Assembly: GCA_002686365.1 (NCBI GenBank) | Contig: NZBZ01000015.1 | Coordinates: 1 to 46,891, forward strand | Direction of reading: 5' to 3' | Source of the DNA: a bacterium | GTDB taxonomy: Bacteria; Patescibacteriota; Minisyncoccia; UBA6257; GWB1-50-10 | Length of the DNA stretch: 46,891 nt | Part shown: positions 1-46,891 of the stretch, piece after piece | How positions within the stretch are numbered: the first letter of the stretch is position 1 | Layout of the letters: each line of letters starts with the position of its first letter | Notes under the pieces: model-generated | The model's database searches: none | Told to the model about the DNA's origin: nothing | Seen by the model: only the letters and a program-made list of their open reading frames with translations | Program-made: the position numbers and the translations under genes

Positions 1-9
1 CATCGGGTT

Positions 10-318
10 TTGTATAGGGTTGTCGAGTTTTTTCGGCACTGGTATGTGAAAGGGTTTCGGATTTATTGGAACTTTATTGTTCATGCGCTTCATGCGTTTG
101 ATCAGGTTTTTGCGTGGAAGATTACTTTGAAGCATGTTTTTGAGCCTTTGTATAAGGATTACTCGGCAGTAGGGTATGCGCTTGGGATTCCTTTTCGTAT
201 TGGAAGGATTATTTTGGGCAGCATTGTGTATGTTCTCTTTCTTTTTGCTGCCGGAATAGTTTATCTTCTTTGGCTTTTAATTCCTCCGTACATACTTATA
301 AGGATTATTATGGGGTGA
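10..318 (+). CDS. Small hypothetical membrane protein upstream of the Clp ATPase (true start may lie outside the window)
   Basis: Hydrophobic ORF open from the window edge, co-oriented and ending 11 nt before the likely Clp start. Confidence 0.7.
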   Translation: MYRVVEFFRHWYVKGFRIYWNFIVHALHAFDQVFAWKITLKHVFEPLYKDYSAVGYALGIPFRIGRIILGSIVYVLFLFAAGIVYLLWLLIPPYILIRIIMG

Positions 319-329
319 TTATATTTTCT

Positions 330-2852
330 ATGCGCAAAGATAATTTACAAGATAGATTGTATTTTCAAAACTTGCGGCTGCAGCTTGCCGGGTCTGGGGA
401 GTTTTTGGTCCGGCTTCTTTCTTATTCTTCATATATTCTTTTAGTTGTTGGAACGGCTGCTCTCTTTTTTTCCGGAGTTCCCCGGTTTCGATGGCTTGGC
501 ATTTTTCTTATTCTTTTTTTGATAGATAGACTAATGCATCTTGGAGAGGGTGAGCGGTCAGTTTCGAATGCTCTTAGGTCCAAAGGAAATGAGAAGATTA
601 ATACTGCTCTTTTCTTTTCTCCTGCCTCTTTTCGCATTCTTTCTTGGGCGTTTCGGCATGCTGGGACAACAGGAAGGGATTTTTCTTTAATTCTTCTTAA
701 GGAGTTTTCAGAAAGGAATGAGGCGACTCGGGTTTTTCGCAGGCTTGGTGTCTCGCAGCAGAAGTTTTCGAAAAAACTTCAGGAGCTTTTGGATAAGCCC
801 TTAGAAAATGCTCAGGGTGATTTGTTTCCTCTTGCGGAGCGTGTGGCGTGTGAGGCGTTTCTTGTTGCCTGCCGTACTCATGAGACCTACATCCGGCCGC
901 GTACGCTTTTTGCTGCAGTTGCGCTTTCTAAGGCCCCTTCAGTCCAGGCTTTATTTCGGGCGCTTAATGTTTCGATTCCTGATGTTCAGGAGGCAGTTCT
1001 TATGGGAAGGTATACGCGTGAATTTTCTACTCTTCGTAAAATGCCTCTTGCTTTAGGAGGTTTTACCCGTCCTTCGCGGCTCCGGCGGAATCGATCTATG
1101 AATCGGGCGTGGACTGCAAAGCCAACTCCTACGCTTGATCAGTTCAGCAGGGATTTGACTCAGCTTGCTCGGTCTGAAAAAATCGGATTTCTTATAGGTC
1201 ATAGTGAGGAGTATGAGCAGATGCTTGACGCCCTTTCTCGTCCTGGAAAGCCGAATGCGATTCTTGTTGGAGATCCTGGGGTAGGGAAGACTACTCTTTT
1301 GCATCACCTTGCCTATAGGATTGTGCATGATGATGTGCCTAAATCTTTATTTGATATGCGTGTGGTTTTGCTTAATGTTTCTCAGATTTTGTCAGATGCT
1401 TCTCCGGATGAAGTTTCCGGACGTCTTACTCGTATTGCGGATGAAATTATTGTATCTGGGAATGTAGTTGTGTTTGTACCGCGTATTCATGATTTGTTTA
1501 AGGCGTCAGAGGGAGGAGGTCCTAGTCCTATAGATGTTTTTTTGCCTGTAGTGCAGAGCGGGGCGATTCCTCTTGTTGGAGAAACTTATTCTAGGGAGTT
1601 TACGCAATTGGTGGAGCCGAGGTCTGATTTTGTAGAGCAATTTGAGGTTGTTCGAGTCGAGGAGATGGATAAGGAGGAGGCGCTTAGGTTTTTGGCTTAT
1701 ACTGCGCTTGTTTTAGAGCGGGAGTTTCGTGTGTTTGTGACGGTGAAGGCTTTGCGGCGCGTGGTTGAGGTTGCAGAGCGGTATATTACGAATAAGCCTT
1801 TGCCTGCGTCCGCGGTTGATCTTTTAAAAGAATCTCTTGGCCGCGCAGCTCGGTCAAAGAAGGAATCTCTTTTAGAGAGTATGGTAGAGAGTATTGCGGA
1901 GGAGGAGTTAAAGATGCCAATCCATGTTGCTAAGGAGGGTGAGGCAGAGGGTCTTCTCCATTTGGAGGACACGATTCATAAGCGTTTGATTAATCAGGAT
2001 GAGGCAGTTGCAGCAGTGTCAGAAGCGCTTCGGCAGTATCGCAGCGGTCTCTCCAGGCAGGAAGGGCCTATTGCCGCGTTTCTCTTTGTGGGTCCGACTG
2101 GGGTGGGGAAGACGGAACTTTCTAAGATTTTAGCTGAAGTGCAGTTTGGATCTAGGAATACTATTCGGCGGTATGATATGTCTGAGTATCAGGATCGGTC
2201 TAGTACGTTTCGATTAATTGGTACGCCAGACGGAAAGACGACCGGAGATTTGACTGATACAATACGGGAGCATCCTTACAGCCTGATTCTTTTGGATGAG
2301 TTTGAGAAGGCGCATCCGGACATTTTGAACCTTTTTCTTCAGGTTTTTGATGATGGGCGGCTTACTGATAGTTTGGGCCGTACTGTGGATTTTCAGAATA
2401 CGATTATTGTTGCAACTTCAAATGCCCACTCTGATTTTATTAAGACTGAGATTGAGAGGGGGATGGGAGCAATGGATATTGCGGATGAGTTAAAGCAGAA
2501 ACTTACCGAATATTTTAAGCCCGAGCTTATCAATCGGTTTTCAGATATTATTGTGTTTAGGGATTTGAACAAGGAGGAGATTTACTCTGTTGCAAAAATT
2601 CTTTTGGGAAATCTTCAGCGCCGGCTTCAGGAAGCGCAGGGAATTGATTTGCTTTTTGATGATAGTGCGGTTCGAGAGATTGCTCGGCTTGGGTATAGCA
2701 AGGTGTTTGGCGCTCGTCCGCTTCGGAAGACTATTTCTAAAGAGATTCGCGGACAGTTGGCTCGGATGGTTTTGAAAAATGAGGTTAGTAGGGGTGGGAA
2801 CATACGGGTTTCTTTTATTCAGGGCGGATTTAGATTTGATACAATAGAATAG
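330..2852 (+). CDS. ClpA/ClpC-family AAA+ ATPase with N-terminal transmembrane segments
   Basis: Walker A motifs GDPGVGKT and GPTGVGKT, LLDEFEKAHPD, DDGRLTD, FKPELINR, GARPLR; ATG at 330 preferred over TTG at 270. Confidence 0.9.
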   Translation: MRKDNLQDRLYFQNLRLQLAGSGEFLVRLLSYSSYILLVVGTAALFFSGVPRFRWLGIFLILFLIDRLMHLGEGERSVSNALRSKGNEKINTALFFSPASFRILSWAFRHAGTTGRDFSLILLKEFSERNEATRVFRRLGVSQQKFSKKLQELLDKPLENAQGDLFPLAERVACEAFLVACRTHETYIRPRTLFAAVALSKAPSVQALFRALNVSIPDVQEAVLMGRYTREFSTLRKMPLALGGFTRPSRLRRNRSMNRAWTAKPTPTLDQFSRDLTQLARSEKIGFLIGHSEEYEQMLDALSRPGKPNAILVGDPGVGKTTLLHHLAYRIVHDDVPKSLFDMRVVLLNVSQILSDASPDEVSGRLTRIADEIIVSGNVVVFVPRIHDLFKASEGGGPSPIDVFLPVVQSGAIPLVGETYSREFTQLVEPRSDFVEQFEVVRVEEMDKEEALRFLAYTALVLEREFRVFVTVKALRRVVEVAERYITNKPLPASAVDLLKESLGRAARSKKESLLESMVESIAEEELKMPIHVAKEGEAEGLLHLEDTIHKRLINQDEAVAAVSEALRQYRSGLSRQEGPIAAFLFVGPTGVGKTELSKILAEVQFGSRNTIRRYDMSEYQDRSSTFRLIGTPDGKTTGDLTDTIREHPYSLILLDEFEKAHPDILNLFLQVFDDGRLTDSLGRTVDFQNTIIVATSNAHSDFIKTEIERGMGAMDIADELKQKLTEYFKPELINRFSDIIVFRDLNKEEIYSVAKILLGNLQRRLQEAQGIDLLFDDSAVREIARLGYSKVFGARPLRKTISKEIRGQLARMVLKNEVSRGGNIRVSFIQGGFRFDTIE

Positions 2853-2861
2853 TCTATATGA

Positions 2862-2964
2862 ATCCCTCACATAATATACAATTGATACAATGTGTTTATG
2901 GTCGGGAGCGCTATATAGTAACTGGCACACAAGAATTTCTTGAGGTGTTAATTATGTGAGGGAT
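2862..2964. repeat. Inverted-repeat element ATCCCTCACATAAT...ATTATGTGAGGGAT (copy 1)
   Basis: Perfect 14-bp inverted repeat at 2862-2875 and 2951-2964; related ends at 16826-16886 and 24413-24442. Confidence 0.8.
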
Positions 2965-3631
2965 GAAAAAGTTATTGCCAATTGATGTGAAGAAGATATT
3001 TGACGTGAATCGCGTTGTTAAGCTTTTCATCATGTCTGACTTTATGTTTTTGGGCGGGTGGGGACTTATCGCTCCTATCTTCGCTATTTTTGTTGTTCAG
3101 GAGATAGACGGCGCAACGATTGTTACTGTTGGAGCGGTTGCTGCAGTGTATTGGTTTGTGAAGGCAATTGTGCAGCTGCCCGTTGCGCTCTATTTGGACA
3201 AGAAGGAGGGGGAGCGTGATGATTTTCACTCTCTTATTTTTAGCCTTTTGCTTTCCGGGCTCGCTTCGTTTTCATTTTTAGTTGTGCAGAGTATTCCCGC
3301 GCTCTTTTTGGTTATATTTTTGAAGGGAGTTGCATTTGGATTTTATACTCCGGCATGGGCTGCGATTTTTTCCCGACATTTAGATAAGAAGAGATATGCG
3401 TTTGATTGGTCTTTGGATCATGCGTCTATTGCATTTGCATCAGGTCTTGCTGGGCTTACTGGAGGAGTGCTTGCAAGTGTTTTTGGTTTTCAGGCAGTAT
3501 TTATTTTTGCAGGAGTTCTTTCATTTGGAAGCGTGATGCTTCTTTTGTCTGTGCCTCAGTTTGTCTTGCCTGGGCCGTCTCAAAAGAAGAGGATTATTCG
3601 CGATCATACTCCTCATAATATTCAGCACTAA
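2963..3631 (+). CDS. MFS-family transporter (half-size, about 6 TM)
   Basis: Hydrophobic helices, GGWGLIAPIFAIF, GGVLASVFGFQAVF. Confidence 0.8.
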   Translation: MKKLLPIDVKKIFDVNRVVKLFIMSDFMFLGGWGLIAPIFAIFVVQEIDGATIVTVGAVAAVYWFVKAIVQLPVALYLDKKEGERDDFHSLIFSLLLSGLASFSFLVVQSIPALFLVIFLKGVAFGFYTPAWAAIFSRHLDKKRYAFDWSLDHASIAFASGLAGLTGGVLASVFGFQAVFIFAGVLSFGSVMLLLSVPQFVLPGPSQKKRIIRDHTPHNIQH

Positions 3632-3632
3632 A

Positions 3633-3667
3633 TTAGGATATAGGACTTAGGATATAGGATTTAGGAT
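3633..3667. repeat. 7-mer tandem repeat (WTAGGAY) x5
   Basis: TTAGGAT ATAGGAC TTAGGAT ATAGGAT TTAGGAT immediately after the MFS stop. Confidence 0.9.
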
Positions 3668-3693
3668 GTGAATTTGGCGAGAGCTGGTTTTGT

Positions 3694-3756
3694 CCCGGTA
3701 GTAGAAACTCGATTCGCTCTTTCGGAGCGTGGAAAGTATCGAGTTTCACTGCCGGG
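3694..3756. repeat. REP-like long hairpin
   Basis: cccggtagt-a-gaaactcgat...atcgagtttc-actgccggg with inner cgctc-tttcg-gagcg stem. Confidence 0.7.
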
Positions 3757-3792
3757 CTTTGTTTTGGTTTTGTGTCGTATTACAATGAAAGA

Positions 3793-4359
3793 ATGAGTAA
3801 GGAAGTTTCAGCTGGAATTATTATTTATAGACGAACTCGGGAGGGGCCGAAGTATTTGATTTTGTATCAGAAGAATCGGTATTGGAATTTTCCAAAAGGG
3901 AAGCTCGAGGAGAAGGAGCGGAGTTTTCGTGCGGCAATTCGGGAGGTGAAGGAGGAGACTGGGATAAATTATAAAGACCTGCGGTTTCGAGATTATTTTA
4001 AGGCGTATGATAGGTTCGTGTTTATGCGGGAGGGCAAGAAGGTTTCTAAGCTTGTGATGTTTTATTTGGCAGAATCAAATACGTCTCGCGTGAGAATTGA
4101 GGATGAGCACGATGGGTATGTGTGGCTTTTGTATCCAGATGCAATTGGGCTTATGAAGTATAAGAATCTGAAGGATATTTTGAAGAAAGCAAATGATGTT
4201 GTCATTCGGCGAGCTCATGATAAATTTTCAAAAAAAAGTACTGGAGGTGGTCAAAAAGGTGCCTCGCGGCCGCGTCACCACGTACGCCGCAGTCGCCCGC
4301 GCCGCAGGCCGGCCCAAGGCAGTGCAAGTCGTAAACAGCATCCTCCACAAAAATCCTAA
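3793..4359 (+). CDS. NUDIX hydrolase (Ap4A hydrolase-like) with Arg-rich C-terminal tail
   Basis: SAGIII, WNFPKG and NUDIX box GKLEEKERSFRAAIREVKEETG. Confidence 0.88.
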   Translation: MSKEVSAGIIIYRRTREGPKYLILYQKNRYWNFPKGKLEEKERSFRAAIREVKEETGINYKDLRFRDYFKAYDRFVFMREGKKVSKLVMFYLAESNTSRVRIEDEHDGYVWLLYPDAIGLMKYKNLKDILKKANDVVIRRAHDKFSKKSTGGGQKGASRPRHHVRRSRPRRRPAQGSASRKQHPPQKS

Positions 4360-4364
4360 TAAAT

Positions 4365-4393
4365 AAAAAAGCCCTGCCTTAGCGGGACTTTTT
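4365..4393. terminator. Bidirectional intrinsic terminator between NUDIX gene and rplT
   Basis: A-run, GC-rich imperfect hairpin gccctgccttagcgggac, T-run between convergent genes. Confidence 0.65.
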
Positions 4394-4394
4394 C

Positions 4395-4742
4395 TTATTT
4401 CTTTACCTCCTCTACGATTTTCTCAAGTGTCTTTGGTTCTTCGCGGGCGATTTGAGAGAGGACTTTTCTGTTCAGAGTAATATTCTTTTTCTTTAAGGCA
4501 TTTATAAATTCGCTGTACTTCATGCCATGCTCGCGAACTGCTGCGTTTATCTGGACATTCCATAGTCTGCGATATTCTCGCTTTTTTTCTTTTCGTCCTC
4601 GGAATGCATTGCTCCATGCATGAAGAAGCGCTTCTTTTGCGAGTCGTTCTTTTGATTTCCTTCCCCACCTGAATCCTTTTGCCTGCTTTAGGATTTTTTC
4701 CCTCTTCTTATGAGCTTGTGTCCCTCGTTTTACTCTTGGCAT
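4395..4742 (-). CDS. rplT: 50S ribosomal protein L20
   Basis: MPRVKRG...KQAKGFRWGR...RRLWNVQINAAVR...NRKVLSQIA. Confidence 0.98.
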   Translation of the reverse strand: MPRVKRGTQAHKKREKILKQAKGFRWGRKSKERLAKEALLHAWSNAFRGRKEKKREYRRLWNVQINAAVREHGMKYSEFINALKKKNITLNRKVLSQIAREEPKTLEKIVEEVKK

Positions 4743-4746
4743 ATGG

Positions 4747-4920
4747 TTATTTTAGATTTTTATTAATGACTTTTGCTGAAAGGCCTAGGCGTCTATTTCC
4801 CCGTTTTCGAAGGAGCTGTTTTGAGCTTTTATTGGTTTTTGAGTGGCCTAAACCCATAGGTCGTCTTTTCACCTTTCCGCGTTTTGTAATTTTTATTCTT
4901 TTGGTAATGCTTTTTTTCAT
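4747..4920 (-). CDS. rpmI: 50S ribosomal protein L35 (not in ORF track, 57 aa)
   Basis: Hand translation MKKSITKRIKITKRGKVKRRPMGLGHSKTNKSSKQLLRKRG...; lies between infC and rplT. Confidence 0.93.
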   Translation of the reverse strand: MKKSITKRIKITKRGKVKRRPMGLGHSKTNKSSKQLLRKRGNRRLGLSAKVINKNLK

Positions 4921-4945
4921 ATTTACGAATGATTTTTTGATAGAC

Positions 4946-5500
4946 CTACTTAGAGAAAATTTGAATTGCGAATCCTCTTCCCATGAATTTTGGAGGTCCT
5001 GATTTTTGTATTGGTGTTTCCACCTTTTTTATAAATTCATCCAGTTTTTTCAGTCCCCATGCCTGGTGCGCCTTCTCTCTTCCTTTTAGAAATAGGTTTA
5101 TTTCTACTCTATGTCCTTTTTCTAGGAATGAGTGCGCTTGCTTTAATTTCACCTCAAGGTCGTGTTCTCCCATTCTTGGGGTGATGCGTACATGCTTTAG
5201 TTCTTTTGTTTTTTGCTCGTTCTGTTCTTTTTTTAGTTCTTTCGTTTTTTGGTATCGAAATTTGTCGAAGCTGATTATTTTTGTGACTGGCGGTTTTGCT
5301 TTGGGGGATACTTCTATAAGATCTATCCCTTTTTCCATTGCCATCTTTAACGCTTCCTCAATGGGGAAGGTTCCGAGGTTTTTTCCATCTTCTCCCAGCA
5401 CGCGCACTTCTTTTGCAATGATATTCTGATTTATTTTATTGTTGATTTTCAGGACGGGTCTTCTTTTTTTCCATCTGCCGCCCCTTCTTCTTCTTATCAA
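4946..5500 (-). CDS. infC: Translation initiation factor IF-3
   Basis: INQNIIAKEVRVLG, DLIEVSPKAKPPVTKI, FLKGREKAH; non-ATG start typical of infC. Confidence 0.96.
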   Translation of the reverse strand: MIRRRRGGRWKKRRPVLKINNKINQNIIAKEVRVLGEDGKNLGTFPIEEALKMAMEKGIDLIEVSPKAKPPVTKIISFDKFRYQKTKELKKEQNEQKTKELKHVRITPRMGEHDLEVKLKQAHSFLEKGHRVEINLFLKGREKAHQAWGLKKLDEFIKKVETPIQKSGPPKFMGRGFAIQIFSK

Positions 5501-5545
5501 GGTATTTAGATACTACTATATATATTGCTTTGTTGTCTATTTTAG

Positions 5546-5877
5546 TGGAGGTGGCGAGAATTGAACTCGCGTCCGAAAGGTGTTTGGGAAACTTTCTACG
5601 AGCGTAGTCTTTAGAAGACAATGGTTGGTCTCATTGATTTAACCGCAGATATTGAGACCGAATTACTGCGGCGAACTCCAGGTATAACACCGGAGAATCC
5701 TCTATGGAGCCTTGAGGTCCGATGCCCCAATTATATATTGGGGGTCACTAGCTTACGCGTAAGCGTATGCTGGTGCTGCAGTTTTGTTTGCAGTTATTAG
5801 TTTTGAGGAGTTTTACGAGTTCATCAGCTCGGCTCGCAGTTTCTCAAGCATGATTTTCGTCAAAGCCTAGCACCCCC
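5546..5877 (-). ncRNA. ssrA: tmRNA; tag peptide (A)ANKTAAPAYAYA* at 5791-5753
   Basis: 5' GGGGGUG pairs with 3' CACCUCC-A including G3-U wobble; T-arm GCGAG-UUCAAUU-CUCGC; AUAACU-GCA resume context; adjacent to smpB; CCA not encoded. Confidence 0.95.
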
Positions 5878-6329
5878 TATTTTATATTCCGCCGGCTAGC
5901 GGAGCGGATTTCTCTTTTTGCTTCTCGCTTTTTAATGAGCTCGCGCTTATCGTGCTTTTTTCTTCCGCGTGCAAGAGCAATATCGATTTTTATTTTTCCG
6001 CGCACATTATCATACAGTTTTATCGGCACTATTGTCAATCCTGATTGAGTTTTGCCGAAAAGATAAGATATTTCGCTTTTTTTAAGTAAGAGTCGTAGTG
6101 TTCTTCCGGATTTGAAGTTTTCCGGCTCATTTCCGGGCTGGAATGAGGATATTTCCATTCCTATAAGGAATGCCTCGCCTTTTCGTATTATTACGTGTGC
6201 TCCACTCAAAGAAACACCTCTTTTTTTAAGGGATTTTACTTCATGTCCGATTAGTTCGAGGCCTGCTGTGCATGTGTCTAAAATTTCATAGTCGAATTTT
6301 GCGCGTTTGTTTATTGCTATTTCTGCCAT
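5877..6329 (-). CDS. smpB: SsrA-binding protein SmpB
   Basis: NKRAKFDYEI, AGLELIGHEVKS, LLLKKSEI, RGRKKHDKRE. Confidence 0.97.
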   Translation of the reverse strand: MAEIAINKRAKFDYEILDTCTAGLELIGHEVKSLKKRGVSLSGAHVIIRKGEAFLIGMEISSFQPGNEPENFKSGRTLRLLLKKSEISYLFGKTQSGLTIVPIKLYDNVRGKIKIDIALARGRKKHDKRELIKKREAKREIRSASRRNIK

Positions 6330-6402
6330 GCTTGCATTCTAGCGTGGATTTAGGGGGATGTCAGCTTTTCATCTTCCTCAAGCTAGGGTAGTATTTTCGT
6401 AT

Positions 6403-8103
6403 ATGAGAGATGTTGTTTTGAGTAAGGTTCAGGAGGTTGTTCCCGGCAGCTTCCGAGATCAAGTTGAGGTTTCTGTTTCAGAGAGTGTGGAGCACGGGCA
6501 TTACTCTACGAATGTCGCGTTTTTGATTGCTAAGGAAGAGAAGAAATCACCCTCGGATGTTGCTCGTGTTTTGGCAAAGAAGATAGAGGAAGCAGATTCG
6601 AAGAATGTGTTTGAGAAGGTTGATACTGCTGGGGCTGGGTTTATTAATTTTTTTCTTTCTAAGGAATTGCTTGGTGAGACAGTGAAGGAGATTTTGAAGA
6701 AGGGTGAGAAGTTTGGGCAAGGCAGGAAAAAGAAAGAGACAATTGTGATTGAGTATTCCTCTCCTAATATCGCAAAGCCATTAGGGGTTCATCATTTGCG
6801 CTCTACGATTATTGGTCAGGCATTGGTTGATATTTTGAGATTTGAGGGATATAAGGTTGTATCTTTGAGCTTCCCCGGGGATTGGGGTACGCAGTTTGGG
6901 CTTTTGATTGCGGGGTATAAGCAGTGGGGAGATGAGAAAAAGATTAAAGCGCATCCGATTGATGAGATGCTTCGGCTCTATGTAAAATTTTCTGCTGCTG
7001 CAAAGAAGAACCCGAAGCTTTTGGATGAGGGCAGGGCAGAGTTTAAGAAGCTGGAAGATGGAGATAAAGAGAACTTGAAACTCTGGAAATGGTTTTTAGA
7101 TGAGTCTCTTCAAGATTTTGAAAAGGTGTATGAGTTTTTGGGCATGAAGATAGAGAACACGATTGGAGAGAGTTATTACGAGAAAGAGCTAGATGGGATT
7201 GTAGAGGATGCTTTGAAAAAGGGAATTGCTAAAAAGGGTGATGATGAGTCAGTTGTGGTGTCTATTCCGGACAGTAAGACTCCGGAGATTATTCGAAAGT
7301 CGGATGGGGCTACTATTTATACAACTCGGGAGGTTGCCGCTATTAGACATCGTTTGAAGAAGTGGAAGGCAGATAAGATTTTGTATGTTGCTGCGAATCA
7401 GCAGACGTTTCATCTTGCCCAGGTCTTCAGGGTTGCCGAACTCATGGGCATAGCAAGGGCAAAGCAGTTGGGGCATGTGAAGTTTGGGATGATGTTTGGT
7501 CCTGGAGGGAAGAAGTTTGCTACGCGAGAGGGTCGGCTTATTCCGCTTATTGATGTGCTTGAAGATGCAGTGGGGCGGAGTCGGAAGGTTGTGGATGAGC
7601 TGAATCCTAAATTGTCGGATTCTAAGAAAGATGAAGTTGCTCACGCGGTTGGAGTTGGAGCTGTTAAGTTTTTTGATCTTTCGCAGAATCGGAAGAGCGA
7701 TATTATATTTGAGTGGGATAAGGCGTTGAGTTTGAAGGGTTCTACAGCGCCTTATATTCAGTATACGTATGCGCGCTTGAAGAGTATTTTGCGTAAGGCT
7801 GGAGGCGGTGCGAAAAAGTTTGATATTTCGCTTTTGAAGGAGCCGTCAGAAGAATTTTTGATAGCTCAGCTTTTGCATTTTTCGGAAGTTGTGGAGACTG
7901 CTGGTAATCGGTATGAGCCGCATATTATAGCAGAATATCTTTTGCGTTTGTCAGAAAAGATAAATACATTTTATCAGGCAGTGCCTGTGTTAAAGGCAGG
8001 GGGTGTTTTGCAGGAGTCCCGCCTCTCTCTTATTTTGGCTTCTACTATTATCTTGAAGAAGGGATTGAATCTTTTGGGTATTGAGGCTCCAGAAGAAATG
8101 TAG
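6403..8103 (+). CDS. argS: Arginine--tRNA ligase
   Basis: IEYSSPNIAKPLGVHHLRST, GDWGTQFG, KSDGATIY, PYIQYTYARLKSILRK, C-terminal GIEAPEEM. Confidence 0.97.
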   Translation: MRDVVLSKVQEVVPGSFRDQVEVSVSESVEHGHYSTNVAFLIAKEEKKSPSDVARVLAKKIEEADSKNVFEKVDTAGAGFINFFLSKELLGETVKEILKKGEKFGQGRKKKETIVIEYSSPNIAKPLGVHHLRSTIIGQALVDILRFEGYKVVSLSFPGDWGTQFGLLIAGYKQWGDEKKIKAHPIDEMLRLYVKFSAAAKKNPKLLDEGRAEFKKLEDGDKENLKLWKWFLDESLQDFEKVYEFLGMKIENTIGESYYEKELDGIVEDALKKGIAKKGDDESVVVSIPDSKTPEIIRKSDGATIYTTREVAAIRHRLKKWKADKILYVAANQQTFHLAQVFRVAELMGIARAKQLGHVKFGMMFGPGGKKFATREGRLIPLIDVLEDAVGRSRKVVDELNPKLSDSKKDEVAHAVGVGAVKFFDLSQNRKSDIIFEWDKALSLKGSTAPYIQYTYARLKSILRKAGGGAKKFDISLLKEPSEEFLIAQLLHFSEVVETAGNRYEPHIIAEYLLRLSEKINTFYQAVPVLKAGGVLQESRLSLILASTIILKKGLNLLGIEAPEEM

Positions 8104-8149
8104 AAAAAAAAGGACCGCTGTTTGCATGATGCTACTAGGCGGTTTTTTT
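8104..8149. terminator. Probable bidirectional terminator after argS
   Basis: A-run, accgc...gcggt stem, T-run; overlaps end of the convergent gene. Confidence 0.55.
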
Positions 8150-8818
8150 GTATCGGCACCAGAGGACGTGCGCGATTACGAAGATTGCGGTGAAGAGCAG
8201 GGAGGTGGTGCCTAGTGCTGTGCGTTTCAGCACGACAAAGCCATACATCGTCCAGGCCGCAGAGAGGAGTATGTGCACCTGCACCATCTTAATTTGGACA
8301 ACTCCTCTGCTTTTCTCCCTCCACATTAGGAATGGTTGTGTTGCGGCTGAGACAAGATTCCCTACGTTTAGGAAGAAGAAGGTAGTTTCTATGGCTTTTT
8401 CGTTTTGTGACACTGCTATCAGCGATGCGCAGCTGATTGTGTAGATGCCTAAGAGCAAGCCTTCTATTCTTACTCCTCTGTGCTTGATTAGCACCCACGT
8501 GTTTATGATTGCAGCTGGAAATGTGCATCCATTCAGGACAGTAAGGAAGCCGTTGGCGTGTATTCCGTAAAACATTGTCCCGAGTCTCACGAAGATTAGG
8601 TTGAGAAACCATGTTGTTGAAACGGCTTCTCCGCTTCTTTCTGTCCAAATCTTGTGAGCCTGGCTTCCGTGGCTTACGATGCGCAACATGATGAGTGTAG
8701 CTAAACTGAGGACGATGAACGTCTTCCGGTTTATCCCAAAGTCTTTGAATTCCTCGCAGCCTGTGAAGAATTCTAGACAGCCTGTGAAGAATTCTAGGAT
8801 CTCTGCCAGAATTGTCAC
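8135..8818 (-). CDS. PQ-loop/SWEET-like membrane protein (two repeats)
   Basis: Two related segments QAHKIWTERSGEAVS and QPFLMWREKSRGVVQ each followed by TM helices; AGGAG upstream of GTG. Confidence 0.6.
   Translation of the reverse strand: MTILAEILEFFTGCLEFFTGCEEFKDFGINRKTFIVLSLATLIMLRIVSHGSQAHKIWTERSGEAVSTTWFLNLIFVRLGTMFYGIHANGFLTVLNGCTFPAAIINTWVLIKHRGVRIEGLLLGIYTISCASLIAVSQNEKAIETTFFFLNVGNLVSAATQPFLMWREKSRGVVQIKMVQVHILLSAAWTMYGFVVLKRTALGTTSLLFTAIFVIAHVLWCRYKKTA
8757..8797. repeat. 21-bp tandem duplication encoding LEFFTGC x2
   Basis: cagcctgtgaagaattctaga cagcctgtgaagaattctag. Confidence 0.85.
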
Positions 8819-8931
8819 TTTGTGTCTCCTAGGTGTTGAGGGGGGCTGTGCTTTGTTTACTCCAGTTTTAGAGAGATTGCAAGGGTCTCAAAATTGAAGT
8901 AAGTGTTTTTGCCTGTTAGAATGGATTTATC

Positions 8932-11900
8932 GTGTTGAATAACTTGAAACAATTTAATCTGCCGGAAGTGGAGGAGAAGGTTTTAAAGCTTTGGAAGGAA
9001 AAGCAGATATTTCAGAAGAGTTTGGATAAGAATCGCAAGAAATTTGTTTTTTATGAGGGTCCTCCTACAGCAAATGGCAGGCCGGGGATACATCATATTC
9101 TTGTTCGGTCTTTTAAAGATATTATTTGCCGTTATAAGACTATGCAGGGATATTCAGTGCCGCGGCGCGCTGGATGGGATACACATGGTCTTCCTGTTGA
9201 GCTTGAGGTTGAAAAGGAATTGGGTCTGAAATCTAAAAAGGAGATAGATGAGTATGGAATTGCAGAGTTTAATGCAAAATGCAGGGAGTCGGTATGGAAG
9301 TATCGGGATGAGTGGGAGAGGATGACAGAGCGGACTGGATTTTGGCTGGATATGAATAATCCCTATGTGACATACGAGAACTCGTATATTGAGTCAGTGT
9401 GGGGGATTTTGAAACAGATTTCACAGAGAGAGCTTTTGTATAAGGGGCATAGGGTTGTGCCGTGGTGTACAAGGTGTGGGACAGCATTGTCTTCTCATGA
9501 GCTTGCGCAGGGGTATAAGGAAGTTACGGATACTTCGGTGTACGTTAAGTTCAAAGTTTCCGCCAAAGGCGGATCCGCCTCGGGCGGAAAAGGCGAAAAG
9601 TTAAAAGTTGGCGATGTTTCGTTGGATGGAGACGTATATATTCTTTCTTGGACCACGACTCCGTGGACTTTGCCTGGTAATGTAGCGCTCGCAGTTGGGG
9701 AGGATATGGTTTATTCAATAACTGAGAAGGATGGTGAGACTCTTATTGCTGCTGAAGATTCTCCATTGGGTGAGGAGTTGGGCCATGCTGGTAAAAAAAT
9801 AAAGGGCAGAGACTTGATTGGGTTGGAGTATGAGCCGCTTTTTCCAGTAAAGGCTCTGCAGAAAAACAAAAAGTCATACAAGGTTTATTCAGCAGATTTT
9901 GTAAATACGGAGGAGGGGACTGGAGTGGTGCATACTGCTGTTATGTATGGAGAGGATGATTATGAGCTGGGCGCGAAGGAGGGACTGCCTAAGCATCATA
10001 CGGTTGATGAGGCGGGGAAGTTTACAAAAGATGTGCATGAGCTTTTGGGAATGTATGCAAAGAGCAAGAAGACAGAGGAGGAGATTATTAATCATTTAGA
10101 TGTTGAGGGGTATCTTTTGAAGACAGAGGAGTATTTACATGACTATCCACACTGTTGGAGGTGCGGGACTGCGCTTTTGTACTACGCACATGACTCATGG
10201 TTTATAAAAATGAGTAAGCTTCGGGAGGAGCTTATCTCCGCAAATAAGGGGATTAATTGGGTTCCAGAGCATTTGAAGGAGGGGCGGTTTGGTGAGTGGC
10301 TTCGCGAAGTAAAGGATTGGGCAATTTCTCGGAATCGGTATTGGGGTACTCCTTTGCCTATGTGGAAATGTAAGAAGTGTGGGAAAGAGAAAATTTTGGA
10401 GTCTAGGGAGGATATTTCAGGCGTTTTAGGCAGCACAAAGAATGAGTATTATCTTATGCGTCATGGGGAGTCAGAGAGTAATGTTTTGGGCGTTGTAAAT
10501 CATAGGTTGGAAACCAGTGATAAGTATCCTCTTACCTTGAAGGGTAGGGTTGTGGCAGAGAAGTCTGCAAAGAGTTTGAAGCGTAAGAAAATTGATGTAG
10601 TTGTTGCTTCGCCATTTCTTCGTACAAAGGAGACAGCGGAAATTCTTGGAGAGATTCTTAATGTGAAACCAGAGGAGGATTCACGTTTACACGAAAGCGG
10701 TCTTGGAGAGCTTGATGGAAAGTCGACTGGTTCGTGTCATGCTGCAGGTCCTGCGGAGCTTCAGAAGCTTTATGCGAGCAAGCCCGACTTTGAGAGTTTT
10801 CAGAGTATTGCAGAGAGGATGTTTTCTGTTGTTCGGGATTTAGAGGAGAAGTATAAGGGTAAGAAGATAGTTATTGTAAGTCATGGAGATCCGCTTTGGA
10901 TGCTTGAGGGAGTAATGCGCGGGATGAGTCTGGATGAGACTATTCGTTGGGGATATTGGGGCTTTGATATGAGTGATGCTTATATTTCTCCGGGAGAGGT
11001 GCGGAAAGTTCCTCTTCTTTCTCTTCCTCGCGGAAAGGATGGTTTTTGTGATTTGCATAGGCCGTATATTGATGATGTTCTCTTTCCTTGTGAGAAGAGC
11101 GGGTGTAAGGGGGAGATGGGGCGAGTGGAGGAGGTAATTGATGTGTGGTTTGATTCTGGAGCAATGCCGTGGGCTCAAGCACATTTTCCTTTTGCAACAC
11201 AAAAGAAAAATGTGAAATATCGAAATATCGATATATCGAGAAGTTTGTTGTATCCGGCAGATTATATTTGTGAGGCCATTGATCAGACAAGGGGATGGTT
11301 TTATACGCTTTTAGCAATTGGAGTTCTTTTGGGAGATGGGGCACCGTACAAGAATGCACTTTCTTTGGGGCATGTGCTTGATAAAAAGGGACAGAAGATG
11401 TCTAAGTCAAAAGGCAATGTTGTTGATTTGTGGGAAATGACAGATAAGTATGGCGCTGATGTTATTCGCTGGTATTTTTATACTGTAAATCCTGCTGGAG
11501 AGCCCAAGCGGTTTGATGAGGAGGATTTGAAAAAGACTTCTAGGCAGTTTTTCAATCTGTTATATAACTCTTTTGTGTTTTATGAGACGTATGCTGATAA
11601 AAGTTTAGAAGTTAAAAGTGAAAAGTTTCCGCCGAAGGCGGATTCGCCTCGGGCGAAAAAAGTTACAAATGTTTTAGATAAGTGGATTTTAGCAAGACTG
11701 GAAGGGGTGAGGGATTCTGTGACTAAAAATATGGATTCGTATGATATTGGGCGGGGGGCTCGCGCGATTGGGGATTTTGTTGAAGATCTTTCTCGGTGGT
11801 ATATTCGCCGGTCGCGGCGGCGATTTCAGAAACCAGAATCGCAGGAAGATTATGAGGCAGCTTCGCAGACTTTGGGGTATGTACTTTTGGAAATTTCAAA

Positions 11901-12510
11901 GTTACTTGCGCCTTTTACGCCGTTTTTTTCAGATGCTCTATATGCTTCGCTTGGTGGTCATGCAGAGTCTGTCCATTTGGAGGATTGGGCGAAGAAGCAG
12001 AAAAAGTTTGCTAATGATAAGCTGGTCAAGGATATGCAGGAGACAAGAGATCGTGTAGTTTCTGCTCTTGCTAAGCGGGCTGATGCTGGAGTTTCAGTAA
12101 GACAGCCTCTTGCTGCATATAGCACAGCTGTTGCCATTCCTTTTGAGGACATATTTAAAGAGGAGGTAAATGTGGAGGAAATTAAAATAGACTCCTCGCT
12201 TCCCAAGGATTCTTTAAATGATGTTCTTGATACTGAAATTACACATGAGCTTCGGGAGCGAGGTTTGCTTCGAGAGCTTGTTCGTGCTGTGCAGGGTTTG
12301 CGGCGGGATGCGGATCTTCATCCTAATGATGAGATTATTTTGGGCATTGATGGAGACGAGGAGATTTTGAGTATTGCAAAGACTTATGATAATGAGTTGA
12401 AAAAGGATGTGGGGGCTAAGCAGATAGAGTATGTGAGGTTTAAGTATGATGCAGAGCTTGAGACTAAGTTTGATGCTTATTCTGTGAGGATTGGATTGAG
12501 AAAAGTGTGA
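8932..12510 (+). CDS. ileS: Isoleucine--tRNA ligase (type 2) with inserted histidine-phosphatase domain
   Basis: EGPPTANGRPGIHH, GWDTHGLPVE, WTTTPWTLPGN, DWAISRNRYWGTP, DQTRGWFY, KMSKS; RHGESESN insert at about 10441-11010. Confidence 0.97.
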   Translation: MLNNLKQFNLPEVEEKVLKLWKEKQIFQKSLDKNRKKFVFYEGPPTANGRPGIHHILVRSFKDIICRYKTMQGYSVPRRAGWDTHGLPVELEVEKELGLKSKKEIDEYGIAEFNAKCRESVWKYRDEWERMTERTGFWLDMNNPYVTYENSYIESVWGILKQISQRELLYKGHRVVPWCTRCGTALSSHELAQGYKEVTDTSVYVKFKVSAKGGSASGGKGEKLKVGDVSLDGDVYILSWTTTPWTLPGNVALAVGEDMVYSITEKDGETLIAAEDSPLGEELGHAGKKIKGRDLIGLEYEPLFPVKALQKNKKSYKVYSADFVNTEEGTGVVHTAVMYGEDDYELGAKEGLPKHHTVDEAGKFTKDVHELLGMYAKSKKTEEEIINHLDVEGYLLKTEEYLHDYPHCWRCGTALLYYAHDSWFIKMSKLREELISANKGINWVPEHLKEGRFGEWLREVKDWAISRNRYWGTPLPMWKCKKCGKEKILESREDISGVLGSTKNEYYLMRHGESESNVLGVVNHRLETSDKYPLTLKGRVVAEKSAKSLKRKKIDVVVASPFLRTKETAEILGEILNVKPEEDSRLHESGLGELDGKSTGSCHAAGPAELQKLYASKPDFESFQSIAERMFSVVRDLEEKYKGKKIVIVSHGDPLWMLEGVMRGMSLDETIRWGYWGFDMSDAYISPGEVRKVPLLSLPRGKDGFCDLHRPYIDDVLFPCEKSGCKGEMGRVEEVIDVWFDSGAMPWAQAHFPFATQKKNVKYRNIDISRSLLYPADYICEAIDQTRGWFYTLLAIGVLLGDGAPYKNALSLGHVLDKKGQKMSKSKGNVVDLWEMTDKYGADVIRWYFYTVNPAGEPKRFDEEDLKKTSRQFFNLLYNSFVFYETYADKSLEVKSEKFPPKADSPRAKKVTNVLDKWILARLEGVRDSVTKNMDSYDIGRGARAIGDFVEDLSRWYIRRSRRRFQKPESQEDYEAASQTLGYVLLEISKLLAPFTPFFSDALYASLGGHAESVHLEDWAKKQKKFANDKLVKDMQETRDRVVSALAKRADAGVSVRQPLAAYSTAVAIPFEDIFKEEVNVEEIKIDSSLPKDSLNDVLDTEITHELRERGLLRELVRAVQGLRRDADLHPNDEIILGIDGDEEILSIAKTYDNELKKDVGAKQIEYVRFKYDAELETKFDAYSVRIGLRKV
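9557..9590. repeat. REP-like palindrome in frame within ileS (VSAKGGSASGGK)
   Basis: tttccgcc-aa-aggcggatccgcct-cg-ggcggaaa, flanked by AAAGT-containing 7-mers. Confidence 0.9.
11214..11240. repeat. 8-mer tandem repeat in frame within ileS (KYRNIDISR)
   Basis: gaaatatc gaaatatc gatatatc gag. Confidence 0.7.
11599..11664. repeat. 7-mer array plus second copy of the REP-like palindrome within ileS (KSLEVKSEKFPPKADSPRAKKV)
   Basis: aaaagtt tagaagt taaaagt gaaaagt then tttccgccgaaggcggattcgcctcgggcgaaaa (11626-11659). Confidence 0.9.
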
Positions 12511-12523
12511 GAGCTCGAAGAGG

Positions 12524-12702
12524 CAGAGAAGAATTTTTCTCCTCGCTCGCAAGTCTCCGCGCATCAAAATTCTTTGCTCGTTCGTACACGTCAATGTGCC
12601 ACCCAGCTCGCTTTGCTCACGGGTGCCCGGCACATTGTCTACTCACTCGCAGAATTTTCCGATACGCTCTAACACGCTCGCTCGAAAAAGAATTCTTCTC
12701 TG
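12524..12702. repeat. 179-nt rod-like hairpin element (divergent copy A)
   Basis: 12-bp terminal inverted repeat CAGAGAAGAATT/AATTCTTCTCTG; nested stems aaaattct/agaatttt, caatgtgcc/ggcacattg. Confidence 0.85.
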
Positions 12703-12723
12703 GGGACAGTTAGCACTTACCGT

Positions 12724-12775
12724 TGGGAGGTGTAGGAGGTCTGTAGGTAGCTTGCTTTGCAAGCTTTTATTTTTA
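12724..12775 (+). repeat. TGGG..GAGGTCTGnnGGTA-hairpin-T run motif (copy 1)
   Basis: tgggaggtgtaggaggtctgtaggt-agcttgc-ttt-gcaagct-tttattttt. Confidence 0.8.
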
Positions 12776-12846
12776 TACTGGCGCGCTCCAGCACGCTCGC
12801 TCACAAAGATTATTTCTCTTTAGAGGAAAAGTAAGTCAGTCTTGGG

Positions 12847-12899
12847 TGGGGTGTATGAGGTCTGAAGGTATCCCCGCCAAGGCGGGGCTTTTATTTTTT
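12847..12899 (+). repeat. TGGG..GAGGTCTGnnGGTA-hairpin-T run motif (copy 2)
   Basis: tggggtgtatgaggtctgaaggtat-ccccgcc-aa-ggcgggg-cttttatttttt. Confidence 0.8.
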
Positions 12900-12925
12900 G
12901 GGGTTGGCAAGGGAGAGCTTGGAGA

Positions 12926-13309
12926 CTATTTACTTTCGTGGCTTATGTTTCCCTCGAGTATGCCTTTGAGGTTTTTTCGAGTTTCTGCTCTTTCTTCTGC
13001 CTGTTGCTTTAGTTTTTCCATGTCTGGTTTTTCGGATGGAGGTTCTTTTAACTCTTCTGCCTCCATTAAGGCTCTTAAGAGATTTTCTAGTTGATCTGTT
13101 GTTTGCGTGTTTCCAATAATTTCTCGGATTGCTTCGAGCGCTTTCGGGTCTGGGTTTTTGTCTTTGGCTGTGTCGCGGAGAAGACGAGTTGTAACTTCAA
13201 GACATCGAGTTAAGGCTTCTGCCTGGCTTCGTTCTTTTTCAGTGAGGCCTTCAGGTGTCGGAGGTTTTTCCCCGTCTGTTGGTACGGCTTTAAAGGGTTG
13301 CTCTAACAT
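12926..13309 (-). CDS. Hypothetical protein, charged and helical
   Basis: ATG ORF 7 nt downstream of the P-loop gene, same strand, protein-like composition. Confidence 0.7.
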   Translation of the reverse strand: MLEQPFKAVPTDGEKPPTPEGLTEKERSQAEALTRCLEVTTRLLRDTAKDKNPDPKALEAIREIIGNTQTTDQLENLLRALMEAEELKEPPSEKPDMEKLKQQAEERAETRKNLKGILEGNISHESK

Positions 13310-13316
13310 AAGTTTA

Positions 13317-13823
13317 TTATAGCTGATTTTTTGTTTTTATATCTTTAAGAAATTTCCACATTTCTTTTTCAGAGTTGATAATGTGGATTTTTTTCTTGTT
13401 CTTCCATTTTTTTAGACTTTTGAGAATGCCTGGGCGTTTTCTTTTTGGGAAGTTCCAGATATACATGATGAATTCTAAGTCGAGTTTTTCAATACAGCCT
13501 GGAGCAACTTGTGTTTTTTTAATGCGTCGTTTCAACACCCTCCATAAACAGATGAGGCGTGGTACATCCATGAAGATTATTGTGTCAGCTCGTGGGATGC
13601 GGAGGTCGAGGGTTGACTGGTACATGCCATCCAAAATCCACTCATTTTTTTGGATGAGTTTTTGTACTTTGTTTTTCCACTCATCGTCTTTTGGGCGTAC
13701 CCAGTTAGGGTGCCAGTAAAGCTGGTCCAGATTGATGAGTGGTATTCGGAGATGTTTCTTTAATTCTCGGGCAAGAGTGGATTTTCCTGCTCCTGCAGGG
13801 CCAATTATGAGGATGCGTTTCAT
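13317..13823 (-). CDS. P-loop kinase-like protein of the FlaR/topology modulation family
   Basis: IIGPAGAGKSTLA, LDQLYWHPNW, WILDGMY, RADTIIFMD, GCIEKLDLEF. Confidence 0.85.
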   Translation of the reverse strand: MKRILIIGPAGAGKSTLARELKKHLRIPLINLDQLYWHPNWVRPKDDEWKNKVQKLIQKNEWILDGMYQSTLDLRIPRADTIIFMDVPRLICLWRVLKRRIKKTQVAPGCIEKLDLEFIMYIWNFPKRKRPGILKSLKKWKNKKKIHIINSEKEMWKFLKDIKTKNQL

Positions 13824-13850
13824 CCCGTTTAGTATACGGATTTCGCGGAG

Positions 13851-14063
13851 TTACTCCAATTCTTTTGTGATGTGGTGGGTGATGTAAAGGATGATAATCC
13901 CAATGATTGCTGAGGTAATATAGCTTATGAGTTCGTTCGAAGGGAAGAGGTAAAGATCCATAAGTCCCCATATTCCTCTCCAGAATAATATAACTGCTAA
14001 TCCGATTAGTACTGCGTGGAGTACTTGGTGTTTTTTGTCTTTTGGTTGTCGGAATAGGCTCAT
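13851..14063 (-). CDS. Small two-TM membrane protein
   Basis: FWRGIWGLMDLYLFP between two hydrophobic helices; start overlaps trpS stop. Confidence 0.75.
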   Translation of the reverse strand: MSLFRQPKDKKHQVLHAVLIGLAVILFWRGIWGLMDLYLFPSNELISYITSAIIGIIILYITHHITKELE

Positions 14064-15028
14064 AGGAGTCCTACTTTTTGTTTTGCTTCTTCTGTAGTTT
14101 CTTTAGCGATTTTTTGTACTTTTTTATTGCCGGATGTAAATATTTTTACAATTTGTGTTTTGCTTGCTTGTTTTTTTCGAAAGCTGCTTAATTTTTCTAC
14201 AGTGAGTTTTGTAAGGTCAGCTTTGAAGTCAGCATATCCTTTGTTTTTATATTTCTTCACAATAGTTTCAGGAGTTGTTTCATCAAGCTCAGCGAATATT
14301 TGTACTAAGTTGGAGATGCCGGGGCGTTTTTGCGGGTCATAATTAATTGTGGCTTCAGAGTCTGTTACTGCTGATTTTATTTTTTCTGTGATTGTCGTTG
14401 GTGAGTCAGTAAGGAAGAGGCATCCGTTTGGAGATGATTTTGACATTTTCTGCTCTGGGTTTTTTAGAGACATAATGCGGGGAGTGCGTGTGTGGAGTGC
14501 CTTTGGCTCAAAAAAGGTTTTTCCGAACTTCTTGTTGAAGCTTCTTGCTAGTGTTCTTGTAAGTTCCAGGTGCTGGTCTTGGTCATCTCCTACTGGGACT
14601 ACTTTGGCTTTGTACATTAGGATATCTGCGGCCATGAGCGTTGGATAGGTGAAGAGCCCCGCATTCTGTGAAATGCCGCGAGCAGTTTTGTCTTTGTACT
14701 GGGTCATTCGTTCAAGCTCTCCCATTGGGGTTATTGTGTTAAAGATCCAGCCGAGGATTGTGTGTTCTGGAATTTGTGATTGGACAAAGAGGGTTGATTT
14801 TGTGCTTAGGCCTGCGGCAAGGAAGTTTACCATTAGTTCTTCGGTGTTTTTCTTTTGCTCTGCGGGGCTTGGGCGTTCGGTTAAGGAGTGGAGGTCAGCA
14901 ATAAAGAAGAAACAGTTGTACTTCCCCGAGTTTTGCAGTTCAACGAAGTTTTTTAGCGCTCCTAAGTAGTTCCCAATGTGGAGGGTGCCTGATGGCTGTA
15001 TGCCTGATACGAGTACTGGTTTTGGCAT
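14060..15028 (-). CDS. trpS: Tryptophan--tRNA ligase
   Basis: SGIQPSGTLHIGNYLGA, YPTLMAADI, VPVGDDQDQH, KMSKS. Confidence 0.97.
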   Translation of the reverse strand: MPKPVLVSGIQPSGTLHIGNYLGALKNFVELQNSGKYNCFFFIADLHSLTERPSPAEQKKNTEELMVNFLAAGLSTKSTLFVQSQIPEHTILGWIFNTITPMGELERMTQYKDKTARGISQNAGLFTYPTLMAADILMYKAKVVPVGDDQDQHLELTRTLARSFNKKFGKTFFEPKALHTRTPRIMSLKNPEQKMSKSSPNGCLFLTDSPTTITEKIKSAVTDSEATINYDPQKRPGISNLVQIFAELDETTPETIVKKYKNKGYADFKADLTKLTVEKLSSFRKKQASKTQIVKIFTSGNKKVQKIAKETTEEAKQKVGLL

Positions 15029-15029
15029 A

Positions 15030-16796
15030 TTAAACTTCAATAATCACTGGTAAGACCATTGGTCGCCTGTTGGTCTTATTATACAGGAAGCTGCTTATTT
15101 GGTCTTTCATGATGTTTTTTACGTAATCCGCGTCCACATCTTGATAGTGGGGGATTCGGCCAATGATGCCTCGGATTCTTTTCCTGATTTCGTTTAGGAG
15201 TTCTTTGTTCTCCTTGAGATAGATGAATCCTCTCGAGATAATGTCTGGGTTCTTAATTACCTTTCCGGTCTTTCTGTTTATTGAGGCGATTATTACTACC
15301 ATTCCTTCTTGCGCAAGTGTTCGTCTGTCACGCAGTACTACCTCTCCAATATCACCAACGCCGAGCCCGTCTACGAAAACGTAGGACGCAGGGACTCGTT
15401 CTCCTGTTAGTTCGGCTTTGGTTTTTGTGAATTCTACTATATCGCCATTATCTGCCATAACAGTATTTTCTTTTTTTATTCCGGTCTGTATTCCCAGGTC
15501 TCTGTTTGTGGAACGCATGAAGTAGTATCCATGAATAGGAACGAAGAATTTTGGCTTTATTGTTTTTAGTACCTCCTTAATTTCTTCTTGCGGGGCATGG
15601 CCTGAGGAGTGAATGTCCATTGTCTCTGATGTGTGAATAATGGCTTCTTGTCTTGCAAGATTGTCTTTCAGGGTTTGTACGCTTCGTTCATTTCCGGGAA
15701 TAACAGAAGAGGAGAAGATGAAGGTATCTCCGGGCTTTACTCTGATTTGTCTGTGTTCTCCATTTGCGATTTTCATGAGGCTTGCGTCTGGTTCTCCTTG
15801 GGCTCCTGTGCAGAGTATGACGAGCTTGTTGTCGTTATATTTATTTATCTCCTCCAGATTTATCATGGTTCCTCTTTCTATTTTCATGTGTCCGAGGTTT
15901 TGGGCTATCTGGATGTTTGTTTTCATTGAGAGGCCGGAGGTTGCAACTACCTTACCCATTTTTTCCGCTACTTTGACGATTTCGTAGAGGCGGTCTAGGA
16001 GGGAGGAGAAAGTTCCGACAATAATTCTTCCTTCTGCTTTCTTTAGCAGCTCTTCAATGTTTTCTATCACTGTTTCTTCTGGTACTGATATTCCCGGTTT
16101 TATTGCTCCCGTTGAGTCTTGGAGGAAGGCATAGGTGTCTTTTTTCGCAAGAGTCTTGAAGGATTCTAGTGTTTTTGACTTTCCTTTTGAGTCTCGGTCC
16201 AGCTTGTATTCTCCGGGATGGAGTATTCTTCCTGCCGGAGTTTCAAGGACTGTTCCTATTGTGTCAGGTATGTTGTGTTGTACATCAAAGAATTCTGCCT
16301 TGAAGTTTTTCGAGAGTTCTTCTTTGTCCCCGGCTTTTACGATTTTAAAGTTTAGGCGCGGGGCATTTGGAAGCTCTTCTTGACGCCTTTTTATTAGTTC
16401 TTTTGAGAGGCCTGTTGTGTAGATTAGAGGGTTTCCAAGCCGTCCTGTCAGATAAGGAATTCCTCCTATGTGGTCTAAATGGGCGTGTGTGATGATAACG
16501 GCTTTGATATTTTCTTTTTTCTTTTCGAGATAAGAGATATCAGGGATTATGAAATCTATTCCCGGAGTTTCTTCTTCAGGAAATTGGAGTCCCATATCAA
16601 TAATTACGATTTCGTCTTTGTATTCGAAAAACATCATGTTGCGTCCGACTTCTTCAAATCCTCCTAGTGCAGCAAAACGAAGCGCGTTTTTGTTTGCGGG
16701 TTTTCGGGGAGATGATTTTCTTATTGGTTTTCTACGACTTGTTTCTCTTCTTGGTCTTGGTGGTCTTCTTCTTGGTGTATTTTTTCTTTTTTCCAT
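15030..16796 (-). CDS. rnj: Ribonuclease J
   Basis: LGGFEEVGRNM, THAHLDHIGG, TGAQGEP, SSSVIPGNE, HSSGHA, RRPMVLPVI. Confidence 0.96.
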   Translation of the reverse strand: MEKRKNTPRRRPPRPRRETSRRKPIRKSSPRKPANKNALRFAALGGFEEVGRNMMFFEYKDEIVIIDMGLQFPEEETPGIDFIIPDISYLEKKKENIKAVIITHAHLDHIGGIPYLTGRLGNPLIYTTGLSKELIKRRQEELPNAPRLNFKIVKAGDKEELSKNFKAEFFDVQHNIPDTIGTVLETPAGRILHPGEYKLDRDSKGKSKTLESFKTLAKKDTYAFLQDSTGAIKPGISVPEETVIENIEELLKKAEGRIIVGTFSSLLDRLYEIVKVAEKMGKVVATSGLSMKTNIQIAQNLGHMKIERGTMINLEEINKYNDNKLVILCTGAQGEPDASLMKIANGEHRQIRVKPGDTFIFSSSVIPGNERSVQTLKDNLARQEAIIHTSETMDIHSSGHAPQEEIKEVLKTIKPKFFVPIHGYYFMRSTNRDLGIQTGIKKENTVMADNGDIVEFTKTKAELTGERVPASYVFVDGLGVGDIGEVVLRDRRTLAQEGMVVIIASINRKTGKVIKNPDIISRGFIYLKENKELLNEIRKRIRGIIGRIPHYQDVDADYVKNIMKDQISSFLYNKTNRRPMVLPVIIEV

Positions 16797-16825
16797 ATTT
16801 TTGTTAATTATTTCGACTTTTTTAT

Positions 16826-16886
16826 TCCCACACATAATCTCAATAATTTTATATTAAAGCTTGTTCAATTGAGATTATGTGTGGGA
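16826..16886. repeat. Inverted-repeat element TCCCACACATAATCTCAAT...ATTGAGATTATGTGTGGGA (copy 2)
   Basis: Perfect 19-bp stem with 23-nt loop; region flanked by direct repeat ttatttcgactttt at 16808-16821 and 16921-16934. Confidence 0.85.
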
Positions 16887-16945
16887 TGAATTCCCGCTAG
16901 GGGCGGGCATTTTATTTTAGTTATTTCGACTTTTAATTTTTTGGG

Positions 16946-17029
16946 TGCCCTCGAGAGGACTCGAACCTCTATGAGATTACTCTCACAGCGTCCTGAACGC
17001 TGCGCGTCTACCAGTTTCGCCACGAGGGC
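16946..17029 (-). tRNA. tRNA-Leu(CAG)
   Basis: GCCCUCG acceptor stem, anticodon arm CAGCG-UUCAGGA-CGCUG, long variable arm, GGUUCGAGUCC; CCA not encoded. Confidence 0.96.
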
Positions 17030-17035
17030 AGTGGC

Positions 17036-18664
17036 TTATTCTTGTGTTTCTAGTTCGTCTTTTACTATTCGGGCTGTTTTTGTGTGCCAGTTTGCAATAT
17101 TTTTGAATCGTTCTGATGGGGAGGCGATAATGTTTTTGGTTTCAAATCCTTTTAGTTTTTCTGTGTGAATGTGTATGTATGGAAGTGAGTAGAGGAATAT
17201 CGCAGGAACGTCTTCCTGTAGAGCTTCTTCGAGTTCTTTTACGTGCTGGGCCTTTTCTTTTGTATTGTCTCCTTGCCGGATACGCTCCATTAGTGTGTCA
17301 GCCTCAGAATTTTTATAGAGTGATAGGTTTAGTCCCGGATAGAATCGTTCAGATGAGTGCCAGAACGGGAATACGTCTTCGGATATTTCTACTATGTTTC
17401 CAAAAAGTATCATTTCATAGTTGTTTGGCTTGATGACGTTTTCGAGAAGGTCTTCAGATGGAAGCTCTATGAGATTTACATCATCAATTCCTATGCTTTC
17501 CCAGTTTTCTTTGATGATTTTCGCAGTTTCTTCCAAGAAGTCTACGTCTGGTATAACGAGATTTAATGAGAAGCGTTCTTCGACTGCTTTTCGTTTTTCA
17601 ATGTGTTTTATTATCTCATCTTTAGAGAGTTTTTCCGGAGCAGATTCATTCTCTGCTTTTATGATTGGTCCTTCTGTTACGCGCGCAGTGTTTTCAGGAA
17701 AGACTTTTTCTATAATTTGATTTTTGTCTATTGCATCTCGAAGCGCGGTTCGCGTGGTTTCATTTTTTAGAATTGGATTGATGTTTGAGTTGAAGAAGAT
17801 GGCATAGTAGCGGGACATTGGGATAATGTTTGTTACAGTGCCCCTTCGTTTTTGCGCAACAATTTCTTCTTTTGGATTTGTGCTTCCAAAGCCGTCTATC
17901 TGTCGAAGACTGAAGGCCTGGAGAAGATCTTTTTCTGTTTCAAAGAATACGAAGAAGACATTTTCCAGAAATGGCTGATTTTTGTGGTAATGTTCGTTTT
18001 GTTTTAAGCGGTACTCTTTAATGAATCCATCTTTTCGTTTTGAGAAGCTTTCAAACTTGTATGGTCCGCTCCCTATTGGCTCGAGATTGTAGGTTGAAAG
18101 TTTAAGATTTGCCGGAGGAAGCTTGCCAAAGATGTGTTCCGGAATTATGGGCAGCTTCTCCACGTTTTCCATGAAAAATGCATATGACGTCTGCAGGGTG
18201 AAGCGGATTTGGAGCTCGCTTATTCTTTCTACGACTACTCCTTCCCAGTTTTTGAATAGCGGGGATTTTGTATCAGGGTTTTGGATTGTTCGCACTGTGA
18301 AGATGACGTCGTCTGATGTAAGAGGTGTTCCATTTGACCACTTAAGCCCTTCTTTGATTTTTACGCTATGAATTTGACCGTCTTTGTCAGTATCGTGGTT
18401 TGTAAGTAGGTCTCCTAGTGTGCTGTATATTGCGGCGCTTATATCAAGGTCTACTGGATTTGAGGATGTTACTGGGTTTATAGCTATTGGTTGGCCTACT
18501 TCTCCTTCACGATACGTTCCGCCACGCACTGGAATAAAGTCGCTTGACTGGTCTACTGCAACAGTAGCTCTTGTGATAGAGCCTATAATGAAAATTGCGA
18601 TTGCTGCGAGAAAGATAACCTTTTCTCTCTTTGAGAACGAGTTGAAAATGAGTTTTGGGTACAT
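17036..18664 (-). CDS. Peptide/nickel ABC transporter substrate-binding protein (family 5)
   Basis: GGTYREGEVG, WSNGTPLTSDDVIFT, PIGSGPYKF, DVPAIFLY. Confidence 0.92.
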   Translation of the reverse strand: MYPKLIFNSFSKREKVIFLAAIAIFIIGSITRATVAVDQSSDFIPVRGGTYREGEVGQPIAINPVTSSNPVDLDISAAIYSTLGDLLTNHDTDKDGQIHSVKIKEGLKWSNGTPLTSDDVIFTVRTIQNPDTKSPLFKNWEGVVVERISELQIRFTLQTSYAFFMENVEKLPIIPEHIFGKLPPANLKLSTYNLEPIGSGPYKFESFSKRKDGFIKEYRLKQNEHYHKNQPFLENVFFVFFETEKDLLQAFSLRQIDGFGSTNPKEEIVAQKRRGTVTNIIPMSRYYAIFFNSNINPILKNETTRTALRDAIDKNQIIEKVFPENTARVTEGPIIKAENESAPEKLSKDEIIKHIEKRKAVEERFSLNLVIPDVDFLEETAKIIKENWESIGIDDVNLIELPSEDLLENVIKPNNYEMILFGNIVEISEDVFPFWHSSERFYPGLNLSLYKNSEADTLMERIRQGDNTKEKAQHVKELEEALQEDVPAIFLYSLPYIHIHTEKLKGFETKNIIASPSERFKNIANWHTKTARIVKDELETQE

Positions 18665-18669
18665 TCTCT

Positions 18670-18879
18670 CTACAAGATGAGATTTATGATTGCGAGCGTG
18701 AAGAAAGCAACGGCGCTTATGATTGTGGCTTGATACATCTTTTTCTCTACTCCTCTTCTTGTGTGGTGAGGAGTAGCGCCCCCGCCCCCAAAGACGCCTG
18801 AAAGTCCGCTAGACCGTTCTTGGACTAGTATAAGGACGATGAGTATGATTGAGATGATTACTTGGAGGAGGATTAGCAT
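18670..18879 (-). CDS. secG: Preprotein translocase subunit SecG
   Basis: ILVQERSSGLSGVFGG...TRRGVEK between two TM helices. Confidence 0.92.
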   Translation of the reverse strand: MLILLQVIISIILIVLILVQERSSGLSGVFGGGGATPHHTRRGVEKKMYQATIISAVAFFTLAIINLIL

Positions 18880-18885
18880 GGGACT

Positions 18886-18919
18886 ATACGAATATCGAAT
18901 AAGGCACGAATATACGAAT
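18886..18919. repeat. Short CGAAT-based tandem repeat
   Basis: atacgaat atcgaat aaggcacgaat atacgaat. Confidence 0.65.
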
Positions 18920-18934
18920 TATATTTTGTTTATT

Positions 18935-19297
18935 TTATTCCTTTTTATGGGAGGTTTTCTTACTCAGCGTGATAATGACGTTTATGAAGCTGATGAGCAG
19001 AGTTGCTAAAAGGAGTGAAATGTATCCCTCAATTGTAAGAGAATCTCTCAAAATGTCAAGAGTGTATAAGAATGCGGCGTTTATTACTATGCTTAGGAGG
19101 CCTAGCGTAATGATAATAAAGGGCGTGAGAAGAAATTTGATTATTGGTTTTATAAAGGTGTTTATCGCAGTAAAGATAATGGAGGTTATAAGTAGTTCTT
19201 CAAAATTTCCTACAAAGGTAAAGTTTGTAATTAGGTAGTCTGCGGCAAGTATTCCGAATGCGTTGCCAATTATGTGCAGAATTATGCGCGTGAGCAT
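18935..19297 (-). CDS. 4-TM phage-holin-like (YvlD/DUF360) membrane protein
   Basis: INTFIKPIIKFLLTPFIIITLGLLSIVINA. Confidence 0.88.
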   Translation of the reverse strand: MLTRIILHIIGNAFGILAADYLITNFTFVGNFEELLITSIIFTAINTFIKPIIKFLLTPFIIITLGLLSIVINAAFLYTLDILRDSLTIEGYISLLLATLLISFINVIITLSKKTSHKKE

Positions 19298-19304
19298 ATG
19301 TATA

Positions 19305-20189
19305 TTAGGTTAGTTGAGGGAGGAGAGATTCTCCAGTCATTTCCTGCGGGATGGGGAGATTCATTAGTTCGAGGATTGTTGGAGCAACGTCTGTGAGCAT
19401 TCCGATTGTTGGGATTTGGGCATATGGGTCGATTTGTGTTCCTGCTTTTTCATATTCTTTTCCTGCGAGATAGAAGGGGACTGGGTCTGGGTTGTTTGTT
19501 GTTTCCGGCTTTCCGGTTTTTGGATCTAATACGACTTCCGCGTTTCCGTGGCTTCCTGCTATTACGAGAGCGTGGTTTTGATTTAGCGTGTTTTCAAGGA
19601 GGCGGCCGATTTCTCGATCTACTACTTGTATAGAGTCTTTTGTTGCCGCGAAGTTTCCAGTATGTGCAATGATATCCGGATTTGCATAGTTTACTAGGAT
19701 GAAGTCGAACCCGCCTTCGTTTATTGAGGCGATTGCTCTGTCAGTGATTGCTGTTGCTCTCATTTCTGTATTGGTTTCCGGGTTTGGTGAGTTTTCAGAT
19801 GGCAGGATTGCGCGGAATTCACCTTCCAGCGGTTCTTTTTGGAGGCCGTTGAAATAATAAGTGACACATTCTTCTTTTAGAGACTCTGCAACTTTCAGAT
19901 CGGTCTTTTTGTTTGCTGCGAGGACTTCTCCCAGGGAGTTGGGTATTTTTGTTCCTTTAGAGATTTCATCTTTTTCTATTATTCTTCCTGTTCCAATAGC
20001 TAGATGTCCTTCTTTGCTTCCGCCAGCCTCTTTCCACGAGAGTCCGGTTAGGAGGCCGGAGGATTTTAGCGCGCCGTATGGAAAGCGCTCTTGTAATCCA
20101 AGAATATTTTTTGGTTTTGCAACGTAGATGGGGTTTGAGTCGTCAAACTTTCCGATTCCCCAGCCGTCGAGGATTGCGAGTATTATCAT
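19305..20189 (-). CDS. Shortened cofactor-independent phosphoglycerate mutase homolog (phosphatase domain only)
   Basis: ILDGWG, GGSKEGH..IGTGR, NSLGEVL, VTYYFNG, NYANPDIIAHTG, SHGNAE, LTDVAPTILELM; 294 aa versus about 510 for GpmI. Confidence 0.85.
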   Translation of the reverse strand: MIILAILDGWGIGKFDDSNPIYVAKPKNILGLQERFPYGALKSSGLLTGLSWKEAGGSKEGHLAIGTGRIIEKDEISKGTKIPNSLGEVLAANKKTDLKVAESLKEECVTYYFNGLQKEPLEGEFRAILPSENSPNPETNTEMRATAITDRAIASINEGGFDFILVNYANPDIIAHTGNFAATKDSIQVVDREIGRLLENTLNQNHALVIAGSHGNAEVVLDPKTGKPETTNNPDPVPFYLAGKEYEKAGTQIDPYAQIPTIGMLTDVAPTILELMNLPIPQEMTGESLLPQLT

Positions 20190-20320
20190 GTAGTGATTAG
20201 TGATTAATGACTATGATTATGACAGTTTTATTGTACAGGAACTGATAACCGGGGACTAGTAACTGCTCATTTTGTTGGTTTTTTCTTGACTTTTTCAGGT
20301 TTCTGCGATATTCTTTTTTC

Positions 20321-20587
20321 ATGCTTACAAAGCGGCAGAAAGGAGGCGTTGTAAAAGACTTACGGCGCCATGAAAAGGATACAGGATCGGCAGAAGTGCA
20401 GATCGGACTCCTTACCAAGCGCATAAAAGAGCTTACTAGTCACTTGAAGAAACACCCTAAGGATCATCATTCCCGCAGGGGGCTTTTGCTTATGGTTGGG
20501 AAGAGGCGAAGATTTTTGCAGTACATTAAGCGCGCGAATGAGAAGGTGCATTCGAAGCTCATGAAGCAGTTAGGGCTTGATGGGTAG
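20321..20587 (+). CDS. rpsO: 30S ribosomal protein S15
   Basis: DTGSAEVQIGLLT, HPKDHHSRRGLLLMVGKRRR. Confidence 0.98.
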   Translation: MLTKRQKGGVVKDLRRHEKDTGSAEVQIGLLTKRIKELTSHLKKHPKDHHSRRGLLLMVGKRRRFLQYIKRANEKVHSKLMKQLGLDG

Positions 20588-20603
20588 AGTTTTATAAGAA
20601 TAT

Positions 20604-21161
20604 ATGAAAATTGTTGAACATAGCGAAATTATTCATCCAGCCCAAAGAGTGGGTGTTTTTATTGATGTACAGAATGTGTATCACTCAGTTAAGAATTTGT
20701 ATAACGCGCGAGTAAATTTTAGCCAGCTCTTGAAGGAGGCTCTTGCTGGCCGTCCGCTTGTTCGGGCAGTAGCCTATGTTGCAAAGAGTGAGACTGCGGC
20801 TGGAGAGGATTCATTTTTTGAGGCGCTTCGGAAAACAGGCCTTGAACTTCGGTGTAAAGATCTTCAGGTATATGCTGATGGAGCAAAGAAGGCGGACTGG
20901 GATGTTGGAATGGCGGTTGATGCGATTCGTATGGCAAATTTTTTGGATGTAGTTGTACTTGTCACAGGCGATGGAGATTTTGTTCCGCTTGTTGAGTATT
21001 TGAAGTGGGGGATGGGGCGACAGGTTGAGGTTGCTGCATTTGGTAAGACCACTTCTACAAAACTTCGGGAGTCTGCTGATAGGTTTGTCGAACTTGATAC
21101 GGTTCCTAGAATACTTTTGAAGTCGAAGGTGAGTCGAGGTAAGACGACACGGCGGAACTAG
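20604..21161 (+). CDS. NYN domain (LabA/DUF88) protein
   Basis: VFIDVQN, KADWDVGMAVD, VTGDGDFVPL, LRESADRF. Confidence 0.92.
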   Translation: MKIVEHSEIIHPAQRVGVFIDVQNVYHSVKNLYNARVNFSQLLKEALAGRPLVRAVAYVAKSETAAGEDSFFEALRKTGLELRCKDLQVYADGAKKADWDVGMAVDAIRMANFLDVVVLVTGDGDFVPLVEYLKWGMGRQVEVAAFGKTTSTKLRESADRFVELDTVPRILLKSKVSRGKTTRRN

Positions 21162-21203
21162 CAGCCAGTAATCAGTACCCGTAACAGGTATTGAATTTTT
21201 ATT

Positions 21204-23279
21204 ATGGATTTAGAACGAAAAATATATAAAACAGAAGTTGATGATGCTCCATTTGAATTGGAGATTTCGAATTTGGCTGTACAGGCAAATGGCGCAGTGC
21301 TTGGCAGATGGGGAAATACATCAGTACTTGTGACAGCAGTTATGGGTGGGGAGTCGTCTTTGCCGTACTTTCCTTTAACAGTGGATTATGAGGAGCGGTT
21401 TTATGCTGCTGGACAGATTTTGGGTTCTAGGTTTGTTCGTCGGGAAGGCAGGCCTTCGGATGAGGCTACGCTTTCTGCGCGGCTTCTTGATAGAACTATT
21501 AGGCCTTTGTTTGATCATAGGCTTAGGCGGGAGATTCAGGTTGTTGTGACTGTTTTGGAATATGACAAAGAACATGATCCAGAGTTGATTGCTCTTGTTG
21601 CAGCATCTTGCGCTTTGGGCATATCAGATATTCCGTGGAATGGTCCTGTTGGCGCAGCGCGATTTGAAAAGAAGAGTAAAGAGGAAGAGTTGGAGTATCT
21701 TGCGTTTTTTGCTGGTACTGAAAATAGGGTGAACATGATTGAGTTTGAGGGCAATGAGTCATCTGAGGCAGAGGCAGTTGAGCTTTTTGAGAAGGGCGAG
21801 AAGCAGATCCAGGAGTTAGTTAAGTTTCAGAAGAAGATTATTAAAGAGATTGGCAAGAAGAAGACAGAGGTTCAGCTTCCAGAGACGGATAAGCGAATTG
21901 CAGGAGAGGTAGAGAAGTTTTTGAAGTCAAAGCTTACAGGAACGTTTAAAAAAGGAGAGCTTTACGCTTTGAAAGATGAGCTTATGGACGTTCTTGTTGG
22001 TGCGGGAGAGGAGCCTGATGCGCTTCATGAGGCAGAAGATATTTTTGAACATGAAGTAGATGCATATGTTCATACAGAGGCCTTGGAGAATGACAGGCGG
22101 ATTGATGGGAGAAAGCTTCAAGAGATACGCGATTTGCATGCTGAAGTAGGACTCTTTGAGCGTGTTCACGGCACAGGACTTTTTGTGCGGGGAGATACGC
22201 AGGTTTTGGCTGCTGCCACTTTAGGGCCGCCTTCTGCGGATCAGATTGTTGAGACTATGAAGACTCAGGAGAAAAAGCGGTTTATGCTTCACTACAACTT
22301 TCCGAGTTTTTCTGTTGGTGAGGCTGGGCGCGCGCATGGGCCTGGACGGCGTGATATTGGACATGGGTATTTGGCATTTAAGGCATTGAGGGCAATGCTT
22401 CCTTCAAAAGAAGAGTTCCCATATGTGATTCGTATTGTTGCTGAGACTTTGTCTTCAAATGGGTCGTCTTCTATGGCATCAACATGCGCTGGATGTCTTT
22501 CTATGCTTGACGCTGGTGTTCCTTTGAAGAAACTTGTTGCGGGAATTGCAATGGGGCTTATGGTTTCAAAAGATGGAGATTATAAGGTTTTGACTGATAT
22601 ACAGGGGCCGGAAGATTATCATGGAGATATGGATTTTAAGGTTGCTGGAACAGAGGATGGAATTACTGCTATCCAGATGGATGTAAAAATTGATGGAGTA
22701 ACAAAGGATATGTATGTAGATGCTTTAGATGAGGCAAAGAAGGCGCGCCTCCAGATTTTGGAGGTTATGAAAAAGACTATTGCAAAGCCGAATGAGCTTT
22801 CGCAGTATGCGCCTCGAATTATTACAACAAAGATTGCTCCTGATAAGATTGGAGAGCTTATTGGCCCTGGGGGTAAGGTGATTAATGGAATCTTAGAGCA
22901 GTTTGATAATGAAGCTACTATTGATATAGAAGATGATGGTACGGTCTATATTGGAGCAGAGAGTGGGGAGATTGGTGATAAGGTTTTGGCAATGGTAGAG
23001 GCAGTTGTGAAGGAGTATGAGGTTGGAGAAATTGTTGAGGGGCCAATTGTTCGTGTCATGGAGTTTGGAGCTATTGTTGATTTGGGAAGCGGCAGGGATG
23101 GGATGATTCATGTTTCAGAATTAAAAGAGGGGTTTGTTAAAAATGTAGAAGATGTTGTGAAAATGGGGGATAAGGTGAAGGCTAAGATTGTGAAGGTTGA
23201 TAATGGGAAGATAGGGCTTAGTTTGAAGGCTATGAAGGTTGAGGAGAAGAGGAAGGATGAGAAGAAGGGGGAGAAATAG
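21204..23279 (+). CDS. pnp: Polyribonucleotide nucleotidyltransferase
   Basis: FPLTVDYEE, RREGRPS, HYNFPSFSVGE, SNGSSSMAS, GDMDFKVAGT, KH (IGPGGK) and S1 domains. Confidence 0.98.
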   Translation: MDLERKIYKTEVDDAPFELEISNLAVQANGAVLGRWGNTSVLVTAVMGGESSLPYFPLTVDYEERFYAAGQILGSRFVRREGRPSDEATLSARLLDRTIRPLFDHRLRREIQVVVTVLEYDKEHDPELIALVAASCALGISDIPWNGPVGAARFEKKSKEEELEYLAFFAGTENRVNMIEFEGNESSEAEAVELFEKGEKQIQELVKFQKKIIKEIGKKKTEVQLPETDKRIAGEVEKFLKSKLTGTFKKGELYALKDELMDVLVGAGEEPDALHEAEDIFEHEVDAYVHTEALENDRRIDGRKLQEIRDLHAEVGLFERVHGTGLFVRGDTQVLAAATLGPPSADQIVETMKTQEKKRFMLHYNFPSFSVGEAGRAHGPGRRDIGHGYLAFKALRAMLPSKEEFPYVIRIVAETLSSNGSSSMASTCAGCLSMLDAGVPLKKLVAGIAMGLMVSKDGDYKVLTDIQGPEDYHGDMDFKVAGTEDGITAIQMDVKIDGVTKDMYVDALDEAKKARLQILEVMKKTIAKPNELSQYAPRIITTKIAPDKIGELIGPGGKVINGILEQFDNEATIDIEDDGTVYIGAESGEIGDKVLAMVEAVVKEYEVGEIVEGPIVRVMEFGAIVDLGSGRDGMIHVSELKEGFVKNVEDVVKMGDKVKAKIVKVDNGKIGLSLKAMKVEEKRKDEKKGEK

Positions 23280-23283
23280 GACG

Positions 23284-23471
23284 AACATTCTTTTTTCTTT
23301 TCATGTGCTTCGTTCGGATGAAATAATTTTACTCCTCAGAAGAAAATACGGCACAGTGCGAACTCGTCCCGCCTTAGCGGGACTCAGACAACGCACCGTG
23401 CCTTTTTCTTTGTCTTCGTCGTTTAATATTTCATTTCCTCACTCCGCCATACTCAAAGACAAAAGAATGTT
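23284..23471. repeat. 188-nt rod-like hairpin element (copy B)
   Basis: Ends aacattctttt/aaaagaatgtt; inner ggcacagtgcg/cgcaccgtgcc; colinear with 32851-33039; mini-hairpin gtcccgccttagcgggac at the tip. Confidence 0.9.
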
Positions 23472-23501
23472 TGCCCTTTGAGAGGAGTATGGTCCTTCTC
23501 G

Positions 23502-23566
23502 TGGGAGGTAGAGGAGGTCTGTTGGTAGCTCACTGCGCCCGCGAGGCTCGTGAGCTTTTTTATTTT
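23502..23566 (+). repeat. TGGG..GAGGTCTGnnGGTA-hairpin-T run motif (copy 3)
   Basis: tgggaggtagaggaggtctgttggt-agctcac...gtgagct-tttttatttt. Confidence 0.8.
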
Positions 23567-23576
23567 GTTTTTACGT

Positions 23577-23606
23577 AAAAAAAGAAGCTCCATGTTGGAG
23601 CTTTTG
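23577..23606. terminator. Terminator for the minus-strand accessory genes
   Basis: A-run then aagctcca-tgt-tggagctt hairpin. Confidence 0.6.
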
Positions 23607-23642
23607 AGTTTGGTTCGGGTCTTGTCCGTCTTGTTCGCGGAT

Positions 23643-23870
23643 CTACGTGGGGGAGCGGGTTCTTCGCGGGCGGAACATGATCTGGAAGACGAGTCGGGCT
23701 GCGCTGAAAGCCAGTCCCATGGTGCCGGTGCCTGGGTCTATGTTCACGGCTGGATTCACTACCCAGGTTAGCATGGCTGCGGTGAACGTGGTTATGAGTA
23801 CTGACGAGATGCTGATGTCGATCATGCCTTGCTCGGCTAGGTCGAGTGCTGCGCGGAGGATTCCTCTCAT
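23643..23870 (-). CDS. Small hypothetical membrane protein (75 aa)
   Basis: C-terminal part of the 237-aa track ORF; ATG at 23870 preceded by GGGAG; two hydrophobic segments. Confidence 0.55.
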   Translation of the reverse strand: MRGILRAALDLAEQGMIDISISSVLITTFTAAMLTWVVNPAVNIDPGTGTMGLAFSAARLVFQIMFRPRRTRSPT

Positions 23871-23881
23871 CGGAGCTCCCT

Positions 23882-24292
23882 TCATCGTATGGGGTCTGCG
23901 TATTCGGCCTTGAACGTGGGCACGTTCCCTGGGTTGTACACTCCTGAGGCGAGCCTTTTTCGGATGTAGTCGTTTGCCTGTTGTGTCAGATCCGAATCCG
24001 CCTCTTCGATGAGCTGTAAGTTCATGGGGTGGACCGTGACCCAGTTGTTTCCTTCCCTTCTTGCTCGGATGAGGTGAGTCATTCTGCTGTCCGCGTAGAG
24101 ATCGATCCGTTTTCCTGTGGACCATGCCATAGCAAGGAAGATGAAGTCTTCCATTGGCGGCCACTCGTTCACTCCGAGTATCTCCTTGAGGAATTCCATG
24201 AGCCCAATGGCTGCTCTGTGGATTTCCTTGGTTCTCGTGCCATCCAAGACTTCGGACGGGGTGACGCAGTGTACGTTTCCAATTTCCGACAT
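23882..24292 (-). CDS. Hypothetical protein (136 aa)
   Basis: ATG at 24292 with upstream GAAGGGA; globular composition; ends 11 nt before next ORF. Confidence 0.6.
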   Translation of the reverse strand: MSEIGNVHCVTPSEVLDGTRTKEIHRAAIGLMEFLKEILGVNEWPPMEDFIFLAMAWSTGKRIDLYADSRMTHLIRARREGNNWVTVHPMNLQLIEEADSDLTQQANDYIRKRLASGVYNPGNVPTFKAEYADPIR

Positions 24293-24412
24293 TCTCGTGT
24301 CCCTTCTCGTGTCCTCTGTTGCGGTTTTCGTGTTCCTCGCTGTGTTTGTTAAACACTTTTGATGAGGGAAAGTCAAGTTTTTATGCTTTGGTGGGGCTTT
24401 TTTATTTTCTTT

Positions 24413-24442
24413 ATCCCTCACATAGGGTTTTATGTGAGGGAT
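24413..24442. repeat. Inverted-repeat element ATCCCTCACATA-gggttt-TATGTGAGGGAT (copy 3, minimal)
   Basis: Perfect 12-bp stem identical to the ends at 2862 and 2964. Confidence 0.85.
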
Positions 24443-24510
24443 TGACACTTTTTTGGGGGTTGGGGTAGGGTTGAGGTAGTAGGAGCCCCTGCACTGGGGC
24501 TCAGAACAGA

Positions 24511-24810
24511 GTGGGAGTTCATGTTATGGGCGATGGAATTTCAGGCAATCAGCATGCTGACCTTGCGAGTTCTTCGGATGCACCGGTGGCACAGTGGCGG
24601 GTTGAAGGCCCTAGTTTCTCTTCCGGTGGTACTAGTGAAGAGTCTGTGCTTGTTGCGTGGGCAAATATGGCGCCGGCTCTCGACCATGGTCCGGACGAGT
24701 TCACTGTAACTGGCCCGGACGGGGAATCGCGTCAATTGACCGGCAAGGATTTGTTCAAGGGATCGGATGGCGAGCTTCTTGGTGAGCTGCGTCGACGGCT
24801 GGGGAGTTGA
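24511..24810 (+). CDS. Hypothetical protein
   Basis: ORF of 99 aa (start uncertain) followed by a terminator-like hairpin. Confidence 0.5.
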   Translation: MGVHVMGDGISGNQHADLASSSDAPVAQWRVEGPSFSSGGTSEESVLVAWANMAPALDHGPDEFTVTGPDGESRQLTGKDLFKGSDGELLGELRRRLGS

Positions 24811-24852
24811 CCTACGGCTTCCTACGGTCAGTTGGTCATACAATGATACAAA

Positions 24853-24889
24853 CCCGCTTGCAGCGACGCAAGCGGGGATTTTTTATTTT
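24853..24889 (+). terminator. Intrinsic terminator
   Basis: cccgcttgc-agcgac-gcaagcggg followed by gattttttatttt. Confidence 0.75.
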
Positions 24890-24927
24890 CGCCTACGATA
24901 TTTTGTCATAAAGACGAGGCGAAAATA

Positions 24928-24971
24928 CCCTGAGTGGCTCGTCCTGAGCTTTGTCGAAGGAAGTCGAAGGG
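24928..24971. repeat. Nested pair of CCTGAG..GTCGAAGG REP-like units
   Basis: Outer ccctgag...gtcgaaggg encloses inner tcctgagctttgtcgaagga (24942-24961). Confidence 0.8.
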
Positions 24972-25029
24972 TTACCTTGAATGTTTTTTGCCCTAGGTTA
25001 AAACCTAGATCAAGGCCTAGGGCAGATTT

Positions 25030-25069
25030 TAACTTAGGTTAGTATCCGGCCGGATACTAACCTAAGTTA
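25030..25069. repeat. Perfect 40-bp palindrome
   Basis: taacttaggttagtatccgg|ccggatactaacctaagtta; preceded by ctaggtt-aa-aacctag (24993-25008). Confidence 0.95.
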
Positions 25070-25091
25070 GATTTTCTTATAGGAAGTCGTC

Positions 25092-25808
25092 CTAGGCGCT
25101 TTTTGTGGAACGAATGGAGTATTTGGGTTTTTTCTTGAGAATCTCAAAGTCGCCTAATACAAAGAAGGCAGCAACAATAAGAATAATACTTGAGTAGATG
25201 ATATTACGTTCACCGAATAGGGCTATCAAATAGTTGAAGCCAGCGTGGATTATGGTTGCGATTATAATACCGTATGCGAGAAGCCCGCGGTGCTTTTGTC
25301 CTTTTGCATGAGACTTTGCCCAGTAGTAGCCTACAATGCCGGATGCGAGCACGTGAAGCAGGGTTGCTCCAATGAAGCGGAGAAGAAGAATGTTTGTTGT
25401 TGCAAAGAGAGAGGTGAGAGTAAGAGAGTCAGCAGATCCTATTGCTATCAGAATGTTTTCAATGGTTGCAAATCCTGATGCTGCTGCAATCATGTAAATC
25501 ATTGCATCAATTGGTTCGTCAAAGTGTTTGCTTCTGCCCACCGCATAGAAGGCGGCGAGGAATTTGAATATTTCTTCTATGAATGCAAGTCCGAGGAAGA
25601 CGATAATTATGCTTCCTCCTCCTATTAGGTCTTTGAAGAAGACTTGCGCGATGAGGGTTGGGACTGCGGAGAGAATACCAATTCCAAATGTATAGGCAAT
25701 GAGTTGGCGCGGCTCTGGGTGGACGTCTTCTTTCATAAAAAAGAAGAGCCAGACGAGTGCTGGAAAAATAGTTGCGGCAGAGAGTATGAGTAGAATTATT
25801 ATGGGCAT
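25092..25808 (-). CDS. prsW: PrsW-family intramembrane metalloprotease
   Basis: HPEP, FIEEIFKF, DEPIDAMIY, GFATIEN, LLHVLASG, IHAGFN. Confidence 0.9.
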   Translation of the reverse strand: MPIIILLILSAATIFPALVWLFFFMKEDVHPEPRQLIAYTFGIGILSAVPTLIAQVFFKDLIGGGSIIIVFLGLAFIEEIFKFLAAFYAVGRSKHFDEPIDAMIYMIAAASGFATIENILIAIGSADSLTLTSLFATTNILLLRFIGATLLHVLASGIVGYYWAKSHAKGQKHRGLLAYGIIIATIIHAGFNYLIALFGERNIIYSSIILIVAAFFVLGDFEILKKKPKYSIRSTKSA

Positions 25809-25838
25809 TTTGAAAAGCTCCTGTAGCTTTCTCTTATT

Positions 25839-28364
25839 TTACCACGGTTCTACTATCAAAAGGGTTTTCTTTTTCTTGCCTTGTAAGTCTTGGAGGTGTT
25901 GGAAGATTTCTTCAGTTGCGTACGGCATGAAGGGATGAAGCATCTTTATGCTCTCTGTGAGGATTGTTATAAGAGTTTCGAGTGCTGCAGCTTTGTCTTT
26001 TTTATCTCCATTTTGGAGGCGCGGTTTTGTTTCCTCTATTATTTTATCAGCAAATGTGTGCCAAATGTAGTGGTAGGTGATCTCGGCAGCGCGGTGAAAC
26101 TCGAATTTTTCCAAATGTTTTGTTACTTTCTTTTTTGTTGCTTCTAATTGCTTTAGATTTTTTTTATCTTTTGGTGTGATGACTGGCTTTGTTTTTATTT
26201 CTTCATAGTTCATTGAGATGAATCTTGTGATGTTCCAGATTTTGGTTGCAAAGTTGCGATAGCCGCGTATTTTGTCTTCGGAGATTGTGCTATTTCTGCC
26301 TGGCGTGTTTCCTGCGATTAGTGCCATGCGCACTGCGTCTGTTCCATACTCTTCTGCAACTCCTAGTGGATTAATTACATTTCCTTTTGATTTGGACATT
26401 TTCTGCTTGTCTTTATCTAAAATTAAGCCGTGTAAATATACGTTTTTGAATGGTAGTTTCTTTGTCCTATAAATTCCCATCATTATCATTCGTGCGACCC
26501 AAAAGAAGAGAATATCAGAAGCGGTTTCCATTACGGACGTTGGGTAGAAGTCTTTAAAGTCTTTATCGTGTTTTCCTGAATTTTTGAAGCCTAGTGTGAG
26601 ATATGGCCACTGACCAGAGGAGAACCAGGTATCGAATACGTCGGGATCTTGAGAGAGCTTTTCGCTTTTGCAGCTGGGACATTGTTTTGGTTTCTCAATA
26701 CTAACAATAGGAGGACACGATGAGCTTATAGCTTTTAGCTTCATTAGCTTATTAGCTTTTTTGAAGGTGTAGTGGTAGGCGAAGACGGGGGTTTGCAGTG
26801 TAATGTTTTTATCTGGATTGTGCTTTTTGAAGGCCCTTAAGAGTTCGTCTCTTGTTTTGTACGTTGCGTAATGTGTTTTGTCTTTTAAGTTCATTGTGCC
26901 TACGGTAAGTTTTTCCACCTTCGTGATTGTTCCGTGGCCGAATATCTTTTCTTCCTGACTGTTTTCAAAAGCTACTGCATCTCCTTTTTTGAAGCCGTGG
27001 TCGCGAATTCTCCATGTTGCGATTTTTCCTTTGAATATTTGCGGTACGACGCTTTCGTGGAAACCCATTGTTAGCTTATAGCTTTTAGCTTCATTAGTTT
27101 TTTCGCATATCCATGCTGGAATGCGGATGCCCCAGATAATTTGGCGGGAGATGTTCCAGTCTTCTATGTTTTTCAGCCAGTGGAGTATAACTTTTTTGCG
27201 GTGCGTTGGAATGATTTTTATTTTTCCTTTTTCTATTGTTTCAATCGCTGGTTTTGCTAGCGGCTTCGTCTTTACATACCACTGGGGGAGAGGAATTGGT
27301 TCTAGGGTGCGTTCGCATTTGAAGCAGACAGCGAGGTTGTGTGTGTAGTTTTCGTCAACTTTTACAAGTAGGCCTTTTTTCTTTAAGTCTTCTACAACTT
27401 TTTCACGCGCCTCCATTACTTTCATCCCCGCGTAGCGGCCTGCGTGTTCGTTTAGTTTTCCGTAGCGATCTATTACTTGTTTTACTTCGAGATTGTGTCG
27501 TGTTCCGATTTCGGCATCTAGCGGATCGTGTGCTGGGGTTACTTTAATTACTCCGGTTCCGAATTCTGGATCCACTGCTTTGTCAGCAATTACTTTTATT
27601 TTGAACTTGCCAAGTAGTCCTTGTACCTCAACTTCTTTTCCTATGTATTTTTTGTAACGTTTATCGTTTGGGTGAACAGCTATTGCTGTATCTCCGAATT
27701 TTGTTTCTGGTCGCGCAGTTGCAAGAGTGAATGGTCCGTATTTCATATAGTAGAGTTTTCCTTTTTCCTCTTTTCGTTTTACTTCAAGGCCGGAGAGCGC
27801 TGTTTGATGCTTTACGCACCAGTTTACTGTGCGAAGTCCTCTATATATGAGACCCTCTTTATGCATTTTGATAAATGTGTGTTGTACTTCTTTTATAATG
27901 TCTGGGTCAAGGGTGAACTTCTCTCTGGACCAGTCGCAGGAGGCGCCTAGTTTGCGGAGTTGGTTCTCCATTGTTTTTTTGTTCTCTTGGGTAAATTCAT
28001 ACATTTCCTGCCAGAGTTTTTTGCGATCCATTTTGAATCTGCTTCGCCCTTCTTTCTCAAGTTTTTTATCAAACACAACTTGCGTTTCAAATCCTGCATG
28101 ATCTGCGCCGGGGAGCCAGAGCGTTTTTTGGCCTTTCATTCGAGCAAAGCGAATCATGATATCTTCAAGTGTTACAAAGAGTGCGTGGCCAATATGAAGA
28201 GAGCCATTCGCGTTTGGGGGAGGCATTATGATACAAAAGCTTTTAGCTTTTAGCTTCGTTAGCTTTTTAGTTTTCGGAAGGTTGTCGGGGTTGAAAAAGC
28301 CGGACTTTTCCCACAGGGAGTATATTTTTTCTTCTACTTTGTCTGGAATGTATCTTTTGTCCAT
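25839..28364 (-). CDS. valS: Valine--tRNA ligase with inserted ASCH-like domain, no C-terminal coiled coil
   Basis: MPPPNANGSLHIGH, PGADHAG, GTGVIKVTPAHD, DWNISRQIIWG, DTWFSSGQWP, KMSKS. Confidence 0.97.
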   Translation of the reverse strand: MDKRYIPDKVEEKIYSLWEKSGFFNPDNLPKTKKLTKLKAKSFCIIMPPPNANGSLHIGHALFVTLEDIMIRFARMKGQKTLWLPGADHAGFETQVVFDKKLEKEGRSRFKMDRKKLWQEMYEFTQENKKTMENQLRKLGASCDWSREKFTLDPDIIKEVQHTFIKMHKEGLIYRGLRTVNWCVKHQTALSGLEVKRKEEKGKLYYMKYGPFTLATARPETKFGDTAIAVHPNDKRYKKYIGKEVEVQGLLGKFKIKVIADKAVDPEFGTGVIKVTPAHDPLDAEIGTRHNLEVKQVIDRYGKLNEHAGRYAGMKVMEAREKVVEDLKKKGLLVKVDENYTHNLAVCFKCERTLEPIPLPQWYVKTKPLAKPAIETIEKGKIKIIPTHRKKVILHWLKNIEDWNISRQIIWGIRIPAWICEKTNEAKSYKLTMGFHESVVPQIFKGKIATWRIRDHGFKKGDAVAFENSQEEKIFGHGTITKVEKLTVGTMNLKDKTHYATYKTRDELLRAFKKHNPDKNITLQTPVFAYHYTFKKANKLMKLKAISSSCPPIVSIEKPKQCPSCKSEKLSQDPDVFDTWFSSGQWPYLTLGFKNSGKHDKDFKDFYPTSVMETASDILFFWVARMIMMGIYRTKKLPFKNVYLHGLILDKDKQKMSKSKGNVINPLGVAEEYGTDAVRMALIAGNTPGRNSTISEDKIRGYRNFATKIWNITRFISMNYEEIKTKPVITPKDKKNLKQLEATKKKVTKHLEKFEFHRAAEITYHYIWHTFADKIIEETKPRLQNGDKKDKAAALETLITILTESIKMLHPFMPYATEEIFQHLQDLQGKKKKTLLIVEPW
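26723..27097. repeat. 25-bp direct repeat AGCTTATAGCTTTTAGCTTCATTAG flanking the ValRS insert
   Basis: Identical copies at 26723-26747 and 27073-27097; third related array at about 28237-28274. Confidence 0.95.
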
Positions 28365-28446
28365 TGGTGTGTGGTGAGTAATGGGTATTCTGTTTGGATA
28401 TTAAAATAATACGAGGAAATAAGGATTTTCGCAAAAGATATTATGT

Positions 28447-29496
28447 TTATATGCTTAGGCTTCCTTTTGCTTTTAGTGCGTATTTCTTTTTTCGGAGATG
28501 GGTTATGTATCCTGCGACAGCAATCATTGCAGCATTGTCGCCTTGGAATTTTTTATTTGCAGATAGAAAATTTAGCTTATAGCTTTTAGCTTGTAGCTTC
28601 ATTAGCTTTTGGAGATTGGAGTTTGCAGCTACGCCGCCTGATAGGATTATTGATTTTGCGTTGTGTTCTTGTGCAGCACGCATGGTTTTTGTAATGAGTA
28701 CGTCTATTGCTGCCTGCTGAAAGCTTGCTGCGACGTTAGCTTTTAGCTTATAGCTTTTAGCTTCGTTAGCTTTTAAGTAGTAGAGTACAGAGGTTTTTAA
28801 TCCGGAGAAGGAGAAGTCATAGTTTTTGTCGCGTATCATTGGGCGAGGGAAGTCAATTGCATCTGGATTTCCTTTTTTTGCCAGCGTTTCTATTTCTGGT
28901 CCACCAGGATAGGGGAGCTTTAGCATTCTAGCTACTTTATCAAATGCCTCGCCTGCTGCGTCGTCTCTTGTTTCTCCGAGCTTTTTATAGTCAGTGAGAG
29001 ATTTCATGAGTATAAGGATTGTGTGGCCACCTGATACCAGCAGTTGCACTGCTGGATAGCTTATAGCTTTTAGCTTATAGCTTTTGGGCAAAAGGAAGCT
29101 GTACATGTGTCCGTGCAAGTGATTTGTTCCAATTATTTTTGTGGTTCGACTTCGCTCACTATAAATTTTTGGAAAGTGTTTCTTTTTTATTTCTTTTGCA
29201 AAGTTTACGCCTGTCCAGAGTGCAGGCTCTAGTCCGGGGCCGACGGTGACGGCTATTGCGTTAGCTTTTAGCTTATAGCTTTTAGCTTCTAGCTTTTTAA
29301 ATAGAAGCGGTAGGTTTTTTTCATGTTCGCGTTTGGCGAGGTTGGGGACTACTCCGCCCCAAGCACGGTGAATTTCAATTTGAGAGGCAATAAAATGTTT
29401 TTTAATGTTGAATTTTGGTGCTTTTAAGCCTCCTTTTGCCTCAATGAGTGCAAGGGAGGTTTCGTCACAGGATGTTTCAATGGCTAATATGTTCAT
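28447..29496 (-). CDS. tsaD: tRNA threonylcarbamoyltransferase TsaD with five short repeat-derived segments
   Basis: ILAIETSCDET, GGVVPNLAKREH, VTVGPGL, NHLHGH, VSGGHT, DDAAGEAFDKVAR, FSFSGLKT, GGVAAN, DNAAMIA. Confidence 0.97.
   Translation of the reverse strand: MNILAIETSCDETSLALIEAKGGLKAPKFNIKKHFIASQIEIHRAWGGVVPNLAKREHEKNLPLLFKKLEAKSYKLKANAIAVTVGPGLEPALWTGVNFAKEIKKKHFPKIYSERSRTTKIIGTNHLHGHMYSFLLPKSYKLKAISYPAVQLLVSGGHTILILMKSLTDYKKLGETRDDAAGEAFDKVARMLKLPYPGGPEIETLAKKGNPDAIDFPRPMIRDKNYDFSFSGLKTSVLYYLKANEAKSYKLKANVAASFQQAAIDVLITKTMRAAQEHNAKSIILSGGVAANSNLQKLMKLQAKSYKLNFLSANKKFQGDNAAMIAVAGYITHLRKKKYALKAKGSLSI
28572..29298. repeat. Four TAGCTTW 7-mer arrays and one REP-like unit inside tsaD
   Basis: Arrays at 28572-28610, 28736-28774, 29057-29085, 29261-29298; ggttcgacttcgctcactataaa at 29143-29165. 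Confidence 0.92.
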
Positions 29497-29591
29497 AGCG
29501 CATTTACTATGACAAATGATAATGACAATGACAAATGTTTTAGGTTATGACGACTTGAGTTTTTTGTGTGAGGCGGTGATAATATGAATAT

Positions 29592-29957
29592 ATGATTCAG
29601 CCGTTTTTTGCGCTTTTAGATTGGGGATTTTTGCTTTTGCGGATTGCGCTTGGAGTAGTTTTAATAATTCACGCATTCCCAAGGCTTAGGCGTTTTGGCA
29701 GTCCAGGAGGATTCTGGGCTGGAGCTTTAGGCGTTTTTGAGCTTTTAGGCGGACTTGCGATTGCATTAGGTTTTCTTACTCAAATTATTGCTGGTCTTTT
29801 TGTTATTGAATTTCTAGTCATTCTTTTCGCAGCACAGCGAAAAGCTTCTTTTAAAGAGAAACAGGTTAGCATTCTTGTTTTGGGAGCAATGCTTCTTCTT
29901 GTGACTGGAGGCGGAGCATTTTCTTTGGATGAGACAATTGGGTGGATATTTTACTAG
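29592..29957 (+). CDS. DoxX-family membrane protein
   Basis: LLLRIALGVVLIIHA, ELLGGLAIALGFLTQ, GGGAFSLD. Confidence 0.88.
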   Translation: MIQPFFALLDWGFLLLRIALGVVLIIHAFPRLRRFGSPGGFWAGALGVFELLGGLAIALGFLTQIIAGLFVIEFLVILFAAQRKASFKEKQVSILVLGAMLLLVTGGGAFSLDETIGWIFY

Positions 29958-29975
29958 GCCCTGGAATTTATTTGT

Positions 29976-30509
29976 ATGAGTGAATATTCTACGGAGGCGA
30001 TTATTTTGGGGAGGAGGGAAAATGGACCGTATAATAGGATTGTGGATTTGTATACAAAGGAGCTTGGTCGGGTTGAGGCGCGGGTTGTGAGCGGTAGAAA
30101 GATTATTTCTCGGCTTTCTCCTCATCTGGACTTTGGAAATCTTGCGCATGTTCGGCTGGTTTATAAGAATCAGTTTACTGTTGCGGATGCTCTTACAGAG
30201 GAGCGTTTTTTTTCCGGACCAGAGGATATAGGAGTGTATGAGCGTTTTTCCCGGCTTGCATTTTTGTTCTGCTCCCTTGCTCCTCAAATGATTCCGGACG
30301 TTGAGGTGTGGGACATGTTTCTTCGGGGTTTGAGAAAACGAGGATTGGACTATAGAATGTTTTTATCTCTTTTTGGGTATGGGGCGTTGCACGCAGAATG
30401 TTCTGCATGCGCCCGATCCGGGTCCCATGCGTTTTTTGTTCCAGATCAGAGTTTTTTGTGCGCATCCTGCGCAGAGATGTTTCCAAAAGATTTATTAGTA
30501 TTTTTGTAA
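29976..30509 (+). CDS. recO: DNA repair protein RecO (short form)
   Basis: TEAIILGR, LYTKELGRVEA, GRKIISRLSPHLD; C-terminal CSAC...CASC zinc motif. Confidence 0.85.
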   Translation: MSEYSTEAIILGRRENGPYNRIVDLYTKELGRVEARVVSGRKIISRLSPHLDFGNLAHVRLVYKNQFTVADALTEERFFSGPEDIGVYERFSRLAFLFCSLAPQMIPDVEVWDMFLRGLRKRGLDYRMFLSLFGYGALHAECSACARSGSHAFFVPDQSFLCASCAEMFPKDLLVFL

Positions 30510-30515
30510 TTTTTT

Positions 30516-32858
30516 ATGGCTGTTCGAAAAAAAACAACACGTTCAAAAAAAAGAAAGCCTGTTGCAGGGCGAAGAAAGGCTACTCGAGCCTTACCAAAGA
30601 AGCGTTCCGTGACTACTCGGAAGAAGTCTTCTGCGGTGCGTTTGTCTGTTTCTCATGAGCCAATAGAGGAGGTTCCATTGGATTCGTCAGTTGATCTGCG
30701 GGATAGTCATGAGGTGTCTTTGGCGCGTTCAGATTATGACTTTGAGGAAGAGGAGAGGCGCTTTCATGTTCGTAGATCGCGTGTATCTCATGATGTGTCT
30801 TCTCGTGAATTAGAAGACTCTGTTGAAAAGAAACGTAGTAAGTTTGCTTTTTGGTCAAAAAGAAAGAAGAATAACTCACAAGAACCCGAGGAGCTTTTAG
30901 TGCGGGGTATGGTAGGGAATTTTCAGGAAGAAGATGAAGATGATAAAGACGACTCTGATGAGGCATCTTTACGCGCATCTCATCCTGAAGAGAAAGATTT
31001 GGAAGATAATTCACCTTCTCGATCAATGAGATTTTTTAAGTTTTTAATTACTTTTTTCGTATTTCTTTCGATCGTTGCGTTACTTATTAGCGGTTATTTT
31101 TTGTTTATTCATGGGCGCTCGTCTGGAGATGTTAGTCTTGAGCTTGAGCTTCCGAAGGATGTGTATCAGGGAGTTCCCTTTGATTTAGAGCTTTCTTTAG
31201 AGAATAATTCGGATGGTCTTTTGGGAGATGCCCAGCTTAGTCTTCTTGCTCCTCCTGATATTCTTATTCTTGATAGTAATGCAGATGGACAGCTTTTGAA
31301 GGAATCACTCGGGGATGTTGGGTCTGGAAATGCGCAGAAAAAGATTTTTCGATTTGTTGCTGTATCCGCGTCTTCTTTGGATTCGTCAGAAGATAACTCT
31401 GAGAGCGGAGATGATTTAGAGGATTCTACAGATATTATTTTGAGTGATGGTGATATGGGGAATGAGGTTCGAAAGATTACTGCTCGGCTTTCATATTCTT
31501 TAGGAAAGAGTTCGGGATTTGAGGTAGAGGCTTCAGAGGGTGTGCGTGTACGCGGATCTGCTCTTTCAGTAGATCTTCAGAATGAAGAAGGGCAGGTCTT
31601 AAGCGGGTCTACATTTCGTTTTAATATTTTATACTCGAATGTTTCTAATGCGGATCTTGATGATCTTCGTTTGAGCGTTGCTTATCCGGATTCTTTCAAA
31701 TATATTTCTTCGGATTTGCCGCCGGATTCCTTAGATAATTACTGGAAACTTGGTTCCCTGCGGTCGGGCTCGGAAGGCAAGCTTTCTATTCAGGGAAGCT
31801 TGGAGGGGGCTGATAACGAGGAGTTTCCATTTCCCATTCGTGTGTATGGCGCGTTTTTAGGCAGTGAGTATCTTATTGGAGAGTATGCAGTAGGGCTTGG
31901 GGTTGCTCCGTCTCCTATTGGCCTTGAGGTGTTTGTAAATGGCGGGGAAGATTATACTGCGCGAGCAGGAGAGGATTTGCGATATGTGATTCGTTATACA
32001 AACAATAGCGGGGTTGCGCTTTCTGACTTTGTTCTGCGCGCGAGTCTTCTTGGGGACATGTTTGATGTTTCAACTCTTCAGTCTAGCTCTACGGTTGATT
32101 CGAGGGGTCGGCATGTGTGGGATAAGAATAATACTTCGGAGTTCCGTTCTATCGAGGCAGGAGGCCGCGGTGAGATAGATTTTGAGGTGAGTGTGAAAGA
32201 TCAGTTTCCTATTGTTCGGCTTGGAGATAAAAATTTTCGTCTTCGGGCTAGCGTAGAGGCTAGTTCTCCTACGGTTCCGTATTATTTGATAGGGGATAAG
32301 ACGCGGGCGCTTTATGATAGCTCTGTAAAGGTTTCAGGCCGTGTTGATGTTGATGCAAAGGCGTTTTATCGGGATTCGGATTCTGGAATGATAAATGGCG
32401 GCACGCTTCCTCTTGCAGTTGGAAGTCCTACTGACTTTACGATTCACTGGGTTCTTCGGAACTATTCTACAAATGTTCGGGATGTGAGCGTTAAGGCGTC
32501 TTTGCCGCATGGCGTAGAGTGGACAGGGTTTGTAAAGAGCGACACTGATACTGTTCCTTTATATGATGAGCTTACTCGGGAGATTTTGTGGGAGATACCG
32601 GAGATTCTTGCTACAAAGGGAGTGCTTGACTCTCCGCTTCAGGGCATATTCCAGATTCGTGTTACGCCTGAGGCATCATACATTGGCAAGCTTCATCCGC
32701 TTTTGGAGGGAACAGAGCTTACAGCTGCGGATGATTTTACTGGGATTACGCTTAGGGCAAGTGATTTTGCGCTTACATCTATACTTCTTGATGATCCAAC
32801 TGTGGGTTCTGGTTCTGGGATTGTTATTTCTCCTGCTGGCAGTGGAGAGGAGGAATAG
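30516..32858 (+). CDS. Large single-TM protein with disordered N-terminus and beta-sandwich (Ig/DUF11-like) extracellular repeats
   Basis: Basic then acidic N-terminus, TM at FFKFLITFFVFLSIVALLISGYFLF, repeated YxIxYxN and W-x-L/I-G motifs. Confidence 0.8.
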   Translation: MAVRKKTTRSKKRKPVAGRRKATRALPKKRSVTTRKKSSAVRLSVSHEPIEEVPLDSSVDLRDSHEVSLARSDYDFEEEERRFHVRRSRVSHDVSSRELEDSVEKKRSKFAFWSKRKKNNSQEPEELLVRGMVGNFQEEDEDDKDDSDEASLRASHPEEKDLEDNSPSRSMRFFKFLITFFVFLSIVALLISGYFLFIHGRSSGDVSLELELPKDVYQGVPFDLELSLENNSDGLLGDAQLSLLAPPDILILDSNADGQLLKESLGDVGSGNAQKKIFRFVAVSASSLDSSEDNSESGDDLEDSTDIILSDGDMGNEVRKITARLSYSLGKSSGFEVEASEGVRVRGSALSVDLQNEEGQVLSGSTFRFNILYSNVSNADLDDLRLSVAYPDSFKYISSDLPPDSLDNYWKLGSLRSGSEGKLSIQGSLEGADNEEFPFPIRVYGAFLGSEYLIGEYAVGLGVAPSPIGLEVFVNGGEDYTARAGEDLRYVIRYTNNSGVALSDFVLRASLLGDMFDVSTLQSSSTVDSRGRHVWDKNNTSEFRSIEAGGRGEIDFEVSVKDQFPIVRLGDKNFRLRASVEASSPTVPYYLIGDKTRALYDSSVKVSGRVDVDAKAFYRDSDSGMINGGTLPLAVGSPTDFTIHWVLRNYSTNVRDVSVKASLPHGVEWTGFVKSDTDTVPLYDELTREILWEIPEILATKGVLDSPLQGIFQIRVTPEASYIGKLHPLLEGTELTAADDFTGITLRASDFALTSILLDDPTVGSGSGIVISPAGSGEEE

Positions 32859-33039
32859 AATTCTTTTCTCTTTTCATGCACTTCGTTCAGATGAAATAGT
32901 TTCACTCCTTAGAAGAAAACACGGCACAGTGCGAACTCGCTACGCTCAGACAACGCACTGTGCCTTTTTCTTTGTTTTCGTCGTTCAATATTTCATCTCC
33001 TCACTCCGCGATACTCAAAGACAAAAGAATTCTATTCCT
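32851..33039. repeat. 189-nt rod-like hairpin element (copy C)
   Basis: Perfect 17-bp ends AGGAATAGAATTCTTTT/AAAAGAATTCTATTCCT, including the upstream TAG; colinear with 23284-23471. Confidence 0.9.
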
Positions 33040-33067
33040 TTATAGGGCAGAGCATCCCAATCTTTTA

Positions 33068-33135
33068 TGGGTGATTAGAGGTCTGATGGTAGCTCACTTT
33101 GTCTTGGCTCAAGACTCGTGAGCTTTTTGTCTTTT
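33068..33135 (+). repeat. TGGG..GAGGTCTGnnGGTA-hairpin-T run motif (copy 4)
   Basis: tgggtgattagaggtctgatggt-agctcac...gtgagct-ttttgtctttt. Confidence 0.8.
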
Positions 33136-33176
33136 GTCCGTTGAAGAAGTTTTGTCTTTGTGAGATAGTAATATAC

Positions 33177-34481
33177 ATGAGTTTATTGGAGAAGGTTTCT
33201 AATTTGGCAAAGCGGAGGGGGTTTGTATATCCATCATCCGAGATTTATGGAGGGATTCAGGGAATGTGGGATTATGGTCCCTTGGGCGTGCTTTTGAAAC
33301 GGAATATTAAGGAAGAGTTTTGGAAGAGTATGGTGCAGGAGCGGGAGGATGTAGTTGGAATTGACGCCTCTATTATTATGAATCCTAAAGTATGGGAGGC
33401 TTCAGGGCATACAGAAGCATTTACTGACCCTTTGGTTGACTGTAAGAAGTGTAAGAAACGGTTTCGGGCAGATCATGTTGAGGGCAAGAAGTGTCCGGAC
33501 TGCAAAGGAGAGCTTACAAAAGCGCGGAAGTTCAATCTGCTTGTTGAGACTTCATTGGGTTCTATTGAGGGGGAGAAGCAGACAGCGTATCTTCGCGGGG
33601 AGATTACACAGGGTGTGCACGCGAATTTTCGGCAAGTTCTTGATTCAACTAGGGTAAAGATTCCATTTGGCATTGCGCAAATTGGGAAGGCCTTTCGTAA
33701 TGAGATTACTCCGGGGCAGTTTACATTCCGGTCACGCGAGTTTGAGCAGATGGAGCTTCAGTATTATATAAAGTCTGTTGAGGCAGAGGGAAAGAAGTGG
33801 TTTGCATACTGGAAGAAGGAGAGAATGGATTGGTATGAGGAGCTTGGAATGAATAAGAAAAATCTTCGATTTCGGGAGCATGAGAAAGATGAGCGGGCGC
33901 ATTATGCGCGTGATGCATGGGATATTGAGTATAAGCTGGATGGAGAGTGGAAGGAGTTTGAGGGCATTCATCATAGAGGAGATTGGGATTTAAGCCGTCA
34001 TCAGAAGTTTTCCGGTGAGGATATGTCGTATTTGGATGATAAGACGAATAAGAAGTTTGTTCCGTGGATTATTGAGACGTCGGGCGGGGTAGACCGGGCA
34101 GCGCTTTTCTTTCTCGCAGATTCATATGTGGAAGAAAAAGTAAAAGATGAGACGCGGACGGTTTTGAAGCTGCATCCAAAACTTGCTCCGTATAAGGCGG
34201 CAGTGTTTTCTTTGCTTGCAAATAAGCCAAAATTGGTGAAGTTTGCGCGAAGTATTTATGACGATTTGAGGGGAGAGTTTATGGTGGCTTGGGATGAGAG
34301 AGGGAATATCGGAAAGCGATATAGAGCGCAAGATGAGGCAGGTACGCCCTATTGTATTACCATAGACTTTGATAGTTTGGAGAAAGGTGATGTGACAGTT
34401 CGGGATAGGGATTCGATGAAACAGGGGCGTGTGAAGGTTAAGAAGTTGAAAGAGTATTTGACTGGGAAATTAAATCAATAA
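33177..34481 (+). CDS. glyQS: Glycine--tRNA ligase (homodimeric type)
   Basis: RRGFVYPSSEIYGG, WDYGPLG, VWEASGH, AQIGKAFRNEITP, REFEQME, IGKRYRAQDEAGTP. Confidence 0.97.
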   Translation: MSLLEKVSNLAKRRGFVYPSSEIYGGIQGMWDYGPLGVLLKRNIKEEFWKSMVQEREDVVGIDASIIMNPKVWEASGHTEAFTDPLVDCKKCKKRFRADHVEGKKCPDCKGELTKARKFNLLVETSLGSIEGEKQTAYLRGEITQGVHANFRQVLDSTRVKIPFGIAQIGKAFRNEITPGQFTFRSREFEQMELQYYIKSVEAEGKKWFAYWKKERMDWYEELGMNKKNLRFREHEKDERAHYARDAWDIEYKLDGEWKEFEGIHHRGDWDLSRHQKFSGEDMSYLDDKTNKKFVPWIIETSGGVDRAALFFLADSYVEEKVKDETRTVLKLHPKLAPYKAAVFSLLANKPKLVKFARSIYDDLRGEFMVAWDERGNIGKRYRAQDEAGTPYCITIDFDSLEKGDVTVRDRDSMKQGRVKVKKLKEYLTGKLNQ

Positions 34482-34510
34482 ATCCTTTTCTTTGGTATAA
34501 TAAAGGAGAT

Positions 34511-34915
34511 ATGAACTGGTCAGGGCTTAGTAGAGTATTTTCAGTTTTTCTTATTATTTTTGTTGTTGCAATCGCCGCGTATTTTGTGTTTCAGGTGAGC
34601 GGTCCTTTGGATTCTCCGCGGGTTTCTTTTTTGTTTCGAGACGGAGTTCCGTATGCGCAGATTTTTATTCCTTATTCATGCAAAGAGTCTTTTCGTATAT
34701 TTCGTTCAGCAGACAGAGGTGTTTCCTGGAATCGCGTGATACCTCCTTTATATGACGCGAAAGAGAGTGGATGTACACTTTTTGATTCTTTGGAGGATCT
34801 TTCTATAGATGTAGATTCTTTGCAGTATCAATATGGGGTTTTAGATAAAGAGAGAGATACATCACGCTTGAGTAATGCGTCTCTTTTGAGGCTTTTTCGA
34901 ACTAGCTTGTTTTAG
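34511..34915 (+). CDS. Hypothetical membrane-anchored protein
   Basis: ATG with AAGGAG upstream, N-terminal TM helix. Confidence 0.7.
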   Translation: MNWSGLSRVFSVFLIIFVVAIAAYFVFQVSGPLDSPRVSFLFRDGVPYAQIFIPYSCKESFRIFRSADRGVSWNRVIPPLYDAKESGCTLFDSLEDLSIDVDSLQYQYGVLDKERDTSRLSNASLLRLFRTSLF

Positions 34916-34949
34916 AGGTCTTTTTTGTGTATAGTCCCACGCGTATATT

Positions 34950-36011
34950 ATGAAGAAATCGATTACAGCTATTTTCCTTATTCTGACTCTTTCTTTTGGA
35001 TTATTTCTTCCTCAGGAGAGCTCTGCTGCTTCAGGGCTTTTTAGCGGCAGTATTACTTCTTTTTTCCGGAATATGCAGACAAGAGTTCAGGGTTTTCATG
35101 TAAAAATCACTCGTTTTTTTGGTTCGCGCCGTGGAGATGAGAATATAATGCCTCCTTCTATTCGTCTTACTTCTCCTTCTTTTGGTGATGAGTGGATTAT
35201 TGGCTCGGATGGTGAGCTTCAATGGGAGTATTCGAATCTTCGTAAGGGCGTAACAAAAGTGAATCTTGTGCCAAAGGGCAGGGAGGGCGCTCTTCTTGTG
35301 GTTCTTCCTGCTCGTCGGAATACTGCGTCTTCTGATAATTATGAAGTTCCTGTTCGGTATGAGCCGGGAGTGTATCAGTTTCAGGTTTGCAATGATGATT
35401 TTTGTCAGATGAGCGAGGAGGTTTCGTTTGTATTTGTTCCTTCCAGTGAACAGGAGGCTCATGCCTTAGGACCTTCGGATGCTTCTATTACGCTTCAGCA
35501 GTGGGTCCTATACTCTTCTTCAGAATCGGCTTTGGCTGCTTCTTCTGCTTTTGGGATTTTAGAAGAGTATGGAGATGAGGTTCGGATGATTGTGAAGTTT
35601 CTTCCTTCTTCTCTTTTTTCTCCTTCAGATCTTCTTGCTGAGGCTGTGCTGTGTGCGTCGGATCAGGGAGAGGAGTATTTTTTGGAAACGCATAGACGGT
35701 CATCTCTAGGAGAGTGGTCTCTTAGTGATTTGCGTTCGTTCCTTTCTTCTTTTGATGAGTTTGAGCTTGAGCTTTTTGATACATGTATGGAGCGTGATGA
35801 GAAGCGAAATGTGCTGAAGGATTCTTATTCTGAGGCTGATCGAGAGGGCATTGAGGGAGTTTCTCTTGTTTTCTTGGGGGTAGAAGGGGAGAGGATGGTA
35901 TTTTCCAAAGATGAGCTTTCCCTCGGTGTCCATGAGATGGTTTCGTCGCTCCTTCTTTCTCTTGAATCTTCCGAGCCCGAGCCTGAAGAGGAAGAATCTC
36001 CATTAGAGTAG
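34950..36011 (+). CDS. Secreted protein: beta-rich domain plus degenerate DsbA-like thioredoxin domain
   Basis: Signal peptide; IRLTSPSFGDEW...LQW; GPSDASITL, AEAVLCASDQG, FDTCM, ADREGIEGV resemble DsbA-family spacing without CxxC. Confidence 0.65.
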   Translation: MKKSITAIFLILTLSFGLFLPQESSAASGLFSGSITSFFRNMQTRVQGFHVKITRFFGSRRGDENIMPPSIRLTSPSFGDEWIIGSDGELQWEYSNLRKGVTKVNLVPKGREGALLVVLPARRNTASSDNYEVPVRYEPGVYQFQVCNDDFCQMSEEVSFVFVPSSEQEAHALGPSDASITLQQWVLYSSSESALAASSAFGILEEYGDEVRMIVKFLPSSLFSPSDLLAEAVLCASDQGEEYFLETHRRSSLGEWSLSDLRSFLSSFDEFELELFDTCMERDEKRNVLKDSYSEADREGIEGVSLVFLGVEGERMVFSKDELSLGVHEMVSSLLLSLESSEPEPEEEESPLE

Positions 36012-36020
36012 AAAGCTTAT

Positions 36021-37292
36021 ATGAAAAAAGAGTTTCGAAGAGTACAACTTGAGAATGGGTTGAGGGTTATTCTTGTGCCGCAGAAGGGTAGTGTTGCTAC
36101 TACTGTTATGGTTTTTGTTGCTGCTGGCTCTAAGTATGAGACGAAGAAGATTAACGGCATTTCTCATTTTTTGGAGCATATGATGTTTAAGGGAACGGAT
36201 GAGCGTTTGACTGCGATGGATATTGCCAGTGAGCTTGATGGGTTGGGGGCGCAGTATAATGCGTTTACCGGGCAGGAAATGACAGCATATTATGCGAAGG
36301 TGAGAAATGAGTATTTTGAGCAAGCGCTTGATGTGGTTTCAGATATTTATCTTCATCCGCGATTTGAATCTTCTGAGATTGAGAAGGAGCGAGGTGTGAT
36401 TGTTCAGGAAATTAATATGTATGAGGACACGCCTCAGCGTAGAGTTCAGGAGCTTTTTATGGAGTGTGTATACGGAGATCAGCCGGCAGGATGGGATATC
36501 GCGGGCTCAAAGGAGGTTGTTCGTAGTCTTAAGAGAGAGGACTTTTTAAAGTATCGGGGAGAGCATTACGTACCGCAGTCAACTGTGGTGGTTGTTGCCG
36601 GAGGATTTCGTGAGAGTCAGGCGCTTTCTTTTATACGTCGGCAGTTTGGAGGATTTAAGCGGACCCGAAAGAGTTTGAAGCAGAAGGTGAAGGAGAAGCA
36701 GTCAAGGCCGCAAGAGCTTGTTCGATATAAGAAGTCTGATCAGACGCATCTTATTATGGGGTTTCGCGCGTTTCCTGTCTCTGACAAGCGTAGGTTTACT
36801 CTTTCCATTCTTACAGATATTTTAGGGGGTGGGATGAGTTCTCGGCTTTTTCATAGAATTCGGGAGGAGATGGGGGCTGCGTATTATGTGAATGCTTCAA
36901 ATGATTTATATTCTGACCATGGGCTTTTTACTATGTCTGCGGGAGTGGATCATAAAAAGATTAAGTCTGTGATTCGAGCTGCTTTAGAAGAGTTTGGCCG
37001 GATGAAGACGGATTCTGTTTCTTCTGCAGAGCTTCGTAAGGCAAAGGATCATGTGATTGGTACGTTTTCGCTGTCTCTCGAGACTTCTGATGAGTTGGGA
37101 TATTTTTATGCTATGCAGGAAGTTTTGGGCAGGTCTCTTCAGGCGCCGGAGCAGATTGTGCGTAAGATAGAGAAGGTTCGTGCGGAGGATGTTCGAAATC
37201 TTTCGCGTTCGCTATTTCGAGATGATCGGCTGAACCTTTCTCTTATTGGACCGTTTCGGGGCAGGAGTTTTCGAAAAGAGCTTCACGTATAG
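36021..37292 (+). CDS. M16 (pitrilysin-family) zinc peptidase
   Basis: GISHFLEHMMFKGT (HxxEH), NAFTG, ILGGGMSSRLF. Confidence 0.95.
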   Translation: MKKEFRRVQLENGLRVILVPQKGSVATTVMVFVAAGSKYETKKINGISHFLEHMMFKGTDERLTAMDIASELDGLGAQYNAFTGQEMTAYYAKVRNEYFEQALDVVSDIYLHPRFESSEIEKERGVIVQEINMYEDTPQRRVQELFMECVYGDQPAGWDIAGSKEVVRSLKREDFLKYRGEHYVPQSTVVVVAGGFRESQALSFIRRQFGGFKRTRKSLKQKVKEKQSRPQELVRYKKSDQTHLIMGFRAFPVSDKRRFTLSILTDILGGGMSSRLFHRIREEMGAAYYVNASNDLYSDHGLFTMSAGVDHKKIKSVIRAALEEFGRMKTDSVSSAELRKAKDHVIGTFSLSLETSDELGYFYAMQEVLGRSLQAPEQIVRKIEKVRAEDVRNLSRSLFRDDRLNLSLIGPFRGRSFRKELHV

Positions 37293-37306
37293 TGTGATGT
37301 AAAAAA

Positions 37307-38317
37307 ATGAATGAACAAATATTTACAATAAGCTGGCGGACTCTCTGGCGAATATTCTTATTCGGGCTTGTTATTTTTGCTCTTTTTGTTGCGCATGATG
37401 CGCTGGGCGTGCTTTTTATTTCTGTTGTTCTTTCTCTGGGCATTGACCCTCTGGTTAGTTTTTTGGAAAAGCGGCGCGTGCATCGTCTCTTGGGCACATT
37501 GCTTGTGTTTCTTGTCGGCGCCATTGCGGTTGGTGGAGTTTTGTATCTTGCAATTCCCGTTATTGTTACTGAAACTGTTGGGTTTTTAGGAGAGTTTAAT
37601 GAAACCCTTGAGAAGATTTTCGGAATTAGCCTTCCTTCTACAGTTATTAGGGATTTAAGTACGAATCTTAGCAGGGTTCTTGCGTTTCTTGGTGCGAGTA
37701 ATATCTCTGTAGGATTTGCGGTTTCTCGGGTTGTTTCTCAGATTGTACTTGTGCTTGCAACACTTGTCGTGTCTTTTTATCTTTCAGTTGAAAAGCATGG
37801 AACAGAGCGGCTTCTTCGGCTCATTCTTCCGAAATCGTATGAGGAGCCGGTGCTTCGTGTATTTACTAGATTTAAGACAAAGGTGGGTCGTTGGCTTGGC
37901 GCTCAGCTTGCTCTTAGTCTTTTGGTTGGAGTTGTGGTTGCTTTAGGGCTTACTTTTTTGGGAGTTCGGTATCCACTTGTACTTGGGCTTCTTGCAGCTC
38001 TTTTTGAGCTTGTTCCTATTATTGGTCCTATTCTTGCCGGGTTTGCAGCTGTTATTGTAGCGCTTTCCGACTCTTTTACGCTCGCAATGTATGTGCTTAT
38101 TTTCTTTTTGCTTGTGCAGCAGCTTGAGAATCATATTCTTATTCCTATGATTATGGGAAAGACTATGAAAGTTCATCCAATTATTGTCATTGTTTCGCTT
38201 TTGGCTGGTGGTCAGATTGCCGGATTTATTGGAATTCTTCTTGCTGTTCCTATTGCGGTTTTAGCGCAGGAAGTCTTTACCTATTTGGCTGAGCGGAAGC
38301 GGGGAGTGAGCGGCTGA
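37307..38317 (+). CDS. AI-2E family transporter
   Basis: ELVPIIGP, QQLENHILIPMIMGK..KVHP, GILLAVP. Confidence 0.92.
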   Translation: MNEQIFTISWRTLWRIFLFGLVIFALFVAHDALGVLFISVVLSLGIDPLVSFLEKRRVHRLLGTLLVFLVGAIAVGGVLYLAIPVIVTETVGFLGEFNETLEKIFGISLPSTVIRDLSTNLSRVLAFLGASNISVGFAVSRVVSQIVLVLATLVVSFYLSVEKHGTERLLRLILPKSYEEPVLRVFTRFKTKVGRWLGAQLALSLLVGVVVALGLTFLGVRYPLVLGLLAALFELVPIIGPILAGFAAVIVALSDSFTLAMYVLIFFLLVQQLENHILIPMIMGKTMKVHPIIVIVSLLAGGQIAGFIGILLAVPIAVLAQEVFTYLAERKRGVSG

Positions 38318-38328
38318 TTTTAGTATGT

Positions 38329-39159
38329 ATGCCTTATATTGACGCACACACGCATGTAAATTTTGCTGCGTTTTCAAAGGATTACAAAGAAGTTATTGAT
38401 CGTGCCTTGAAGCACGATGTTTTTTTAGTGAATGTTGGTACACAGCAGGATACGTCGAAGAGAGCAGTAGAGATTGCGGACGAGTATAAAGAGGGAGTGT
38501 ATGCTGTGGTGGGAATGCATCCAATTCATTCAGACTCGTCACATCATGATGCAGAGGAGCTGGGGGGAGACATTGGTTTTACCTCGCGAGGCGAAGAGTT
38601 TGATAAGGATTTTTATTTAGAATTTGCAAAGCATGATAAGGTAGTGGCAATTGGGGAGTGCGGGCTTGATTATTTTAGAATCAAGGGCGATGAACAGAAG
38701 GAGAGGCAGAAAAAAGTTTTTGTAGAGCATATTAAGTTGGCAAAAGAGGCGGGCAAGCCCTTAATGATTCACTGTAGAGAAGCATTTTCTGATCTGCTTG
38801 ATATTTTGGAGAGTCATAGGGGTATATTGAATAATCCTTCGGGTATTGCTCATTTTTTCTCTGGCACAAAGGAAGACGCAAAGAAGTTATTGGACTTGGG
38901 ATTTTATTTCACGTTTGGCGGAGTTATTACGTTTGTGCGCGATTATGATGAGGTTGTTCAGATGATTCCTGCAGATAGAATTTTGTCAGAGACTGATGCT
39001 CCGTATGTGTCTCCAGAGCCGTATCGAAAGGATAGGAACGAGCCAGTGTATGTTATAGAGGTTGTAAAAAAACTTGCAGAGATTCGAGGTGTTTCCGAGG
39101 AGGAGATGAAGGAGCAGATTTGGAATAATGCGAAGACTGTTTTTGGGATTGATAATTAG
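38329..39159 (+). CDS. tatD: TatD-family hydrolase
   Basis: IDAHTH, GMHP, AIGECGLDY, MIHCREA, SETDAPY, RNEP. Confidence 0.95.
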   Translation: MPYIDAHTHVNFAAFSKDYKEVIDRALKHDVFLVNVGTQQDTSKRAVEIADEYKEGVYAVVGMHPIHSDSSHHDAEELGGDIGFTSRGEEFDKDFYLEFAKHDKVVAIGECGLDYFRIKGDEQKERQKKVFVEHIKLAKEAGKPLMIHCREAFSDLLDILESHRGILNNPSGIAHFFSGTKEDAKKLLDLGFYFTFGGVITFVRDYDEVVQMIPADRILSETDAPYVSPEPYRKDRNEPVYVIEVVKKLAEIRGVSEEEMKEQIWNNAKTVFGIDN

Positions 39160-39177
39160 TGTGATATGCTTATTTAT

Positions 39178-39897
39178 ATGAATCAGAAGGGTTCTGTGAA
39201 TATTTTGGTAATTGTTATTGCCCTTGCGGTGGTTGGGGTTCTTGGGTATTTGGTTTTGACGAGAGAGGGTGAGGTTGTGGAGCAGGATTTGCAAGTTGTA
39301 GCTGATGAGACGGCGAATTGGAATGTGTATCATGGTGAGGAGCATGGTTTTGAGTTCCGTCACCCCGCTGTTTTTGAGGGGAACGTTGTAAGTGTGAAAT
39401 CAAGTTCCCAAGAGGATTCGACGGGGACAAGATGGTTTACTTTAATGGAGTCGCGTGTTTGGTCGGAGAAGGGCAGTGGTAGTTATATTACTGTTCCTGA
39501 AATACAACTTACTGTGCAACGATTATCGGATGCTTATTTATTTTATGGCGTTGACCTAGGGGGTCAGGGCGGTTATGAATATGACCCAGAAGAGAGTGTA
39601 TGGCGCGCTCGTGACAGTTGGGTCAAGCCCTCAGTGCGTACGTGGGAAGAGATGTTTCAGCTTTTTCTAGATCACGGAAGACGTGAAGTGAAGACAGCCT
39701 CGGGGCAGTCGGCTTTTTCTTACAGGTCTTGCGCTTATGAGAGTTGTTCGTCTGGATATACAATTTATGATTTTCAAAAAAGCCTTGTTTTCGGTTTTAT
39801 GTTTTCTTATGTTCCCCAAGATGGATTATCTGAGATGGGAGAGTATGACAAGAAGCTGCTGACTTTTTTGGAGAAGATCGTTCAGACTGTGCGTTAG
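39178..39897 (+). CDS. Membrane-anchored exported protein with prepilin-like leader
   Basis: MNQKG-SVNILVIVIAL leader; ETANWNVY...GFEFRHP motif (PsbP-like). Confidence 0.7.
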   Translation: MNQKGSVNILVIVIALAVVGVLGYLVLTREGEVVEQDLQVVADETANWNVYHGEEHGFEFRHPAVFEGNVVSVKSSSQEDSTGTRWFTLMESRVWSEKGSGSYITVPEIQLTVQRLSDAYLFYGVDLGGQGGYEYDPEESVWRARDSWVKPSVRTWEEMFQLFLDHGRREVKTASGQSAFSYRSCAYESCSSGYTIYDFQKSLVFGFMFSYVPQDGLSEMGEYDKKLLTFLEKIVQTVR

Positions 39898-40028
39898 GTT
39901 CTGTTGGAGGATTGGATTTTGGATTGGAGCCATAAGCAATTTCGGGATTTTAAAATACGGATAGACCACGTCTTGACTGTATTTTTTGTTGAGAAAATGG
40001 AGGTTTGGAGGTAGAATCAGAAATATTG

Positions 40029-42905
40029 ATGAAGTACGACTTTTCTAAAATTGAGAAGAAGTGGCAGAAGGCATGGAAAGAGGAGGGTGTTTATGAGCCC
40101 TTCGACTTCGCTCAGGGTAAACCTTCTCGGAAGAGGCGAGGAAAGCCTTTTTATAATCTGATGATGTTTCCATATCCGTCTGCAGAGGGGCTGCATGTAG
40201 GGAATATGTATGCTTTTACAGGTTCGGATATTTATGGGCGGTTTCAGCGTATGCAGGGATTGGATGTATTCCAGCCAATTGGTTTGGATGGGTTTGGTAT
40301 TCATTCGGAAAATTACGCGATTAAGAAAAAGACTCATCCAGCGAAACAGGCAAAGGTTTCAGAGAAGAATTTCTACAAACAGCTTGAGGCAGTTGGAAAT
40401 GGATTTGCATGGAAAGAGAAACTTGAGACTTATGATCCGGAATATTACAAGTGGACGCAAAGAATTGTAGCGCAGTTGTTTGACGCTGGTTTAGTTGAGC
40501 GGAAGAAGGCGCCAGTTAATTGGTGTTCTTCTTGTAAGACTGTGCTTGCGGATGAGCAGGTAATTGATAATCATTGCGAGCGATGCAGTACACAGATCGA
40601 GCGCAAGGAGCTTGAACAGTGGTTTTTTAAGATTACAAAGTATGCAGACAAGCTTTTGAATAACTTGGAAAAGATTGATTGGTCAGAGAGGGTGAAGATT
40701 GCGCAGAAGAATTGGATAGGCAGGTCAGAGGGAGCTTTGATAAAATTTTCAATTTCTAATTCTCAATTTTCAATTAAGGTGTTTACAACGAGGCCGGATA
40801 CGCTATATGGTGCGACGTATATGGTTTTGGCGCCGGAGCATGAGCTGGTTGGTAAGCTAAAGGATTCTATTAAGAATTGGAAAGAGGTTCAGAAGTATGT
40901 AAAGAAGGCAGGTACTAAGACAGAGCAGGATAGGATTGCAGAGGGTAAGTTAAAGACAGGCATTGAACTTAAGGGCGTGAAAGCGGTAAATCCTGCTAAT
41001 AGTGAGGAGGTTTCTGTTTGGATTGCAGATTATGCTTTGTCTTCGTACGGGACTGGGGCAATTATGGCAGTGCCTGCGCATGATGCGCGTGATTTTGAGT
41101 TTGCGAAGAAGTTTGATTTGCCGATTCGCTATGTTATTGCGCCTTTCTTTGGAAAGCCGCGTGCTAAAGCGGAGTTTCGTAAGACAATTTCTGCAATAGT
41201 GCGAAGGAAGCAGGATGGGAAGGTTCTTCTTTTGAAATGGAAGAAGCTTGACTGGATTGCACCGCCAGTTGGAGGCATTGATAAGGGGGAGTCAGCAGAA
41301 GAAGCTGCAGAACGAGAGGTGTTAGAAGAGACGGGATATCGCGCAAAGGCAGTTCGTTTGCTTGGAGGGCCGGTTGAGTCTCACTTTTTTGCAGAAAATA
41401 AGAATGTGTGGCGTCATCGTTTGGATCAGGCTGTACTTTTAGAGGCTGGCAGTGATAAGCGTACAGAAGTTTCAAAGGAGGAGCTTGAACGGCATGAGTC
41501 TGTGTGGCTTTCGCCTAAAGAGGCGCTTCAGAAAATAACTCATGAGGAGAATAAGGTTGCGTTTCAGTATCTTTTGAGCGGAAGTGAGGTGTTTATTGGC
41601 TCTGGAAAGATGGTGAATTCTGGAAAGTTTGACGGCATGGAGTCGGGCAAGGCGAAAAAGGAGATAACTAGTTTTGTGAAAGGAAAAATGCAGATACAGT
41701 ATAAGCTTCGGGATTGGCTTATTTCTCGGCAGAGGTACTGGGGTCCGCCAATTCCTTTAGTTTTTTGTGAAAAGTGCGCCCATAAAGGAAAAACAAAAGG
41801 TGAGAAAATGAATCCGGGATGGATGTCTGTGTCTCTAGAAGATTTACCAGTGAAGCTTCCTGCGCTTGAGGATTTTCAACCAAAAGGCCCTTCGACAAGC
41901 TCAGGACAAGTGAGGGGGCCGCTTGATAAGGTGGAGAAGTTTTGGAAAACAAAGTGTCCGAAATGCAATGGAGAGGCAAGGAGAGAGACAGATGTGTCAG
42001 ATACGTTTCTGGATTCTGCGTGGTATTACATTGGGTATTTGAATCTGAAGGAGCCATTTGACAAAGCTGGAGTTAAGAAGTGGCTGCCAGTGGATATGTA
42101 TATTGGCGGAGCAGAGCATTCTGTACTTCATCTTTTGTATTCGCGATTTTTAGCAATGGCTTTGAAAGATTTAGGCCTTCTTCATTATGATGAGCCGTTT
42201 GCTAAGTTTCGGGCGCACGGACTTTTGATTAAGGAGGGCGCGAAGATGTCAAAGTCCAAGGGCAATGTAGTAAATCCTGATGAGTATATTGATAAGTTCG
42301 GGGCAGATGCTTTGCGTATGTATTTGATGTTTCTTGCTCCATTTGAGCAAGGCGGAGATTTTCGAGATCAGGGAATTTTGGGCATTACGAGGTTTCTTGA
42401 AAGGGTGTGGAGGTTTTATAATTCGGATTGCGTAGATGGTAAGGATGCTGGTCAGGTTTTGCATCAGACTGTGAAGAAGGTTACGGATGATGTTCAGGGG
42501 TTGCAGTATAATACGGCAATATCACAGCTTATGATTTGTCTCAATGCGTTTGAGGAGAAGGGCTCAGTGTCAAAAAATAATTTAGAAGTATTTTTGAAAC
42601 TACTTGCGTTGTTTGCTCCGCATGTAACAGAGGAGTTGTGGCGAGAAGTGCTTGGAAATAAAAAATCTATTCATTTGTCAGAATGGCCTAAATTTGATTC
42701 GAAGAAGATTGAGGAAGATGTATTTCAGTTGGTGGTGCAAATAAATGGAAAGACGCGGGCTGCTATGGAAACAAAGAAGGGGATTACGCAGGCTAGTGCA
42801 AAGAAGGTTGCTTTGGGAGACGAGCGCGTTTTAAAGTATCTTGACGGCAAAAAAATAAAAAAGACGATCTTTGTGAAGGATCGACTGATTAACTTTGTGG
42901 TGTAG
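40029..42905 (+). CDS. leuS: Leucine--tRNA ligase with inserted NUDIX domain
   Basis: MFPYPSAEGLHVGN, FTTRPDT, GTGAIMAVPAHD, DWLISRQRYWG, GGAEHSVLHLLY, KMSKS; NUDIX box at about 41271-41339. Confidence 0.97.
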   Translation: MKYDFSKIEKKWQKAWKEEGVYEPFDFAQGKPSRKRRGKPFYNLMMFPYPSAEGLHVGNMYAFTGSDIYGRFQRMQGLDVFQPIGLDGFGIHSENYAIKKKTHPAKQAKVSEKNFYKQLEAVGNGFAWKEKLETYDPEYYKWTQRIVAQLFDAGLVERKKAPVNWCSSCKTVLADEQVIDNHCERCSTQIERKELEQWFFKITKYADKLLNNLEKIDWSERVKIAQKNWIGRSEGALIKFSISNSQFSIKVFTTRPDTLYGATYMVLAPEHELVGKLKDSIKNWKEVQKYVKKAGTKTEQDRIAEGKLKTGIELKGVKAVNPANSEEVSVWIADYALSSYGTGAIMAVPAHDARDFEFAKKFDLPIRYVIAPFFGKPRAKAEFRKTISAIVRRKQDGKVLLLKWKKLDWIAPPVGGIDKGESAEEAAEREVLEETGYRAKAVRLLGGPVESHFFAENKNVWRHRLDQAVLLEAGSDKRTEVSKEELERHESVWLSPKEALQKITHEENKVAFQYLLSGSEVFIGSGKMVNSGKFDGMESGKAKKEITSFVKGKMQIQYKLRDWLISRQRYWGPPIPLVFCEKCAHKGKTKGEKMNPGWMSVSLEDLPVKLPALEDFQPKGPSTSSGQVRGPLDKVEKFWKTKCPKCNGEARRETDVSDTFLDSAWYYIGYLNLKEPFDKAGVKKWLPVDMYIGGAEHSVLHLLYSRFLAMALKDLGLLHYDEPFAKFRAHGLLIKEGAKMSKSKGNVVNPDEYIDKFGADALRMYLMFLAPFEQGGDFRDQGILGITRFLERVWRFYNSDCVDGKDAGQVLHQTVKKVTDDVQGLQYNTAISQLMICLNAFEEKGSVSKNNLEVFLKLLALFAPHVTEELWREVLGNKKSIHLSEWPKFDSKKIEEDVFQLVVQINGKTRAAMETKKGITQASAKKVALGDERVLKYLDGKKIKKTIFVKDRLINFVV
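40098..40121. repeat. REP-like unit in frame within leuS (PFDFAQGK)
   Basis: cccttcgacttcgctcagggtaaa; reverse complement matches the 24928-24971 family. Confidence 0.85.
40744..40775. repeat. AATTTTC-type 7-mer array in frame within leuS (FSISNSQFSI)
   Basis: aattttc aatttct aattctc aattttc aatt. Confidence 0.85.
41888..41910. repeat. REP-like unit in frame within leuS (PSTSSGQ)
   Basis: cccttcgacaagctcaggacaag. Confidence 0.85.
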
Positions 42906-43655
42906 TTACTTTAACGTCTTCCAGAGATGGGCGAAGAGGGTCTTTTGGGTTTCAAAGAGGTTTTTGTCTTCAACGATGACTCCACGCGGGGAGTCGTTTT
43001 TATCTAAAGAGATCATGGCGATCTTGCCTTCATAGATAAAGGTGTAAGAGGGGAGTCCGCCTGTTTTTGTGAGCCAGCGGCGCTCGTCATTGCCTGCTTC
43101 TTTTCCTCCTGCGCCGATTGCAATAGCTTTGACAAAGATATTTCTTTTTATTCTTTCTTTTGTAAAGTCTGGAAATTTTTTATACAAATGCGGTCTAATG
43201 TCTGCAGAGGAGTATATTTCGTACTCCTTCTCTTTTGTTTCTTCTACAGTATCTAGGACGTCTTGAAGGATTGTTTTTATCCCATCGTGTCCTTCGTAGT
43301 ACTTCACCACAGGCCGCTCCTCGATTGCACTCCACAGAGACTTTAGTTCAGGGATAACTGCTTCTGCGTCTTTTGCTATTTCTTCAAGATTTTGTTTTCT
43401 TTTTTCTACTACGTTTTTCAGTACTTTTGGGTCTTCAGCGCTAAAGTATTGATGTTTCTCTTTGTGGTAGTAGGAAACAAGTCCATTTTTCTGCAGGGCT
43501 TTTAGGGCATCGTGTGTAGTGCCTCTGTTTATATCTGCTGCTTCTGCAATTTTTCGTACAGAAGATGGCCCTAAAGAGAGGAGGGTTAGATAGATACTTA
43601 TTTCTTTATCTGAAAGCTCAAGATCAGATAGTGTTTGTTTTATTGTGTTTGGCAT
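42906..43655 (-). CDS. TrmB-family transcriptional regulator
   Basis: LSDKEISIYLTLL..G...IAEAADINRGTTHDALKALQKNGLV HTH; PVVKYYEG; IYEGKIAMIS. Confidence 0.9.
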   Translation of the reverse strand: MPNTIKQTLSDLELSDKEISIYLTLLSLGPSSVRKIAEAADINRGTTHDALKALQKNGLVSYYHKEKHQYFSAEDPKVLKNVVEKRKQNLEEIAKDAEAVIPELKSLWSAIEERPVVKYYEGHDGIKTILQDVLDTVEETKEKEYEIYSSADIRPHLYKKFPDFTKERIKRNIFVKAIAIGAGGKEAGNDERRWLTKTGGLPSYTFIYEGKIAMISLDKNDSPRGVIVEDKNLFETQKTLFAHLWKTLK

Positions 43656-43796
43656 TTATTTTATTGTAGGTGGTTTTTTCTGGCCACGCTAGGGTTTTGT
43701 GTGACTTAGTTGACATAGGTAATGCTTTATTGTAGTGTAGGGTTGGCTGTTCGTCAAGTATTGTTCGACACTAGTTCATATTAGGAGGGTTGAAAG

Positions 43797-44696
43797 ATGA
43801 CCTTTCAGGGTCAGTGGTTTGCGCGGTCATAGCAGAACATATCTTCTTATGGTAAACCTAACGAGGATTTTCGTCTCTGTACTGATTCCGCGTGGGCGTT
43901 TATGGATGGAATTACTCGTCCTTCATATCCTGATTGGGGCGCCTGGATGGCAGCAAGGCTTGCTGCTCAGTCCGTTACTCACGGTTTCTCTATTCGGTGT
44001 GAGTCGTGGGAGGATGCAGAAGCTCGTGTGCGCTGTGCATTTGAGCATGCTAACAATTCTGTTAAGGTGCTCAATGAGCGTCGTGGCGCTTCCTCGCCGG
44101 ACTACTCTAGTGGGGAAGATTTTTGCGGCACAGTAGGATGTGTTTTATGGGTTCCTGCTGGCTGCGCTTTTGCTGTCTGCGGGTGGATTGGTGATTGTCT
44201 TGTATTCCATCTTCCGCATGACGGTGAGCCACAGCTTCTTACACGGAATCAGTTGGCGGAGTGGAATGCGGCGTATCATGACGTGTTCTTCGGCGGTGAG
44301 TCTATTGGGGAGGACTCGCTTGGCAGTGAAAATATGCGTCGGCTTGCGTGGCAGCGCGAGTATGTGCGCAACCGATGCGATGCTCATTTGCCGGATGGCA
44401 CTAGCATCGAGGGGTTTGGCGCGCTTACTGGTGAGCCAAATGCGTTGGACTTTGTAGAGGTTCAGTGCGTGCCGATTGCTCTTGGTGATCGGTTTGTGCT
44501 CGCGAGCGACGCCATCCGCGTCTTGGAAAACGATGGGGGGGAAGAGAGTCTTCTTTCGGTTCTAGCTGCGCTACGCGCGCTTTCGCGCAAAGAGATGGTG
44601 GATCAGTTGATTCATGCCATTCGTGAGGCTGATAAGGCTAAGGGTGTTCGGTTAGATGATGTCACTGTCGCTGTGGCAGACATGGAGGATGCGTAA
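43797..44696 (+). pseudogene. PP2C-like phosphatase interrupted by an in-frame TAG at codon 12
   Basis: AGGAGG then ATG 43797 in frame with the 43902 ORF; MTFQGQWFARS*QNISSYGKPNEDF...AFMDG; WIGDC, LASDA, DDVT. Confidence 0.7.
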
Positions 44697-44762
44697 GTCT
44701 TCTAGAATGGTGTTTTCGTAAGGTGTTTTCTTTGAGAGCACCTTTTTTTGTCAATAATTTTC

Positions 44763-44790
44763 TTGACACTTTTCTGCTTCTTTGTATAAT
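44763..44790 (+). promoter_or_regulatory. Sigma70-type promoter
   Basis: TTGACA-16 nt-TATAAT, 34 nt upstream of ATG 44825. Confidence 0.8.
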
Positions 44791-44824
44791 GGTTTTCGTT
44801 ACTAAAGTTTTACTTGGGATTTTT

Positions 44825-45457
44825 ATGAAAATATTTTTAGATTTTGACAATGTTTTTGTTAATGCTCGGAAGATTTGTAGAGACTATTTTCGTCTCTTTG
44901 TTCCGCTTGGTGTTCCGCATGAAGACGCCAGGGTGTTATATGAGGAAACGAAGTGTCAGGTAGGAAGAGATGATCCAAGACACTTTGCTAAGCTTTTATA
45001 CGAGCGATTTCCTGAAGTTAGTCAGTCCCGATTTGAGCGCGATCTTCTGCATTTCAAGTCTAAGAGTGCTCCGTATGTTTTTTCTGATTCTCGGCCTTTT
45101 TTGGAACGTTTGCAGTCAAAGGGCCTTGAGATTTTTGTTGTTTCTTATGGGGATCGTCATGGTCAGCTTACTAAGGTTTCCGGCAGCGGTCTTCGGGAGT
45201 TTTTTAAAGATGTTGTTATTGTTCCTAATGATAATGAGAAGGCAGATGCGATTTGTTCACTTTTAAATTCAAAGTCGGAAAGAGGAGTGTTTGTTGATGA
45301 TAGTAAGAGTGTCGTGGATCATGTAAAAGAGCGGATTCCTCATATTTCTGTGCTACATCTTACTCGTTTTTCAGATCAAAAAGCTTCTTCTAAGGCAGAT
45401 GTTTGTGTTCGCACTCTTGATGATGTGTTTCGATATATAGAAGAGCAGAAGGAGTAG
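44825..45457 (+). CDS. HAD-superfamily hydrolase
   Basis: MKIFLDFDNVF (DxD), VVSYG, K, FVDDS motifs. Confidence 0.88.
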   Translation: MKIFLDFDNVFVNARKICRDYFRLFVPLGVPHEDARVLYEETKCQVGRDDPRHFAKLLYERFPEVSQSRFERDLLHFKSKSAPYVFSDSRPFLERLQSKGLEIFVVSYGDRHGQLTKVSGSGLREFFKDVVIVPNDNEKADAICSLLNSKSERGVFVDDSKSVVDHVKERIPHISVLHLTRFSDQKASSKADVCVRTLDDVFRYIEEQKE

Positions 45458-45498
45458 TTGGCGTTTTTGCGCGCTTTTGTCAAATATTTTTCTGCAAG

Positions 45499-45507
45499 TT
45501 ATCCACA
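45499..45507 (+). promoter_or_regulatory. Single consensus DnaA box
   Basis: TTATCCACA in the intergenic region upstream of a promoter. Confidence 0.5.
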
Positions 45508-45555
45508 GGCGGGCTTTTTTCTTTATTTTGCAAGGTTTTTTTGTCATGTTTTTTC

Positions 45556-45583
45556 TTGACAGTGTATGTTGTAAAGGTATACT
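45556..45583 (+). promoter_or_regulatory. Sigma70-type promoter
   Basis: TTGACA-16 nt-TATACT. Confidence 0.65.
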
Positions 45584-45696
45584 TGTTTGTACTAAGCAAA
45601 AGAATGAGAAGAGTATATGTTTTGTATATTCTTCTCGCTCTTTGGCAATTGGGTTTGGAAATCTTAGGTGTTTCTCTGATTGAGAAGGAAGGTGAC

Positions 45697-46758
45697 ATGA
45701 GCTTCGCTGCTTTCACGGATATTCAGGGCAGGTTCGCCCGGAATCATACCTACCTATCTGTAGGAGGAGCGGGAGACGTTTCGTTGTCTTTTGACAATAG
45801 CTTTGTTGTCGTTCCTGCTCGGAATGAAGCAGATACGGTCGGCTGGGTGCTTAAAGGACTCCTTGCTGACGGTGTGCCTCCCGAGCAGATTCTGGTAGTA
45901 GATAGCAGCTCCTTTGATGACACGGCGAAAATCGCTGCCGATCATGGAGTTGTTGTTATTGATCAGATGAAGACGATCGATAGGCATTGTCGACGCGACG
46001 CGTTTCTCGACCTTGGCATCTCGTTCAACTGGTCTAATAAGTTGCCTGACATGGACTGCGGCAAGGGGTGTGCGATCTTTGCTGCGCTGTTGTACCTTGG
46101 TGCAATCGGCGCTGCGGATGACACACGGATTTTTCTCCTGGATGCGGACATTCGTAATCTTCAGGAGCTAAATCCTTTGCGATACCTTGTCTTCGCAGAC
46201 GAAGACACTGATGGTAGACTGTCTTGTATTAAGTGCGGACATCCCAAGCGGGAGAATGAAATTCCTCTTGCGATGTGGGTTGCTGCTGCGCAGACCTTTC
46301 CTGCGCAGGCCGAGCGATACCTCCCAGTGTCGGCTTTCACCTGGCCGCTCTGCGGTCAGATGATGGTGCGGCTGGGCGCGCTCCGCAAGACTCCTATCGC
46401 AAGTGGATACTCGCTTGAGACTGTCATGCTCATGGGTCTTCTTGATCTTGTGGGTATTGATGGACTCGGTCAGGTGTGGGTCCACGGCGCCTTAGAGGAC
46501 AAGGTGGGCGATCCTCCTAAGTACATCATGATGTATGGTAAGATTGGCGTCATGATCATGAGGGTGCTTCAGCGGGAAGGAGGTCTTCCTGGCATCCTTG
46601 AGAGTGGTTTGTATACTGCTTTCAACGACTCACTGCGGGAGGCTAATGCGTTCGTGACCTCTCCAGATGGTCCGAACATCATCGCGAGAGCTAAGCCGGA
46701 GAAGCTTATCCCTCCGTTCGAGTTTCTTCGGGAAGCTTGTGCAATTACCTTTGCATGA
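45697..46758 (+). CDS. GT-A glycosyltransferase, glucosyl-3-phosphoglycerate synthase-like
   Basis: VVVPARNEADTVG, VVDSSSFDDT, GKG, LDADI, WPLCGQ, GYSLE; GAAGGAAGGTG upstream of ATG. Confidence 0.75.
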   Translation: MSFAAFTDIQGRFARNHTYLSVGGAGDVSLSFDNSFVVVPARNEADTVGWVLKGLLADGVPPEQILVVDSSSFDDTAKIAADHGVVVIDQMKTIDRHCRRDAFLDLGISFNWSNKLPDMDCGKGCAIFAALLYLGAIGAADDTRIFLLDADIRNLQELNPLRYLVFADEDTDGRLSCIKCGHPKRENEIPLAMWVAAAQTFPAQAERYLPVSAFTWPLCGQMMVRLGALRKTPIASGYSLETVMLMGLLDLVGIDGLGQVWVHGALEDKVGDPPKYIMMYGKIGVMIMRVLQREGGLPGILESGLYTAFNDSLREANAFVTSPDGPNIIARAKPEKLIPPFEFLREACAITFA

Positions 46759-46770
46759 GCATATGGTTAA

Positions 46771-46811
46771 GGGGCGTTCTTGGGTTCGTAGCTCGGAATG
46801 CCCCATTTTTT
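46771..46811 (+). terminator. Intrinsic terminator
   Basis: ggggcgttc...gaatgcccc followed by atttttt. Confidence 0.7.
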
Positions 46812-46835
46812 ACTTTGGTTTATAATGTTTTTATT

Positions 46836-46891
46836 ATGGAAAGAGTTAGTGTAGGAATTGTTGGTGCGGGTTATATAGGCAGAGAGCATGC
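46836..46891 (+). CDS. NAD(P)-dependent oxidoreductase, Gfo/Idh/MocA-like (partial, runs off window)
   Basis: MERVSVGIVGAGYIGREH Rossmann start. Confidence 0.75.
   Translation, partial: MERVSVGIVGAGYIGREH

What the first reader, a model, noticed from the sequence alone, without database searches (positions are those of the whole stretch)
9557..41910. Several short DNA repeat families sit in frame inside essential translation genes
Seen: at least 14 sites in ileS, valS, tsaD and leuS where a short peptide between conserved motifs is spelled by a DNA repeat. The families are TAGCTTW 7-mers (3 arrays in valS, 4 in tsaD), an AATTTTC 7-mer array (leuS), a GAAATATC 8-mer array (ileS), a CCGCC..AGGCGGATYCGCCT..GGCG palindrome with AAAAGT 7-mers (2 in ileS) and TTCGAC..GCTCA units (2 in leuS, 1 in tsaD). 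The same DNA is read in different frames or strands at different sites, so what is shared is nucleotide sequence, not peptide. All four genes stay open. I saw no such inserts in argS, trpS, glyQS, pnp or rnj. Established: Rickettsia palindromic elements are a precedent for in-frame palindrome insertion. Inference: an active process writes or copies short repeats into tolerant loops of a specific subset of genes. The responsible enzyme is not in this window.
Basis: partly seen in the sequence, partly recalled or inferred. Interest (0 to 1): 0.9.

Follow-up and report, generated by a model that had tools for sequence, protein, structure and literature searches.

The report
Seven-base repeats written into essential genes
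In this tiny-genome bacterium and its kin, short runs of 7-base DNA repeats and two other small repeat elements sit in frame inside essential enzymes, showing that a DNA-level repeat process, not protein-level selection, spells parts of conserved proteins.

Summary
All 14 sites exist as described, and all four genes stay open. The main family, AAGCTAW heptamers, is genome-wide: 41 arrays, 19 inside genes that include UvrC, TIM, TrmD and RNase HII. It is therefore not specific to translation genes.

Period 7 is the signal. G000 has 25 strong period-7 segments, against 0 in codon shuffles. In 445 kb from relatives there are 53 at period 7 and none at the other periods 4-11 and 13. In 100 kb of E. 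coli there are none.

At the same positions of TsaD, ValS, LeuS and IleS, other genera carry different heptamers. These segments often have exactly the length of repeat-free orthologs, so many arrays overwrite a segment rather than insert into it. The ileS palindrome and the TTCGAC..GCTCAGG unit are true insertions of 6-12 aa.

A 26-nt composite shared by 14 loci, and the clustering of arrays, show copying within the genome. The same 26-mer also occurs in 12 other genomes, CPR by record title where named, which is unexplained.

Best reading: 7-nt-register slippage or misalignment in a lineage where MutS was not found, followed by ectopic copying and filtered by selection. The enzyme is unknown. 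I found no report of this for CPR. It is a new variant of the known heptanucleotide repeats.

The parts
8932..12510 (+). ileS (isoleucyl-tRNA synthetase, with a His_Phos_1 domain inserted at aa 507-672)
   Evidence: Pfam. Open frame.
9558..9589 (+). 32-nt palindrome TTCCGCC-AAAG-GCGGATCCGCC-TCGG-GCGGAA, in frame (SAKGGSASGGK), flanked by AAAGTT/AAAAGTT heptamers
   Evidence: one of 7 loci of this element genome-wide. DNA fold -14.2 kcal/mol, z -4.1; the segment is 26 aa here against 7-18 aa in the 20 orthologs, a true insertion.
11214..11239 (+). GAAATATC 8-mer array, 3.2 copies, in frame (VKYRNIDISRS)
   Evidence: TRF; a site that varies strongly in length (4-30 aa in orthologs).
11627..11657 (+). 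Second copy of the palindrome, read in another phase (PPKADSPRAK), inside an AAAAGTT array (11599-11664)
   Evidence: 26 aa against 12-20 in orthologs; fold -12.1 kcal/mol, z -2.8.
25839..28364 (-). valS (valyl-tRNA synthetase)
   Evidence: Pfam. Open frame.
28238..28265 (-). AAGCTAW array (KKLTKLKAKSF)
   Evidence: The closest relatives (about 80% identical ValS) carry AATCCTW heptamers at the same site.
27073..27091 (-). AAGCTAW array (NEAKSYKL), forming the N-side linker of an extra 102-aa domain
26763..27068 (-). Extra beta-barrel-like domain inside ValS (aa 433-534), absent from the 23 family orthologs aligned
   Evidence: weak PF12195 match; one other genome of 120 in the order (G028) has the domain at the same ValS position, with non-repeat linkers.
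26723..26758 (-). AAGCTAW array with the composite GCTAATGAAGCTAAAAGCTATAAGCT (KKANKLMKLKAISS), forming the C-side linker of the extra domain
28447..29496 (-). tsaD (t6A synthase subunit)
   Evidence: Pfam. Open frame. AlphaFold2 model with mean pLDDT 93.
29263..29295 (-). AAGCTAW array, site 1 (KKLEAKSYKLKAN). It starts on the conserved Lys-Leu codons AAG CTA.
   Evidence: same length as E. coli and most orthologs; end of helix 51-72 plus a loop.
29145..29158 (+). TTCGAC-TTC-GCTCA unit, antisense to tsaD (read as SERSRT), adding 8-10 aa against orthologs
   Evidence: a loop, with pLDDT 66 for residues 111-120.
29058..29083 (-). AAGCTAW array, site 2 (PKSYKLKAISY)
   Evidence: 8 of 30 orthologs carry a heptamer array at this site, with 8 different units.
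28738..28772 (-). AAGCTAW array, site 3 (LKANEAKSYKLKAN), 3 aa longer than in most orthologs
28574..28608 (-). AAGCTAW array, site 4 (KLMKLQAKSYKLN), with no length change. It lies in a confidently predicted helix (293-305).
   Evidence: Relatives L002 and L003 also have AAGCTAW here; L006, L007 and L013 have other heptamers.
40005..42905 (+). leuS (leucyl-tRNA synthetase, with a NUDIX domain inserted at aa 392-516)
   Evidence: Pfam. Open frame.
40101..40114 (+). TTCGAC-TTC-GCTCA unit (core CCCTTCGACTTCGCTCAGGG, read as PFDFAQG), adding about 8 aa
40744..40775 (+). AATTYTC heptamer array (KFSISNSQFSIK), the same length as repeat-free orthologs
   Evidence: Other genera have AATTCTC, AATTCAG, GATCAAG or AAGTTKA at this site.
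41891..41903 (+). TTCGAC-AA-GCTCA unit read in another phase (GPSTSSGQ), adding about 6 aa
3633..3667 (.). Intergenic heptamer array of another family (TTAGGAT/ATAGGAC)
20191..20219 (.). Intergenic heptamer array (TAGTGAT)
24945..24958 (-). Intergenic copy of the TTCGAC..GCTCAGG unit

Best explanation
Three layers are at work.

1. A DNA-level process with a strict 7-nt register turns weakly constrained DNA into imperfect heptamer tandem arrays. It acts across this bacterial lineage, in surface segments of proteins and in intergenic spacers alike. I take it to be replication slippage and, above all, transient 7-nt misalignment, in which the growing strand copies from a template shifted by one unit and then realigns. 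That would rewrite a segment without changing its length. It would go unchecked where MutS was not found.

2. Arrays of the same unit then exchange or copy sequence between loci, preferentially nearby. This gives genome-specific families, AAGCTAW in this genome.

3. Purifying selection keeps, inside genes, only arrays that hold the frame, lack stop codons and lie in tolerant surface helices and loops. Each such array is translated as a 7-residue-periodic peptide.

Two other small dispersed elements are separate insertions that land in the same tolerant places. One is a 32-nt GGATCC-centred palindrome, found mostly inside heptamer arrays. The other is the unit CCTTCGAC-N2-4-GCTCAGG.

Shown: the arrays, their period, their recurrence at homologous sites, the length data, the copying and the selective filter. 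Inferred: the misalignment mechanism and the role of the missing mismatch repair.
For: The period is specific.
- G000 has 25 lag-7 segments, against 0 in 5 codon shuffles. Period 8 gives 11, period 9 gives 8, and periods 4, 5, 10 and 11 give 0.
- 98 loci of relatives (445,352 nt) hold 53 period-7 segments, 46 of them distinct. Period 14 gives 11, periods 12 and 15 give 1 each, and every other period from 4 to 13 gives 0. Shuffles give at most 1.
- 29 tsaD loci from other classes of the phylum hold 10 segments in 6 loci, all at period 7.
- 100 kb of E. coli holds 0.

The same sites recur with different units. In 98 ortholog sequences of 4 proteins there are 56 period-7 segments at 22 alignment sites. 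Twelve sites are hit in 2 or more genomes, mostly with different units. One TsaD site has 8 genomes and 8 units; one LeuS site has 7 genomes and 5 units.

Many arrays overwrite rather than insert. At four sites, 12 of 16 arrays have exactly the median length of repeat-free orthologs. TsaD sites 1 and 4 equal E. coli TsaD in length.

Arrays are seeded from the flanks. They begin on conserved flanking codons: Lys-Leu AAG CTA in TsaD, Lys-Phe and Ile-Lys in LeuS.

The process is generic. There are 41 AAGCTAW arrays: 18 sense in genes, 1 antisense, 16 intergenic and 6 across gene ends. The host genes are diverse housekeeping genes.

Selection filters the outcome. 18 of 19 coding arrays have an open sense frame, against 63% expected from random unit order. 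For non-coding arrays it is 10 of 22, against 56% expected.

Sequence is copied between loci. GCTAATGAAGCTAWAAGCTAWAAGCT stands at 14 loci. There are 11 neighbouring array pairs within 1.5 kb, against a mean of 2.6 and a maximum of 9 in 2000 random placements.

Repair genes: MutS was found in 0 of 41 genomes of the order, with the control positive in 11 of 14 known genomes. MutL was not found in G000.

The arrays are not assembly artefacts. Contigs of four independent public runs reproduce them letter for letter.

Literature: heptanucleotides are reported as the commonest long simple-sequence repeats in most prokaryotic genomes, with a proposal that 7 nt is the stretch held by the polymerase (passages in PMC4679880 and PMC4692102).
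Against: - The exact 26-nt composite also occurs in 24 stretches of 12 other genomes whose record titles span several CPR candidate phyla, and in 8 of 401 genomes sampled across the phylum. A fast, local slippage process does not predict this.
- Nothing tested here explains why the register is 7 and never 6 or 8.
- A one-unit slip would break the frame of an essential gene, so simple slippage alone cannot build the arrays in genes.
- No length variants appeared in the reads. However, depth was only 2-6x and contigs hide rare variants.
- RecA, needed for classical gene conversion, was not found in G000, although 38 of 41 genomes of the order have it.
- No enzyme was identified.
- Gene positions rest on my own crude ORF calls, not on a gene finder.
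Confidence: 0.5

Rival explanations
1. The repeats are very small non-autonomous mobile modules of about 30 nt (9+7+7+7), together with the palindrome and the TTCGAC unit. An unidentified enzyme pastes them in trans into tolerant DNA and they spread horizontally among CPR bacteria. Heptamer periodicity would then be a property of the modules or of their target sites.
For: - The same 26-nt composite, with an irregular 9-nt first unit, stands at 14 loci of G000.
- The commonest unit-length patterns are (7,7,7,5), 9 times, and (9,7,7,5), 8 times.
- The identical composite occurs in 12 other genomes (CPR by record title where named; two titles name no taxon), at 1-4 copies each, and in 8 of 401 phylum genomes with 0 control hits.
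- CCTTCGAC-N2-4-GCTCAGG occurs in 46 of 151 genomes across the phylum with 0 control hits.
- The palindrome and the TTCGAC units are real insertions of 6-12 aa.
- The palindrome sits inside heptamer arrays at 6 of its 7 loci.
Against: - Most heptamer arrays in relatives have units private to one genome and one site.
- Many arrays do not change segment length, and they start on conserved flanking codons. A pasted module would not do this.
- No conserved flanks or target duplications are visible around the 41 arrays.
- No Y1 transposase or reverse transcriptase was found.
- Five AAGCTAW-rich genomes of the same order lack the composite.
Confidence: 0.27
2. The AAGCTAW module is a functional signal that accumulates by positive selection or molecular drive. 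Candidates are a DNA-uptake sequence of competent CPR cells, a binding site for a nucleoid or RNA-binding protein, or an unstructured leader that replaces a Shine-Dalgarno site.
For: - One exact sequence is shared by distant CPR lineages.
- About 10 of the 22 arrays outside genes end 4-22 nt before an ATG in array orientation, as reported for TAACTGA repeats in Beggiatoaceae (PMC4679880, passages).
- The 16S rRNA 3' end of G000 lacks CCTCC, and there is little Shine-Dalgarno enrichment.
- The array does not fold (z 0.03).
Against: - The unit differs from genus to genus at the same sites, so no sequence-specific function is conserved.
- The density, 41 arrays in 888 kb, is far below that of known uptake sequences (about 1 per kb, recalled).
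- Orientation shows no clear link to GC skew: 23 against 18.
- Arrays outside genes lie in both orientations relative to neighbouring genes.
Confidence: 0.12
3. Chance, low-complexity Lys-rich coding, or an assembly artefact.
For: The arrays are A-rich and encode Lys/Ala/Ser/Leu-rich peptides, which are common in such proteomes.
Against: - Codon-shuffled controls give 0 segments against 25 observed.
- Only period 7, which is not a multiple of 3, is enriched.
- Independent assemblies and the contigs of public runs reproduce the arrays.
Confidence: 0.02

Closest known systems
Heptanucleotide long simple-sequence repeats of prokaryotes (Mrazek et al. 2007, known to me only through passages in PMC4679880 and PMC4692102; STRR repeats of Calothrix/Nostoc; GGGAATC repeats of Xanthomonas)
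   Same: Tandem 7-nt units. Seven is the favoured unit length. Units are lineage-specific and patchily distributed. They vary in length and sequence between close relatives. Polymerase slippage has been proposed as the cause.
   Different: Those repeats are described as mainly intergenic, and repeats inside genes are said to favour units divisible by three. Here about half of the arrays lie inside conserved housekeeping genes, in frame. They recur at homologous positions across genera with different units, and often replace a native segment without changing its length.
TAACTGA direct repeats of marine Beggiatoaceae (PMC4679880, passages read)
   Same: Heptamer arrays of 2-6 units. One orientation has stops in all frames and the other gives a 7-residue peptide repeat. 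Many copies lie just upstream of start codons without a Shine-Dalgarno site. A few lie within ORFs. The same unit appears in unrelated phyla.
   Different: There, ORF copies lie mostly at protein ends, and a regulatory role is proposed for one fixed unit. Here many units coexist, and the copies sit in internal helices and loops of essential enzymes.
Rickettsia palindromic elements (recalled; not read here)
   Same: Repeated DNA inserted in frame into conserved genes at tolerant surface positions, and read in different frames.
   Different: RPEs are about 100-150 nt long palindromic elements. Here the arrays are 20-40 nt and not palindromic (z 0.03). Only the 32-nt ileS element is a palindrome.
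Small dispersed repeats (SDR) of Nostoc (Elhai et al. 2008; the paper is not held. Its link to heptamer repeats is my recollection; PMC4390886 only confirms precise insertion of SDR5 into HIP1)
   Same: Hairpin-forming dispersed repeats well under 100 nt with no enzyme of their own. As I recall, they are embedded within tandem heptamer repeats. That matches the 32-nt palindrome, which sits inside heptamer arrays at 6 of its 7 loci.
   Different: A different phylum and different sequences. Here the copies are also in frame inside genes. Membership cannot be tested.
Tandem repeats of Borg elements (PMC9879509; only the search listing and the start of the abstract were seen)
   Same: Rapidly evolving tandem repeats that create new peptide segments in proteins.
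   Different: As I recall, Borg repeat units inside ORFs are divisible by three. Here the unit is 7 nt, and the hosts are bacterial chromosomes.
REP/REPIN elements with RAYT transposases (PMC3116915, passages read)
   Same: Short, dispersed, palindromic repeats copied within a genome.
   Different: REPINs are extragenic and are linked to a RAYT gene. No Y1 transposase was found here, and the elements are intragenic.

Membership tests
Heptanucleotide long simple-sequence repeats (LSSR) | Head-to-tail copies of a 7-nt unit, longer or more frequent than chance | tested here: met
   85 TRF arrays against 12-21 in shuffles; 25 lag-7 segments against 0.
Heptanucleotide long simple-sequence repeats (LSSR) | Mainly intergenic; repeats within genes favour units divisible by 3 (as summarised in PMC4679880) | tested here: not met
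   of 67 arrays of period 7, 14 or 21 (score 40 or more), 32 lie inside 26 genes, 13 lie across gene ends and 22 are intergenic.
Rickettsia palindromic elements | Palindromic element of about 100-150 nt (recalled) | tested here: not met
   Arrays are 19-55 nt and do not fold (z 0.03). The TTCGAC units do not fold either (z -0.7 to +0.4). The ileS palindrome folds (z -4.1, -2.8) but is only 32 nt.
Rickettsia palindromic elements | In-frame insertion into conserved genes, adding residues against orthologs | tested here: met
   Met for the palindrome (+10-12 aa) and the TTCGAC units (+6-10 aa). Not met for 12 of 16 heptamer arrays at four sites.
REP/REPIN with RAYT | A Y1 (RAYT) transposase gene in the genome | tested here: not met
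   PF01797 was not found in G000 (91.5% complete). The control was positive in 6 of 14 genomes.
REP/REPIN with RAYT | Extragenic location | tested here: not met
   5 of the 7 palindrome loci and 13 of the 17 TTCGAC loci lie inside ORFs.
Small dispersed repeats (Nostoc SDR) | Dispersed hairpin-forming repeat well under 100 nt, embedded in heptamer tandem repeats (recalled) | tested here: met
   a 32-nt palindrome at 7 loci, 3 inside AAGCTAW arrays and 3 inside AAAAGTT arrays. Sequence relatedness to the cyanobacterial SDRs could not be tested because the paper is not held.
DNA uptake sequences | One fixed motif at roughly one copy per kb, in both orientations (recalled) | tested here: not met
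   There are 41 arrays in 888 kb. Most kin lack the motif: 48 of 201 genomes of the order have at least one dimer.
Phase-variable contingency loci | Long perfect repeat tracts in or before surface or virulence genes, with on/off frameshifts | tested here: not met
   Arrays have 3-7 imperfect units with 8- and 9-nt variants and lie in essential housekeeping genes. No length variants were seen in the contigs (weak test).
Diversity-generating retroelement or other RT-templated writing | A reverse transcriptase gene | tested here: not met
   PF00078 was not found in G000.

The most novel reading that the evidence does not exclude
CPR/Patescibacteria may possess a dedicated or idiosyncratic DNA-synthesis activity, such as a replicative or repair polymerase, a primase-like enzyme, or an enzyme with an internal template. 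Such an activity would rewrite unconstrained DNA in a strict 7-nt register. Heptamer-spelled peptides would then continually replace surface segments of essential proteins. A 30-nt frame-compatible AAGCTAW module and the CCTTCGAC..GCTCAGG unit would move horizontally among distant CPR lineages. This would be a previously unrecognised route by which DNA-level repeat dynamics, rather than point mutation, generate protein sequence in a major bacterial radiation.
Probability: 0.2. Interest if true: 0.9.

Novelty: new variant of a known kind. Interest (0 to 1): 0.78.

Why it matters
If the reading holds, parts of universally conserved enzymes in a major bacterial radiation are spelled by a mutational process with a fixed 7-nt register, not by selection on residues. 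The enzymes concerned include aminoacyl-tRNA synthetases, TsaD, UvrC and TIM.

- **An old puzzle becomes testable.** Why heptanucleotide repeats dominate bacterial long repeats has been open since 2007. Hundreds of independent arrays sit at alignable positions, with repeat-free orthologs as the "before" state. Overwriting, expansion and copying can therefore be told apart.
- **Practical consequences.** Alignments, trees and structure predictions of CPR proteins contain segments that look alike through DNA repeats, not through common descent.
- **An unexplained cross-lineage signal.** Exact short modules are shared between distant CPR lineages. This hints at an unknown transfer or writing mechanism.

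Tried and rejected
**Enzyme leads.** No Y1/RAYT transposase, reverse transcriptase or Y-family polymerase was found in G000. The genome is 91.5% complete, so this does not show absence.

**RecA.** Not found in G000 but present in 38 of 41 genomes of the order. This is probably an assembly gap.

**Reads.** One search listed 5 holders, none on record as RNA. Contigs of 4 runs reproduce the arrays exactly and show no length variants. Depth is 2-6x and contigs drop rare variants, so this says nothing about slippage rates. Loose ends at the array borders are other loci that carry the same array.

**Closer strains.** The metagenome scan with TsaD gave nothing above 64% identity, so no strain-level comparison was possible.

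**Did the arrays mediate the ValS domain insertion?** Rejected. G028 has the same domain at the same ValS position with non-repeat linkers, so the arrays replaced the linkers. The 32 short "stand-alone" homologs of that domain lie mostly on very short contigs and may be fragments.

**Are intergenic arrays copies of frame-compatible modules?** Rejected. 10 of 22 have an open frame, against 56% expected.

**An earlier slip of mine.** I first thought that alternating A/T units keep all stops in one frame. That was wrong in general. It holds for the 9+7+7 composite only.

**Link between array orientation and replication.** None was clear: 23 against 18.

**Other checks.** Supplementary files were not consulted.

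**Literature.** No paper held in the library joins a heptamer-repeat term with Patescibacteria or Parcubacteria, or with Candidate Phyla Radiation. Nothing was found for heptanucleotide repeats read as heptapeptides apart from PMC4679880. Nothing was found for the peptide strings encoded by the TTCGAC unit.


Full report
**What is there.** The window is contig C15 of an 888-kb, 21-contig genome. Pfam confirms ileS, valS, tsaD and leuS, and argS, rnj, a trpS/tyrS-type gene, pnp and a glyQS-type gene. They fall into three kinds:
- Heptamer tandem arrays: AAGCTAW in valS (3) and tsaD (4), AATTYTC in leuS, AAAAGTT around the ileS palindromes, plus one 8-mer array in ileS.
- A 32-nt palindrome centred on GGATCC, twice in ileS.
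- The unit TTCGAC-N2-3-GCTCA, twice in leuS and once antisense in tsaD.

**More than chance.**
- TRF finds 85 period-7 arrays in the genome, against 14, 12 and 21 in three shuffles. Period 14 gives 24 against 3-6, and period 21 gives 12 against 0-4.
- A stricter scan asks for 20 of 24 positions equal at lag p. It gives 25 segments at p = 7 (12 coding, 7 non-coding, 6 across gene ends), against 0 in each of five codon-preserving shuffles. It gives 11 at p = 8, 8 at p = 9, and none at 4, 5, 10 or 11.
- The two commonest 12-mers of the genome are AAGCTATAAGCT and AAGCTAAAAGCT, with 48 copies each.

**Not a special subset of genes.** There are 41 AAGCTAW arrays of 3 or more units: 18 in genes in sense, 1 antisense, 16 intergenic and 6 across 3' gene ends (gene positions are my own crude ORF calls).
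- The other host genes are UvrC (2 arrays), a class-V aminotransferase (2), a Mur ligase, TrmD, RNase HII, triosephosphate isomerase, a pilin-like protein and one unnamed ORF. KsgA holds the one antisense array, next to a copy of the palindrome; YebC holds a palindrome copy only.
- Of 67 arrays of period 7, 14 or 21 with TRF score 40 or more, 32 lie in 26 genes, 13 lie across gene ends and 22 are intergenic. The genome is about 87% coding.
- The antisense strand of the array carries TAG in all frames.
- 18 of 19 coding arrays have an open sense frame, against 63% expected for random unit order. Non-coding arrays show no such excess: 10 of 22, against 56%. Selection therefore filters the arrays in genes, which also argues that they are translated.

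**Orthologs.** I aligned TsaD (30 sequences), ValS (24), LeuS (23) and IleS (21) from kin of other genera.
- The G000 arrays lie at the most variable positions. Other genera carry other heptamers there: AACCTAM, ATTCTAG, AACTAAM, AATTCCA, AAATCCT, ATTTTCA, AATTTCG, AATCCTW, AATTCTC, AATTCAG, GATCAAG, AAGTTKA and more.
- Counted together there are 56 period-7 segments at 22 alignment sites. Twelve sites are hit in 2 or more genomes. One TsaD site has 8 genomes and 8 units.
- Length is the surprise. At four sites, 12 of 16 arrays have exactly the median length of repeat-free orthologs. These sites are TsaD site 4, two LeuS sites and one IleS site.
- TsaD sites 1 and 4 also match E. coli TsaD in length.
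- At other sites the arrays are longer: 15 against 4, 13 against 2, 11 against 2, 13 against 4 and 17 against 5 residues. Arrays therefore both overwrite and expand.
- Several arrays begin on conserved flanking codons: Lys-Leu AAG CTA in TsaD site 1, and Lys-Phe or Ile-Lys in LeuS. This points to local templating.
- An AlphaFold2 model of TsaD (mean pLDDT 93) places the array-coded residues at helix ends and loops, with block pLDDT of 77-85. Site 4 lies within a confident helix, pLDDT 97-98.

**Breadth.**
- In 98 loci of kin (445 kb) there are 53 period-7 segments, 46 of them distinct, and 11 at period 14. Periods 12 and 15 give 1 each, and every other period from 4 to 13 gives 0.
- tsaD loci of other classes of the phylum give 10 segments in 6 of 29 loci, again only at period 7.
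- 100 kb of E. coli K-12 gives none.
- The AAGCTAW dimer occurs 73 times in G000. It occurs at least once in 48 of 201 genomes of the order, patchily: only 2 of 11 kin in the same family, and up to 22 copies elsewhere. The reversed control pattern gives single hits in 10 genomes.

**Copying.**
- The composite GCTAATGAAGCTAWAAGCTAWAAGCT has an irregular 9-nt unit and stands at 14 loci of G000: 4 in genes, 2 across gene ends and 8 intergenic.
- The arrays are clustered. There are 11 neighbouring pairs within 1.5 kb, against a mean of 2.6 and a maximum of 9 in 2000 random placements.
- This cannot come from independent slippage at each locus.
- Unexpectedly, the same 26-mer occurs in 24 stretches of 12 other genomes among 185,579 species. 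Where the record titles name a taxon, all are CPR: Moraniibacteriota, Saccharibacteria, Peribacter, Paceibacteria, Sungiibacteriota.
- Its 20-nt core occurs in 8 of 401 genomes sampled across the phylum, with no control hits.
- It is absent from five AAGCTAW-rich genomes of the same order. I cannot explain this.

**The other two families.**
- The palindrome has 7 loci. Three lie inside AAGCTAW arrays, three inside AAAAGTT arrays and one in YebC. It folds well, z -4.1 and -2.8, and adds 10-12 residues in IleS.
- The TTCGAC..GCTCA unit has 17 loci by the loose pattern, 13 of them in ORFs. It does not fold and adds 6-10 residues.
- Its stricter core, CCTTCGAC-N2-4-GCTCAGG, occurs in 46 of 151 genomes across the phylum with no control hits, at up to 22 copies.

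**Mechanism.**
- MutS was found in 0 of 41 genomes of the order. MutL and Y-family polymerases were not found in G000.
- RecA is present in 38 of 41 genomes of the order but was not found in G000.
- No RAYT transposase or reverse transcriptase was found.
- The evidence to be explained is the exclusive 7-nt register, overwriting that keeps length, seeding from the flanks, private units at shared sites and the selective filter.
- These fit best a replication or repair error with a 7-nt register, that is, slippage plus transient misalignment, unchecked by mismatch repair and followed by ectopic copying between arrays.
- This extends the polymerase-footprint idea cited for heptanucleotide repeats (passages in PMC4679880 and PMC4692102).
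- The mechanism is an inference. The cross-lineage module is the main fact against it and keeps a mobile-module reading alive.

**Comparison with what is known.** Heptanucleotide repeats are known as the commonest long simple repeats of prokaryotes, mostly intergenic. Examples are Xanthomonas and Nostoc (PMC4692102), TAACTGA in Beggiatoaceae with a few ORF-end copies (PMC4679880), and STRR. In-frame repeat insertion is known from Rickettsia palindromic elements (recalled). Hairpin repeats within heptamer arrays are known from Nostoc SDRs (recalled; the paper is not held). I found no report of heptamer arrays inside essential genes of CPR bacteria.

**Limits.** No gene finder was available. There are no genomes of the same genus. 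The reads are shallow.

Noticed in passing
window 1-46891 (whole contig); also contigs C4, C16, C10, C8: GC skew is very strong and uniform, about +0.23 over the whole window whatever the gene strand. AT skew is negative. Other contigs reach +0.27 or -0.22.
   Followed up: no
G000:C4:65901-67390 (L146:2930-2990): The 3' end of the 16S rRNA reads ...GTGGATTAATTCGTTTC and lacks the CCTCC anti-Shine-Dalgarno sequence. Upstream regions of ORFs show little GGAGG enrichment (1.8-fold) and are rich in TATAA/TAATT.
   Followed up: partly
window 10450-10947 (ileS aa 507-672); window 41178-41552 (leuS aa 392-516); window 26763-27068 (valS aa 433-534): Whole domains are inserted in three synthetases. IleS has a histidine phosphatase, shared by the family. 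LeuS has a NUDIX domain, shared with only 2 of 23 kin at full length. ValS has a small beta-barrel-like domain, seen in only one other genome (G028) of 120 in the order.
   Followed up: partly
G000:C1:104740/104825, C18:78662/78748, C19:17670/17756, C20:35603/35688 and others: ATCCCTCACATAAC occurs 24 times, mostly as inverted pairs about 85 nt apart. This looks like a MITE-like element of about 100 nt.
   Followed up: no
G000:C1:47783, C4:11892, C4:126455, C4:179450, C18:74259, C20:3996, C20:18079: The 26-nt perfect palindrome GTATCAGTGTACTAGTACACTGATAC stands at about 9 loci.
   Followed up: no
G000:C4:196940-197520 and C21:12-600: 63-nt tandem repeats stand at two contig ends. They probably belong to one repeat-rich gene that broke the assembly.
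   Followed up: no
G000:C13:22021-24291: A second LeuS-like gene, 46-47% identical to the window's LeuS, lies on another contig. It is either a paralogue or contamination (the genome is rated 4.8% contaminated).
   Followed up: no
window 8757-8797: A perfect 21-nt tandem duplication (CAGCCTGTGAAGAATTCTAGA, 2 copies) lies inside ORF 8135-8818(-).
   Followed up: no
window 5543-5877 and 16942-17030: A tmRNA (tag ANKTAAPAYAYA) and a tRNA-Leu(CAG).
   Followed up: no
L159:2426-2451 and L178:4393-4418: In two other CPR genomes the ATG inside the AAGCTAW composite is in frame with a TatD-like ORF (MKLKAKSY-LFDTHAH). The repeat may therefore supply the start codon and the N-terminus.
   Followed up: no

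Follow-up and report, generated by a model that had tools for sequence, protein, structure and literature searches.

Genomes of CPR-type bacteria (Patescibacteria) contain a real family of structured repeats, conserved in shape, for which no published description was found. These elements, hereafter referred to as rods, are hairpins ~180 nt long in which the tip is conserved and the stem is interrupted by regular 2x2 pyrimidine bubbles. They are characterised by constrained base pairing, a position at gene ends, conservation at the same genes in different genera, and marked strand asymmetries. Two tip types, I and II, occur in the family. Three rods, A (179 nt), B (200 nt) and C (189 nt), were identified in the window, the 46,891-nt stretch of DNA analysed here (Table 1), which belongs to an assembly (G000) that is 91.5% complete. 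We tentatively favour, at somewhat less than an even chance, an interpretation in which rods are palindromic repeats of the REP/ERIC kind that are maintained as DNA and, being co-transcribed, form hairpins in 3' UTRs.

Table 1. Rods, G-rich boxes and terminator-like hairpins identified in the window
Feature	Position	Strand	Details
Rod A, type I tip (GCCRCCC-hairpin-GGGYRCCCGGC)	12524..12702	+	covariance model R1, 136.8 bits
G-rich box, copy A	12724..12750	+	TGGG, then GAGGTCTGTAGGTAG (12736-12750)
Intrinsic-terminator-like hairpin, copy A	12749..12775	+	hairpin 12749-12765, then T-run
Half rod (right arm of a type I rod)	12780..12826 (limits approximate)	+	rod A matches 12784-12870, 71%
Second box and terminator	12857..12897	+	GAGGTCTGAAGGTA (12857-12870), terminator hairpin (12872-12887), T-run
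Rod B, type II tip (CGAACTCG-hairpin-CTCAGACAACG)	23278..23477	+	model R2, 103.4 bits
G-rich box, copy B	23501..23528	+	GTGGGAGG, then GAGGTCTGTTGGTAG (23514-23528)
Terminator hairpin, copy B	23528..23561	+	GCTCAC...GTGAGC, then T-run; inner stem 23540-23552
Rod C, type II tip	32851..33039	+	model R2, 113.8 bits
G-rich box, copy C	33067..33092	+	ATGGGTGA, then GAGGTCTGATGGTAG (33078-33092)
Terminator hairpin, copy C	33092..33128	+	GCTCAC...GTGAGC, then T-run; terminator-like site 33106-33124

The first-pass annotation of this DNA had placed three imperfect inverted repeats directly behind ileS, pnp and a gene of 780 aa. All three were confirmed, with limits that deviate by at most 6 nt from those it gave (rod B, put at 23284-23471, spans 23278-23477), and each begins at or near a stop codon. 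Rod A starts 14 nt past the stop codon (12508-12510) of ileS (8932-12510), the left arm of rod B overlaps that of pnp (21204-23279; stop codon 23277-23279), and the left arm of rod C takes in the end of the 780-aa gene (30516-32858), which encodes a DUF11 protein, with its final codons and stop codon (32856-32858). Copies B and C had been described as colinear with compensatory ends, which proved correct: their arms are each 87-90% identical, and their outer ends differ yet are complementary. Copy A, singled out for its different sequence, falls into the other tip type (I). Folded alone, rod A reached -54.8 kcal/mol on the sense strand (z -5.05, equalled by 0/200 shuffles) and -77.0 kcal/mol on the antisense strand (z -7.47); with flanks, z values were -4.14 for rod B, -6.65 for rod C and only -1.38 for rod A, the last equalled by 20 of 200 shuffles. 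The box GAGGTCTGnnGGTA occurs exactly four times in the window (12736, 12857, 23514 and 33078) versus 0.13 expected, and five times if one mismatch is allowed, a number reached in 0/100 shuffles. At each of the four terminator-like hairpins of Table 1, the gene strand (+) bears the mark of an intrinsic terminator, a G+C-rich stem and then a T-run, so that the succession of box, hairpin and T-run claimed earlier for each copy holds. Immediately past copy A lies a half rod with a box and terminator of its own, which had been missed.

Further copies, for which the first-pass annotation had proposed a search, exist in the same genome, where the assembly has 18 full and 2 half rods at 19 loci, and in other CPR-type genomes (see below). 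Rods have the orientation of the upstream gene at 19/19 loci, and 17 of the 18 full rods begin between -6 and +16 nt from the first base of the stop codon. Three copies have in common a 156-nt core of ~96% identity with sharp ends. The invariant box GAGGTCTGnnGGTAG and an intrinsic terminator follow 14 rods; these 14 box-plus-hairpin units are all located 3' of rods and close the unit on the same strand, placing the sense strand therefore inside a transcription unit. Each of the 14 hairpins is preceded by GGTAG and followed by a T-run, with unlike stems (GCTCAC, GCCCCGCC, GTTCCCGC and others), and both the linker beside the box and the hairpin vary in sequence, the box itself being invariant. 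A family profile search of G000 returned no match to Rho, and 3' ends must therefore form by RNA structure; the gene for RNase III sits on a contig with rods. The organism appears to do without Rho, Shine-Dalgarno pairing and common transposases.

Base pairing of the rods is strongly supported and constrained. With 26 sequences from 10 genomes, in an alignment fitted to the model, which favours structure, 91.2% of the cells were paired versus 66.8% in shuffles and 28-47% with slid partners, changes on both sides occurred at 33 of 35 pairs, and the covariation score was 0.577, as opposed to 0.183 for shuffled sequences and 0.066-0.131 when the partners were slid; no pairing measure was reached by any shuffle (0/500). 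For type II, double changes were observed in 16/17 pairs. The excess of G.U over A.C expected of a structured RNA on its transcribed strand was not found: the modelled helices (834 cells) contain 23 G.T and 22 A.C (12 vs 8 in G000 and 11 vs 14 in relatives), and A.C exceeds G.T over whole rods, by 75 to 51 in G000 and 240 to 171 in relatives. Of the earlier suggestion of a structured ncRNA family, the structure, the covariation and the existence of further copies thus stand, whereas the wobble count is unlike that of an RNA.

The two strands of the rods are not equivalent. On the gene strand of 18 G000 rods, pyrimidine-pyrimidine mismatches (T.C/C.T 197, T.T 51, C.C 34) outnumber purine-purine ones (G.A/A.G 12, A.A 17, G.G 8) by 282 to 37, in agreement with the pyrimidine-rich plus-strand mismatches already remarked upon in the window. 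On the antisense strand, tandem G.A pairs with a CGAG/CGAG context take the place of these mismatches, and the tip reads as a GCGNAGC mini-hairpin; the tandem G-A pairs proposed earlier would form on this strand, for which no source in single-stranded form was found. Both strands fold, as the first-pass annotation had asked to be checked, and the antisense fold is the stabler in 18/18 rods (mean -72.8 vs -62.0 kcal/mol for the sense strand). All 19 rod loci of G000 are carried by the G/T-rich chromosome strand, on which only 188 of the 348 long ORFs of the rod contigs are located. On a 621-kb contig of one relative (G021), 6/6 rods lie on the G-rich strand, on either side of the skew turning points.

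Beyond G000, the covariance models detected rods in 18 of 60 relatives and gave matches in 4 out of 150 additional members of the class, with 19 loci in G000 and at most 12 in any relative. Several genes are followed by a rod in more than one genome, including a secY-like gene (G013, G017, G021, G051), a gene for a 259-aa nuclease-like protein of 56% identity (G000, G002, G013, G017), groEL (G000 and two named CPR MAGs), pnp (G000, G012), rplL (G002, G017) and a 578-aa gene of 39% identity (G000, G023); rods are also found behind several tRNA synthetase genes. At orthologous loci, full-length pairing was kept by compensatory changes between genera whose proteins are only 39-65% identical, and the tip type varies among genera at several shared loci. 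This same-gene recurrence across genera fits long retention better than recent hopping. Empty sites, another check suggested at first pass, were found for pnp, with 28 of the 30 loci examined (29 of them in relatives) devoid of a rod. Of 41 rods in relatives, only 20 have an ORF of the same orientation, 100 aa or longer, that ends at the rod, and at least 5 are antisense to a convergent gene whose stop they adjoin.

The type II tip has a wider distribution, having been detected in at least 119 metagenome stretches, often away from gene 3' ends, and in 20 viral contigs (IMG/VR). Seven of these 20 form one group, with neighbouring DNA similar to the intergenic region found in 16 records of Vibrio inoviruses; the motif is absent from the reference Vibrio phage VAI2, even with 3 mismatches, and Rfam gave 0 matches in 13 viral loci with this tip. 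At metagenome loci, a co-oriented ORF precedes only 5 of 64 evaluable rods, and 7 of the 64 abut a convergent ORF, three of which also follow a co-oriented one. Nine close pairs on opposite strands were found, in one place each, always in the order + then - (9 vs 0), and one locus has an inverted rod pair between divergent genes.

Searches for known families were in line with the earlier view that no named family could be assigned. Rfam 15 yielded only a tmRNA and one tRNA in the whole window, with no rod family, and at E <=10 the best E-values for regions A and B were 0.25-0.27, far under the gathering score. Nine protein families covering transposases, recombinases, RT, Nop and Rho were searched in G000, and the only match was one rve integrase (PF00665) on a contig (C2) without rods; Y1_Tnp, TnpB, DDE_Tnp_1, RVT_1 and Phage_integrase (PF01797, PF07282, PF01609, PF00078 and PF00589) gave 0 matches, the PF01797 profile being found in 6 of 14 reference genomes used as a control. 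None of the copies adjoins a transposase, a further check suggested at first pass, as judged from seven mobile-element families searched in G000. By eye, no target-site duplication was seen in the three copies with ~96% cores or between B and C, and the cores are flanked by copy-specific inverted, not direct, repeats. The copies inspected thus lack the MITE combination of terminal inverted repeats with direct target-site duplication, and no autonomous element or transposase was found among the families searched. For the mobile element proposed at first pass, the near-identical cores, half copies and rodless pnp loci speak in favour, and the missing duplication and adjacent transposase against.

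According to the interpretation that we favour, copies would be duplicated or homogenised at the DNA level by gene conversion or some other copying process, to which the ~96% cores, the two half copies and the 19 loci versus at most 12 in relatives point. Lying between stop codon and terminator, a rod would be co-transcribed and fold in the 3' UTR as an interrupted hairpin of ~85 bp. The most likely effect would be retroregulation of the upstream mRNA, with the rod acting as a barrier to 3'-to-5' exonucleases and/or as a controlled RNase III site. Translation could be coupled to the rod, as a terminating ribosome would have to open its base, and the conserved tip and the G-rich box before the terminator are putative protein-binding sites. 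Orientation, stop-codon position, box and terminator, constrained pairing and same-gene retention argue for this interpretation, together with RNase III on a rod contig and the failure to find Rho. The parity of G.T and A.C, the stabler antisense strand, the relatives' and metagenome rods with few co-oriented ORFs, the convergent placements and the inverted pair argue against it, as does the location of 19/19 loci on the G/T-rich strand, which an RNA element does not predict.

These same asymmetries would suit an unlikely yet serious rival, in which the rod functions as folded ssDNA, probably through its G-A-rich antisense strand, as a strand-specific hairpin signal for replication or recombination. 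Such a signal would be akin to those of single-strand initiation, to the intergenic hairpins of filamentous phages and to integron attC sites, and its place behind genes would be secondary. Mismatch bias with tandem G.A pairs and mini-hairpin, antisense stability, the lack of preference for G.T, a polarity fixed to the compositional strand in G000 and on the G021 contig, and the Vibrio-inovirus-like surroundings of seven viral tips are all consistent with such a signal. However, if GC skew is interpreted in the conventional way, the lagging-strand template exposed at the fork is the G/T-rich sense strand rather than the G-A-rich antisense one, the starts of 17/18 rods at co-oriented stop codons are left unexplained, and the nine opposite-strand pairs imply that replication polarity cannot be the sole rule; moreover, G000 has no match to tyrosine recombinase, Y1 transposase or RT, and phage VAI2 lacks the motif. 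It is quite improbable that rods represent a new class of strand-specific folded-DNA signals of minimal CPR genomes, in which the G-A-zippered, GCGNAGC-tipped strand would be recognised by a conserved factor of replication or recombination, the tip being common to filamentous-phage-like contigs and many environmental palindromic elements. Exchange or copying of the hairpin's apical part from locus to locus by the same factor might then account for cores that are identical although each locus has basal stems of its own, for the fixed polarity and for the lack of a transposase.

It is also unlikely that rods are selfish palindromes, mobile but non-autonomous in the way of MITEs or foldback elements, that insert preferentially at gene ends and have no host function. 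Their spread could account for the near-identical cores at three loci, the likeness of B and C, the half copies, the patchy occurrence in relatives, further genomes and pnp loci, and the frequency of the type II tip in metagenomes, where the + then - pairs might be the ends of a larger palindromic element; but no target-site duplication was seen around the inverted core flanks, the sole rve match of G000 among the transposase families searched is on a rodless contig, and compensatory pairing at orthologous loci is not expected of decaying selfish copies. An independent ncRNA family, whether a sense RNA processed from the 3' UTR and made up of the rod, or of the G-box with its terminator, or an antisense RNA of the linker, is very improbable. 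The invariant box directly 5' of the terminator has the seed-plus-terminator layout of 3'-UTR-derived sRNAs, and the antisense fold is the stabler, yet no promoter-like site is conserved near rods on either strand, no complement of the box occurs elsewhere in G000 with up to 2 mismatches, and the box is nearly limited to this assembly, with 2 single matches among 40 relatives.

CPR bacteria combine tiny genomes with a small number of known regulators, and hardly any of their non-coding elements have been explored. In the present case, a strongly covarying structure of 180 nt recurs across genera behind core genes (groEL, secY, pnp, rplL and tRNA synthetases). If rods control mRNA 3' ends, they would be a major post-transcriptional device of the clade; if they act as folded DNA, they would be a new kind of chromosomal hairpin signal. 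The one-strand mismatch design and the widely shared 20-nt tip offer clear experimental handles.

Among known systems, REP and BIME elements of Escherichia coli and relatives are imperfect palindromes that lie in transcribed intergenic DNA at gene 3' ends and are co-transcribed, thought to stabilise the upstream mRNA and to hinder translation termination near the stop codon; REPs measure 20-40 bp, share one conserved stem sequence among hundreds of copies, and are accompanied by a RAYT (Y1) transposase. Rods are likewise repeated imperfect palindromes at gene 3' ends, and GTAG precedes the hairpins after them as in GTAG-tagged REPs, but they are ~180 nt long with a conserved tip and 2x2 pyrimidine bubbles, at 19 loci, with no Y1 (HUH) match (PF01797) in G000, and their GTAG-tagged hairpins have variable stems and T-runs. 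ERIC/IRU and further MITE-like repeats that are palindromic over their full length, such as Correia, RUP and BOX elements (100-200 nt), form one long hairpin in mRNA, in 3' UTRs or intergenic regions, with effects on mRNA that depend on orientation. Rods resemble these in size, single long hairpin and placement, and differ in sequence, in lacking terminal inverted repeats with target duplication, and in their strict orientation (19/19 in G000), orthologous-locus conservation and one-strand mismatch bias. In integron attC sites, which lie directly behind coding sequences, and in ssDNA hairpins of filamentous phages, structure is conserved over sequence and one strand is functional. Rods share the conserved structure, the place behind a CDS and, in Vibrio-inovirus-like contigs, the tip, but they are longer, follow housekeeping genes rather than cassettes, and have neither R/L boxes nor, at the ends of rods A-C, a GTTRRRY core, with no integrase or Xer-type match (PF00589) in G000. 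TIGR arrays with Tas (Nop-domain) proteins have been reported in CPR bacteria and phages as tandem 8-12-nt repeats or stem-loops beside a tas gene, and share with rods the CPR genomes and hairpins with box C/D-like tandem G.A motifs (PMC12045711). Rods are scattered, each a lone hairpin after a housekeeping gene, and Nop (PF01798) has 0 matches in G000. The sib site of lambda and the 'positive retroregulator' 3' of Bacillus thuringiensis cry are long hairpins just 3' of a gene that decide what becomes of the upstream mRNA, by way of RNase III or an exonuclease block. By analogy, the mechanism proposed for rods would be that of these retroregulators, which are single loci rather than a repeat family and have no sequence in common with rods. 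Overall, it is in lifestyle rather than sequence that rods are similar to REP/BIME and ERIC elements, and they constitute an apparently undescribed family of CPR-type bacteria.

Local self-complement alignment recovered the three imperfect palindromes that the first-pass annotation had placed behind gene stop codons (hereafter rods, each forming a long hairpin of about 180 nt), and the G-rich box behind every copy is followed, as it had also proposed, by a terminator-like hairpin and a T-run. The window contains four copies of this box (GAGGTCTGnnGGTA) versus 0.13 expected. Folded by itself, the gene strand of rod A reached -54.8 kcal/mol (z -5.05) and its complement -77.0 kcal/mol (z -7.47); with flanks included, z was -4.14 for rod B, -6.65 for rod C and just -1.38 for rod A. 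Assembled reads of four DNA runs gave short contigs of low depth, none of which bridged an empty rod site. The only joint reaching rod C, between 28610 and 32962, was rejected as a deletion, being read as a match to a half-rod locus (one arm only) at G000:C4:156666.

Rods of the window and host genes shared between genomes (G000, the assembly to which the window belongs; other G numbers, genomes of relatives)
Feature	Location	Context	Basis or remark
Rod A (type I tip)	12524-12702	behind ileS	local self-complement alignment
Rod B (type II tip)	23278-23477	behind pnp	local self-complement alignment
Rod C (type II tip)	32851-33039	behind gene for 780-aa DUF11 protein	local self-complement alignment
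Half rod, second box and terminator	~12780-12897		overlooked in first-pass annotation
Rod	G013, G017, G021, G051	behind secY-like gene	
Rod	G000, G002, G013, G017	behind 259-aa nuclease-like gene	56% identity, G000 vs G017
Rod	G000 and two named MAGs	behind groEL	
Rod	G000, G012	behind pnp	
Rod	G002, G017	behind rplL	
Rod	G000, G023	behind 578-aa gene	39% identity

Several other features were observed in the same sequences. The ileS gene (8932-12510, 1192 aa) carries a histidine phosphatase domain (His_Phos_1) at residues 507-672, inside the synthetase, and two 45-nt direct repeats with an internal palindrome (9547-9591 and 11616-11660). A perfect 40-nt intergenic palindrome (20+20, no spacer) lies at 25030-25069, and many short repeats of the AGCTTWTAGCTT type occupy 26712-29303, within and between the minus-strand genes at 25839-28364 and 28447-29496; one such repeat also precedes the half rod at G000:C4:156666. 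Elsewhere in the assembly, a tRNA-like sequence (G000:C18:99491-99593) sits within a 19-nt perfect inverted repeat that lengthens its acceptor stem.

Further copies, as the first-pass annotation had anticipated, were found in the assembly (888 kb in 21 contigs, the window being contig C15), where nhmmer searches with the copies as queries revealed 19 loci on six contigs, comprising 18 full rods and one half rod, on top of which comes the further half rod behind rod A. Scanning the whole assembly for palindromes irrespective of their sequence revealed no additional rod class. All 19 loci share the orientation of the upstream gene, and 17 of the 18 full rods start -6 to +16 nt from the first base of the stop codon, so that several left arms include the final codons together with the stop; the remaining one has ambiguous bases upstream. 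Genes preceding rods encode tRNA synthetases (ileS, pheS, alaS and another of class II), other named products (pnp, groEL, dnaE, murG, uppS and, for a half rod, rpoD), a PBP1A-type protein, an FAD oxidase, two surface-type proteins and four proteins with no Pfam match.

The assembly looks mixed. On contigs C6, C9 and C13 there is an additional groEL (40% identity), a dnaE-like gene (29%) and an additional alaS (46%), and C13 has a second 16S 3' end, with CACCTCCTT. Extreme third-codon-position strand skew marks the rod contigs (C1, C4, C10, C15, C16 and C21), with GC3 skew of +0.35 to +0.58 for the genes of one strand and -0.23 to -0.46 for those of the other, and AT3 skew of -0.32 to -0.49 and +0.32 to +0.41, respectively; C18, C20 and other rod-free contigs lack extreme GC3 skew. 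In a tetranucleotide PCA, rod-bearing contigs did not form a group apart from rod-free ones.

Based on their apical sequences, rods can be divided into two types built on a common scaffold, which consists of an A/T-rich basal stem and 2-12 bp helices split by small symmetric bubbles of CTCG/YTCR words in both arms, the tip being framed by ACGG, a stem and CCTAY. The type I tip (GCCRCCC, hairpin, GGGYRCCCGGC) and the type II tip (CGAACTCG, mini-hairpin, CTCARACAACG) are each found in nine copies, rod A belonging to the former and rods B and C to the latter. The covariation that was sought is present in both types. For the nine type I copies, compensatory double changes occur in 23 of the 35 pairs that RNAalifold predicted. 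In a larger alignment (26 sequences from 10 genomes) to R1, the covariance model of the type I core, 91.2% of cells were paired versus 66.8% after shuffling and 28-47% with slid partners, and 33 of the 35 pairs changed on both sides, none of 500 shuffles reaching any of these measures; fitting this alignment to the model favours structure, but the margin is nonetheless large. Double changes affect 16 of the 17 pairs predicted for type II. Reading the tips as hammerhead, K-turn or boxA-like motifs, by eye only, was unconvincing.

The exact box (GAGGTCTGnnGGTAG) occurs ten times in the assembly, and all 14 boxes with up to two mismatches and a following hairpin are downstream of a rod. All ten copies keep GAGGTCTG and GGTAG unchanged; the two intervening bases, the linker and the stems of the terminators are variable. 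The exact form is nearly restricted to this assembly (two single matches in 40 relatives), and looser G-rich boxes (TTGGGKG...GGTAR) occur behind rods of G021 and of the two groEL MAGs. That the box pairs with another RNA was rejected, as its complement, allowing up to two mismatches, is found nowhere in the genome. A Rho-loading (rut) site was discarded because the Rho RNA-binding domain had no match in the assembly (91.5% complete), and Shine-Dalgarno or ribosome-binding mimicry by the GGAGG-rich box because no CCTCC tail is present on the C4 16S rRNA and Shine-Dalgarno enrichment is absent at the ORF starts of rod contigs. That 16S gene (locus L167, G000:C4, ~65900-67400) ends in ...GGATTAATTCGTTTCG, the 1 kb beyond it contains no CCTCC anti-Shine-Dalgarno, and GGAG precedes 7-9% of ORFs on rod contigs and C18/C20, which amounts to no enrichment; ORF starts on C6, C9 and C13 are enriched. 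A one-mismatch box copy (GAGGTTTGGAGGTA) at 40000-40013, at the start of ORF 40005-42905 and devoid of rod or terminator, is probably a chance match.

Rods also proved to occur in other CPR genomes, in line with the first-pass proposal to search there with covariance models. R1 matched 8 of 60 relatives and R2, the model of the type II core, 14 of 60, giving 18 of 60 combined, other families of the same order included. Under strict filters, R1 matched at E <= 1e-4 in 4 of a sample of 150 other genomes of the class, and a strict pattern retrieved three named CPR MAGs, labelled by their depositors as Wolfebacteria (one) and Saccharibacteria (two). The tip type may differ at one locus between genera. 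Rod-free sites were sought behind pnp, and 28 of 30 pnp loci (G000 and 29 relatives) lack a rod. Since the same genes recur as hosts across genera and two of 30 pnp loci carry it, the element is old and retained at some loci; at many others it is missing, through loss or because it was never gained.

The first-pass annotation had suggested either a non-autonomous mobile element acting as folded ssDNA or a structured ncRNA family, and the mobility part stands only partially. A sharply limited core of 156 nt is about 96% identical among three type I copies on C4, and the 10-14 bp flanking it, the gene's last codons included, are copy-specific yet complementary within each copy; rods B and C show the same pattern. 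Inspection by eye showed no direct target duplication around the three 156-nt cores or around B and C, and the sole rve match of the assembly is on a rod-free contig. Y1_Tnp, TnpB, DDE_Tnp_1, RVT_1, Phage_integrase and Nop had no match in the assembly, nor did Ribosomal_L12; as Phage_integrase is among them, there is no XerC/D-type recombinase match at 91.5% completeness. Retron or reverse-transcribed cDNA and TIGR-Tas identities were rejected since RVT_1 and Nop, respectively, had no match. Classical transposition does not fit these observations; they would be compatible with gene conversion confined to the homologous core or with some exchange of the apical part.

Folded ssDNA as the functional form and a purely selfish element each appear unlikely, but both readings are kept alive by strand asymmetries, a neutral wobble test, chromosome polarity and the tip's presence in inovirus-like and other palindromic contexts. 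As the first-pass annotation had noticed, gene-strand mismatches are pyrimidine-rich and those opposite GA-rich (pyrimidine-pyrimidine vs purine-purine, 282 vs 37 in G000 and 577 vs 118 in relatives). Unpaired columns are C/T-rich (C 488, T 478, A 270, G 145), in contrast to neutral sites of the same gene strand in G000, which are G/T-rich. Read on the opposite strand, the bubbles turn into tandem G.A within CGAG contexts and the type II tip into GCGNAGC, and folding of both strands favoured the non-gene strand in 18 of 18 rods. The wobble pattern differs from that of ordinary RNA families, because G.T is not favoured over A.C (23 vs 22 in model helices; 51 vs 75 in whole rods of G000 and 171 vs 240 in relatives). 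As for polarity, the gene strand is the G/T-rich strand at 19 of 19 rod loci versus 188 of 348 long ORFs on rod contigs; both C1 rods lie behind genes of the 12% minority, and on a 621-kb contig of G021 with a classic skew profile six of six rods, like most genes there, are on the G-rich strand. EF-Tu and EF-G of C1 are on its C/A-rich strand, which carries 88 of 100 long ORFs.

Beyond CPR rods, the 20-nt type II tip was present in 20 IMG/VR contigs, and in metagenome data at least 119 stretches had it together with ACGG and a stem of 9 nt. R2 matches only five of the 20 viral tip loci. Seven viral contigs form one group, with neighbouring sequence resembling an intergenic region of 16 Vibrio inovirus records; the motif is absent from the reference phage VAI2. 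One viral-contig rod lies at a gene stop, in antisense orientation. The matches listed included 92 distinct metagenome hairpins no shorter than 100 nt, of which 64 had sufficient flank; automatic rod limits are rough and ORF-context counts for relatives and metagenome hairpins hence approximate, with 5 of the 64 behind a co-oriented ORF, 7 abutting a convergent one (3 of these in both settings) and 55 in neither. Close opposite-strand tip pairs, again among the matches listed, were arranged + then - in nine cases and the reverse in none. On one metagenome contig, a palindromic region of ~450 bp between divergent genes (L190:2790-3235) contains two 95-nt type II-tip hairpins, + then -, plus outer hairpins, and looks like a foldback or MITE-type element from another organism. 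From these viral and metagenome occurrences, the type II tip is therefore a module common to many palindromic elements, represented in this CPR clade by the long bubbled rod found behind stop codons.

Overall, the rod family is real, structured and old, and is undescribed in the RNA-family libraries and papers searched; full-text literature searching returned no account of comparable elements from CPR bacteria. We tentatively favour a palindromic repeat that would be maintained and homogenised as DNA, and co-transcribed within the 3' UTR. There it may influence the mRNA upstream by blocking exonucleases and/or by providing a site for RNase III, an enzyme encoded in the assembly (G000:C1:62021-62416), with an effect possibly coupled to translation termination. 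Such a repeat would be akin to the REP and ERIC palindromic repeats.
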